DNA from: Antedon mediterranea | Taxonomy: Eukaryota > Animalia > Echinodermata | Length of the DNA: 64,000 nt | Reading direction: 5' to 3' | Assembly (NCBI RefSeq): GCF_964355755.1 | Contig: NC_092676.1 | Coordinates: 3,511,888-3,575,887 of the forward strand | Part shown: piece by piece, positions 1-64,000 of the stretch | Position numbering within the stretch: the first letter of the stretch is position 1 | How the letters are laid out: every line of letters starts with the position of its first letter | Notes under the pieces: generated by a model | The model's input: the letters and a program-made list of their open reading frames with translations, nothing else | What the model was told of the DNA's origin: nothing | Database searches by the model: none | Position numbers and translations under genes: made by a program

Positions 1-1
1 G

Positions 2-892
2 AAACATGACAAAAAGACAAAACCTGAAAATGTACCATTGAAAGAACCAATGCATGGCAACACTGATCAAGAAATTATTATTAAAACGCGCGTAGATGGC
101 CCTCTGCGCGAAACGTTGGTGACCGATGTGGCTATATATGATGAACCTACAATGTCAGACACACATGGAAACTGGGAGATTGTTTACGAAGACCCTGACG
201 TACCACCACACGACCAATTAACAGAAAAAGATAAGTATGATTATGTTGCATCAGAAGAAATGACAGTTGAAAGAGAGAGCAAAACCGAGTATGACTATGC
301 GGCAACAACAGACACCCACAGTGCCGAGAAGACAACTGAACGACACAACTATGATTATGTGGTATCAGCAGACATCCACAGAACAGAAAATGAATATGAC
401 GATGTAACATCAGCAGACGATCAAAACGATGAAACAGACAGGGAAAATGAGTATGATTATGTGGAAACACCAGGCATAGGCTCCACAGAAAAAGAAGGCT
501 TTGCAGAATACATTGAACTTGTTGATGACAACGCCGATGTCGAATGTCATCAGAGGAAGCCACTAACAACTAATATGCCTGCTGCATCCAAGTACAATGA
601 TGTTTCAATGTCACAAACTTATATTTCCATAAATATTAGAGCAAATGATAATGAGGCTGAGTACGAAAATAGTAAAGTGCATCGTCCCAAAGGTGTCTCG
701 ACTTCTGATAACTTAAAGACCGAAAGTGTTAAATTATCACAGAGATCAAGAAGAGATGGAAAAACCATTTCAGATAATCGCGAAGATGACGTCACCAATG
801 TGCATGCGAGTAAATTTGAAGTACGTGATACAAACGACGTGTACGAAAATGCATCGGTACGCAGAAAAGCAGCGAAGTGTGCTAAGAAATAG
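2..892 (+). CDS. G1: cytoplasmic tail (class A) of an IgSF receptor, 5' part outside window
   Basis: Frame open from base 2 (KHDKKTKPENVPLKEPM...) to TAG; nearly identical to the C-terminal part of G4 (16195-17091); motifs YDEP, YEDP, YDYV x3, YDDV, YIEL, YENS, YENA. Confidence 0.85.
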   Translation, partial: KHDKKTKPENVPLKEPMHGNTDQEIIIKTRVDGPLRETLVTDVAIYDEPTMSDTHGNWEIVYEDPDVPPHDQLTEKDKYDYVASEEMTVERESKTEYDYAATTDTHSAEKTTERHNYDYVVSADIHRTENEYDDVTSADDQNDETDRENEYDYVETPGIGSTEKEGFAEYIELVDDNADVECHQRKPLTTNMPAASKYNDVSMSQTYISINIRANDNEAEYENSKVHRPKGVSTSDNLKTESVKLSQRSRRDGKTISDNREDDVTNVHASKFEVRDTNDVYENASVRRKAAKCAKK

Positions 893-2045
893 AAGAAGAA
901 AAACATAACCAACCGTACAGAATAGTAATACAAAAACAAACAATGAAAAGTCCACTAACGCATATTATCAAAGAGACTTGTTTATGAATGTTTAATCTAT
1001 TAAGGCTTTTATTATGTGAAATTGTTATCTGTTATTATTGTCCCCAACACGTACAGGGGTGTGACTTATTCTTTTACGTATTCTAAGACTAGTATGAGCC
1101 ATGATAGTTCCATGGTAAAAGAAATAGAAAAGTAGGCTAAATATTATAAGTTAATATCTTGAAATATTTAATTTTGTTTAAGGAAGTAAATAAAAAAATA
1201 TTATATTAGAAATAATCAACTCTGAGAGATGAACATTAACCAGAAAAGAGAGTTTTATATTAATGTCGTTTACTGTTTTTATATCTAATTGTCTATACAT
1301 TTTATACATTTTTACATTATATGCATATATTTTCTTTGTTATCCTTTTTAATGTAAAATTTTACGGTTTTGGCTATTTGTATAATTGATCGTATGTTTTT
1401 GGACAAATAAATGAATTAATATAATTATGCGATATGTGTAATGTTTCTTTAAGACGCATTTGTGAAAACTGTATTCAGAAAAAACATCAAATAAAATAAA
1501 AAAAGGCTGTTTATAAGTTTCTACGTTTTAATGATAAAGGGGTTAATTGGCCAACAAGAGGTGAACATTAGCTTGTTGACTCTATTTATGATCAAAGTAG
1601 AACATCATCAATCAACAAACTGAATCTATTAAACATCATTAACATGTTATTTTAGTTTAAAAAAAGTTCAACAATAAAAGAATATATATATACTAGTGAC
1701 ACGTGTTCTATAGAACACGAGCCCAGTCAGCCAATTTGTGTAAACAAAAAATAATATATAATATATTTAATAAAAAACATTAAATCTCTTGTTGTCATTG
1801 ATTGACCTCCCACCCAAATCGTTCCTGATGGGACAAGAACGTTTGCTCTTTACATACAAAATTTTATTTCACAGTTTCAGTCTTATAGGGGGCGGTATAC
1901 AATACTAGAAAAATGTTGAATGCTTCCTCATGATGAACTGTGTAGTGTAGTTGACAAAAGTACATTTTTCTACAATATATATTAATAAAATATTGCACGA
2001 GCATTATTTTATAACATTTGTATAAACATCAACCATCGAGAAATA

Positions 2046-2215
2046 TAAAACAGACAGCGGAAATACATATAACTGCGTGACGTCAGCAATGAAAACGATG
2101 ACCACTAAAACAGACAGTACAAATGAGTATGATTATGTTGAAACATAGGTGCAGCCACGGTGAAGAACGATTGTCACATGAGGAAGCCAGTAAAAACGGA
2201 AAGATAGGCGTACTG
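2046..2215 (+). pseudogene. Relic of a class A receptor tail
   Basis: ACAGACAGTACAAATGAGTATGATTATGTTGAAACA (TDSTNEYDYVET) and flanks match the family tail; no ORF context; second copy at about 18250-18420. Confidence 0.6.
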
Positions 2216-4319
2216 TATGTAAAAAGTCAAATGTTGATGCACATTTTGCAGAATGTGTACTAAACATTGAAACTTAAATATTCAAATATAATTGATTATA
2301 AAAACAATCTTCAACATGAAAGGAAAACATTAAAGTGAAACAATTAATTTATTTTACTTTAGATTTGACTTGCCTTTCGGTGCAATGCTCAGTGTATAGG
2401 TTCGTTCACACGGAAGACGGCGACGTTCAACCTTTTACAGGATTTATATTATTCAACAGAACAGCGACGTTTTCAAATTACTTCAACTGAATATTCCATA
2501 ATACAGTATCACATGTGAATCACATGTATCTCCTAGTATATCATAGACCATAACCTAACCATTAACCTATAACCTTATACATAATACAGACACCACTGTG
2601 GTGCTGTTTAATTCGGAATGTTCCTATGATACACCATGTCGTATGTAGAGATACTGCACTGAGAATCGGGTAGTTAATTAGTTTGCTGATTTGGGTAATC
2701 AGCCAATCACGAGGCTTAATCATATTCTGGTTCATTTTTTGGTAAATTTCTAAGCTATGAATTAAAGTTAGAATTGAAGAGATGTCTTCGGCTTTCGGGA
2801 ATGTACAAATTTTAGTTTTTGGTCCTAAACATAGTGCCACAACATTCTATTAAATATAGTACTCATAGCATAGAACTAAAATAAACGTTTATTTTATACA
2901 CTCACTTTGTACTTTATCAAATGAATTGTTTCACAAACAAAAAACCCTCCCCCCCCCTCCCCACCTAAAAAAGAGTACAACAACCAAAGTATCACGAAAT
3001 GTAAGAATAGTAAATATCTTTATTTAACATTTGATACGACAGGAAAAATAAAGTTATGCAGAGTGTTTTAACCAATCAAAGTCACGAACTACTCGGCATT
3101 TACAATTAAATTCTCACTAACCACGCCCCCGACTGATAAACGTTTATCACGCCCTCTGGAAGAAAAATGACAATGTATTAGGAAAGTATTTTTAAAGTAT
3201 TACATCATTAATGTTGAATATTCAGTGGCGCTATTTCCTGATATTTTATTTCTGCAGTAATCAAGTTTATCACTGGTGCTGAAGTAGATCATTCCAACTT
3301 ATATAACAACAAAATAAAGTTGTAATAAATAAAGTCCCAACGTGTAATGTTTAACTACGAATACAGGATCTAACCATATAGGAAGTTGTTTAATACTGGA
3401 CATAATGTTTCATTGAAGTGTTTATAAATTGAGTACCATTTACAGCATACGTGAACATCAAGCAAACATGATTTAATTTCTAAAACATTATTACTGGTGT
3501 CTTTGAATCGTCGGAAAAAGGAATATAATTTATAGGAATATTTGCGTAAATCTCAATTTGGTAAGGAAGTTCCAATATTCGGACGTCAATCGAGGCGCCT
3601 GCGTAAAGGCCTGTGCACACCAAACGCGAAGCCGCGAAGCGTCATGCGTCACGCGTCATTCGACGGATCGCTTTGAAAGTTGAATTGTCATGCGTCTATT
3701 AGTTTTTCTTGTCGGTTCCCACTAAACGCGTCACGATCTGCTGATTCGTCGCGATTGCTAGGCCTAGGAGATAGTGGGTTGGCCAATACAATGCTACATT
3801 TAAAATAATCAGAGAAGATGACTCTGAAGTATTTCCTACGTAAGTTTAACCAGAGAAGAGTTAAATTAAAATGTAATTTAACTCTTCCCTGGTTACACCA
3901 ATCACAGTGTTTGGTTTTGGTGGGAAAATGTTATCCTTTTCCAAAGCTTGAAATGTGCATGATTGTATGTATATATCACAAGGACAGAAGAAGATGTATC
4001 CAATATCAATACAGTTACAAGAATTAAATTTATTTATTGCATGTTGATTACACGTACATGTGATCTGCTGACTGTATTTATTAGAGGTGTTACAAATATC
4101 TTTCAACAGAGGTTATTATAACCATATAAAACATTTCATATAAACACGAACTGGGAATCTTCATGGGTTTGTCACTTTCAAATATAAACTATAGGCCTAT
4201 ATATTAATGTAAAGTTTTCACATTCATTTTCTAATTATTATTAAATATTATATTATTCATGACAAAACATACAGTTTTTTTCTCATTTGATTAAATGTAA
4301 TAAATATCCCAAACTCATA

Positions 4320-4503
4320 ATTACACTGTATATTATCTTATGACTTTTTTTTCACATAAATACACTTATGTAAATAGTGAATCATTGTTTTTAAAGGTAT
4401 CATTAAATAATTAATCATTACACTGTATATTATCTTATGACTTTTTCACATAAATACACTTATTGAAATAGTGAATCATTGTTTTTAAAGGTATAATTAA
4501 ATA
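4320..4503. repeat. Two-copy ~95-bp direct repeat inside the Harbinger element
   Basis: ATTACACTGTATATTATCTTATGACTTTTT...AAAGGTAT occurs twice in tandem. Confidence 0.8.
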
Positions 4504-5114
4504 TCAACCAGATTTTCTTTTTTACTACTCCTGAATACTTTCGCAAAATAATATCAAAATAATAAATTTAAAATGTATCATCCCAAAAAAAATGAAAATT
4601 GAAGAAATATTATTATTGTTAAAAGTGAATAACTAACCCTAAAGTGTTATACTGTATTACACACAACGAAAATGTTTTAAATTATATTTTCAGGAAGACA
4701 ATATATCTTGTCCAAAAAATGTCACTAAACTTAAAAATGTATTGTCCCATAGAATCATGAAAAATGAAGATGATTAAAATCAAATTTGAATAGGCCATTT
4801 TGTAGTTTTAACAAAGTTAATCACTTACATAGAAAAAAAAACCCAAAAAACTTATGTTTTCACTTATAAAATGAAAAAAATTCCATTAGCTGGCTGCCAA
4901 TTTGACTATTTTTTTAGTATTGGAGTATAACAAAACATACATATTATATTTCCATGTGTTCTCTATTGCTAAAAAAAGACATTCAGTTCAGCTTTCCTTC
5001 TATAACCACTTAATAAATACTAGTTACAGTCCAACTTCTCCTTAATCTCTTCCATTTTCTATAAAAAAAAAAATGAAACAAGTATTAATAAATTGCTATA
5101 GTAAGGCATATTGC

Positions 5115-5846
5115 TCAAATCATTTTTTCTGGCCTATGTATGTCACCAACTGACATACCCATTTGAAAAAAGTCTATACAAACCTGTATCAGCCTCATAA
5201 TTGCCAGTCCACGTTTTTGAGGAGCAATTGCTCTTAATTCCATGGCAATAATATACTGGCCGCTTAAACTACTAGCTTGGTCATTGGTGGAGTTTGTAAC
5301 GCTGGTAATAGCCTGAAGGATCCCATTTATCAATGTTCATCTAATTGACATAAAAGAAACAAAAACAACAGTATTTATGTATTAATATTACTACTACTAG
5401 GCCTATCCTAGCCTTACAACACTAAATCAACTAAATATTAGGCCTATAAATATTAATTAATAATAATAAGTAGGCTAGGCCTAGCTCATAGTAGACTAGT
5501 AGGGATTAGTAAGTATTATGTAGGCCTATAAGTACTACTTGACATGGCCTAGCCTACTAGGGTATATGTAGCCTAGGCTAGGTAGGCCTAGCTAGGCCCT
5601 AGTATTGCCTAAACCTAGGTAGGCCTAGGCCTAGGCTAGAAATAGGCTTGCCAACTCACTTTACAAATTGATCTCTGACGCGTTTTAGGCCTAGTTTTTC
5701 TGGCATTCTTCTACACAGATGTTTGTCTGAAATTATTGTCTTCATGCATTAATCCTTATGTTTCTGTCTGTGTATGACTTACTTCCCTTATCGTAAAGAC
5801 AAGAAGGGTAAGTATTTCCATAAAGACCTCGCTCGTCAGCCACCAT
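5115..5846 (-). pseudogene. Degenerate MADF(Myb/SANT)-BESS-like accessory gene of the Harbinger element
   Basis: Minus strand reads YPSCLYDKGSKSYTDRNIRINA*..VEECQK..KRVRDQFVK followed by a GTGAGT donor (MADF-like, with stops/frameshift); downstream exon after an AG at about 5342 contains GQYIIAMELRAIAPQKRGLAIMRLIQV (BESS-like). Confidence 0.6.
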
Positions 5847-6208
5847 TTTTTTGCCGTCGGTGGCGTCGATGAAAGATATTCCTGACTTCTGATTGGTTGA
5901 CGAACGCAAACCGCGCTCGCGACGCCTCAAAAAGTTGACCAAGGTTCAACTTTTGAAAATTCGCGTGCGAAGCCTTCGCTGCTGTCGTTTTCAACGCGTT
6001 GAAGTTGAAATTCGACTATCGTACACTGTTCGCTTGTATGTTCACACTGGAAGTGTCCGTCGCCTGCCGCGTGCGTCACTTTTTAACGCGAAATTCGCGG
6101 CTTCGCGTTTGGTGTGCACCGGCCTTAAGTACACTACTATTCATATTATAACAACGCATGGGAACATCAATCGAACATTATGTCTTATGATATCTAATAT
6201 TGACTACA

Positions 6209-7972
6209 ATGTTTAAAATGTCTCATCTTCAACATTGTACATTGCTGTTTTTCAAGTGCTTGATTGTATTGTATAGTATATTTCACTGTTGTTGTGCACA
6301 ATCCTATACTTTTACAAAACAACCCAAATCTGTTCTTGTTGGACAAGGAAACACAGCATCGTTATCGTGTGAATGGACACCAGCATTGAATGAAAACCAT
6401 GTCGTTTTCTGGTCAGCATACCCTCATGTTGGTGGGTTGCAAGCAATCGATAGGTCAACTTAAAAGTACAATTTAACAACTATAGCAACATCTTCATATC
6501 TTTCCATTTTTAATGTTGGTTACAATGATGTAGGAAGATACAGGTGTGATATCTCGGAAGGTGCTGCTTCATTTAGTCTGTCTGAATTTGCTTCTGTGGT
6601 GATAGGAGAAATAGTGTGCGATCCAAAGAATAGCAATGGTGAGATTGGAACAACGATGACATGTTCCTATTTTACTTCTTATTATTCACGTGATATTGAT
6701 TTACTATGGTATAAAAACAGGAAACAAATTACATCAAAAGTACCACAAAACAATGCTATAAAATCAAGAGCTTTGACTGTTGAAGACGATAGAGATGTAT
6801 TTACTTGTAAAGCCACAATTAGATCTCAAAATCAAGTGATAGGAACTTGTGAAACTACTCCGCTAGTATTGACAATAGATGCAGAGATTGAACAATCACC
6901 GCCAGGTGCACTTCATGATGGAGATAGCTTTACCCTTACCAGCTTAGGGAAAGGTAATCCTGATTATTATGAATATGAATGGACGTGGAATGGCAAACCT
7001 GTAGGATCATCGCCAAATGGAAGTCGATTTGCAATAGATAATGTGCTAACTGTGAAGAGTGTATCAAGCAATGCCAACGGCAAAATAGTTACTTGTACTA
7101 TTAGTCGTAGTAGTCATAACAGTAGTTTAGCAACCTATACACTGAACATTATAGAGCAAATGACTACACGTTTGCAGTCGACATCTGGTACGCGTACGCG
7201 CAACTCAATTACACGTCAGCTATCAACCGACGTCCCTCATGACGAGTCCCCAACAGTAGTGACTACACGTTTACAGTCGACACCAGGTACACCAATTACA
7301 GTCAGACTATCAGAAACTAATATCCAGGGTATTGATTCTACAATAGTAATCATTTTCATCATTGGCGGAGTTGCGATAGTTCTTGTGAGTTTGATAACAG
7401 CATTTACAATTTACTTTTTAAAGAAAAGGCACAATAAACAGTACGACAAAGAAGAGACAAAACCCGAAAATGTACCATTGAAAGAACCAGTCTACGGTAA
7501 CACTGAACAAAACATTAACAGTTCTGAATTAGATAATGACCTGTGTGAAAATGTGGAAACAATGTACGCAGAACCTGACCTGTCAACAAATGGGTGCCAT
7601 ATTAAATATGACACGCCACAGAATGCAGTAAACATTGATAAAACTGATGATTCTTTAGGTAAGCCAATGAAACCTAATGAAATGAGTGATGCTAAGCCTA
7701 GAAAAAGGACAAGTGCCGAAAATACGGATATAATACAAGTAAGACCAACCGGACCAACCAAGTCCCACACTGTTAAAGAAAGTCTTGAAGATCTGTATTC
7801 TAGGCCCAACAAACCAACGACAAGAACGCCAGAAATTACGCACGAAGATCTTACTAAGAAAAACGTAGAAGGCTTAACGTACGCAGAAATAGAGTTTACA
7901 AGCGGTACGTTCCCAGCCCCTGAACCACAAGACTACGGGCTTGATTACGCAACTGTACATATTAAGAAGTAA
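6209..7972 (+). pseudogene. G2: 3-Ig receptor with tandem-ITIM (class B) tail, single nonsense codon
   Basis: ORFs 6200-6463 and 6596-7972 are in the same frame; TAA at 6461-6463 where paralog G5 has TTA; otherwise continuous signal peptide-Ig-Ig-Ig-stalk-TM-tail ending LTYAEI...LDYATV. Confidence 0.85.
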
Positions 7973-9099
7973 CGTAATACTGTTACGTAACCGTTACGTA
8001 TTTACCGTTTACATTGTAACAATTTTTAATACGTTTATCATTAACACATATTGTAGAACTCAATATTAATCAATTTTCGATATGTGACGTAACTGTTTGG
8101 TCAAATCGTTTTGTGACAGTTTTATGCAATGTGTATGTAGGTCTAAGATTAAAACAGATTTAAAATAACAGACTATCATATTATCTATCTAGTTGTTTCT
8201 GTAACTTGTATACAGTTTTTCATATTGATATAAAGTACCATCATATTCTATGATAATTTTCTATGATAAATGAATACATAAATGCAGGTTGCATATATAC
8301 TATTATATACTATATATACTATATATATACACGTTATTTTAAATGAAAGAACACTTCTTGCTAATTGTAAATAGATATCATAGCTTTAAATCCGTTTACT
8401 TAATAATAAACGTTTTGTAGTTGAATTCGGTTGCTTATCTATTTTGGTATTTAATTTAAAATAATCAATCTTGTGTTATGTAGGCCTAATTAACCTTGCG
8501 CATATAAATAAGTTACTTAATATATTTTCTATTTTAAAGAAACTGATGTAGGCCTACAGTATACCGTATTTTTTTATTTTAATCTCGAAATTGGATTTTT
8601 AGTTATTATCATTATATAATTGATTTATATTGATTAGATAGCTTAATATTATTGATTATGAAATTAAAGTTATTGATTATGTATTTGATATTGGTTGTTA
8701 TTGGGTTTTCAAATGAAAGCCAAATGTGTGAGTTATTTTTTGTTCTTGTATGAGGAAGCAAACTGAACTAATTATTTTTGGAAATGAGGAGATTGAAACA
8801 ACACTGACAAGATCAAGGAAGTACAGGAAACAATTAGCAACAGTTATGAGTTATATAAACACTAACATGAATGTATGAGGTTAGAGATTGGTGGTTACAT
8901 TAATTCCCTTTCTGTTGATGGTACTTCGGACAATTCTCCCCGAGTGTTCAACAAGTCGGACTTCCGGAAAAAAGTAATTCAACATTACAGCAATTCCTAC
9001 ATGATCAAAAAAAAAAGAAGAAAAATGAAATAAATGAAAAAGTTTAAAATTAGTTAGAGATTGATGGTTACTTTCCTGTGGTAATTCGTTTAACTCTTA

Positions 9100-9256
9100 A
9101 GCTCTGTCTACACTATCAAACTAGTTTGACAAAAAAGGATGTGATGTACCAAAATATGGTGGTGATATTCCCAAATATGGTAGTGGTATATCATGTCCAT
9201 ATATGGGCCCTTCACATTTTTTTTGTCACATAACATTTGATATTGTAGAAAAACCT
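9100..9256. mobile_element. Tourist/Harbinger-like MITE (~155 bp)
   Basis: Terminus AGCTCTGTCTACACTATCAAAC with degenerate inverse end, flanked by TTA/TTA; paralogous copy at about 35686-35840. Confidence 0.65.
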
Positions 9257-10103
9257 TTACTGTTTAAAAAAAATGACGCACATTTTTCATTTTATTTGAA
9301 ATTCATATAGGCCTACAATTTAGATTTCAAAGATTTTTTTGTTATCTTTAGTGGTTCACCACCACATTTATTCATTCAATGTTTCATTAGGGCCTACATA
9401 ATTTGTTACCATTATTTTCTGTTTTTCCTCATTAATATCATAATTTTAACCTTTAGTATCATCATTAATAAACATTCATTTGTTATTTTGTTTTCTGAAT
9501 TACTAAACATTAATATACAGAGTATTTACTTCTTAACGTTCTTTTTTTTTGCTAAATCTTCTATTTACAAAACCAATTGTATATTAATTAAATACTTAGA
9601 TTTCAAAGATAAAAACACACAAAGTAACGCAAAAGGTTCAAGTATGTTTTTTTTAGCTTGTGGTTCATCAATATCTATAAGATTGCACTGCGGTAATGTA
9701 CCGGTACTGCAATGGTAACAAGTTAAAACCAAACCAACTTATCTTTCTCGATACTGAAGTAAAACTACAATTTATAACGCCTTCGATTTAAATTCCAAAA
9801 GATTTAGATTTTCCTTCGTGCTTCATCAATTGTACGGTAAAGTACCAGTCTGGTAACAAGTTAAGCCAAACCAATTTCTCTTTCTCCATACTGATAGTAA
9901 ACTCTAAATTAAAGACTAAAACTAACTCCTTCGAGGAAGCAACGGCAATAGAAATTAAAGGGCGACAAATTTTACTTAATTCGTTTTTTATGACATTAAA
10001 TGGTCGCACAGACACTTCTGTTCATCTATTCATAGCAAAAAACTATTCAAAACAAACAAGTTACGAAAACAGTAAGCCCTAACAAGGAAACAAGAGCATA
10101 TGA

Positions 10104-10253
10104 AGCCCTGTCCACACTATCTAACTTTATGTAAAAAGTTATTGCCCATAAACGGACATGATGATGTCACATCACTACCATATTTGGGCATACCACTACC
10201 ATGGGCACATCACACTTTTGTTGTCAAACTAGTTCGATAGTGTAGACAGAGCT
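10104..10253. mobile_element. Same MITE family, opposite orientation
   Basis: AGCCCTGTCCACACTATC ... GATAGTGTAGACAGAGCT followed by TAA; interior is the reverse complement of 9100-9256; paralogous copy at about 36704-36853. Confidence 0.65.
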
Positions 10254-11221
10254 TAATGCTGGTTGGACCAAAAATAGATCGGAAATGAAAAATCGGAACA
10301 TAAAGGCTTGTTTCTAAGTGTTCTCTATGTCTTGTCGTCACTTGGAAGGTAAACATATTATTATGTACACTTCTCTCCCAGGCTAGGTCACTGCGTATTG
10401 TATATTGTTACAGTATTTCTATCTATGTTCAGTATTATATACTTTCTTATTTACATACCACCTATCCTATTGGTATATAAGTACTCTAGGCGTTGTTTTC
10501 TGTTCTTCTGATGATGAGAATTGTTTCTCGAAACATGTCACATTTTAAGGCAGTTTGCCTATTCGTTAAATGCCTCGCTATACTCACATTAACTCGTAAG
10601 TTCGGTGGAATCATTCATGATTTATCTATTATATAATATGATTGTATGATTACCGTTGTTTTGATAGTAGTAAATGAATTTAGAAATATCTCTTTACTAC
10701 ACCAATCGGTATAAAATAAAACTGAGAAAATAAGAATTTATTTATTTCAGTTAGTCTTATTTCTGAAGAAGCTGTGCGTGTAAAGTATACAACAACAGTG
10801 TCAAGTTAAACCATCCAAGTATTTTCATTTCGATTGGTTTGTTAAAAATGTCTAAATTCCTAATCCGGAGGTAATGAAGTAAATAAACACTGTATGGGGC
10901 ATCATTGTATTATCACAGGATAACATACCACGCAATATAATAATAACACATATGAAACGATCTTCTAAAATAACTTTATAATCGGATAAACAATTATTTC
11001 TATATGATTGGATATTGTATTGGGCACAAATGAAATCATATCGCGTGAAGCTTTAGTAATAATGTCTTTCAAAAGAATGCGTTAAAACATCAACTATTCT
11101 TACACTGTAGTCATTACTGTAAATGATTGGAATCTACAATAGTCCTAAACAATCTCAATTTTGGTAAGGAAGTTACTTTAAACCGATCAAAAGCAATATT
11201 TGGGAATTGACATTCACAAGA

Positions 11222-13073
11222 ATGGCTCATTCTCAATATTGGACATTGCTGTTCTTAAAGTTTCTGATTATATTTCATATATCTCACTGTTGTCATACGC
11301 AGTACTACAATTTTACAGAACATCCACAATCGGTTCTCGTTGCAGACGGACAAACTACAACGCTATCGTGTGAATGGACACCAGCATTGAATAACAACCA
11401 TCTCGTAACATGGAAATACGATCGTGTTAATAGTCCTAAACGAATTGAAATTTCAGATACAAAATACGCATTAATGAACGAAGCAACATCTTCAAGTCTT
11501 TCCATTTCTAATGTTGGCTCTGGTGACGTAGGCAACTACATTTGTGAGATCTTCGAATGTGATTCATACAACAGTGTCTCATCTTCTACATTTGCTTCTC
11601 TAGTATTAGGAGAATTGATATGTTTTCCGGAGAATGTTGTTGATATAGGAACAACGCTGATATGCTCCTTCACCTCTTCTGATAATTCATATATTATTAA
11701 TTTACTATGGTATAACAACGGAAAACAAATAACTTCGGGACAACAACAAAACAATGATTTAGAATCAACGGCTCTGACTGCCGAAGACGAAGGAGGTGTA
11801 TTTACTTGTAAAGCCACCATCGGATTTCAAAGTCAAGCGACAGGAACTTGTGAAACTACTCCACTAGTATTTCCAATAGATGCAGAGATTTAACAATCAC
11901 CACCAGGTCCACTTCAGGTTGGTGATAGATTTAATCTTACCTGCGTAGGGAAAGGTAATCCTGAAAATTATAATTACGAATGGACGTGGAATAACAACCC
12001 AGTAGAATCTATGACAGATAGTCGATTTGCAATTGGCAATATGGTTATTGTGAATACTGTATCAGGCAGTGACAATGGCAAAATGGTTTCTTGTACTATT
12101 AGTAGTAGTGGTTACAGAAGTATAGCGAGCTATACAATAAACATTTTGGATCAGACATCGAGTACAACTACAAGTATGTCGACACCAGATAGGCCTACAC
12201 GTACGCAAAAACCAATTACGGCGGTCAGACTCACAATACCTGATGACCCGGATGACATTTCAACAACAGTAATGACTACACGTTTAAAGTCGACACTAGA
12301 TACACGTACGCAAAAACCAATTACGGTCAGACTCACAACACATAATGTTCCGGATGACATTTCAACAACAGCAATGACTACACCAGATACACGTTTGCAA
12401 AAAACAATTACACATCAACTCACAACACATAAAGTCTCGGAAGACGTTTCCGCAACAGTAGACCTAATGAATACACGTTTAAACACAACACCTGTTACTG
12501 TAACGCGTTCTATTACAGAAATCCTAACGGTTGTAATTATCGTAGTTGCAATTTTACTCGTCGTTTCTTTGATAATAATAATAAGCCTATGTGTTTATTT
12601 GCAAAAAAAGAAAAAAGAAAAACACAACTCCTTCAAATCGACTGTCAAATAATCTTGAGCACGTTTACTATTACATTACGTCGTCTAGCGCACACGTGAC
12701 CTCGACAGCCAGTAACACTAAGTATGATTATGTCATACACCCATTCACACGCAATACTGAAGAATCCACTCCTGAGTACCTTGAATTGGACGATGGTTTC
12801 CAAGATATGGCGCACCAAAACCAGAAAGTAATACAGCCGCTGATTACGATGATGTTGCATCGCAACAAACAGATACTAAAAACCAAGAGTACAAATTCGA
12901 AAATGGTATGCTGCGTGTTAAAGGTATCAGAGAGACATAAAAAAATAAGGTACGCAACTATCAATTTTTTACGCATGTAATGGAACTACGATGACGTCAC
13001 ATTGGTGCGTACACGGCGTTGTTTGCTGATGAACGAGTCAATCGTGTACGAAAATTGTCTGATTTATATCTAA
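11222..13073 (+). pseudogene. G3: 3-Ig receptor, class C tail, disrupted
   Basis: Close paralog of intact G9; TAA at 11891-11893 (GAA in G9), +1 A in run 12603-12609, 2-bp insertion at about 12806 and further tail lesions; reconstructed end VYENCLIYI*. Confidence 0.85.
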
Positions 13074-14069
13074 AGCAAACGTTAGACGCGTACAGTATGA
13101 AACTTAATCAAATAAATCAATCATTGTATAGAAACCACTATCCCAATAGAGGTCTTGTTTAACATATAGCAAGATACATCTGCGAAGAAAAACAAGTAAA
13201 TTGTAATTCTCATTACACGAAGGACAAAATGGACCGCACCATGGATCTAGTTTAAGTTTTAAAAAGGATATGCTTTCAAATAAATGTTTATATAATATTA
13301 TAACAGTTATTTTATATAAACCACTACCAACCCCATGGTCTAATATAAATCTAAATAAATAAGTGTACAGTTATATGCATTTAAAAAAGAGTAAACTGTA
13401 GCCCGTTATAGCAAAACATGTTAAGCTTGTATAGACGCAAAAAAAAAAAGCGAATTGACCAATGACAAGCGACAGTTCGAATAATACATTGCTTATGATT
13501 GGTCAAATCATTTACGTTGCGTTACGTCCTTGTGTTGCGTCTCTAGAGAGAACCAAGCATTAGGGGGAAAATGTACGCAATATTAGTACAAAATTATATA
13601 TTAGGAAGGAAGGAATATAGATGCACAGATTATGTTTAAATAACATAGTATAAAATGACCCCAAGTAACGAGAGGAAAGCCATGAATAAACGTTATACTT
13701 ATTTGATCATCATCAGGAATCGATGATTAAATAAAGATTGAAACGTTGAATCATGGCTTGCCTCTCTTTATTACTTAAGAAAAGAACAACACTAGATTAT
13801 TAACGAGCAATATGACAAGAATAACACAGGAATTAGGAAGGCAGGAAGTTTTACGAAACTATTGTAAAAATGTATTGGTTTATCAAGTTGTCCGGTATCG
13901 TGTTTTGTTTTCACTTTCATTATGTTTCTAAGTGTACAATGAACGAATAAATTAATTCCAGTCAATTATCTATCAACATATTATTGGTTAAGGAAACGAA
14001 TTATAATATAAGTACCCTCCTAAATGATATTATGTACGAATATACAAACTTTCATTGTCTACAAAGCTT

Positions 14070-14250
14070 AATAGTTCACCCTCAACATTGGACTATGTTG
14101 TTTTACAAATGCTTGATTATATTTAATTATTATACACTTGTTAAAAACCACCGAAATGAGTTATCGTTGCGAAAAGACAAACACCTACGTCATCGTGTAA
14201 ATGAACACCCGAATTATATGCAAACGATGTAATATCTGAAATAGACGCAA
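14070..14250 (+). pseudogene. Relic of signal peptide and start of first Ig domain
   Basis: HPQHWTMLFYKCLIIF matches the family leader, then frameshifted VIVAKRQTPTSSCK; more decayed copy at about 40300-40450. Confidence 0.6.
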
Positions 14251-15075
14251 ACTCCGCCTGGTATAGAGGGTGAGGGGGGAAATTTAGATATCCAGAAACA
14301 AACTAAACATAAATCTATGTATATATATGTTTCCATCTAATTGTAGCCTTACGTTAATCTAGTCAAACTAAGTGTCCAATGCTTACAAAACAAAGGAGGG
14401 GCCAATGCGGGGTTTGGGGCGTTACACATTTACTGTCATTACACCTAGAGGTCTACTTCTGCAGCCAAATCTTGTTCTTTAGTTTAGAAAATCAATTCGT
14501 AAACCACGCTCTCTAAGAGAAGACAGACATTTAATCAGTAATTGTATCTTTTCATTAAAAAACAATATCTTTCTACATATATTTAAATCAATAGTATGTT
14601 TAAATTACTGTATTTGACAATGCAGTGTTAATGTTCAGAATTGTGTAATTCTTATTCTTGTCAGCATTTATCAGGTATTTCTGCCGTGTGTGGCAGCAGA
14701 CGGCAACTTACATAAAAAGAAAACAAGAAACAGGAATGATCCAACGTTTTAGTTCTAAGTTACTCTATAGGGGGCGGTATGCATTATTACTAGTTTTGCC
14801 TACAGAATGGAATACGTTAAAATAACTTGATACAGGTTACGTAGTTGATGCTAATATCACTTTAGCAGGAGTACGCTACAATACAGTACCCAATAATCAG
14901 AACGACTGAGTGTTACATAGTATTACTTGTACCAACGTGTACAGCAATTATTTATACAATATTAAGGAATACAGTATCTTTCAATTTGGTATACAATTCT
15001 AGACATTTATTATTCGTATAATCTTGAATTTGATAAGTAAGTAAATCGATCCCGGAACTTAACCGTCGAAGTGTA

Positions 15076-17091
15076 ATGGCTCATCATCAATATTGTACAT
15101 TGCTGTTGTACAAGTACCTGATTATATTGTATAGTGTATTTCACTGCTGTTGTGCACAATCTTATACTTTTACAAAACATCCACAACCGGTTCTCGTTGC
15201 TGAAGGACAAACAGCAACGATAGCGTGTGAATGGACACCTGAATTGAATGAAAACCATGATATTTCATGGAGATACCATCCTGTTCTTAGAAGGGGTCAA
15301 TTAATTACAAAATCAACATCAAAATACACTTTCACAAAAGGTGCAACATTTTCAAGGCTTTCCATTTTAAATGTTGATTTTTATGATGTAGGAACATGCT
15401 TGTGTCGTATCTCCGAAGGTGATGGTGTATACAGTTCTTCTAAAACTACTGATGTAGCGCTAGGAGTATTAGCGTGTAGTCCAGAATATGATAATGGTGA
15501 AATAGGAACAAGGATAACATGTTCTTATACTTCATCTTATCTTCTATATTCTATTGATTTACTATGGTATAAAGACGGAAATGTAATTACTTCAGCAACA
15601 ACACAAAATAGTCTTTCAAAATCAAGGATTTTGACTGCTGAAGACTATGGAGCTGTGTTTACTTGTAAAGCTTTCATCTCAAATCATGTAATAGGAACTT
15701 GTGAAACTATTCCGCTAATATTGAACATAGATACAGAGATTGGACAATCACCACCAGGTCCACTTCAGGTTGGTGATAGCTTTAACCTTACCTGTTCAGG
15801 GAAAGGTAATCCTGATTATTATAAGTATGTATGGACGTGGAATGACAAACCTGTAGGATCGTCGACAGATAAAAATAGATATGCAATAGCTAGTGTGCTT
15901 ACTGCGAAGGATGTACGAAGTACCAGTGACAAAAAAGTTACTTGTACCATTAGTCGTGATGGTCGTAATAGCAGTACAGCGAGACATACAATAAATGTTA
16001 CAGAAAATACGCAAAGTACAACTGCATGTTCACGCACACCACACGGTAGGTCTACTGTTACAGACCCACTATCAGCAATCAATGTCACAGACAACGAGCC
16101 ACAAACATTGATTATTGTCATTGGCGTAGTTGCAAGAGTTATTGTGATTTTGATAACAGCAATTGTAATTTACATTTTACATAAAAGGCGTAAGAAACAT
16201 GACAAAAAGACAAAACCTGAAAATGTACCATTGAAAGAACCAATGCATGGCAACACTGATCAAGAAATTATTATTAAAACGCGCGTAGATGGCCCTCTGT
16301 GCGAAACGTTGGTGACCGATGGGGCTATATATGATGAACCTGCAATGTCAGACACACATGGAAACTGGGAGATTGTTTACGAAGACCCTGACGTACCGCC
16401 ACACGACCAATTAACAGAAAAAGATAAGTATGATTATGTTGCATCAGAAGAAATGACAGTTGAAAGAGAGAGCAAAAACGAGTATGACTATGCGGCAACA
16501 ACAGACACCCACAGTGCCGAGAAGGCAACTGAACGACACAACTATGATTATGTGGTATCAGCAGACATCCACAGAACAGAAAATGAATATGACGATGTAA
16601 CATCAGCAGACGATCAAAACGATGAAACAGACAGTGAAAATGAGTATGATTATGTGGAAACATCAGGCATAGGCTCCGCAGAAAAAGAAGGCTCTGCAGA
16701 ATACATTGAACTTGTTGATGACAACGCCGATGTCGAATGTCATCAGAGGAAGCCACTAACAACTAATATGCCTGCTGCATCCAAGTACAATGATGTTTCA
16801 ATGTCACAAACTTATATTTCCATAAATACTAGAACCAATGATAAAGAAACTGAGTACGAAAACAGTAAATTACATTGTCCCAAAGGTATCTCGACTTCTG
16901 ATAACTTAAAGACCAAGTCCGAAAGTGTTAAATTATCACAGAGATCAAGAAGAGATGGAAAAACCATTTCAGATAATCGCGAAGATGACGTCACCAATGT
17001 GCATGCGAGTAAACTTGAAGTACGTGATACAAACGAGGTATACGAAAATGCATCGGTACGCAGAAAAGCAGCGAAGTGTGCTAAGAAATAG
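15076..17091 (+). CDS. G4: intact single-exon IgSF receptor, 671 aa, class A tail
   Basis: Leader ending HCCCA|QSY; Ig motifs C-x-W...LSILNV..DVG..C, TCSY..LLWYK..FTC, LTCSG..WTWN..VTC; hydrophobic TM followed by HKRRKK; acidic Tyr-rich tail. Confidence 0.92.
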   Translation: MAHHQYCTLLLYKYLIILYSVFHCCCAQSYTFTKHPQPVLVAEGQTATIACEWTPELNENHDISWRYHPVLRRGQLITKSTSKYTFTKGATFSRLSILNVDFYDVGTCLCRISEGDGVYSSSKTTDVALGVLACSPEYDNGEIGTRITCSYTSSYLLYSIDLLWYKDGNVITSATTQNSLSKSRILTAEDYGAVFTCKAFISNHVIGTCETIPLILNIDTEIGQSPPGPLQVGDSFNLTCSGKGNPDYYKYVWTWNDKPVGSSTDKNRYAIASVLTAKDVRSTSDKKVTCTISRDGRNSSTARHTINVTENTQSTTACSRTPHGRSTVTDPLSAINVTDNEPQTLIIVIGVVARVIVILITAIVIYILHKRRKKHDKKTKPENVPLKEPMHGNTDQEIIIKTRVDGPLCETLVTDGAIYDEPAMSDTHGNWEIVYEDPDVPPHDQLTEKDKYDYVASEEMTVERESKNEYDYAATTDTHSAEKATERHNYDYVVSADIHRTENEYDDVTSADDQNDETDSENEYDYVETSGIGSAEKEGSAEYIELVDDNADVECHQRKPLTTNMPAASKYNDVSMSQTYISINTRTNDKETEYENSKLHCPKGISTSDNLKTKSESVKLSQRSRRDGKTISDNREDDVTNVHASKLEVRDTNEVYENASVRRKAAKCAKK

Positions 17092-19883
17092 AAGAAGAAA
17101 AACATAACCAACCGTACAGAATATTCATGCAAAAGCCAACAATGAAAAGTGCACTAACGCATATTATCACAAAGACTTGTTTATGAATGTTTAATCTATT
17201 AAGGCTTTTATTATGTGAAATTGTTATCTGTTATTATTGTCCCCAACACGTACAGGGGTGTGACTTATTCTTTTACGTATTCTAAGACTAGTATGAGCCA
17301 TGATAGTGCCATGGTAAGAGAAATAGAAAAGTAGGCTAAATATATATGTTGATATCTTGAAATATTTAATTTTGTTTAAGGAAGTAAATAAAAAAATATT
17401 ATATTAGAAATAATCAACTCTGAGATGAACATTAACCAGAAAAGAGAGTTTTATATTAATGTCGTTTACTGTTTTTATATCTAATTGTCTATACATTTTA
17501 TACATTTTTACATTATATGCATATATTTTCTTTGTTATCCTTTTTAATGTAAAATGTTACGGTTTCAGCCTTTTGGCTATTTGTATAATTGATCGTATGT
17601 TTTTGGACAAATAAATGAATTAATATAATTATGCGATATGTGTAATGTTTCTTTAAGACGCATTCGTAAAAACTGTATTCAGAAAAAACATCAAATAAAA
17701 TAAAAAAAAGGCTGTTTATAAGTTTCTACGTTTTAATGATAAAGGAGTTAATTGGCCAACAAGAGGTGAACATTAGCTTGTTGACTCTATTTATGATCAA
17801 AGTAGAACATCATCAATCAACAAACTGAATCTATTAAACATCATTAACATGTTATTTTAGTTTAAAAAAAGTTCAACAATAAAAGAATATATATATACTA
17901 GTGACACGTGTTCTATAGAACACGAGCCCAGTCAGTCAATTTGTGTAAACAAAAAATAATATATAATATATTTAATAAAAAACATTAAATCTCTTGTTGT
18001 CATTGATTGACCTCCCACCCAAATCGTTCCTGGTGGGACAAGAACGTTTGCTCTTTACATACAAAATTTTATTTCACAGTTTCAGTCTTATAGGGGGCGG
18101 TATACAATACTAAAAAAATGTTGAATGCTTCCTCATGATAAACTGTGTAGTGTAGTTGACAAAAGTACATTTTTCTACAATATATATTAATAAAATATTG
18201 CACGAGCATTATTTTATAACATTTGTATAAACATCAACCATCGAGAAATATAAAACAGACAGCGGAAATACATATAACTGCGTGACGTCAGCAATGAAAA
18301 CGATGACCACTAAAACAGACAGTACAAATGAGTATGATTATGTGGAAACATAGGTGCAGCTACGGTGAAGAACGATTGTCACATGAGGAAGCCAGTAAAA
18401 ACGGAAAGATAGGCGTACTGTATGTAAAAAGTCAAATGTTGATGCACATTTTGCAGAATGTGTACTAAACATTGAAACTTAAATATTCAAATATAATTGA
18501 TTATAAAAACAACCTTCAACATGAAAGGAAAACATTAAAGTGAAACAATTAATTTATTTTACTTTAGATTTGACTTGCCTTTCGGTACAATGCTCAGTGT
18601 ATAGGTTCGTTCACACGGAAGACGGCGACGTTCAACCTTTTACAGGATTTATATTATTCAACAGAACAGCGGCGTTTTCAAATTACTTCAACTGAATATT
18701 CCATAATACAGTATCACATGTGAATCACATGTATCTCCTAGTATATCATAGACCATAACCTAACCATTAACCTATAACCTTATACATAATACAGACACCA
18801 CTGTTTAATTCGGAATGTTCCTATGATACACAATGTCGTATGTAGAGATACTGCACTGAGAATCGGGTAGTTAATTAGTTTGCTGATTTGGGTAATCAGC
18901 CAATCACGAGGCTTAATCATATTCTGGTTCATTTTTTGGTAAATTTCTAAGCTATGAATTAAAGTTAGAATTGAAGGGATGTCTTCGGCTTTCGGGAATG
19001 TACAAATTTTAGTTTTTGGTCCTAAACATAGTGCCACAACATTCTATTAAATATAGTACTCATAGCATAGACCTAAAATAAACGTTTATTTTATACACTC
19101 ACTTTGTACTTTATCAAATGAATTGTTACACAAACAAAAAACCCTTCCCCCCCCCCCCCACCTAAAAAAGAGTACAACAACCAAAGTATCACGAAATGTA
19201 AGAATAGTAAATATCTTTATTTAACATTTGATACGACAGGAAAGATAAAGTTATGCAGAGTGTTTTAACCAATCAAAGTCACGAACTACTCGGCATTTAC
19301 AATTAAATTCTCACTAACCACGCCCCCGACTGATAAACGTATATCACGCCCTCTGGAAGAAAAATGACAATGTATTAGGAAAGTATTTTTAAAGTATTAC
19401 ATCATTAATGTTGAATATTCAGTGGCGCTATTTCCTGATATTTTATTTCTGCAGTAATCAAGTTTATCACTGGTTCTGAAGTAGATCATTTCAACTTATA
19501 TAACAACAAAATAAAGTTGTAATAAATAAAGTGCCAACGTGTAATGTTTAACTACGAATACAGGATCTAACCATATAGGAAGTTGTTTAATACTGGACAT
19601 AATGTTTGATTGAAGTGTTTATAAATTGAGTACCATTTACAGCATACGTGAACATCAAGCAAACATGATTTAATTTCTAAAACATTATTACTGGTGTCTT
19701 TGAATCGTCGGAAAAAGGAATATAATTTATAGGAATATTTGCGTAAATCTCAATTTGGTAAGGAAGTTCCAATATTCGGACGTCAATCGAGGCGCCTGCG
19801 TAAGTACACTACTATTCATATTATAACAACGCATGGGAACATCAATCTAACATTATGTCTTATGATATCTAATATTGACTACA

Positions 19884-22100
19884 ATGTTTAAAATGTCTCA
19901 TCTTCAACATTGTACATTGCTGTTTTTCAAGTGCTTGATTGTATTGTATAGTATATTTCACTGTTGTTGTGCACAATCCTATACTTTTACAAAACAACCA
20001 AAATCTGTTCTTGTTGGACAAGGAAACACAGCATCGTTATCGTGTAAATGGACACCAGCATTGAATGAAAACCATGTCGTTTTCTGGTCAGCATACCCTC
20101 ATGTTGGTGGGTCACCAGCAATCGCAATCGATAGTTCAACTTTAAAGTACAATTTAACAACTATAGCAAAATCTTCATATCTTTCCATTTTTAATGTTGG
20201 TTACAACGATGTAGGAAGATACAGGTGTGATATCTCGGAAGGTGGTGGTTTATTCAGTCTTTCTGAACGTGCTTCTGTAGTGTTAGGAGAAATAGTGTGC
20301 AATCCAAAGAATGACAATGGTGAGATTGGAACAACGATGACATGTTCCTATTTCACTTCTTATTATTCACATGATATTGATTTACTATGGTATGAAAACA
20401 GGAAACATATTACATCAAGAGTACAACAAAATTATGTTATAAAATCAAGAGTTTTGACTGTCCAAGACGATGGAGCTGTATTTACTTGTAAAGCCACCAC
20501 TGGAATCCAAAATCAAGTGATAGGAACTTGTGAAATTACGCCGCTTGTATTGACTATAGATACAGAGATTGTACAATCACCGCCAGGTACACTTCAGGTT
20601 GGTGATAGCTTTACCCTTACCTGCTCAGGGAAAGGTAATACCGATTATTATGAATATGAATGGATGTGGAATGGCAACCCTGTAGGATCGTCACCAAATG
20701 GAAGGCAATTTGCAATAGATAATGTGCTTATTGTGAAGAGTGTATCAAGCAGAGACAATGACAAAATAGTCACTTGTACTATTAGTCGTGATGGTCGTAA
20801 CAGTAGTATAGCAACCTATACAGTGAACGTTATAGAACAAATGACTACACGTTTGCTATCGACATCTGGTACGCGTACGCGAAACTCAATTACGCGTCAA
20901 CTATCAACTGACGTCCCTGATGATGAGTCCTCAACAGTAATGACTACACATTTACAGTCGACACTAGGTATACATACACACAAGTCAATTACATACATAC
21001 TATCAGAAACTAATATCCAGGATAATGATTCTACAATAATATTCATTGTCATCATTGGCGTAGTTGCGATATCTCTTGTGATTTTGATAACAGCAATTGT
21101 AAATTACATTTTACATAAAAGGCGCAAGAAACAGGATGAGAACAAAACAAAAGCTGAAAGTGTAACATTGAAAGAACCAATGTATGGCAACACTGATCAA
21201 GATATTATTAAAACGCGCGTAAATGGCCGTCTGCGCGAAACGTTGATAACAGATTTTGCTGTATATGAAGAACCTGCAATGTCAGACACACATGGAAACT
21301 TGGATATTGTTTACGAAGATCCTGACGTGCCTCCATACGACCAATTAACAGAAAAAGATAAGTATGATTATGTTGCATCAGAAGAAATAACAGTTGAAAG
21401 AGAAAGCAAAAACGAGTATGACTATGCGGCAATAACAGACACCCACAGTGCCGAGATGATAGATAATTCAGAAATAAAAAATAACTATGATTATGTGGTA
21501 TCGGCAGACATCCACAGCACAGAAAATGAATATGAAGGTGTAAAATCAGCAGACGATCAAAGTGATGAAACAGACAGTGAAAATGAATATGTGGAAACAT
21601 CAGGAATAGGCGTTACAGAAAAAGAAGGCTCTGCAGAATACATTGAGGTTGTCAATTACAGCGCTGATGACGATCCCAGTAAAGATTCACTGAAAACAGA
21701 AAATACTAGGCCTACAGCTAGCGAGTACAATGATGCTTCAATGTCACACACTTATATTTCCATCAATGATAATAATGATAATGATAATGAAGCTGAGTAC
21801 GAAAACAGTAAATTACATCGTCTTAAAGGTATCTCGACTACTGACAACACAAAGACCAAATCCGAAAGTGTTAAATTATTACAGAGATCAAGAAGAGGTG
21901 GAATAACCATTTTAGATAACCGCGAGGATGACTTCAGTAAGGTGAATGCGAGTACAGTTGAAGTAAACGACGTGTACGAAAATGCACCAATACGAACAAA
22001 AGCAGTGAAGTGTGCTAAGAAAAAAAAGAAGCAAAACAGAACCAAACGTAGGCCTACAGACAAAACTATTAAAACTGCATCAATACATTCTACATCATAA
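19884..22100 (+). CDS. G5: intact single-exon IgSF receptor, ~738 aa, class A tail
   Basis: Uninterrupted ORF with full architecture; start at ATG 19884 or 19893; two stalk repeats. Confidence 0.92.
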   Translation: MFKMSHLQHCTLLFFKCLIVLYSIFHCCCAQSYTFTKQPKSVLVGQGNTASLSCKWTPALNENHVVFWSAYPHVGGSPAIAIDSSTLKYNLTTIAKSSYLSIFNVGYNDVGRYRCDISEGGGLFSLSERASVVLGEIVCNPKNDNGEIGTTMTCSYFTSYYSHDIDLLWYENRKHITSRVQQNYVIKSRVLTVQDDGAVFTCKATTGIQNQVIGTCEITPLVLTIDTEIVQSPPGTLQVGDSFTLTCSGKGNTDYYEYEWMWNGNPVGSSPNGRQFAIDNVLIVKSVSSRDNDKIVTCTISRDGRNSSIATYTVNVIEQMTTRLLSTSGTRTRNSITRQLSTDVPDDESSTVMTTHLQSTLGIHTHKSITYILSETNIQDNDSTIIFIVIIGVVAISLVILITAIVNYILHKRRKKQDENKTKAESVTLKEPMYGNTDQDIIKTRVNGRLRETLITDFAVYEEPAMSDTHGNLDIVYEDPDVPPYDQLTEKDKYDYVASEEITVERESKNEYDYAAITDTHSAEMIDNSEIKNNYDYVVSADIHSTENEYEGVKSADDQSDETDSENEYVETSGIGVTEKEGSAEYIEVVNYSADDDPSKDSLKTENTRPTASEYNDASMSHTYISINDNNDNDNEAEYENSKLHRLKGISTTDNTKTKSESVKLLQRSRRGGITILDNREDDFSKVNASTVEVNDVYENAPIRTKAVKCAKKKKKQNRTKRRPTDKTIKTASIHSTS

Positions 22101-22374
22101 GAGACATGCACTGTTTCCTATAATAAGTTTAATCGATATTTTAGTATAGCATTTACTTTAAAAATGAGAGAGAAGTTTATTAAACGTTTTGATCTTTTAT
22201 GGATCATAATACATATCGGAATTACAATAAGGAAATTAACTTAAAGCAATGTTTGGAAGTCAGTCAAAGTGCCCGAGTCAGTACTATAGTATTATATTAG
22301 GCATATAACAACGCGTGGGAACATCACAACATTATAATTGTTTATAATTAGCTACATTGAATAAAAATCTTACA

Positions 22375-23297
22375 ATGGCTCATCATCAACATTGTACATT
22401 GCTGTTGTACAAGTGCTTGATTATATTCTATAGTATATCTTATTGTTGTTCTGCACAATCCTATACTTTTACAGAACATCCACAATCGGTTCTTGTTGCT
22501 GAAGGACAGGCAGCAACGTTGTCGTGTGAATGGACACCAGCACTGGATGACACTTTTGGTCCTGGTCAGCATTTTATGGAAGAGTGTCAAAAAGAATTGA
22601 TAGTTCCACTTTGAACTACAATGTAACAACTAAAGCAAAATCATATCTTTCAATTTTCAATGTTGATTCTGATGATTTAGGAAGATACATGTGTGATATA
22701 TCGGAAGGTGGTGATTCAAAAAGTCTTTCTTGCGTATTTGAAATTTTGCTCCTCGTTTCTGTAATAACAATAATAAGCCTATGTGTGTATTTGCAAAAAA
22801 AAAAGAAAAAAAAGAAGAAAAACACAATTCCTTCAGATCGACTCTCGAATAATCGACAGTCAAATAATGTTGGACATTTTTACGATTATATTACATCATC
22901 TGGCATACACGTGACCACGACAGCCAGTGACAAAGTTCAGTATGATTATGCTATTTTCCCAAGCACATAAATCACCGAGAAAAAGGGGGTGAATAGCACG
23001 GAAAACGAATACGAGGTTGGTGTATTATCTTCACGCACTGATGGTTTCCTAAAAGTCTGCACAAGTGATAAAGAGGTTGAGTACGAGCACGATGAAACAA
23101 TAGGCCTAGGCCTACATCTCAAAGATATGACAGACACTAACACTTTTGAAAATACATTAGATATTAGGAACAAAAGAATTAAACTATGAACGCGCCTGAA
23201 TGCAGCTGGTGGCACTGATGTAAACCTGTACGAAAATAAATCTGTATGTACAAAAGCATTGACGTCAGCTACGACATCTTTTATACAAAAGAGATAA
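22375..23297 (+). pseudogene. G6: internally deleted receptor (leader + Ig1 joined directly to TM), class D tail
   Basis: Frameshift at about 22550; Ig1 joined at about 22730 to CVFEILLLVSV (TM of G7); stops at 22968 and 23187 where G7 has CAA and TGT. Confidence 0.85.
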
Positions 23298-24127
23298 AAA
23301 CACAGTGATTGCATCAACTGAACACCTTTACTCGAACGTTATATGTAGCAGTAATAGCAAATATACACAGTAATCGCAAATATTATCGAAAGCTCCTAGG
23401 CCTATTATATAAAAAATCCTGGCATTGAGCGAAATAGAAATAAGAAATAAATAATAATAAAAGAGAAATATATCCAGTTGATAATAGCATAATACTGATA
23501 ATTATATTTATAATATTTCATTATAGCCCGTATTGGGCCCGTAATAGACTAGCCTAAACTTTTTTGACACTCATGCAAGTATTTGCATTTTTTTGTAGTG
23601 CTTGAAACAACAGTTAACGACAATTATTATCGTCTTATGATTATTATACTGTAGTAGTAATTTGGTGTACAACAATTAATTCAAAATTACTGTTATTGTA
23701 ATTAGAAAAATAACAAGAATGTGGATTGTATGAGATTTATGAAATATCATTGTGTTTGTTGTTCAAGGAAATAAATTAAAATGATTTTATAAAGAAAACG
23801 TTTGGGATGAAAATGAAGAAAGGATTTTACAAACGATTAAGAAGAATTTGAGACTTCTTGAAACAAGGAAAATAATGACTATGTCGTATTTAGAGTTACT
23901 TTACTGAGAATCGGGTAGTTAATTAGTCTGCTGATTTTGGTCATAAGCCAATCACGAGGCTTAACCATATTCTGGTTCATTTTGGGGAAATGTCTAAGCT
24001 ATGAATTAAAGTTAAAATTAAAGGGATCTCTTCGGCTTTCGGGAATGTACACATTTTAGTTTTCGGTCCTAAACATAGTGCCACAACATTCTATTTAAAT
24101 ATAGTACTCATAGCATAGAACTAAAAT

Positions 24128-24246
24128 AAACGTTTATTTTATACACTCACTTTGTACTTTATCAAATGAATTGCTTCACAAACAAAAAACGTTTATTTTA
24201 TAAACTCACTTTGTACTTTATCAAATGAATTGCTTCACAAACAAAA
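24128..24246. repeat. ~59-bp tandem duplication
   Basis: AAACGTTTATTTTATACACTCACTTTGTACTTTATCAAATGAATTGCTTCACAAACAAAA twice; single copy in paralogous spacers. Confidence 0.85.
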
Positions 24247-25151
24247 ATGTTGAAACTGAAACTTACTGGTAATAATTTAAGAAAACATCACCAAATAGTT
24301 GTCACGAACACATCAGGTGTGTCAAAGATTTAAATGGAAGTTTTTTGTTTGTTATTAAATCATTTTTCTGAAAGAGACATGCTTCTTTTCATTAGAAGTC
24401 TCTAACTAATGAATATTTGGAAATACTGTATGTATTTAAGAAACTACAGGTTTACAACTAAATTATTTCAAAAAGAGCAACAACAAAAATGGAAGAAATA
24501 AAGTTTTGCTTATTAGTACGATTATTTAACACATTACTGTTACTGTTCGAAATGCTACGGTCCGGTCATGTATTTATTATACAGATTTCTTTATAAACTT
24601 AGATGACCTCCTTTATACTATGTCATGAGACATTTATGTCGATTTAACTTGAAGAAATTGACGAAAACCAATTTAGAAAGTCAGCACGGAAATCAGAAAA
24701 ACAAATGGAAAAAAAGTTTGTTAAAACAAGGAAAACAAATACTCATCGGTGAATATTTATCTACACAAATTGTTGATTTACAAAAACCTTACAATACAGA
24801 ATAAAATATATGTTACAGTAAAAATATCCATTGAGGCCTATTTTATCACATTCATTATCAGTGCAGAATTATCGTAAACCAACCAAGTTTCTCCCCGCCC
24901 AAAAGAAAAGAGTACAACAACCAAAGTATCACGAAATGTAAGAATAGTAAAAACCATATAAACAAGAAATATTTCTTACAAAAAACGCCGCTCGACATTT
25001 TAAAATTATTCATTGTTCTTTCATCAGATATATTAAATGATTTAAAAAACATTTTGTTTAACCGTTAACATTTGCTACGACAGAAACGATAAAGTTATGT
25101 AGAGTGTTTTAACCAATCACAGTCACGAACTACTCAGCATTTACAACTTAA

Positions 25152-25744
25152 AGGCCAGTTGCGGGCAAAAAATTTCTATTGATCATACATTCCAATAATT
25201 ATCGATCAATAGTTTCCCCTATGTTTCATACTTTTTGGGATTTTATTTGTGTTACACGAGCTTGTTGAAAAAAAGCACTTTCTTATCAGTGGGGGATAGT
25301 TCAAATTACACAGTAAAATCTCTATTCATTTGTACACAACTTTTATAAATAGAGAGGCATTTTAAAAAGCTATGAAAAATAAACGGTGTGGTAAAAAATG
25401 TTATCAGATGACTAAATATAGGTAATATAACTTGAATTTTACATTTCTGGTATTTTTATTCAACTTCAGATTTTTATTTTCATGCTATAGCAAAAATTAT
25501 CCACCGTATATCCACCATCTTTTTTCACCTTCTAGAGAGTCACCAGACATGTTGTTACATTCGGTTAAACTACCTAACTACTGAAAAAAAGTCTTCCTGG
25601 TTTTCATGGCAGAATTTTGCCAAATTTTGTATTTACCATATTAAGGGAAATTCATGTTTTTTCGTCTTGATTTCTGTTACAAATATTTGATTTATGTACA
25701 ATTAACCAGATATTATATTTCAAATTCATGCCAGTACCTGAGCT
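25152..25744. mobile_element. Non-autonomous DNA transposon with TTAA target duplication (Kolobok-like)
   Basis: TTAA at 25148-25151 and 25745-25748; imperfect 16-bp TIR starting AG (11/16); absent from paralogous promoters of G2, G5 and G8 (CATTTACAATTAAATTCTC). AG termini fit Kolobok rather than piggyBac. Confidence 0.7.
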
Positions 25745-26330
25745 TTAAACTCTTACCACGCCTCCGACTGATAGACGTATATCACGCCCTCTAGAGGAAA
25801 AAACTGACAATGTATTAGGAAATTACTTTTACAGTATTACATCATTAATGTTGAATATTCAGTGGCGCTATTTCCTGGTATTTTATTTCTGCAGTAATCA
25901 AGTGTATCACTAGTGCTGAAGTAGATCATTCCAACTTGTATAACAACAAAATAAAGTTGTAATAAATAAAGTGCCAACGTGTAATGTTTAACTACGAATA
26001 CAGGATCTAACCGTATAGGAAGTTTTTTAGTATTGGATATAATGTTTGATTGAAGTGTTTAAAAACCTAGTACCATTTACAGCATACGTGAACATCAAGC
26101 AAACATTATTTAATGTCTAAAAGATTATTACTGGTGTCTTTGAATCGTCGGAAAAAGGAATATAATTTATAGGAATATTTGCGTAAATCTCAATTTGGTA
26201 AGGAAGTTCCAATATTCGGACATCAATCGAGGTACATTAGTTAGTACTGTACTATTCCTATTATAACAACGCATAGGAACATCGATCGAGCATTATGTCT
26301 TATGATATCTTAAATCGACTACAAATTATA

Positions 26331-28323
26331 ATGGCGCATCATCAATATTGTACATTGCTGTTTTACAGGTGTTTGATTATATTGTATAGTATATCTCACT
26401 GTTGTTGTGCACAATCCTATACTTTTACAAAACAACCAAAATCTGTTCTTGTTGGACCAGGAAACACAGCATCGTTATCGTGTGAATGGACACCAGCATT
26501 GAATGAAAACCATGTCGTTTACTGGTCAGCATTCCTTCATGTTGGTGGGTCGCAAGCAATCGATAGGTCAACTTTCAAGTACAATTTAACAACTAAAGCA
26601 AAATCGTCACATCTTTCCATTTTTAATGTTGATTCCGATGATGTAGGAACATACAGGTGTGATATCTGGAATGCTGGTGATTCATACAATCTTTCACGAG
26701 AGGCTTCTGTATTGTTAGGAGAAATAACGTGCAATCCAGAGAATGACAATGGTGAGATTGGAACAACGCTGACATGTTCTTATTTTACTTCTTATTATTC
26801 ACGTGATATTGATTTACTATGGTATAAAAACAGGAAACAAATTACATCAAAAGTACAAAAAAACAATGTTACAAAAACAGGAGCGTTGACTGTCGAAGAC
26901 GATGGAGCTGTATTTACTTGTACAGCCAGACTCGCATCTCAACATCAAGCGATAGGAACTTGTGAAACTATTCCGCTAGTATTGACTATAGATGCAGAGA
27001 TTGAACAATCACCACCAAGTCCACTTCATGCAGGTGATATATTTAATCTTACCTGCTCAGGGAAGGGTAATCCTGATTATTATGAATATGAATGGACATG
27101 GAATAACAAATCGATACAATCGTCGCCAAGTAAAAGTCGATTTGCAAATGGCAAAGTGGTTATTGTGAATAGCGTATCAAACAGTGACAATGGCAAAATA
27201 GTTTGCTGTACTATTAGTCGTAGTGGTCGCAACAGTAGTACAGCAAGCTATACAATAAACGTCTTAGAGCATGTGTTGAGTAAACCTACATCTTTACAGT
27301 CGACATTAAGTACACGTACGTACAAATCCATTCCACGTCAAATATCAACAGCCAATGTTCGAGATGACGTTTCAATGATAGCAGGTTTACACACAGCATC
27401 CTTTACTATCACACAGCATTCAATTACAGACAACAAGTCCCAAATAGGCCTACAAACGGTTGTCATTTGCGTATTTGCAATTTTACTCCTCGTTTCTGTA
27501 ATAACAATAATAAGCCTATGTGTGTATTTGCAAAAAAGAAAAACACAATTCCTTCAGATCGAATCTCCAATAATCGACAGTCAAATAATTTTGGACATGT
27601 TTACGATTATATTACATCATCTGGCATACACGTGACCACGACAGCCAGTGACGAAGTTCAGTATGATTATGCTATTTACCCGGGAACACAAATCATCGAG
27701 GGGGTGAATAGCACGGAAAACGAATACGAGGTTGGTGTATTATCTTCACGTACTGATAGTTTCAGAAAAGTCTGTACAAGTGATAAAGAGGTTGAGTACC
27801 AACATGATGACACAATAGGCCTAGGCCTACATCTCAAAGATATGACAGGCACTAATACTTCTGAGAATACATTAGATATTGTGAGCGAGTCATATGGCCG
27901 AGCGGTTAAGGCAGGGGAGCCGTTTATCGTACCTAAAGAGCCAACAACAACATCGGCAAGGGTTCGAGGCCGACTCGCTCCTAGTTCTGGTGGTGGAACA
28001 AGTCTTCTCGGATAAGGACTATAAACCGTAGGTCCAGTGTACACAGTTATAACTCAGTTCATTATTCGAAAAAGAGTAGGGGGTTACCCCGGTGAACTGG
28101 TTCACACAATAGCCTCTGTATCCTATCTGATAGGACAGTGATTAATTCAGGCCACATTGCCTAAAGACATAAAATAAATAAATAAAATATTAGGAACAAA
28201 AGAATTAAACTATGTACGCGCCTGAATGCAGCTGGTGGCACTGATGTAAACCTGTACGAAAATAAATCTGTATGTACAAAAGCAGTGACGTCAGCTATGA
28301 CATCTTTTACACAAAAGAGATAA
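26331..28323 (+). pseudogene. G7: 3-Ig receptor with intact ectodomain and TM, frameshifted and SINE-interrupted class D tail
   Basis: ORF to 27635 leaves the family frame at the A-run 27532-27543; true tail continues in ORF 27467-28015, is interrupted at 27881-28186 and ends ...LYENKSV...QKR* at 28323. Could still encode a tail-less receptor. Confidence 0.8.
27881..28186 (+). mobile_element. tRNA-derived SINE with Deu/Nin-like core
   Basis: A box TGGCCGAGCGG, B box GGTTCGAGGCC, core GTCTTCTCGGATAAGGACTATAAACCGTAGGTCC...AAGAGTAGGGGGTTACCCCGGTG, (AAAT)n tail, ATATT target duplication; empty site in G6 at about 23161. Confidence 0.88.
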
Positions 28324-30555
28324 AAACACAGTAATTGCATCAACTGAACACCAATACTCGAACGTTATATGTAGCAAATATACAGTATTTAATCGCAATG
28401 TTATCGAAAAAATAATTCTAGGCCTATATTATAAAAAATCTTGGCATTGAGCGAAATAGAAATAAGAAATAAATTATAATAAAAGAGAAATATATCCAGT
28501 TGATAATAGCATAATACTGATAATTATATTTTCATTGTTTCACTATAGCCCGTATTAGCCTAAATGTTTCTGACACTCATGCAAGTATTTGCATTTTTTT
28601 GTAGTGTTTGAAACAACAGTTAACGACAATTATTATCGTCTTATGATTATTATAAATGTAGTAGTAGTATTTGGTGTACAACAATTAATTCAAAATTACG
28701 TTTACAAACGATTAAGAAGAATTTGAGACTTCTTGAAACAAGGAAAATAATGTAAAAGATTTAATGTTTATTCTATAATTTATATCTGTGTGTTCACAGG
28801 AAATCATATTTTGAGGCAAAGTTTCCAGCCCTAATGAGACTCCTTGATCAGCTTCAATATTTTAACATTTGTTTATGTCCTTAAATCAGTTTTATATTAA
28901 TGTCGTTTACTGTTTTTATATTTAATTGTCTATTGCTGTTCCTATGATACACTATGTCGTATTTAGAGTTACTTTACTGAGAATCGGGTAGTTTTAACTA
29001 ATTAAAATTAGTCTGCTGATTTGGGTAATCAGCCAATCACGAGACGTAATCATATTCTGGTTCATTTTTTGGTAAATTTCTAAGCTATGAATTAAAGTTA
29101 GAATTGTAGGGATGTCTTCGGCTTCCAATTTTAGTTTTCGGTCACAACATTCTATTTAAATATAGTACTCGAACTAAAATAAACGTTTATTTTATACACT
29201 CGCTTTTGTACTTTATCAAATGATTTGTTTCACAAACTAAAATGTTGAAACTGAAAGTTACTGGTAATAATATAAGAAAACATCACCGAATAGTTGTCAC
29301 GAACACATCAGGTGTGTCATAGTTTTAAATGGAGGTTTTTGTTTTGTTTGTTATTAAATTATTTTTCTGAAAGAGATACATGCTTGTTTTTATTAGGGGT
29401 CTCTAACTAATGCATATTATAAAGTACTGTATGTATTTAAGAAGCTATAGGTTTACAACTAAATTATTTCAAAAAGAGCAACAACAAAAATGGAAGAAAT
29501 AAAGTTTTGCTTATTAGTACGACTATTTAACACATTACTGTTACTGTTCCAAATGTTACGGTCCGGTCATGTATTTATTGTACAGATATCTTTATAAACT
29601 TAGATAACCTTCTTTATACTATGTCATGAAACATTTATATCGATTTAACTTGAAGAAACCGACGAAAACCAATCGGAAAAAAGTTTAAAAAAAAGGAAAA
29701 CAAATACTAATCGGTGAATATTTATCTACATAAATTGTTGAGTATAAAAAACTCTACAATAGAAAATATCCATTGAGGCCTATTTTATCACATTCCTTTT
29801 CAGTGCAGAATAACCGTACGAGTACAACAACCAAAGTATCACGAAATGTAAGAATAGTAAATATTTTTATTTAATCGACAGGAAAGATAAAGTTATGTAT
29901 AGTGTTTGGTGGTGGTATTATGTAGGCCTACCTTATTGGTGTTTTAACCAATCACAGTCACGAACTACTCAGCATTTACAATTAAATTCTCACTGATCAC
30001 GCCTCCGACTGATAAACGTATATCACGCCCTCTTGAGGAAAAATGGCAATGTATTAGGAAAGTATTTTTAAAGTATTACATCATTAACGTTAAATATTCA
30101 GTGGCGCTATTTCACGGTATTTTATTTCTGCAGTAATCAAGTGTACCACTAGTAGTGAAGTAGATCATTCCAACTTATATAACAACAAAATAAAGACACA
30201 AGTGCCAACGTTTAATGTTTAACTACGAATACAGGATTTAATCGTATACGAAGTTATTTAGTATTAGATATAATGTTGGATTGAAGTGTTTATAAATTGA
30301 GTACCATTTGCAGCATACGTGTGAACAAGCAAACATTATTTAATGTCTAAAACATTATTACTGGTGTCTTTGAATTGTCGGAATAATGAATATAATTTAT
30401 AGGAATATTTGCGCAAATCTCAATTTGTTCCAAAATTCGGACGTCAATACAATCGAGGTGCCTTAGTCAGTACTGTACTATTCCTATTCCTATTATAACA
30501 ACGCGTGGGAACATCGATCGTCTTATGATATCTAATATTGACTACAAGGTTTAAA

Positions 30556-32547
30556 ATGGCTCATCATCAACATTGTACATTGCTGTTTTACAAGTGCCTG
30601 GTTATATTGTATAGTATATTTCACTGTTGTTGTGCACAAACCTATACTTTCACACAACATCCACAATCGGTTCTCGTTGCTGAAGGACAAACAGCAACAT
30701 TATCGTGTGAATGGAAACCAGCATTGGATGAAAAACATGCCGTTTTATGGTCATCATTTCCTCGTGTTGGTACGTCTGAACGAATTGAAAGTTCAACCAA
30801 AAAATACAATCTAACAAATAAAGCGACTTTTTCAAAGCTTTCCATTTTCAACGTTAATTCTAATGATGTGGGAGACTACAGGTGTGATATACAGACATAT
30901 ACATATATTCTTTCCCAACAGGCTTCTGTAAATGTAGGAGAAATAACGTGCAGTCCAGAGAATCATAATGGTGAAATAGGAAAAACGGTGACATGTTCTT
31001 ATTCATGTTTGTATCCTTCAAATGATATTGATTTACATTGGTATAGGCCTACACATGGAAATGTAATTCAAAAACACAGACATGTTTTGGAATCAAGGGC
31101 TTTGACTGCTGACGACGATGGAGCTGTATTTACTTGTAAAGCCACAATTGGATCTCAAGTGATAGGAAGTTGTGAAACTACTCCTATTATATTAAGTATA
31201 GATGCAGAGATTGTACAATCACCACCAGGTACACTTCAAGTTGGTGATAGCTTTACCCTTACCTGCTCAGGGAAAGGTAATCCTGATTATTATGAATATG
31301 AATGGATGTGGAATGACAAACCTGTAGGATCGTTACCAAATGAAAGGCGATTTGCAATAGGAAGTGTGCTTACTGTGAAGCAGGTAACAAGCAGAGACAA
31401 CGGCAAAATAGTTACTTGTACTATTAGTCGTGATGGTCGTAACAACAGTGTAGCAACCTATGCAATAAACGTTATAGAGGGAATGACAACACGTTTGCAG
31501 TCGACACCTGGTACGCGTACGCGCAACTCAATTACTCGTCAACTATCAACCAACGTCCCTGCTGACGATTCCGCAACAGTAATAATGACTATACGTTTAC
31601 AGTCGACACTAGGTACACGTACGCACAAGTCAATTACGGTGGGACTATCAACAACCAATGTCGCACATGACGTTTCACCAGTAATGACTACACGTTTACT
31701 GTCGACACTTGGTACACGTGCGCACAAGTCAATTACAGACCTATCAGAACCTAATATCCAGTACATTGATTCTACAATAGTAATCATTGTCATCATTGGC
31801 GTAGTTGCGATAGCTCTTGTGAGTTTGATAACAGCATTTACAATTTACTTTTTTAAGAAAAGGCACAAGAAACAGTACGACAAAGAAGAGACAAAACCCG
31901 AAAATGTACCATTAAAAGAACCAGTTTACGGTAACACTGAAAAAAATATTAACAGTTCTGAAATAGATAATAATCTGTGTGAAAATGTGGAGACAATGTA
32001 CGCAGAACCTGACCTGTCAGCAAATGGGTGCCATGTTAAATATGACACACCACAGAATGCAGTAAACATTGATAAAACTGATGATTCTTTAGGTAAGCCA
32101 ATGAAACCTAATGAAGTGAGTGATGCTAAGCCGAGAAAAAGGACAAGTGCCGAAAATACGGATGAAATGCAAGTAAGACCAACCGGACCAACCAAGGCCC
32201 ACACTGTTAAAGAAAGTCTTGAAGATCTGTATTCTAAGCCTAACAAAATGAATTCGAAAACGCTGATCGAGGCCCACTGTAAAGAGAATCTTGAAGATTT
32301 GTATACTAGGCCTAATAAGCCGACTGCAAGCAGACCAGCCAACAATGTTAAAGAAAGTATTGAAGATCTGTATTCTAGGCCCAACAAACCAACGACAAGA
32401 ACGCCAGAAATTACGCACGAAGATCCTACTAAGAAAAACGTAGAAGGCTTAACGTACGCAGAAATAGAGTTTAAAAGCGGTACGTTCCCAGCCCCTGGAC
32501 CACAGGACTATGGGCTTGATTACGCAACTGTACAGATTAAAAAGTAA
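30556..32547 (+). CDS. G8: intact single-exon IgSF receptor, 663 aa, tandem-ITIM (class B) tail
   Basis: Full ORF; three stalk repeats; tail with EDLY(S/T)(K/R)PNK x3, LTYAEI and LDYATV. Confidence 0.93.
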   Translation: MAHHQHCTLLFYKCLVILYSIFHCCCAQTYTFTQHPQSVLVAEGQTATLSCEWKPALDEKHAVLWSSFPRVGTSERIESSTKKYNLTNKATFSKLSIFNVNSNDVGDYRCDIQTYTYILSQQASVNVGEITCSPENHNGEIGKTVTCSYSCLYPSNDIDLHWYRPTHGNVIQKHRHVLESRALTADDDGAVFTCKATIGSQVIGSCETTPIILSIDAEIVQSPPGTLQVGDSFTLTCSGKGNPDYYEYEWMWNDKPVGSLPNERRFAIGSVLTVKQVTSRDNGKIVTCTISRDGRNNSVATYAINVIEGMTTRLQSTPGTRTRNSITRQLSTNVPADDSATVIMTIRLQSTLGTRTHKSITVGLSTTNVAHDVSPVMTTRLLSTLGTRAHKSITDLSEPNIQYIDSTIVIIVIIGVVAIALVSLITAFTIYFFKKRHKKQYDKEETKPENVPLKEPVYGNTEKNINSSEIDNNLCENVETMYAEPDLSANGCHVKYDTPQNAVNIDKTDDSLGKPMKPNEVSDAKPRKRTSAENTDEMQVRPTGPTKAHTVKESLEDLYSKPNKMNSKTLIEAHCKENLEDLYTRPNKPTASRPANNVKESIEDLYSRPNKPTTRTPEITHEDPTKKNVEGLTYAEIEFKSGTFPAPGPQDYGLDYATVQIKK

Positions 32548-32924
32548 CGTAAATTGTTACGTAACCGTTAGGTGTACAGTACTTACCGTTTACGTTGTAA
32601 CACATTTTAATACGTTTGTCATCAACACATGTTGTAGAACTGTTAATTATTTTTCGATATGTGACGTAACCGTTTGGTCAAATCGTTTGTGACAGTTTTA
32701 CGCAATGTGTATGTAGGCCTGAGATTAAACAGAAGGTAATACGACATACGTTTCCAGCGACCTCCATAAAGAATATAGATTTAAAATAACAGACTATCAC
32801 ATTATCTATGTTAACGCGGACTGCTGAGTTATTTCTGTAACTTTGTATACCGTTTTTAATATAATTGATATAAAGCACCATGGTATTCTATAATAATTTT
32901 CTATGATAAATGAATACATAAATA

Positions 32925-34137
32925 GGATGCATTGCAGCCACATAAATATATAATTTAAGAAAGAAATAACCAGCCAGCCTATTAAAACATATAGGCCAAA
33001 CTATAAAAACGGTAATTCTTGTCATCTAATTAGTTAAATAGGTTTAATTATGAATAATTACTAAAATATGTATGTTAGTCATCTATAGAAAATACATTTT
33101 TAGTGTATATACCAACAATTGAATTTGTAATGTCATATTTTAATAATGTTAAAATTATTGGGGTAAGTGGTCCAGTGGGTATTGGGGTAAGTGGTCCAAC
33201 CATTTTTGGCTTTAACTTTACATTAAAACAATCTAAAACAGTTAGTTATGGTGTCATATGCAATTATGAATTATTATTATTATTTAATTATGATCTTTTT
33301 GTTTGTTTTATGTATTAATTTTAATTATTTTTAAAAATTTCTATACATATTTCAGTATGGTTAGAACATACAAGCCCACGAAACGGTGCTGCTAAAATAA
33401 ATGGGACATAGAGTCAAAATGTGAATGCAGTGGAGGCAGTAAAGAATGGGGAACTGAGTTGTGAAGCAGCAAAGCGCTACGGTGTACCAGACAAACAGAC
33501 CTGTATTACCACTGAGTGAATATAGCAATGATGATGACACTACACTTGCGCAAAATGCAACATATTTTGACGATGAATCGTGGACATCATGTCGCTCATG
33601 TAGTGCATGGTATCATGATAAATGTGCTTCATGGAGAGGACAGATGCATACATTTATTTGCACAAACTGTATAAATGAATATGGGTATGATGATGATATC
33701 GAATGAACTTGCAATTGTCAAAACCCATGAATAATACTGTGAAAAACTTTTGCGTATGATAAAGCTATGTTTAAACATGAAAAATTGAAGTTTAAATATG
33801 TAATTATTTTATTAAATGTCATGTACAGTTCATGACTTGCTTTTGTAAATATGTTATGATAAATAAAAAACAATATTATGTCATCAAAAATTGTTTCTTT
33901 ATGTATTTTGTATATTGGTCCAGTTACCCCACTGACGGGGCAAGTGGTTCAGCAGAGCAGTCGTCACAAATTAATTCAAATTAATTAATTCCAAATAATT
34001 AATCCAAAATAACTTTTGGATACAAGTAACCAAGTATATATACCATCTAATCATGGTATTTATATTAAGTTTTACTACCACTGGCTGTATTTATTTTATG
34101 ATAACTCACTAATTGGACCACTTACCCCATCCTCCCC
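32925..34137 (+). mobile_element. Internally deleted pogo/Tigger-like transposon relic
   Basis: MVRTYKP...AVEAVKNGELS.EAAKRYGVP (psq/CENP-B HTH-like, 33357-33495) fused to WTSCRSCSAWYHDKC...FICTNC (PHD-like); right end TTGGACCACTTACCCCATCCTCCCC-TA with subterminal GGGGTAAGTGGTCCA repeats; absent from paralogous spacer at about 8285-8620; left TIR not found. Confidence 0.7.
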
Positions 34138-34663
34138 TAATTGATATATATTGATTAGATAGCTTAATATTATTGATTATGAAATTAAAGTTATTGATTA
34201 TGTATTTTATATTGGTTGTTATTGGGGGTTTTTCAAATGAAAGCCAAATGTGTGAGTTATTTTTCGTTCTTGTATGAGGAAGCAAACTGAACACAATTAT
34301 TTTTGGAAATTAGGAGATTGAAACAACACTGCGAGATCAAGGAAGTACAGGAAACAATTAGCAACAGTTATGAGTTATATAAACACTAACATTGATGTAT
34401 GAGGTTAGAGATCGGTGGTTACATTAATTCCCTTTCTGTCGATGGTACTTTGTACAATTCTCCCCGAATCTTCAACAAGTCCACACGGACTTCCGGAAAA
34501 AAATAATTCAACATGACAGTAATTTCTGCATGATCAAACCAACAAGAAAACAAGGCCATATACATGGCTGCAGTCGCGTGGTCAAGTTAGTGTTTGCCGA
34601 CCAACCGACCGACATAATGAGCTGTAGATGTAATTGAAAGTTCAAGATTAGTTAGAGATTGAT

Positions 34664-35657
34664 CATCAATCCCGTAGCCAGGGGGGTTTTTTGGGGTTCG
34701 GGCGAACCCCCCTTTTGCGCGAACCCCCCTTTTACCAGCGAACCCCCCTTGAAAAACAAAGGCCCCACTTCCAAAATCGTGCAATTAATTATCAATTATA
34801 GCAGATTTTTTGGTCATTTTACTTCTATTGACTATGTTTAAATCGATCGAATATACAGATTGTCCGATGTCAAAGTCACTGCTGAGCGTAAGATCGAGAG
34901 ATTGTTGAGAGATGATGGTTATAAATATGACAGAAAAATGGACTGACCAATCGCGTGCTTCGGCCGGGTTTTTCGGAACGCACAAGATCACGTTCAGTTC
35001 AGTTCAATCTTTTTGGGGATTTTTATTTTTTTCCGGGAAATATTTTTCATTAAACCAAAGAATTTCACTGTGTAAACATGAATAAAAATGCTGCTGAGTT
35101 AAATTGGTACGTGTACGTAGGCCTACCGTATATTTCGGTGTATAAGACTCACTTTTGACACGCAAATTTGACCTCTAAATGTTACCCTAATTAATTTAAT
35201 TATCTACTAATACTTAAATTAATTAAAAATAGTGTACTACTCTGCAATGTAGGCCTAGCTAGTTACTCACTCCTGTCTAACCACAGTGTGGTAACAAGTT
35301 TATTGAATTTTTAGTTAAGGTAAATTGTCATCCTCGACTGTATTAATTAATATTACAGTCGGCATTAGATATTCTACCCAGGCCTAGTAGTACTCTCTGA
35401 ACTCGCGGGTGTGTATTCTAGCAGCATGCAGCATCACAGCGCAACACATTTATGGAAGAGTCCATTAATTACGGTGGTGTCACATTTTAATTACACAATA
35501 ACTATTTCCCTTGATCACGGTGGTTTATTTTTAATACATCTCTATGTCAACAATCACATAATTTTATAATCATGTAGGCAATAGTTCGTATGTCAAGCGA
35601 TATCTAAAAGAGTGTGTTGTCATTGTGTTAGTAGCTTCCCCTAATCTCATAGTGTAT
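34664..35657. mobile_element. ~1-kb insertion beginning with a hAT-MITE-like GC-rich end
   Basis: CAATCCCGTAGCCAGGGGGG...GGGGTTCGGGCGAACCCCCC; paralogous site at about 9055-9075 (AGAGATTGATGGTTACTTTC) is empty; second TIR not seen. Confidence 0.55.
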
Positions 35658-37786
35658 ATGGTTACTTTCTGATGGTAATTCTTTAGCTCTATCTACACTA
35701 TCAAACTAGTTTGACAAAAAGGTGTGATGTGCCAAAATATGGTAGTGATATTCCCAACAATGGTAGTGGTATATCATGTCCATATATGGGCCCTTCACAT
35801 TTTTTTTGTCACATAACATTTGATATTGTAGACAAAGCTTTACTGTTTAAACAAAATGACCCACATTTTTCATTTTATTTGAAATTCATATACAATTTAG
35901 ATTTCAAAGATTTTTTTGTTATCTTTTGTGGTTCACCACCACATTTATTCATTCAATGTTTCATTAGGGCCTACATAATTTGTTACCATTATTTTCTGTT
36001 TTTCCTCATTAATATCATAATGTTAACCTTTAGTATCATCATTAATAAACATTCATTTGTTATTTTGTTTTCTGAATTACTAAACATTAATATACAAAGT
36101 ATTTACTTCTTAACATTCTTTTTTTTGCTAAATCTTCTATTTACAAAATCAATTGTACATTAATTAAATACTTAGATTTCAAAGATAAAAACACACAAAG
36201 TAACGCAAAAGGTTCAAGTATGTTTTTTTTAGCTTGTGGTTCATCAATATCTATACGATTGCACTGCGGTAATGTACCGGTACAGCAATGGTAACAAGTT
36301 AAAACCAAACCAACTTCTCCTTCTCGATACTGGAGTAAAACTACAATTTATAACGCCTTCGATTTAAGTTCCAAAAGGTCAAAGAATGTTGTTTTTGCTT
36401 TAGATTTTCCTTCGTGCTTCATCAATTGTACGGTAAAGTACGGGTACTACTGGTAACAAGTTAAAACTAAACCAATTTCTCTTTCTCCATACTGATAGTA
36501 AACTCTAAATTAAAGACTAAAACTAACTCCTTCGAGGAAGCAACGGCAATAGAAATTAAAGGGCGACAAATTTTACTTAATTCGTTTTTTATGACATTAA
36601 ATGGTCGCACAGACACTTCTGTTCATCTATTCATAGCAAAAAACTATTCAAAACAAACAAGTTACGAAAACAGTAAGCCCTAACAAGGAAACAAGAGCAT
36701 ATGAAGCCCTGTCCACACTATCTAACTTTATGTAACAAGTTATTGCCCATAAACGGACATGATGATGTCACATCACTACCATATTTGGGCATACCACTAC
36801 TATGGGCACATCACACTTTTGTTGTCAAACTAGTTTGATAGTGTAGACAGAGCCTAATGCTGGTTGGACCAAAAATAGATCGGAAATGAAAAATCGGAAC
36901 ATAAAGGCTTGCTTCTAAGTGTTCTCTATGTCTTGTCGTCACTTGGAAGGTAAACATATTATTATGTACACTACTCTCCCAGGCTAGGTCACTGCGTATA
37001 TTGTTACAGTATTTCTATCTATGTTCAGTATTATATAATTTCTTATTTACATACCACCTGTCCTATTGGTATATAAGTACTCTAGGCGTTGTTTTCTGTT
37101 CTTCTTCTGATGAGAATTGTTTCTCGAAACATGTCACATTTTAAGGCAGTTTGCCTATTCGTTAAATGCCTCGCTATACTCATAATTAACTCGTAAGTTC
37201 GGTGGAATCATTCATGATTTATCTATTATATAATATGATTGTATGATTACCGTTATTTTGATATTAGTAAATGAATTTAGAAATACCTCTTTACTAAACG
37301 AATCGGAATAAAATAAAACTGAGATAATAACAGAAGCTGTGCGTGTGAAGTATACAACAACAGTTTCAAGGTAAACCATCCAAGTATTTTCATTTCGATT
37401 GGTTTGTTAAAAATGTCTAAATTCCTAATCCGGAGGTAATGAAGTAAATAAACACTGTATGGGGCATCATTGTATTATCACTGGATAACATACCACGCAA
37501 TATAATAATAACACATATGAAATGATCTGCTAAAATAACTTTATAATCGGATAAACAATTATTTCTATATGATTGGATATTGTATTGGGCACAAATGAAA
37601 TCATATCACGTGAGGCTTTAGTAATAATGTCTTTCAAAAGAATGCGTTAAAACATCAACTATTCTTACATTGTAGTCATTACCATAAATGATTGGAATTT
37701 ACAATAGTCCTAAACAATCTCAATTTTGGTAAGGAAGTTACTTTAAACCGATCAAAAGCAATATTTGAGAATTGACATTCACAAGA

Positions 37787-39307
37787 ATGGCTCATTCTCA
37801 ATATTGGAGATTGCTGTTCTTCAAGTTTCTGATTATATTTCATATATCTCACTGTTGTCATGCGCAGTACTACAATTTTACAGAACATCCACAATCGGTT
37901 CTCGTTGCAGACGGACAAACTACAACGCTATTGTGTGAATGGACACCACCATTGAATAACAACCATCTCGTAACATGGACATACGATCGTGTTAATAGTC
38001 CTAAACGAATTGAAATTTCAGATACAAAATACGCATTAATGAACGAAGCAACATCTTCAAGTCTTTCCATTTCTAATGTTGGCTCTGGTGACGTAGGCAA
38101 CTACATTTGTGAGATCTTCGAATGTGATTCATACAACAGTGTCTCATCTTCTACATTTGCTTCTCTAGTATTAGGAGAATTGATATGTAATCCGGAGAAT
38201 ATTGTTGATATAGGAACAACGCTGATATGCTCCTTCACCTCTTCTGATAATTCATATATTATTAATTTACTATGGTATAACAACGGAAAACAAATAACTT
38301 CGGGACAACAACAAAACAATGATTTAGAATCAACGGCTCTGACTGCCGAAGACGAGGGAGGTCTATTTACTTGTAAAGCCACTATCGGATTCCAAAGTCA
38401 AGCGACAGGAACTTGTGAAACTACTCCGCTAGTATTTCCTATAGATGCAGAGATTGAACAATCACCGCCAGGTCCACTTCAGGTTGGCGATAGCTTTAAT
38501 CTTACCTGCTCAGGAAAAGGTAATCCTGAAAATTATAATTACGAATGGACTTTGAATAACAACCCAGTAGAATCTATGACAGATAGTCGATTTGCAATTG
38601 GCAATGTGGTTATTGTGAATACTGTATCAGGCAGTGACAATGGCAAAATGGTTTCCTGTACTATTAGTAGTAGTGGCTACAGCAGTATAGCGAGCTATAC
38701 AATAAACATTTTGGATCAGATGTCGAGTACAACTACAAGTATGTCGATACCAGATAAGCCTACACGTACACAAAAACCAATTACGGTCAGACTATCAACA
38801 CATGATGTCCCGGATGATATTTCAACAACAGTAATGACTACACGTTTACAGTCGACACTAGATACACGACGTACGCCAACATCAATTACACATCAACTAT
38901 CAACACATAATGTCTCGGAAGACGTTTCCACAACAATAGACCTAGCGAATACACGTCTACACACAACACCTGTTACTGTAACGCGTTCTATTACAGAAAT
39001 CCTAACGGTTGTAATTATCGTAGTTACAATTTTACTGGTCGTTTCTTTGATAATAATAATAAGTTTGTGTGTTTATATGCAAAAAAGAAAAAAGAAAAAC
39101 ACAACTCCTTCAAATCGACTGTCAAATAATCTCGAGCACGTTTACGATTACATTATGTTATCGAGCGCACACGTGACCTCGACAGCCAGTGACACTAAGT
39201 ATGATTATGTCATACACCCATTCACACGCAATACGGAGGAATCCACTCCTGAGTACCTTGAATTGGACGATGGTTTCCAAGATGGCGCACCAAAAATTTA
39301 TATCTAA
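37787..39307 (+). CDS. G9: intact single-exon IgSF receptor, 506 aa, short class C tail
   Basis: Full ORF; tail HVYDYI, KYDYVI, EYLEL. Confidence 0.9.
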   Translation: MAHSQYWRLLFFKFLIIFHISHCCHAQYYNFTEHPQSVLVADGQTTTLLCEWTPPLNNNHLVTWTYDRVNSPKRIEISDTKYALMNEATSSSLSISNVGSGDVGNYICEIFECDSYNSVSSSTFASLVLGELICNPENIVDIGTTLICSFTSSDNSYIINLLWYNNGKQITSGQQQNNDLESTALTAEDEGGLFTCKATIGFQSQATGTCETTPLVFPIDAEIEQSPPGPLQVGDSFNLTCSGKGNPENYNYEWTLNNNPVESMTDSRFAIGNVVIVNTVSGSDNGKMVSCTISSSGYSSIASYTINILDQMSSTTTSMSIPDKPTRTQKPITVRLSTHDVPDDISTTVMTTRLQSTLDTRRTPTSITHQLSTHNVSEDVSTTIDLANTRLHTTPVTVTRSITEILTVVIIVVTILLVVSLIIIISLCVYMQKRKKKNTTPSNRLSNNLEHVYDYIMLSSAHVTSTASDTKYDYVIHPFTRNTEESTPEYLELDDGFQDGAPKIYI

Positions 39308-41104
39308 AGCAAACGTTAGAAGTATACAGTATGGAACTTAATCAAGTTAATCAATCATTGTATAGAAAGCACTATCCCACAGAGGTCTTGTTTAACATAT
39401 ACATTTAACAAGATACATTTTCGAAGAAAAACAAGTACATTGTAATTCTCATTATACGAAGGACAAACTGGAAACTGCACCATGGATCTAGTTTAAGTTT
39501 TAAAAAGGATATGCTTTTAAATAAATTGTTATATAATATTACAACATTTATTGTATATAAACCACTACCACCACCATGGTCTAATATAAATCTAAATAAA
39601 TAAATAAGTGTACAGTTATATACATTAAAAAAAAAGTAAACTTTAGGCCGTTATAGCAAAACATTGTAAGCTTGTATAGACGCAACAAAAGCGAGTGACA
39701 GTTCGAATAATACATTGCTTATGATTGATCAAATCGCTTACGTTGCTTTACGTCCTTGTGTTGCGTCTCTAGTGGGAACCAAGCATTAGGGGAAAATGTA
39801 CGCAATAGTAGTACAAAAATTATATATTATTTAAGGAAGCAATATAGATGAACAGATTATGGTTAAATAACATAGTATAAAATGACTCTAAGTAACGAGA
39901 GGAAAGCCATGATTCAAAGTTGATATTTATTTGATCATCATCAGGAGTCGATGATCAAATAAAGATTGAAACGTTGAACCATGGTTTGCATCTCCTTATT
40001 ATTTAAGGAAACAATAACACTAGATTATTAACGAGCAATACGACAAGAATAACACAGAAATTAGGAAGGCAGGAAGTTTTACGAAACTTGTTTAAAATGT
40101 ATTGATTTATCAAGTTGTCCGGTATCGTGTTTTGTTTTCACTTTCGTAGATGTTTCAAAGTGTACAATGAACGAACAAAATAATGCCAGTGAATTATCTA
40201 ATATATCAACATATTATTGGTTAAGGAAACGAATTATAATAATATATAAGTACCTTAAATTATATAAGGAATACAAACTTACATTGACTACAAAGTTTAA
40301 TGGTTCACAATTGGACTATGTTATTTTATAAATGCTTAATTACATTTAATATACATTTGTTAAAACTATCGAAATCGGTTATCGTTGCAAAAAGACAAAC
40401 AATTATCGTATGAATGTAAACCAAAATTGTATGCAAACGATGTACTGAAAATATGCTTGGTATTATAGATGGAGTGGTAAACTATTTATAAATTCAGAAA
40501 CAAAGTAAACATAAATCTATGTATATGTTTCCATCTAATTGTAGCCTTAAATTAATCTAGTCAAACTAAGTGTTCACTGTTTACAAAACAAAGTAGTGGC
40601 CAATATGGGGTTATGGGTTACACATTTACTGTCATTACACCTAGAGGTCTAGTTCTGCAGCCAAATCTTGTTCTTTAGTTTAAAAAATCAAATCGTAAAC
40701 CAACTAAGAGAAGACAGACATTTAATCAGTAATTGTATCTTTTCATAAACGAACAATATTATGTCTTTCTACATATGTTTAAATCAATAGTATGTTTAAA
40801 TTACTGTATTTGACAATGCAGTGTTAATGTTCAGAATTGTGTAATTCTTATTCTTGTCAGCATTTATCAGGTATTCCTGTCGTGTGTGGCAGCAGACGGC
40901 AACTTACATAAAAAGAAACAGAAATGTTAGAACGTTTTAGTTCTAAGTTACTCTAGGGGGCGGTATGCATTATTTTAAAATAACTTTATACAGGTTACGT
41001 ATCGTTAAATGTGGTATACAATTCTGGACATTTTTTATTCGTATAATCTTGAATTTTATAAGTAAGTAAATCGATCCCGGAACTTAACCGTCGCAGTGTT
41101 TATA

Positions 41105-43018
41105 ATGGCTCGTCATCAATATTGTACATTGCTGTTGTACAAGTACCTGGTTATATTGTATAGTATTTTTCACTGCTGTTGTGCACAATCCTATACTTTT
41201 ACAAAAAAACCTCAACCTGTTCTTGTTGGACATGGACAAACAGCAACGCTATCGTGTGAATGGACACCAGCATTGAATGAAAACCATGATGTTGAATGGA
41301 CATACTATCCTGTTGGTAGAACGGGTCAAGTAATTGAAAGTTCAACGTCAAAATACACTTTGACAAAAGGTACAACATTTTCAAGGCTTTCCATTTTTAA
41401 TGTTGATTCTAATGATGTAGGAACATACGTGTGTCGTATCTCCGAAGGTGATGGTGTATATAGTTACAGTGAAACTACTTATGTAGTGCTAGGAGTGTTA
41501 ACGTGCAATCCAGAATATGATAATGGTGACATAGGAACAACGATGACATGTTCTTATACTTCATCTTATGCTGCATATTTTATTGATTTACTATGGTATA
41601 AAGATGGAAATGAAATAACTTCAGCAGCACAACGAAATAATATCAAAGAATCAAGGACTTTGACTAGTGAAGACGATGGAGCTGCATTTACTTGTACAGC
41701 GAGACTCGCTACACATGACAATTTGGAGGTAGGAACTTGTGAAACTACTCCTCTAATATTGAATATAGATGCGGAGATTGAACAATCTCCGCCAGGTACA
41801 CTTCAGGTTGGTGATAGCTTTAATCTTACCTGCTCAGGGAAAGGTAATCCTGATTATTATAATTTTGCATGGACGTGGAATGGTAAACCTGTAGGATCGT
41901 CGACATGTAAAAATATATTTGGAATAGGCCACGTGCTTACTGTTTTGGGTGCAACAAGCAATGTGAATGGCATAAACGCTACTTGCACTATTAGTCGTGA
42001 TAGTCGCAACAGCAGTACAACGACCTATACAATAAATACAGTTTTCGTAAATGTGACCTCTACAACGACACATTCACACACGACACCAGGTACACATACG
42101 CAAAAGGCAAGTATATATAACCTATCAGAAACTACTAGACTAAAGATTGTCATTGGAGCCGTTTCAGTAGCGTTTGTGATTTCGACGACAGGAAATATAA
42201 TTTTCTTTTTAAGGAAAAGGCGCCAAAAAACTAAACGAATAAGCCTGCAATTAAAGTCAATGAATGACATTGAACAAAAGACTGCAGATTCTGACGTTCA
42301 TGAAAACTTGGTGACAGTTTTGACTGTTGATAAGTTTGGGATTTCAAAAGAGTCAAACGCAGAAGACAATTTAACCACTATGTCATGTGATAAACGTACA
42401 CTGGCAGCACGTGACCAATTACAAGACAACGTTGATTATGATTGTGTGGCATCAGACGACAATCGAAGCACTGACATTACAGTAAACAGCAACAATGAAT
42501 GCCATGATTCGGCATTAGTAGACATTCACAACGATGAAATGACATCTGAAACAGGCAGTGAATATGAGTATGATTATGTGGAGACATCAGGCATAGGGGC
42601 CACAGAGAATAACGGCACTGCAGAATACCTTGAGGTTGTCGATGACAACGCTGATGACGATCCCAGAAGAAATGCACTAAAAACAGAAAATACTAGGCCT
42701 ACAGCTGGCGAGTACAATGATGTTTCAATGTCACAAACTTATATTTCCATAAATACTAGAACCAATGATAAAGAAACTGAGTACAAAAACAGTAAATTAC
42801 ATTGTCAGAAAGATTTCCCGACTTCTGACAACTCAAAGACCAAGTCCGAAAGTGTTAAATTATCACAGAGATCAAGAAGATATGGAAAAACCATTTCAGA
42901 TAATCGCGAAGATGACGTCACCAATGTGCATGCGAGTAAATTTGAAGTACGTGATACAAACGACGTATACGAAAATGCATCGGTACGCAGAAAAGCAGCG
43001 AAGTGTGCTAAGAAATAG
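41105..43018 (+). CDS. G10: intact single-exon IgSF receptor, 637 aa, class A' tail
   Basis: Full ORF; Ig1 resembles G4; distinct TM (IVIGAVSVAFVISTTGNIIFFL) and proximal tail; distal tail class A. Confidence 0.92.
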   Translation: MARHQYCTLLLYKYLVILYSIFHCCCAQSYTFTKKPQPVLVGHGQTATLSCEWTPALNENHDVEWTYYPVGRTGQVIESSTSKYTLTKGTTFSRLSIFNVDSNDVGTYVCRISEGDGVYSYSETTYVVLGVLTCNPEYDNGDIGTTMTCSYTSSYAAYFIDLLWYKDGNEITSAAQRNNIKESRTLTSEDDGAAFTCTARLATHDNLEVGTCETTPLILNIDAEIEQSPPGTLQVGDSFNLTCSGKGNPDYYNFAWTWNGKPVGSSTCKNIFGIGHVLTVLGATSNVNGINATCTISRDSRNSSTTTYTINTVFVNVTSTTTHSHTTPGTHTQKASIYNLSETTRLKIVIGAVSVAFVISTTGNIIFFLRKRRQKTKRISLQLKSMNDIEQKTADSDVHENLVTVLTVDKFGISKESNAEDNLTTMSCDKRTLAARDQLQDNVDYDCVASDDNRSTDITVNSNNECHDSALVDIHNDEMTSETGSEYEYDYVETSGIGATENNGTAEYLEVVDDNADDDPRRNALKTENTRPTAGEYNDVSMSQTYISINTRTNDKETEYKNSKLHCQKDFPTSDNSKTKSESVKLSQRSRRYGKTISDNREDDVTNVHASKFEVRDTNDVYENASVRRKAAKCAKK

Positions 43019-44142
43019 AAGAAGAATAACAGAAACAAACGTACAGAATATTCATACAAAAACCAACAATGAAAACTGCACTAACGCATATTATCACAAA
43101 GACTTGTTTATGAATGTTTAATCTATTAAGGCTTTTATTATGTGAAATTGTTATCTGTTATTATTGTCCCCAACACGTACAGGGGTGTGACTTATTCTTT
43201 TACGTATTCTAAGACTAGTATGGGCCATGATAGTTCCATGGTAAGAGAAATAGAAAAGTAGGCTAAATATATAAGTCAATATCTTGAAATATTTAATTTT
43301 GTTTAAGGAAGTAAATAAAAAAATATTATATTAGAAATAATCAACTCTGAAATGAACATTAACCAGAAAAGAGAATGGTAGGAAGTATTAACAGATGGAT
43401 AGCAAGAATTCAAATCGTACAGAAAACAGGAAAGAAAAACAGAATAAAGTTCATCGACAACTTATCCTTATTTGGCATGAAATAAACAACAATAAAAGAT
43501 CAATATATGCCAGTACACGTGATCGTCCAAAATGGTTTTTCCATGATGTTTCTATATAAAACTACGATTGTATACGTCATTAGATTTCTATATACATGTA
43601 ATTTAAATATTAAACTTTAAGGAACAACTATTGATCGATATTTACAGAAATTAATAATTTTGTGAATATGTATTTAATATATTTCGTATCATTTTTATAA
43701 ATATTTCTATTTATATTTTTGCTTTAAGGCTATAATTGTTTTACTACTGTAATAATTTTAGACTAGTTCAGACTTATGTTTTTCTTAAAAGAATAAATAA
43801 AAAGTTTCAGATATCACAAATGTGTGAAGGAATACGTTTAAAATGGTAACGTACCGTAATGTAAATGTATATTATCTTATTTCATAAAGGATAAAAAAAA
43901 TATATTTCATTGAATATGTAATTAATTGTTGCTGTAATTGCTTATTATTATAAGAAAGCTATCAAATTAAACTTAATTTATTTCAAATGCTATTGTACTA
44001 TTGTTTGTTGATTAAGCAACAAATGATTGGAAAGAGCAGCAGTTGATATCAACGTTAACGATAATGAGAAAGTTGTAACAGAATAGTGACTAGGAAGACT
44101 TTATGAAAAGCAAGAGATATAAATTTCATACAGTATTTCTAA

Positions 44143-45680
44143 CGCGGCTTCTGTACTGCTAGGAGAATTAACATGCAATCCAGAATATGATAATGGTGAA
44201 ATAGGAACAATGGTGACATGTTCTTATCCTTCTTCTTATACTGCAAATGATATTGATTTACTATGGTATAAGAACGGAAGGCCATTTAATTAAAAAACAC
44301 AGCAGAATAATGTTTTAGAATCAAGGGCTTTGACTGCCGAAGACGATGGAGCTGTATTTTTATTTGTAAAGCCACCACCGGATCAAACAATCAATTGATA
44401 GGACCTTGTAACTACTCCGCTAGTATTGACTATAGATGGAGAGATTGAACAATCACCGCCAGGTCCACTTCAGGTTGGCGATAGCTTTAATCTTACCTGC
44501 TCAGAGAAAGGTAATCCTGATTATTATAATTATGAATGAACGTGGAATGGATACCCTGTAGGATCGTCCACAATGAAAGGCGATTTGCAATAGTTAATGT
44601 ACTTACTGTGAAGATTGACAATGACAATACAAAAGAAGTTACTTGTACCATTAGTCGTAGCGATCGCAAAAGCAGTACAACGAGCTATACAATAAACGTT
44701 TTGGATAACACTGTACGTTGTACACAACATCATGTCACAGATAAGCCACAAATATTGATTATTATCATTGGCGTAGTGGCAATAGTTATCGTGATTTTAA
44801 TAACTACAATTGTAATTTACTTTTTACATAAAAGGCGCAAGAAACAGGATGGCAAAAAGACAAAACCTGAAAGTGTAACATTGAAAGATCCATGGCAACA
44901 CTGATCAAGAAATTATTATTAAAACGCGCGTAGATGGCCCTCTGCGCGAAACGTTGATAACAGATTTGGCTGCAATGTCAGACACATATGGAAACTTGGA
45001 GATTGTTTACGAAGACCCTGACGTGCCGCCACACAACCAATTAACAGAAAAAGTTAAGTATGATTATGTTGCATCAGAGGAAATGACAGTTGAAAGAGAA
45101 AGCAAAAACGAGTACGACTAAGCGGCAACAACAGACACCCACAGTGCCGAGATGACAACTGAACGACACAACTATGATTATGTGGTATCAGCAGAAATCC
45201 ACAGCACAGAAAATGAATATGACGATGTAACATCAGCAGACGATCAAAATGATGAAACAGAAAATGAGTATGATTATGTGGAAACATCAGGCATAGGCGC
45301 CACAGAAAAAAAAGGCTCTGCAGAATACATTGAACTTGTTGATGACAGCGCTGATGACGATCCCAGTAAAGATTCACTAAAAACAGATAATAATACTAGG
45401 CCTACAGCTGGTGAGTACAATGATGCTTTAATGTCACAAACTTCATTTTCCATAAATACTAGAACCAAAGAGGCTGAGTACGAAAACAGTCTCAAAGATA
45501 TCACGGCGACTTCTGACAACACAAAGTACGAAAATGTTAAATTATCAATGAGATTAAGAAGAGATGGAATAACCATTTCAGATAACCGCGAAGATGACGT
45601 CTCTCTGGTGTATGCGAGTACAAGATACAAACGTAAATGCATCGGTACGCACAAAAGCAGTGAAGTCTGCTAAGAAATAG
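44143..45680 (+). pseudogene. G11: 5'-truncated, multiply disrupted receptor, class A tail
   Basis: Starts at ASVLLGELTCNPEYDNGEIG (end of Ig1); several frameshifts and stops (e.g. about 44536, 45055, 45119); fragments in ORFs 44536-44904 and 45152-45673. Confidence 0.85.
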
Positions 45681-46187
45681 AAGAAGTAAAACAGAACCAA
45701 ACGCAAGATCAAAAACAACAATGAAAACTGCACCAAACAATACATTACATTAAACACTAAACACTACAAAATTAAAGTGAAGTGAAATCTTTATCTATAT
45801 ATTTCCAAAAATACTGTTTCTATCACGTAGATGAGACTTATTTTCAGATACAAACACAAGCAATCATTACTAAATTATATTTTGAAATGTACAGTAATTA
45901 ATTGTTGGTTGTTTAAGAAAGTAAATTGAAATAAATTAGAAAGATGAATATTAACCAGAAAATGGAAGGGTAGGAAGTATTAGAAGAAAATAATTAGCAA
46001 GAATTGAAATCGTTCAGAAACGAGGGAAGAAATCAGAAAAGGCCATCAGCCAACATAAGTATCCTAATTTGGCATATTTTATGAAAGTACGTCAAAAGGT
46101 TGTATGATGGTTCTCTAAAACCTCGACTATACGTCATTAGATTTGTATGGTATAATATAGATATTCAACAATAAGCAAAAAATTAAT

Positions 46188-48477
46188 TTACCTCCGTCAA
46201 GGAGGTATATGTAATCGATCGCGTGTGTTTGTCTGTTTGTTTGTTTGTCTGTTTGTTTGTTTGTTAGCAGGATTACTCAGTAATTACAAGATCTTTACCA
46301 AAATTATTATTATTATATTAAAAAATACAGATAGATATGTGGTCAAGGACCATTCCATTAAATGTTGAGACCTTTTGGGACCACGGTCCCAATTCTGGAC
46401 CACTTTTTAGTATACTTTTCAGACCTGCTAGTGTTAAAAAATAGGACAGAATTTTCAAAAGCCGGCGAGCAGTATTATTTATTTATTACGGTATATAAAA
46501 ATAATGTACAAAAGCAATAGCACATAGCTAATAATGTTTGTATTACAATAATATTGAAACGAAATCTATAAAAATACAACAATAAATTCGGAAAATACAA
46601 TTACAAAATTGCACAATAAGGCCTATTCACTGTAATTTACATTATTAAGAATCTTAAAATATATACACAATTTTGGAAAATACAATTGCATTTTAATTTA
46701 AAAAAAAAAAAATTTTACAGCATATCCTAAAACTATCTGCACTGTTCTTTATTTGATTATTATTATTATTATTATTAGTGTTATTATTATTATTATTATC
46801 TTTTAGAATAGGTGGCAATATTGCACAATTATTCACTAAAATATTCACAACATAAAAAATCTACAAAAATATACAACATTTCGGAAAATACAAATACAAT
46901 GCTAACTAAAAAAAAATATTAAAAATGTTTACAGTATATATTAATATTAAACGTAAACGTAATATTGCACAATCATTCATTTTTTTTTAAAATTTCATTT
47001 TTCACAGGAGGAATTTAATTTGTTTATAGTATAGGGATTCGTTGAATTTTTATATCGGTTAGTTCTTATTTTAGGTAATGTAAATTTATTGGGGTTACGT
47101 AAATCTAGATATATTAGGTCTTGCAGCAGGCAGCATAAATTATTACGATGCCTCTTTGACTTAAGGATACCTTCTCCAAATGTTAATATTAATTTTTCTT
47201 ACCGTTCAGCAAGGCTGGTAATTTTAAGTTGAGTAAAGGCCGTATCATAGCTCTCATAGTCCTGGCCAATTTCATTGGTCTGATGTTTTGTAATGCTAGA
47301 ATGCCAAACAACACATGCATACTCAGCCAGCGGTTGAATATAGAGTTGATAAATACTTATCATGTCACCAATAGGTGCACTATAGCCTCTCAATGCATAA
47401 AGAAGAAACATTCTTCTACTTGCTCTAGAAATAATAATTTTGATTTGGATATCCCAACCTAAGTTGTCTTGTAGCTCAAGACCTAATACTTTAATGCTAT
47501 GTACAGTATCAATTTTTTCACCACTTATAGTAAATTGGAGGTAGTTTATTTGGGATTGCATAAAATTGATATTAATAACATGGCATTTAGATGGCTTGGG
47601 TGGCATTTCATTTTGTTTACACCAACCACTCAAGGAATCTAAATGGAATTGAAGTTCTGATGATGTACTATTATTTTTTTATATTAATTATTTCTCTCAG
47701 TGTTAGATCATCCACAAATTTTCAACGATTATCAGTGGTGTTACCCGCATCATTCACCATAACGGTAAATATGCTGGGTCCCAGTTTGGTACCCTGGGGG
47801 ACTCTACACGTTATAGTTCTTAGTTCAGAACAATGTCCCTTAAATTTCACACACTGGGTGCGATTCATCAGAAAGCTGCTGATCGTTGGAATTATCGACG
47901 GTCTAAACACCAGATTCTATCATCTTTGAAATAGCAACATTATGGTTTATCCTATCAAACGCAGTTGTGAAATTAACTTACATAATGTGGCGTAGGTCCC
48001 TGGCACATCAATATTGGATATAACCGTATTCAACATATCTACTAAGTAATGTGTTGTACTAGTTCCTCTCACGTTACCATACTGTTTACAATCCAATACT
48101 GGTACGAAATCCGTTTTTAACCATCCCGCTAGGAATGATTCAAATACTCTACCCAATATTTTAGTTAGTGAAATAGGTCGTAATTGGCCAACCATTGTCG
48201 GTTTTTAACTTTAGGTACTGGTAATTGATGCGGTCTTCCACACAGTTGGACAAGTACACTGAAATTGCATTTTCTCGAGAATTACTTGTCTAAAAAACTT
48301 CATTTTTGTACAAGAGGCAAGAGTTATAATTTGTGATTTGTAATTTTAAAACATAATTTGATTTAATGTTTTTTGATGCCAGTAGTTTAAAAACCCTATT
48401 TCTTTTCAAATTCACTTGAATAAATCTTATGTAGGAGAATTTTACAGTAGACGGACTCTCGGAGTGGCTTTCTAGTT
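46188..48477 (+). mobile_element. Helentron-associated (HINE/DINE-like) element carrying a nested LINE fragment
   Basis: 5' hairpin ACCTCC-GTCAA-GGAGGT, (GTTT/GTCT)n microsatellite, 3' end ACTCTCGGAGTGGCTTTCTAGTT; the interval is missing at the paralogous site at about 61300-61330. Confidence 0.6.
46474..48262 (-). mobile_element. Degenerate non-LTR retrotransposon (CR1/L2-group) RT fragment
   Basis: LRPISLTKILGRVFE, QYGNVRGTSTTHYL, VPQGTKLGP, KFVDDLT (47701-47722), WCKQNEM..KPSKC, YACVVWHS; frameshifted; AT-rich 3' region toward about 46474. Confidence 0.88.
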
Positions 48478-49993
48478 ATTGATTGTTATTTACACGTTAC
48501 AAGTTTGTAATTTTGTGAATATGCATTTAATAAATAAATAGTATCAGATATTACACACGTTGGAAATTAAGCTATCTTTTTGTTGCTAATTTTTATTATA
48601 AAGTAACAAACAACTTTAACTTAATCAAGTTAATGACGGTAACATATTGAAAGTGAAACCATTAATTTGTTTTAATACTTTTTCACTATATTATTATTTA
48701 AGAAAACAATAACACTAAACCAACACGACAAGAATAACAAAGAAACAATTTGTTTTGTTATTGTTTTAACTTTAGATTTGACTTGCCTTTGGTTTAATGT
48801 TGCATTCACGCGGAAGTCGGAGCTGTTCAATTCTTAGTAGAACTGTTTATTATTTAACAAAATGGCACCTAAGTTGGGTGGCGTACATTTTATTTTACGG
48901 TAATGTAAATATAGTAGGCCTATCTTACTCCATATTGAATAACAAAAATAGATTTCATTGAATATATAATTATTTTTTTAGATTATGTAATTGATTGTTA
49001 TTATAGGAGAGGAAACAAATTTAATAATGTGGACCTTTTCAAATGTATGTTGACAAATTGAAGTATTTATTTATTAAAGTAACCGAGAGTAATATTAATG
49101 ACAAAAAATGATAAAGATTTTGGGAACTACATTATAAATTGTGAAGGTTACATCTTGGTGCATTCAATCAAACACAATATGGGTTTTGTTATTACAAAAA
49201 AACAAAGAAAGTTCCTAATACTTTTACACTGCAGGCCTACATTTAGAAAATTGCCAAAATAACTGTCTTAAAATGGACTTTGTTTAAAAGATATATAGAG
49301 AAAAGGAACAAATAATAAAATAATAATTTTTCTTATGTATTGATCAGTAACCCAACATATATCTACAGTAATATTCATTAGTTAGACAACAATATCTAAA
49401 TTCAAATAGACTAAAAATAAAACCTTAAGAACGAATTTATAAAATATATATAATAACATGATTAACAACCTAATGAACGGAAGAAAAAACAAACAACAAA
49501 CTAACTAAACATAGCCTATATGGATGAAAAATAAATGAAAAGACATCCGTAATGATTAACATAAAAATCTCCGAAATGTTTTAATGGGAAAATCATATGT
49601 ATGTAAGAAAATTAAAATGTATTTTTCAAATATGATATTTTAATTATAGTGTGCTAAGTGAAGACCCCTTTATTTCAATTCAAGTAGTGGTGATTATTAT
49701 ATTTAATATATAATAATTACGACCTCTAGAGGAAGCAAAGGAGGGTTGGGAGCCCTCTATTTAAATTTTACAATGTTTATTTAAAAATTTTCCTTAAATT
49801 GCGGACATTTATTCAATAACTATAATAGGTTTCTATAGAACAAGAAATAAAAAATGTGAAAAGTATAAACGAACATGCGACAATAGCATTTGGATTTTTT
49901 CCTACAAAAATCGCTTACAAGTAAAAGTAGATTTCAACAATAATATATTAAAACACAGAAATACCTCCTCAGCGTTTTAGTCAAAACATTCAC

Positions 49994-50009
49994 TCTAGGG
50001 GGCGGTATA
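49994..50009 (+). promoter_or_regulatory. Conserved GC-box/CTCF-like motif (T)AGGGGGCGGTA upstream of receptor genes (representative copy)
   Basis: Copies at 1886, 14768, 18091, 40954, 49996, 56855, all in the same orientation in otherwise very AT-rich DNA. Confidence 0.4.
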
Positions 50010-50362
50010 CACCAGGAGTTTTACCTCATGTACAATAATGGAATATTATATGTTTACACAACTTTAGTGCGGATGCGCAGTTATTTCTGTATATAGCATG
50101 TGACCAGGTTTGATGTATCAATACAGTGACTATATACAGTACAGGAATCAGATCGAGTGAGTGCTTAAACGGAGTACGATTTCATAACAACGCGAGTATC
50201 GACTAACAATAAGGCTAACAATAATTATAAAACATTATTGTTTAATCATCAGAATTTACCTACGTCTATTTGTGAACGTTTTTGTTTCATCATAAATGTC
50301 TAGTTTGGAAATTGATTTAAACTGAACTAAAGTAATATTGGAAGCTCAACTAGAAACTACCA

Positions 50363-52318
50363 ATGGCTCCTCATCATTGCTTGTTGTTCCTGATTATATT
50401 GTGTAGTATATTTTACGAATGTTTTGCACAAGTATATGTCTTCACAGAAGACCCGAAACCGGTTCTTGTTGCTGAAGGAAACACAGCAATTCTATCGTGC
50501 GCATGGAGGCCAGAATTGGATGAACGGCATACCTTTCAATGGGCATTTATCCATCAGGATGGTGGTAAGTCTCAATCAATTAGAATGTCAAATTAAAAAT
50601 ACAATCTAACAATCGACGCAACATCTTCTAATATTTTCATTTCCAATGTTGATTCTAATTACGCGGGAGACTACAGGTGTGATATCAGACACGGCGATAG
50701 AGACATTCTTTCTAAACAGGCTATTGTAGTGCTAGGAGAAATAACGTGCCATCCAGAATATGATAATGGTGAGATAGGAACAACGATGACATGTTCTTAT
50801 AATTCTTCTTATCCTTTTTTTATTTATGTACGATGGTATAAATCAGACAAACTAGTACTATCATACACACACGACAAACACGTTATAGAATCAATAGTTT
50901 TGACTGCTGAAGACGATGGAGCTGTGTTTACTTGTAAAGCTATCATCTCAAGTCAAGTATTAGGAACTTGTGAGACTACTCCGCTAGTATTGACTGTAGA
51001 TGCAGAGATTGAACAATCACCGCCAGGTACACTTCAGGTTGGTGATAGCTTTAATCTTACCTGTTCGGGGAAAGGTAATCCTGATTATTATAATTTTGCA
51101 TGGATGTGGAATGACAAACCTGTAGGATCGTCGCCACTACAAAATAAATTTGTAAAAGATAATGTGCTTACTGTGGCGAGTGTATCAAGCAGTGCCAATG
51201 GCAAAATAGTTACTTGTACCATTAGTCGTGATGGTCGTAACAGCAGTACAGCGAGATATACAATACACGTCTTAGAGAATACGCCTACTGTTACAAAGCC
51301 ACTATCAGCAAACAATGTCACAGATGAGCACCAAACATTGATTATTGTCATTGGCGTAGTTGCAACAGTTATTGTGATTTTGGTAACAGCAATTGTAATT
51401 TACATTTTACATAAAAGGAGTAAGAAACAGGATGGCAAAAAGACAAAACATGAAAGTGTAACATTGAAAGAACAAATGCATGGTAACACTGATCAAGACA
51501 TTATCAGTTCTGAACAATTTCGCGTAGAAAATAGACTTAGGCACGAAAAGATGATAACAAATTTGGCTGTATATGATGAGCCTGCAATGTCAGAAACTCA
51601 TGGAAACTTGGAGATTGTTTACGAAGATCCCGACGTGCCACCACATGAAAAATTAACAGAAAAATATAAATTCGATCATTTGGCATCAGAAGATACTCAC
51701 ATCACTAAAATGACAACTGAACCAGACAGCAAAAACGAGTATGACTATGCGGCAATAACAGACACCCACAGTGCCGAGATGACAGATGAAACAGACATTA
51801 AAAATAACTATGATTATGTGGTATCAGTAGACATCCACAGCACAGAAAATGAATATGACGATGTAACATCAGCAGACGATCAAAACGATGAAACAGAAAA
51901 TGAGTATGATTATGTGGAAACATCAGGCATAGGCGCCACAGAAAAAGAAGGCTCTGCAGAATACATTGAACTTGTTGATGACAACTTCAATGTCGACTGT
52001 CACCAGAGGAAGCCACTAACTAATATGCCTGCTGCATCTAAGTACAATGTTGCTTCAATGTCACAAACTTATAGAGCAAATGATAATGAGGCTGAGTACG
52101 AAAACAGTAAATTACATCGTTCCAAAGGTATCTCGACTTCTGACAACTCAAAGACCAAGTTATCACAGAGATCAACAAGAGATGGAATAACCATTTCATA
52201 TAATCGCGAAGATGACGTCACCAAGGTGCATACGAGTACAGTTGAAGTACCTGATACAAACGACGTGTACGAAAATGCATCGGTACGCACAAAAGCAGCG
52301 AAGGGTTCTAAGAAATAG
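50363..52318 (+). pseudogene. G12: 3-Ig receptor, class A tail, single nonsense codon
   Basis: ORFs 50363-50596 and 50729-52318 in frame; TAA at 50594-50596 where G13/G15 have TCA. Confidence 0.85.
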
Positions 52319-53802
52319 AGGAAGAAAAACAGAACGAAACGTACAGAATAGTAATACAAAAACCAACAATGAAAAAGTGCACAAACGCATATTATAATAG
52401 AGACTACTGTCTCCAACACGTACAGAGGTGTGACTTATTCTTAAAAGTATTGTGAGACTAGTATGGGCCATGACACTTTCATGTTAAGAGAAATAGAAAA
52501 GAAGGCTAAATATATACGTTTATATCTTGAATTATTATAGCATGAGTTAAAAAAATATTGCAATTTTATTTAAGGAAGTAAATCAAAAATATTATATTAG
52601 AAATAATCAATTCTGAGATGAACATAAACCAGAAAAGGGAAGGGTAGGAAGTATTAACAGATGGTTACCAAGAATTAAAACCGTACAGAAAAGAGGAGAG
52701 AAAAACAGAATAAAATTCATCGATAACATATCCTTATTTGGCATGAAATAAGCAACAATAACATATCAACATGTGCAAGTACACGTGATCGCCAACACGA
52801 TTTTTCCATGTTTCTATATAAAACTACGATTTTATACGTCATTAGATTTCTATATAAATATAATTTAAATATTAAACTTTAAGCAACAACTTATTATTGA
52901 TCAATATTTACACGTTGCAAATTAGTAATTTTGTGAATATATATTTAATGTATTTCGTATAATTTATATAAATATTTCTATTTATATTTTTTGCTTTAAG
53001 GCTATCATTTGTTTACTACAATAGGTTTAGACTAGTTCAGACTTATGTTTTTCTTAGCAGAATAAATAAATAAATAAATAGTATCAGATATCACAAATGT
53101 GTGAAGGAATACGTTTAAAATGGTAACGTACCGTATTGTAAATATATAGTATCTTATTTCATAATGAATAACATTAAAAATATTATTTTTATTCTCTCAG
53201 CTTGAGTGTAGGCCTACTACTCACAGTACGGTCATGTAAATAATAGTATCTTATTTCATAATGGATAACAAAAATATATTTCATTGAATATGTAATTAAT
53301 TGTTGCTATAATCGATTATTATTATTAAATATATTATAAAGAGCCATCAAATTAAACTTCGTTTGTACTTGTTTGTTGATTAAGGAACAAATGAATGAAA
53401 AGAGCAGCAGTTGAGATCAACGTACGAGAATAAGAAAGTTGTAACAGAATAGTTACTAGGAAGACTTTGAGAATGTATGCAAAGCGACAAATATAAATGT
53501 TAAAGGTCATAGCTTGGTTCCTTAAAAAAATACAAAATGCGTTTTCTTTTACGAAATAAGGCCAAACATATCAGGGAAACGACATCCTTCTAAACATTGC
53601 ACTGTATATAGTTCTTGATACATTTAAAACATTTCTGAAATAACTGTCCCGAAATGGAATTTGTTTAAAAGATATCTACACTAGAGTAAAAAACATCATG
53701 TGGTCCATGTCAGTTGTTGTGCAGTTGGGCTCTCTTGATTATACTTTACGTTCCGGATTACATCAGTCGCATGTTAACCAGGACTCAGCCCGGAGGTCAA
53801 CC

Positions 53803-54686
53803 AACTACCAGATCCATCTCTAATTGTAATTATATTGTTCCTCGACCTTCATTAGAGATTTTTAGTCGCGTGGAAGCGACTCTATAGTTCACTATGTCGG
53901 TCGGTCGGTCGGTCTGTCGGTCTGTCTGCGCAAAATTCATTTTTAATCAACTTTCTACGCGTTTCTTGTCATTTTGAGCATGTCAAAAATTCCCATACGC
54001 GCGCGAATTTTTACGCGCGTGGTGCGCACGTAGCGTTAAATACATACTTTTTCGCGTGATTTATGTTTTTGCAGCCTTTTCTAATAATTTTACCATCTTT
54101 TAAACAATTTCGACTTAAAATTACGTCATACGAGCACGTCGAATTGGATAATTTGCGCACGTTTTTGATGAAAAAGTTAAAAAATTCGTCAAAATTATGC
54201 CTTTTTAGTCGCGTGGACGCGACTATAGTTCACTATGTCGGTCGGTCTGTCTGTCCGTCTGTCTGTCGGTCTGTCTGTCGGTCCGGTATCATTATGCATT
54301 GTAGCACGCGACTTAATGGCTGTTGGCCTTGTTAAACAATGTTTCAGTTATAAAGCGCCTATGTATTTTAATATGATTCCTAAAATCATTCGACAATCTG
54401 AAAATATTATTTCCTTTAAACGTGAACTTAAAGAATTTATTTCCAGCTAATATTGTTCGTATTATATATATATATTTTATCTGTCAACGATTTTAACTTT
54501 TATATGAATTTTATAACCATTGTAAATTTTTAGGCCTAATTTATGTCATTTGAATATTCAATATTTTATGTGTTTTACTGTATGTATGTTTTATCGAGGG
54601 CCCTAAATGATCAGTTCAATTAGGAACTGGATAGGCTACCCTCAGTAAAGATGGAAATAAATAAATAAATAAATAAATAAATAAAT
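53803..54686 (+). mobile_element. 3' end of an L2/CR1-type LINE, split by a nested element
   Basis: Rejoined frame TTRSISNCNYIVPRPSLEIF|KQCFSYKAPMYFNMIPKIIRQSENIISFKRELKEFISS* resembles a LINE ORF2 C-terminus; ends in (AAAT)n. Confidence 0.65.
53861..54333 (+). mobile_element. HINE/Helentron-like element with duplicated head
   Basis: TTTAGTCGCGTGGA..CGACT..CTATAGTTCACTATGTCGGTCGG + (GTCT/GTCG)n occurs twice (53861, about 54203); ends TGGCCTTGTT; inserted in a T-run; short inverted relative at about 34549-34627. Confidence 0.6.
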
Positions 54687-55059
54687 TTCTCATTAGGAAG
54701 TTCTTTTTCATATAGAAATGAATGATAATTATCTATATAGTAATTACGCTCTATGCACGGAAATTGCGAATCTACCGAAAATTAGCAGGAGGCATTTGAA
54801 GATCAGAAGTGTTCTTAACCTAGGCCTAGTGTCTAGAACAACTTTGGTAGTTGTTGACATTATGCATGAGGTCCTGTGTGTTATTGAACAACAATACCCC
54901 ACATAGATTTAATGTGCATTAATATATATCTAAGAAGTTTTTTTGTGGACAACAATATCTAAATGCAAATATACTAAAAATAAAACAATAAGAACAAATT
55001 TATAAAACGTATAACATGAATAATAATCTAATGAAAAGAATCTACAGAACAAACAACGA

Positions 55060-55720
55060 AAACTGCACCAACGACGCACCTTCATAGACACTTGTTTTGA
55101 GAATGTTTTGTCCCTAAATTAGAGGTTAATGCCAGGTATGATCTATTAAGGCTTTTATTATGTGAAATTTTTAACTTTCAACATTTGCAAACTACTGTCC
55201 CTACGTACAAGGGTGTGACTTTAAAGTATTGTAAGACTAGTATGGGCCATGATACTTCCATGGTAAGAGAAATAGAAAAGTAGGTTAAATATATACGTTA
55301 ATATCTTGAATTATTATAGCATGAGCATTGTATTGTAATTTTGTTTAAGTAAGTAAATAAAAAAATATTATAATGTTAGAAATAATAAACTCTGAAATGA
55401 ACATTAAGCAGAAGAAGGGAAGGAAGGAAGTACAAACAGATGATTAGCAAGAATTAAAACCGTACAGAAACGAGGAAAGAAACAGAGAATATAAAGTTCG
55501 TCGATAACAAATCCTAATTTGGCATGAAATAAGCAACAATAAAATATCAATATATGCAAGTACACGTGATCGTCCAAACGGTTTTTCCATGTTTCTATAT
55601 AAACTACGATTGTATACGTCATTATATTTTATATAAGTATAATATAGATATTAAACGTTAAGACATACAAAAGTAGGTAGTAAAAGGTAGATATGTACAC
55701 GTTGCAAATTAGTAATTTTA
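55060..55720 (+). repeat. Orphan copy of the receptor 3' flank without a coding region
   Basis: ATCTATTAAGGCTTTTATTATGTGAAATT...AGACTAGTATGGGCCATGATAC matches the sequence following G1, G4, G10, G12 and G13. Confidence 0.7.
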
Positions 55721-57240
55721 TTGAATATGTAAGTAATATAATACATATTTCTATTTCATATTTTTTCTTTAAGATTATTATATTCTACATTCATTCTATA
55801 TTCTATCTCAGACTTTTGTAATATTTTTCCTTTAAACGCTGGAAGGAATTCATTACAAATGTTATTTTATTCTCTCAAGTGGAGTGTAGTCTATCGTTTT
55901 ATTTTACTACATATTGAATAACATAAATATATTTCATTGAATATGTAATTGGTTTTGGTTTTATTATAAGAGAGCAAACAAATTTAACATAATAAAGTGA
56001 TTTTTTTTTCAAATGTTTGTTTTACTTGTTTGTTGTGTGAATTTACATTTGAATATAAAACGACAAACATTGAAAAACGTTGAAAATTAAGCAATAATGG
56101 TTATTGTTTATTTATTTTTGTTTTTAGCTTTATATTTACATAAATAAAAAAATCTTAAATTAGGCTCTCAAAATGAGATTTCATTTAGGTTAGTTGATTT
56201 TCATCGTCATCATAATTATTCATTTCTGATTGTTTAAATAATTATTAAAAAAAAACAAAATTCAAAACATACAAGCAGGTATATACTTTGTGGTGCCACT
56301 ACTAGTTTGGTCCTGAGAAAACTTGCAATCCAAAAACATTGCACACATTTTACGGTGAAGAATATTAGAATTGGAACTTGCTAGTTATCATGTCAGTATA
56401 GTGGGCCTATTGTGTTTAGTTAATTCACCCTATATACGCTTTATTATTTATATTTTTTAAATTATCTTATGTTTTGTTTGTATTGTTTTTATTTTGATAA
56501 GTTTGCCACTGATAAACTAAAGTGAAGACCAATACTTAATAAAATAAATAATACGCACGCCCTCTTGAGGAAGCAAACGAAAGCTTGAAGCACGCCCTCT
56601 TGAGGAAGCAAACAGGAGTTTGAAGCCCTTCAATTCTACAATGTTTATTTAAAAACCTTTCTCAATAAAAAAAAATATGGTCGTGGACATATATTCAATA
56701 ATTAGGCCTCTTTTGATCTATTCATACAGAATAAGAAATACAAATGTATAACGAACATGCGACAATAGTAATTGGATATTTTTCTAAAAAATACCTTACA
56801 ACATTGTGTACCAGTAGATCACAACAACTTACGTTTTAGACCAAACCTTCACTGTGGGGGCGGTAAACATTTATAGTACAGTAGTTTCAGCTATTTTACC
56901 TATACAATAATGGAATAAGATGTTTACAAAACTTTAGAGCGGATACGCAGTTATTTCTGTATATACCAAGTGACCAGGTTTGATGTATCAATACAGTGAC
57001 TAGATACAGTACAGGAATCAGATCGAGTGAGTGTTTAAACTGAGTACGATTTCATAACAACGCGAGTATCGACTAACAATAAGGCTTACATTATAAACAT
57101 TACTGTTTAATCATCAGAATTTACCTACGTTTATTTGTATACGTTTTAATTTTATCATGAATATCTAGTTTGGAAATTGATTTAAACTGAACTAAAGTAA
57201 TAGAAGCTGAACTAGAAACTACCAAGTCACAGTGTTTATA

Positions 57241-59120
57241 ATGGCTCATCATCATTGTTTGCTGTGCCTGATTATATTGTATAGTATATTTTACAACTGT
57301 TTTGCACAAACATATCGATTCACAAAACATCCACAACGGGTTCTTGTTGCTGAAGGAAACACAGCAAGGCTATCATGTGTATGGAGACCAGAATTGTATG
57401 AACTGGATAACTTTGGATGGTCATTATTCCCTCAGGTTGGTGGTGAGTATCAACCAATTAGAATGTCAAATTCAAAATACAATCTAACAAACGACGCAAC
57501 GTCTTCACATCTTTCCATTTCTAATTTTGCTTCTAGTGACATAGGAAAATACAGGTGTGATATCAGACACGACAGAGACACTGTTTCTAAAGAGGCTGTT
57601 GTAGTGCTAGGAGAAATAACGTGCAATCCAGAATATGATAATGGTGAAATAGGAAGAACGATGACATGTTCTTATACTTCTTCTTATCCTTCAAATTTTA
57701 TTTATTTACAATGGTATAAATCAGACGAACAAGTACAATCAGACACCCAAGACAAACACGTTATAGAATCAATAGTTTTGACTGCTGAAGACGATGGAGC
57801 TATGTTTACTTGTAAAGCTTTCATCGGTTATCAAGTGATAGGAACTTGTGAAACTACTCCGCTAATACTGACTATAGATGCGGAGATTGATCAATCACCG
57901 CCAGGTACACTTCAGGTTGGTGATAGCTTTAATCTTACCTGCTCAGGGAAATGTAATCCTGATTATTATAATTTTGCATGGACGTGGAATGGCAAACCTG
58001 TAGGATCGTCGACATGTCAAAATATATTTGGAATAGGCCATGTGCTTACTGTTTTGGGTGCAACAAACAATGTGAATGGCATAAACGCTACTTGCACTAT
58101 TAGTCGTGATGGTCGCAACAGCAGTACAACGACCTATACAATAAATACAGTTTTCGTAAATGTGACCTCTACAACGACACATTCACACACGACACCAGGT
58201 ATACATACACAAAATGCAAGTATATATAAACTATCAGAAACTACTAGACTAAAGATTGTCATTGGAGCCGTTTCAGTAGTGTTTGTGATTTCGACGACAG
58301 GAAATATAATTTCTTTTTAAGGAAAAGGCGCCAAAAAACTAAACGAATAAGCCTACAATTAAAGTCAATGAATGACATTGAACAAAAGACTGCAGATTCT
58401 GACGTTCATGAAAACATGGTGACAGTTTTGACTGTTGATAAGTTTGGGATTTCAAAAGAGTCAAACGCAGAAGACAATTTAACCACTATGTCATGTGATA
58501 AACGTACACTGGCAGCACGTGACCAATTACAAGACAACGTTGATTATGATTGTGTGGCATCAGACGACAATCGAAGTACTGACATTACAGTAAACAGCAA
58601 CAATGAATGCCATGATTCGGCATTAGTAGACATTCACAACGATGAAATGACATCTGAAACAGGCAGTGAATATGAGTATGATTATGTGGAGACATCAGGC
58701 ATAGGGGCCACAGAGAATAACGGCACTGCAGAATACCTTGAGGTTGTCGATGACAACGCTGATGACGATCCCAGAAGAAATGCACTAAAAACAGAAAATA
58801 CTAGGCCTACAGCTGGTGAGTACAATGATGCTTCAATGTCACAAACTTATATTTCCATAAATACTAGAACCAATGATAAAGAAACTGAGTACGAAAACAG
58901 TAAATTACATTGTCCCAAAGATGTCCCGACTTCTGACAACTCAAAGACCGAAAGTGTTAAATTATCACAGAGATCAAGAAGATATGGAATAACCATTTCA
59001 GATAATCGCGAAGATGACGTCACCAAGGTGCATGCGAGTAAAGTTGAAGTACCTGATACAAACGACGTATACGAAAATGCATCGGTACGCACAAAAGCAG
59101 TGAAGTGTGATAAGAGATAA
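57241..59120 (+). pseudogene. G13: chimeric receptor with 1-bp deletion at end of TM
   Basis: ATAATTTCTTTTTAAGG versus ATAATTTTCTTTTTAAGG in G10 gives TAA at 58318-58320; tail continues in ORF 58368-59120. Confidence 0.85.
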
Positions 59121-62100
59121 AAGAAGAAAAACAGAACCAAACGTACAGAATATTCATGCAAAAGCAAACAATCAAAACTACACTGACGCATATTATCATA
59201 TAGTCTTTTTTATGAATGTTTAATCTATTAAGGCTTTTATTATGTGAAATTGTTATATGTTACTACTGTCCCCAACACGTACATGGGTGTGACTTATTCT
59301 TAAAAGTATTGTAAGACTAGTATGGGCCATGATACTTTCATGGTAAGAGAAATAGAAAAGTAGGCTAAATATATACGTTGATATCTTGAATAATTATAGC
59401 GCAATCTAAATACTGTAATTTTTAAGGAAGAAAATAACAAAATATTATATTAGAAATAATCAACTGTGAGATGAAAATTAACCAGAAAAGGGAAGGGTAG
59501 GAAGTATTAACAGGTGATTAGCAAGAATTCAAATAGTACAGAAACTAGTAAAGAAAAACAGAATAAAGTTCATCGATAATATCCTTATTTGGCAGTCTTC
59601 TCTAGCATCCACATATATGCTGGGTCCGACTGTTGAAGGGTTCCTTGACTGGGTTAGCTTCTTAGCTTGAACTAGGATCGCACTGAAGGAGATTGCTTAA
59701 TTTAATCCAGGGGTCACGATAGTATGGTAATTTTGTGAATATGTATTTAATATATTTCGTATCATAAATATAAATATTTCTATTTTATAGTTTGGCTTTA
59801 ATGCTATAATTTGTTACTGTATATTTATAACTGCAAAGTTAACGGACAAAAACCTCGCATAAATCACTTGAATTGAGAGGTATAGAGAAATTGAACAGTA
59901 CATTGTTAATTTTCTTTAAATAGTTAATAGACTTTTATTTCGCATCTTTCTTTCTTTGTTTAAATGAAATCTGTTTTGACATTTTTGTATATTAATAGGC
60001 ATGTGTTTTGTAACTTTTAACGGTTACTTTATTATTACTTGTATTAATTTTTAATGTAACCGAGTAAATTATGTAATTTATTGTTTTATGACATACGATA
60101 CAGGAAATAAATAAAATTTGCTCCAATAATTTTAGACTAGTTCAGACTTATGTGTTTTTTATACAGAGAATAAATAAATAGTATCAGATATCACAAATGT
60201 GTGAAGAAATACATTAAAAATATTATTTATTCTCTCAGCTTGAGTGTACTACTTACAGTACGCTCATGTAAATATATATTTAATTGAATATGTATAAGTA
60301 ATTGTTTCTGTAATTGATTATTATAAGAGAGCAGACAAATTAAAGTTAATTTAAAGTTAATTTTTTCCAAATGTTATTGTACTTGTTTGTTGATTAAGGA
60401 ACAAATGAATGGAAAGGGTACCAGTTGAGATCAACGTTAACGAGAATAAGAAAGAAAGTTGTAACAAAAAAATAATAATATGACTGTGTAAAATCAGCAA
60501 ACAATCAAAACGATGAAATGACCACTGAAACAGACATTGAAAATGAGGATGATTATGTGGAAACATCAGGCATAGGCGTCAATAAAGGCTCTGCAAAATA
60601 CATTGAGGTTGTTGATGACAACACTGATGCTGATTCCTTGATTGCCCTACTAAAAAAGAAACTAATAGGCCTACTGTGGCTGAGTACAATGATGCTTCGA
60701 TACCACAAAACTATATTTCAATAAATACTAGAGAAACTGATAAAGAGGCTGAGTACGAAAACAGTACATCGTCTTAAAGGTATCTGGACTTCGACGTATA
60801 CGAAAACGCATCTGTACGCACAAAACCACTGAAGTCTGCAAGGAAATGGAAGAAGCAAAACAGAACCAAACGTAAGATCAAAAACAACAATTAAAACGGC
60901 ACCAAACAATACATTACATTAAATACCTCTTTAAAAAAATAAATATCTGCCATTTCAGTTTTCCAGGTATGATTTATTAAGGCTTTTGTTAAATGAAATC
61001 TTTATCTTTCACTATTTCCAAAATACGCAATAATGACTAAATTACACGTTGAAATGTACAGTAATTAATTGGTTTGTGTTTAAGAAAGTAAATTGAAATA
61101 AATTACAGAGATGAATATTAACCAGAACATGAAAGAGTAGGAAGTATTAGAAAATAATTAGCAAGATTTAAAATCGTACAGGAAAACAAATCAGCAAACA
61201 TAAGCATTCTAACGTGATTGCCAAAATAGTCTATGATGGTTCTCTAAAACCTCGACTATACGTCATTAGATTTATATAAATATAATACAACTAATAGACT
61301 TTAAGCAAGAACTGAATTATTCAGTTATTTACACGTTACAAGTTTCTAATTTTGTGAATATACATTTAATAAAATAATTGTACCAGGTATTACACACGTT
61401 GGAAAGAAAGCTATCTTACACTTTGGTAATTTTTATTAAAAGACAGACAACTTTAACTTAATAAAGTTAAGGAAGGAAAAACATTAAAAGTGAAACCATT
61501 AATTTCTTTATTATTGCTTTAACTCTAGATTTGACTTGCATTTCGGTTCAATGTACAATTTACATTCGCACGGAGACGGCGCCGTTCAATTCTTTATAGA
61601 ATGTATATTTAACAAAACGGCGCCTTCAACTCCGTGAAACAGAATAAGTTAGGCGTACATTTTATTTTACGGTAATGTAATAGAAAAATAGATTTCATTA
61701 AATATATAATTATTTTTTTAGATTATGTAATCGATTGTCATCGTAAAAGAGCAAACAAATTTAACTTTTAATAAAAGTATGTATTATTTAAAAAACTGAG
61801 ATCAACGGTAACGACAATAAGAAAGAAAGTTGTAAATACAGATAATTATGATTTTGCGAACGAATTTATAAATGTGAAAGGCTATTAGTGAAGCTGATGA
61901 AACTCAATATGGAAACAATTAAGAAAATGCCAAGTTATTGATACTTTCTACATTTAGAAAATTGCTCAAAATAACTTTCCCCTAATGGACCTTGTTTAAA
62001 AGGTATCTAGAGTAGAGGAACAAATAATACATTAATTCGTTTTCTTAATTATTGATCAATAACTCACTAATATGTAAAATATATATAAGAACTCGTGGAC

Positions 62101-63348
62101 AGCATTAACTAAATGAAAAAAGACTAAAAATTTAAAAAAACACGAATTTATAAAACATAAATTATAACCTAATGAACAGAAGAAAAAAAAACAAATACAG
62201 GACTAACTAAACATAGCTTATGGACGAAAAATAAATGAAAAGACATCGTTAATAATTGAAATTAAAAAAACCGAAATATTTCTAAAGAGAAAAATCATGA
62301 TATATGTAAGAAAGTTAGAATTGCTTTTTCAAATAATTTAGTTATAGTGTGCTAAGTGAAGACCAATTAATTTCAATTCAATTAGTGGTTATTATTATAT
62401 TTAATATAACTACGACCGCCAGAGAAAGCAAAGAAGGGTTGGGAGCCCTCTATTTCAATTTTACAAAGCTTATTTAAAACTTTCCTAAATAAAATAATAG
62501 GCTTCTCCTTATCTATTCATATAGAACCAGAAATACAAATGTGAAATCGTATAAACGAAGATGCGACAATAACAAAAATCGTTTTCAACATTATATACAT
62601 TACAACACAGGGATACTTCAGTTTTAGTCAAAATCGTCACTCTAATAAGATATGTTTAGTGTGGATGCGCAGTTATTTTTGTATATATCATGACTGTGAC
62701 CAGGTTTGATGTATGAATACAGTGACTAGATACAGTATAGGAATCAGATCGACTGAGTGCTTAAACTGAGTACGATTTCATAACGCGAATATCGACTAAC
62801 AATAAGGTTTACATTATAAACACTATTGTTTAATCATCAGAATTTACCTACGTTTATTTGTGTACGTTTTTGTTTCATCATAAATCTCTATTTTGGAAAT
62901 TGATTTAAACTGAACTAAAGTAATATTGGAAGATGAACTAGAAACTACCAAGTCGCAGTGTTTATAATGGCTCATCATCATTGCTTGTTGTGCCTGATTG
63001 TATTGTATAGTATATTCTACGACTGTTTTGCACAAATATATCGATTCACAAAACATCCAAAACCGGTTCTTGTTGCTGAAGGAAACACAGCAAGGTTATC
63101 ATGTGCATGGATACCAGAATTGGATGAACGGCATAACTTTCGATGGGTATTCTTCCCTCAGGATGGTGGTCAGTTTCAAGTACTTGAGAGATCAAATTCA
63201 AAATACAATTTAACAAATAACGCAACTTCTTCACATCTTTCCATTTCTAATTTTGCTTCTAGTGACATAGGAAAATACAGGTGTGATATCAGACAAGACA
63301 GAGACACTGTTTCTAAAGACACTGTTTCTAAAGAGACTGTTGTAGTGC
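57870..63348 (+). repeat. Older/looser segmental duplicate of about 41760-50730
   Basis: G13 3' half = G10 3' half, G14 relic corresponds to G11, G15 promoter and Ig1 correspond to G12. Confidence 0.75.
60478..60850 (+). pseudogene. G14: tail-only relic at the position equivalent to G11
   Basis: TTETDIENEDDYVETSGIG..GSAKYIEVVDD; 3' flank matches that of G11 (45680-45750). Confidence 0.75.
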
Positions 63349-63353
63349 TGTGA
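62967..63353 (+). pseudogene. G15: leader + Ig1 only, interrupted by unrelated sequence
   Basis: G12/G13-type Ig1 with 15-bp duplication (GACACTGTTTCTAAA x2); family homology stops at GTAGTGCT, followed by TGA. Confidence 0.75.
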
Positions 63354-64000
63354 GGTAAATTCCCGATTGATCGTAATCAAAACGGTACTGGGTATGGTCT
63401 ACTAGATTTTCTGCTCCCAACCAGTACATCCATTCATAGAAGCCTTAATGAAGTAAGCCTACCTGGTGGTGGCCATAGAACGGTCCCGAGATAACGACTA
63501 TACTTCGGCTTTAGTCGATAGAAGATTGAATAAATTGTTAGATAGAGATAGAGTATACGATGTTATGATTATTATGTGTAGATATGTGATTTGTTCTTTT
63601 TATTCCAATGATGTTATGTATTTAATAAATTTTTTATATCAATTAATTAAACTAGATGGTACGCTCGCTTCGCTCGCGTACCATCTAGGTCGTGCCCACA
63701 GATGGTTCTCGAATACATAGTAATTTCAGCGTTTAAAAAACTGGCGACTTCAAATGCACATGCAGGACAATAATACATGTTGTTTACAGAAACGAATAAA
63801 TAGACACTGTGATTTATGTACTCAACTAAAATTAGCACCCCGGGAATTACTTCCGAAAAAGAAACTTGTCACAAAATAAGAAACAAACTGAATTTGTGTT
63901 TTGTATGTAACATTTGGGTTGAGGGATGGGGAAGAGGATGGATGCAAAGACGAACAATTTTTAAATATATTCTTTATCGATTTAGTAACGAAATATGAAT
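63349..64000. mobile_element. Probable insertion interrupting G15 (possible LTR start TGTGAGG; contains a hairpin element)
   Basis: Abrupt loss of family homology at a TGT; 13-bp perfect inverted repeat CTAGATGGTACGC/GCGTACCATCTAG at 63653-63689; other end not in window. Confidence 0.35.

Follow-up and report, generated by a model that had tools for sequence, protein, structure and literature searches.

The receptor array

The stretch of DNA analysed here (the window, 64 kb) holds 15 related loci, all on the + strand (Table 1). They were delimited by tblastn of the five long open reading frames (ORFs) and by reading in three frames. Five are open single-exon ORFs, eight are disrupted, one is a relic, and one is cut by the window edge. 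A tandem cluster of about this size and state had been proposed in a sequence-only reading, which also described each gene as a single ORF from leader to stop. Both proposals held. The 15 loci agree with its count, and the five intact ORFs run from ATG to stop without introns, counting the coding region alone, and encode 671, 735, 663, 506 and 637 amino acids (aa).

Table 1. Loci of the array. Starts are those of the ATG, except for G0, G10 and G13.
Locus	Position	Strand	Structure	Lesions and other features
G0	2..892	+	open class-B tail (YDxV/YxN); 97% identical to G3 tail	cut by window start
G1	6218..7972	+	G4-like head, G7-like stalk, ITIM tail (class A)	stop TAA 6461-6463, inside Ig1
G2	11222..13060	+	class-C tail	stop 11891-11893 (Ig2 end); frameshifts past TM and in tail
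G3	15076..17091	+	intact 671-aa ORF; class-B tail (4 YDxV, 2 YxN)	Arg codon within TM at 16135
G4	19893..22100	+	intact 735-aa ORF; class-B tail	original stop lost, ~25 aa added
G5	22375..23330	+	class-D tail	Ig1 frameshift; Ig2, Ig3 and stalk deleted
G6	26331..28330	+	G1/G4-like head; entire ectodomain and TM open; class-D tail	frameshift in A-run past TM; high-copy insertion ~27872-28186 within tail
G7	30556..32547	+	intact 663-aa ORF; sole intact ITIM copy	ITIMs LTYAEI 32449-32466, LDYATV 32515-32532
G8	37787..39307	+	open 506-aa ORF; short class-C tail	tail shorter than that of G2 through deletion
G9	41105..43018	+	intact 637-aa ORF; G3-like head; class-B' tail	
G10	44120..45700 (about)	+	class-B tail	leader and most of Ig1 gone; multiple stops and frameshifts
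G11	50363..52318	+	class-B tail	one stop, TAA 50594-50596, same aligned codon as G1 stop
G12	57241..59120	+	G11/G14-like head, G9-like Ig3 and tail	frameshift at TM end
G13	60479..60876	+	class-B tail relic	decayed
G14	62967..63353	+	leader and Ig1 only	stop 63351-63353

An intact gene encodes a signal peptide, three Ig domains, a stalk, one transmembrane (TM) segment and a tyrosine-bearing tail. Ig domains were found in all nine array proteins scanned against Pfam, the Thr-rich stalk gave no Fn3 match there, and the I-set fits Ig1 no worse than the V-set. The fold predicted by AlphaFold2 is a leader helix followed by three beta-sandwich domains (mean pLDDT 77). Alignments confirmed the four aligned cysteines of Ig2 that had been noted earlier. 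Searches of solved structures by sequence and by fold returned generic Ig matches only (titin, DIP/Dpr, Necl-4, CD22, Kirrel2/Neph1), and Rfam returned no match. Prediction of Ig1-Ig2 as two copies scored 0.00, which speaks neither for nor against homophilic binding. In the twelve upstream 1-kb regions the Alx palindrome and NF-kB motifs were absent (2.2 and 0.1 expected) and ETS motifs numbered 26 (11.3 expected); because these regions are paralogous, the counts were discarded as evidence.

The tails fall into four classes (A-D). A C-terminal ITIM pair (class A), recognized by motif, occurs at two loci, the intact G7 and the broken G1, and the remaining tails are short or rich in YDxV/YxN, which agrees with the division into ITIM and non-ITIM tails made earlier. 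The strict ITIMs number two each in G7 and G1 (shuffle p about 0.016). Two are also present in 7/7 single-unit urchin, starfish and Saccoglossus P0096 tails, and the motif VEGL.YA[ED][LI] is common to G7, P0096 and P0140. Non-ITIM tails contain two to four YDxV motifs, compared to about 0.1 expected. Scanning of 12 window tails or tail frames turned up no canonical ITAM, and of the five intact genes only one has a charged residue (Arg) in its TM. From these motifs, the ITIM tails are likely to be inhibitory and the YDxV/YxN tails are likely to be activating; in nephrin, YDxV recruits Nck (PMC11247170).

Relationship to the KirrelL group

The KirrelL group consists of the echinoderm PMC-expressed Ig proteins KirrelL, Kirrel2L, Hypp1164 and IgTM (Khor and Ettensohn, 2022; PMC8903837). 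KirrelL is expressed in skeletogenic cells and required for PMC fusion, and its coding region is intronless (PMC8903837). Since the namesake of the group is intronless, this state was likely inherited by the array rather than newly acquired.

Among the 150 matches listed, the closest whole-ectodomain relatives of the array proteins are echinoderm Kirrel2L and homologues from hemichordates, crinoids and brittle stars, at 20-24% identity. The seven with two matched stretches or fewer, which match as whole three-Ig units, are all from echinoderms or hemichordates. One of the proteins compared, P0139, has the same length as Aplc_Kirrel2L (582) and matches it by eye over 400 visible residues. A tree separated the window and ambulacrarian units (17 rows) from five outgroup rows, which included no CADM, nectin or Kirrel, on a branch supported at 96/94. 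In a larger, incomplete tree the window and Kirrel2L-type proteins did not form one group. One tree placed the array as sister to three hemichordate rows (86); the other grouped it with echinoderms (36/72), and the AU test gave p 0.435. The four-Cys signature of Ig2, a pattern written after the alignment had been viewed, was present in 9 of 10 window ectodomains and in 20 of 214 comparison proteins, 19 of them Kirrel2L-like or other ambulacrarian proteins; Kirrel2L was the only one of the four group members included in that comparison. A word-index search with residues 30-330 of G7 yielded 0 of 1248 candidates, the "longer" protein search yielded three generic Ig proteins only, and two scans of JGI metagenomes revealed no related locus (0/94 and 0/107 pattern matches).

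Judged by sequence, the array belongs to the KirrelL family as a 15-copy, long-branch offshoot. The earlier remark that it was not recognized as a named family is not supported, since its relatives are Kirrel2L and kin, members of a described group. The same reading would have yielded to one-to-one orthology with a conserved adhesion gene. The family is indeed shared, but the 15 loci, the low identity and the long stem branch are not those of a conserved low-copy orthologue; between urchin genera, Kirrel2L keeps 71-73% identity.

The likeness to the KirrelL group extends to the leader, three Ig domains, Thr-rich stalk, single TM and Tyr tail, the extra Ig2 Cys pair with its D[ND]G..F.C..C..P-hydrophobic signature, the single-exon coding region (stated for kirrelL), and the C-terminal ITIM pair, as in Kirrel2L. 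In contrast to the group, the array has 15 tandem copies, over half of them broken, three new classes of tail that lack the ITIM pair, mosaic genes, and positive selection in Ig1. No immune-type description of the family was found in the literature searched; Ettensohn and Dey (2017) and Hibino et al. (2006), outside the papers covered, may discuss tandem members. There is no mention of "kirrel" in PMC10396339, and PMC13673367 has no relevant ITIM or IgSF passage.

Exchange between copies, selection and interpretation

Heads and tails have been recombined between copies. G1 joins the head of G4 (87-99% DNA identity) to the tail of G7 (93-97%), and G12 joins the head of G11 to the Ig3 and tail of G9 (96-100% DNA identity). 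These mosaics show head/tail swapping, and the birth-and-death evolution proposed earlier is likewise supported. The Ig1 domains of G1, G4 and G6 are 89-94% identical in DNA and are followed by three tail classes; G1 and G6 are broken in the window haplotype. The Ig1 of G7 has just 67-76% DNA identity to the other copies, and no intact pair with matching heads on opposite tails is present in this haplotype.

Positive selection is confined to Ig1, the distal domain previously described as variable, where it falls mainly on the face formed by strands C/C'/F/G, the predicted binding face. Comparison of M2a with M1a, using in-house codon models (NEB, not PAML), gave a likelihood ratio statistic (LRT) of 31.0 for Ig1, with 21% of sites at omega 3.3; in Ig2 (LRT 3.2) and Ig3 (LRT 1.4) positive selection was not significant. 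When gap-adjacent columns were dropped, the LRT was 16.9, a value reached in 0 of 60 recombination-null simulations. For the 15 codons of the C/C'/F/G strands, a partition picked after the first selected sites were seen, omega was 3.8 vs. 0.54 elsewhere. S79, K82 and K94 fall outside this face. The five intact genes alone gave an Ig1 LRT of 7.0, a value that the 10-copy recombination null can also produce (maximum 9.9; 7/60 at 5.99 or above).

Head and tail exchange, together with diversification of the binding face, therefore makes a fast-evolving recognition system likely. We give about even chances to the reading that an offshoot of the KirrelL family has turned into arms-race recognition receptors. 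The ancestor would have been a Kirrel2L-like adhesion receptor, whose C-terminal ITIM pair would recruit SHP-type phosphatases. Single-exon copies arranged head to tail could recombine in the conserved Ig3 and stalk, so that one crossover would join a head to a new tail. The acidic YDxV/YxN tails may dock Src/Nck and Grb2, leading to actin remodelling or uptake, and copies with such tails might act as decoys against microbes or parasites that exploit the ITIM receptor. Heads that are no longer useful would decay, leaving the eight broken copies. Several observations were counted against this reading: the absence of ITAMs, the rarity of charged TMs, the lack of an intact matched pair, the Ig1 result for the five intact genes, the developmental nature of the sole described family function (PMC fusion, skeletogenic expression), and the occurrence of YDxV in nephrin, a non-immune adhesion protein.

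The copies may instead have remained developmental or reproductive adhesion proteins, a code for cell fusion, tissue sorting or sperm-egg encounter whose diversity serves the choice of partner and not defence. The role of KirrelL in PMC fusion and its skeletogenic expression fit this, as does nephrin signalling through YDxV, Nck and actin. Gamete-recognition proteins are also positively selected on their binding faces. However, the known family members are conserved, as urchin Kirrel2L shows, whereas the array is distant from Kirrel2L, its tails are swapped and 8 of its 14 assessable loci are broken. Such turnover is hard to reconcile with an essential developmental code, and we consider this explanation unlikely.

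An allorecognition locus, in which Ig1 variants bind like to like, the ITIM copy marks "self" and the gene content of the haplotype sets compatibility, is quite unlikely. The animals concerned are mostly solitary, which counts against it. Cell-cell fusion is the known job of the KirrelL family, and the nearest folds are those of homophilic and heterophilic adhesion Ig proteins (Kirrel, CADM, DIP/Dpr). Echinoderm coelomocytes are reported to show allorecognition (PMC9763293), and clustering of Ig receptors that bear ITIM/ITAM tails is known from Hydractinia (Alr) and Botryllus (FcoR). The diversity measured here, however, is between paralogues and not between alleles. Long pieces of run X5 (organism A, another study) over G8 differ at 3/261 and 7/503 letters, and this low difference, in a small sample of one gene, contrasts with the highly polymorphic Alr alleles. 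No RNA run was listed among the matching runs; X5, marked "RNA?", was rejected as transcript data because its coverage extends to intergenic repeats and its behaviour is that of DNA, and it says nothing on expression.

It is very unlikely that unequal crossing-over in repeat-rich DNA produced the array as a by-product, leaving mostly redundant, drifting copies whose relaxed constraint has been mistaken for selection. Mean pairwise dN/dS is 0.75-0.98 across all three domains, over half of the loci are broken, and multi-gene block duplications are found in the window, all as drift would have it. Yet the framework Cys and Trp residues are retained and 30-66% of sites have omega of about 0.1-0.3, and the frame is kept in 46/61 indels between coding copies vs. 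19/75 in duplicated non-coding blocks. Because coding indels mostly keep the frame, the array is the outcome neither of chance nor of decay alone. Drift would not yield omega above 1 limited to one face of one domain.

Runs from three studies and two organisms gave depth in 30/30 bins of 25600-45500. Contigs of X1, the best-matching run, which may be the source sample, showed 0-1 differences from the window over 312-705 bases in four places. G6-like contigs from organism B have the frame restored by net +13 (X6) or +7 (X8) letters, and that of X6 is without the insertion of the window G6; they are consistent with recent gene turnover. It is extremely unlikely that assembly errors, through uncollapsed haplotypes or homopolymer slips, have inflated the array or its lesions. 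In favour of such errors, one block pair (1-3606 and 16194-19803) is 97.6% identical, which may reflect a recent duplication or else a haplotype left uncollapsed, and G2, G6 and G12 have their frameshifts within A- or T-runs. But most copies are 10-35% different from each other, the X1 contigs are near-exact, the runs of two further studies cover every bin, and the stops of G1, G2, G11 and G14 are outside homopolymers.

Comparison with known receptor systems

Proteins of the KirrelL group have so far been described only as conserved skeletogenic adhesion or fusion effectors. If the arms-race reading is true, the array would show how, in the chordates' sister group, an adhesion receptor turned into one for recognition, independently of the vertebrate CEACAM, Siglec and SIRP clusters. 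No ITIM-signalling receptor of the array's kind was found described for echinoderms or hemichordates in the literature searched, and the array provides concrete candidates for such signalling, which are easily cloned because they are single-exon. It is doubtful that some lineage of ambulacrarians co-opted the developmental cell-fusion family as a polymorphic self/non-self receptor complex, in which one crossover between single-exon genes shuffles heads onto inhibitory or Nck/Grb2-type activating tails. Were this so, it would constitute an ITAM-free paired-receptor system with candidate receptors behind echinoderm allorecognition, echoed by relatives that lie in tandem in the genomes of crinoids and brittle stars.

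Like the array, Hydractinia Alr is an invertebrate cluster of genes and pseudogenes for receptors with one to three Ig domains and ITIMs in a few tails; allorecognition has been shown for Alr1 and Alr2 (PMC9546547). Unlike the array, Alr genes have an exon per domain, an Fn3-like spacer and, in many members, ITAMs (PMC9546547). Botryllus FcoR proteins are type I V+C2+C2 Ig receptors with tails bearing ITIMs or other Tyr motifs, and they evolve by birth and death; they differ in the sushi domain between Ig domains, which the array proteins do not have, and in fester pairing, alternative splicing and hemITAMs (PMC12065747). Since clustered ITIM-bearing Ig receptors are known from both animals, this kind of system is not new.

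The vertebrate paired or decoy receptors offer a further comparison, among them CEACAM1/CEACAM3, the Xenopus Ceacams (PMC5112662), Siglec-5/14, Siglec-11/16 and CD300A/C. Homology to these is limited to the Ig fold, and the array differs in its single-exon, same-strand genes, in having no ITAM member and Arg in only one of five TMs, and in the missing intact matched pair. The likeness lies in clustered IgSF genes with ITIM and non-ITIM tails, the ITIM members here being G7 and G1 at the motif level, in pseudogenes, and in Grb2-type YxN motifs. Likewise shared are the exchange of ligand-binding domains, predicted ones here, between copies and a non-synonymous excess on the CC'FG face; in the Xenopus CEACAM paired receptors the same pattern, on CC'C''FG, occurs with gene conversion (PMC5112662). 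By analogy, the array would function much as vertebrate clusters of paired or decoy receptors do.

Organization of the array

Fifteen related receptor loci (G0 to G14, numbered 5′ to 3′) lie in the window, every one on the + strand, in N-free sequence of 28–39% GC. Five of them (G3, G4, G7, G8 and G9) are single open reading frames of 506–735 amino acids, and G1 and G11 carry one stop apiece. Stops, frameshifts or deletions disrupt six more (G2, G5, G6, G10, G12 and G14). Of G13 just a relic of the tail is left, and the window edge truncates G0. Pfam and an AlphaFold2 model built from 11 window sequences (pLDDT 77) give the order leader, Ig1, Ig2, Ig3, followed C-terminally by a Thr-rich stalk, a single transmembrane segment (TM) and a Tyr-rich tail. 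Coding indels were in frame in 46/61 cases (four gene pairs) vs. 19/75 in six pairs of non-coding blocks. Read depth was found in all 30 bins of 25600–45500 (19.9 of the 64 kb; four runs, three studies, two organisms). The array of related + strand loci with intact and broken copies, proposed in the sequence-only reading, is confirmed.

The stops in G1 and G11 occupy the same aligned Ig1 codon in differing sequence contexts and apparently arose independently. Four lesions fall at domain borders; the affected genes could encode putative soluble or tail-less decoys instead of being dead. Insertion of a MITE-like element likely predates duplication of the G2/G8 block.

Positions of duplicated blocks (two examples), lesions, repeats and relics in the window
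Position	Strand	Feature
1-3606; 16194-19803		Duplicated multi-gene block, 97.6% identity
9064-12370; 35658-38935		Duplicated multi-gene block, 94% identity
6461-6463	+	TAA, G1
50594-50596	+	TAA, G11
11891-11893	+	G2 stop after Ig2
63351-63353	+	G14 stop after Ig1
about 27540	+	G6 tail lost right after TM
about 58310	+	G12 tail lost right after TM
35686-36853; second copy about 9095-10250		Likely MITE: 1.17-kb non-coding element, 35-nt terminal inverted repeats (94%); first copy at very high depth in 4/4 runs
about 27872-28186		Short high-copy repeat; breaks up G6 tail, missing from an organism-B contig
about 25600-25700; about 39580-39790		Short high-copy repeats
47199-47678	-	Decayed reverse-transcriptase-like fragment, probably a LINE relic (Pfam RVT_1 E 0.044, under cut-off)
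55141-56035		Non-coding relic, 73% identity to G9 3′ flank (43121-44010); read from this likeness as the trace of another lost copy

Relationship to the KirrelL group

KirrelL, Kirrel2L, Hypp1164 and IgTM were reportedly recognized as an intronless family by Ettensohn and Dey in 2017. In a later paper, Kirrel2L is grouped with the other three as 3-Ig proteins expressed in PMCs, kirrelL is intronless in all echinoderms examined, and PMC fusion requires it (PMC8903837). A profile from the window ectodomains matched 2297 proteins with an E-value no higher than 0.001. Among the 150 matches listed, most were long multi-Ig proteins, and seven had no more than two matched stretches: Anneissia (2), Acanthaster, Diadema, Saccoglossus (2) and Glandiceps. 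Amphiura and Ptychodera supplied further family members, and 7 of 24 second-round matches were urchin and starfish orthologues. Compared by eye over the first 400 residues with Figure 6 source data 3 (PMC8903837), P0139 is Aplc_Kirrel2L, of the same length, and P0169 closely resembles Lv_Kirrel2L. The ENA entry for one urchin Kirrel2L is a contig of 15,272 bases, which hints at a single exon.

The window proteins have a four-Cys Ig2 signature in common with Kirrel2L-type relatives. In the finished tree (22 rows, LG+G4, 5 of 10 window ectodomains), window and ambulacrarian units grouped at 96/94 vs. nephrin-like, CD22-like and one unnamed row; a larger quick tree did not recover this grouping. 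By architecture, signature and tree, the array belongs to the KirrelL group, a named family that the sequence-only reading had not recognized. Its genes are not Kirrel2L orthologues; identity to Diadema P0148 is 20–24%. Relative to Kirrel2L-type proteins, the aligned Ig2 B-strand Cys (G7 Cys147) is displaced by two residues towards the N terminus, and disulfide pairing may differ.

The gene models P0054 and P0134 (Anneissia) and P0140 (Amphiura) each hold two complete receptor units in tandem, and are likely adjoining genes fused by annotation; tandem copies are therefore probably present in crinoids and brittle stars also. Both Anneissia models give 1,865,526 bases as longest contig.

Tails, mosaics and diversity in Ig1

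DNA comparison sorted the tails into four classes, A (G1, G7), B (G0, G3, G4, G10, G11, G13), B′ (G9, G12), C (G2, G8) and D (G5, G6), with B′ counted within B; A and B are alike over the first 100 or so bases only. Class A tails finish with a pair of strict ITIMs, a feature also of urchin and starfish Kirrel2L and of Saccoglossus P0096, and the pair is thus the likely ancestral state; the number is 0–1 in the tails from the crinoid, Glandiceps and Ptychodera and in the second one from Saccoglossus. Class B tails are acidic, with 2–4 YDxV motifs vs. about 0.1 expected from shuffling, and also YxN and YxxP. By motif, SHP, Nck and Grb2 are putative partners of ITIM, YDxV and YxN, respectively (docking partners given in PMC9546547, PMC11247170 and PMC5112662).

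G1 tracks G4 over the first 900 bases (87–99%), then G7 from 1050 on (93–97%). G12 tracks G11 through Ig2 and G9 from Ig3 onward (96–100%). The G1-type head is joined to a B tail in G4 and a D tail in G6. At the G6 frameshift, an organism-B contig (X6) that skips a 315-base insertion has 13 additional letters and X8 has seven. Both numbers equal 1 modulo 3, and a shift of that size would connect the TM of G6 with its tail; X5 (organism A, different study) has nine, the window's frame. Going by these net length differences, a G6-like gene may be open in organism B, the contigs possibly coming from a paralogue.

Mean amino acid identity among 10 ectodomains was 56% in Ig1, 60% in Ig2 and 67% in Ig3. 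Site models (own code, one tree per domain) gave likelihood-ratio test statistics of 31.0, 3.2 and 1.4, respectively. The Ig1 value was 16.9 once columns near gaps were dropped, and 60 simulations under a null model that changes tree in mid-domain reached 9.9 at most; the five intact genes alone gave 7.0, not beyond that null. In the model, each of the seven top Ig1 sites maps to strand C, C′, F or G or to the FG loop. Omega was 3.8 in the C/C′/F/G strands vs. 0.54 in the remainder, a post hoc split with three sites above 0.8 outside.

Proposed origin and known systems

A single-exon, ITIM-bearing Kirrel2L-like gene would have been amplified head-to-tail, its heads and tails reassorted by unequal crossing-over in the conserved Ig3/stalk, and its heads driven apart by selection on the Ig1 face, while combinations not used decayed. 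IgSF receptors use this face for partners (PMC5112662). The pattern fits pressure from an external ligand that keeps changing, a reading with about an even chance of being right; in its simplest form, a microbe or parasite would attach to the inhibitory receptor and be countered by decoys whose tails recruit actin. A developmental or gamete adhesion code is unlikely, and allorecognition slightly more so; drift is improbable, and an artefact very improbable.

The KirrelL family and its intronless namesake are already known. No immune-style expansion of it was found in the literature covered, the founding paper and subscription journals lying outside. The array would work in like manner to paired-receptor clusters, as the sequence-only reading had proposed. 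It differs in that no window tail has an ITAM, only G3 has an Arg within the TM, and the window holds no intact matched pair; for these reasons it is not filed among them. Comparable clusters are described in Hydractinia (PMC9546547) and Botryllus (PMC12065747).
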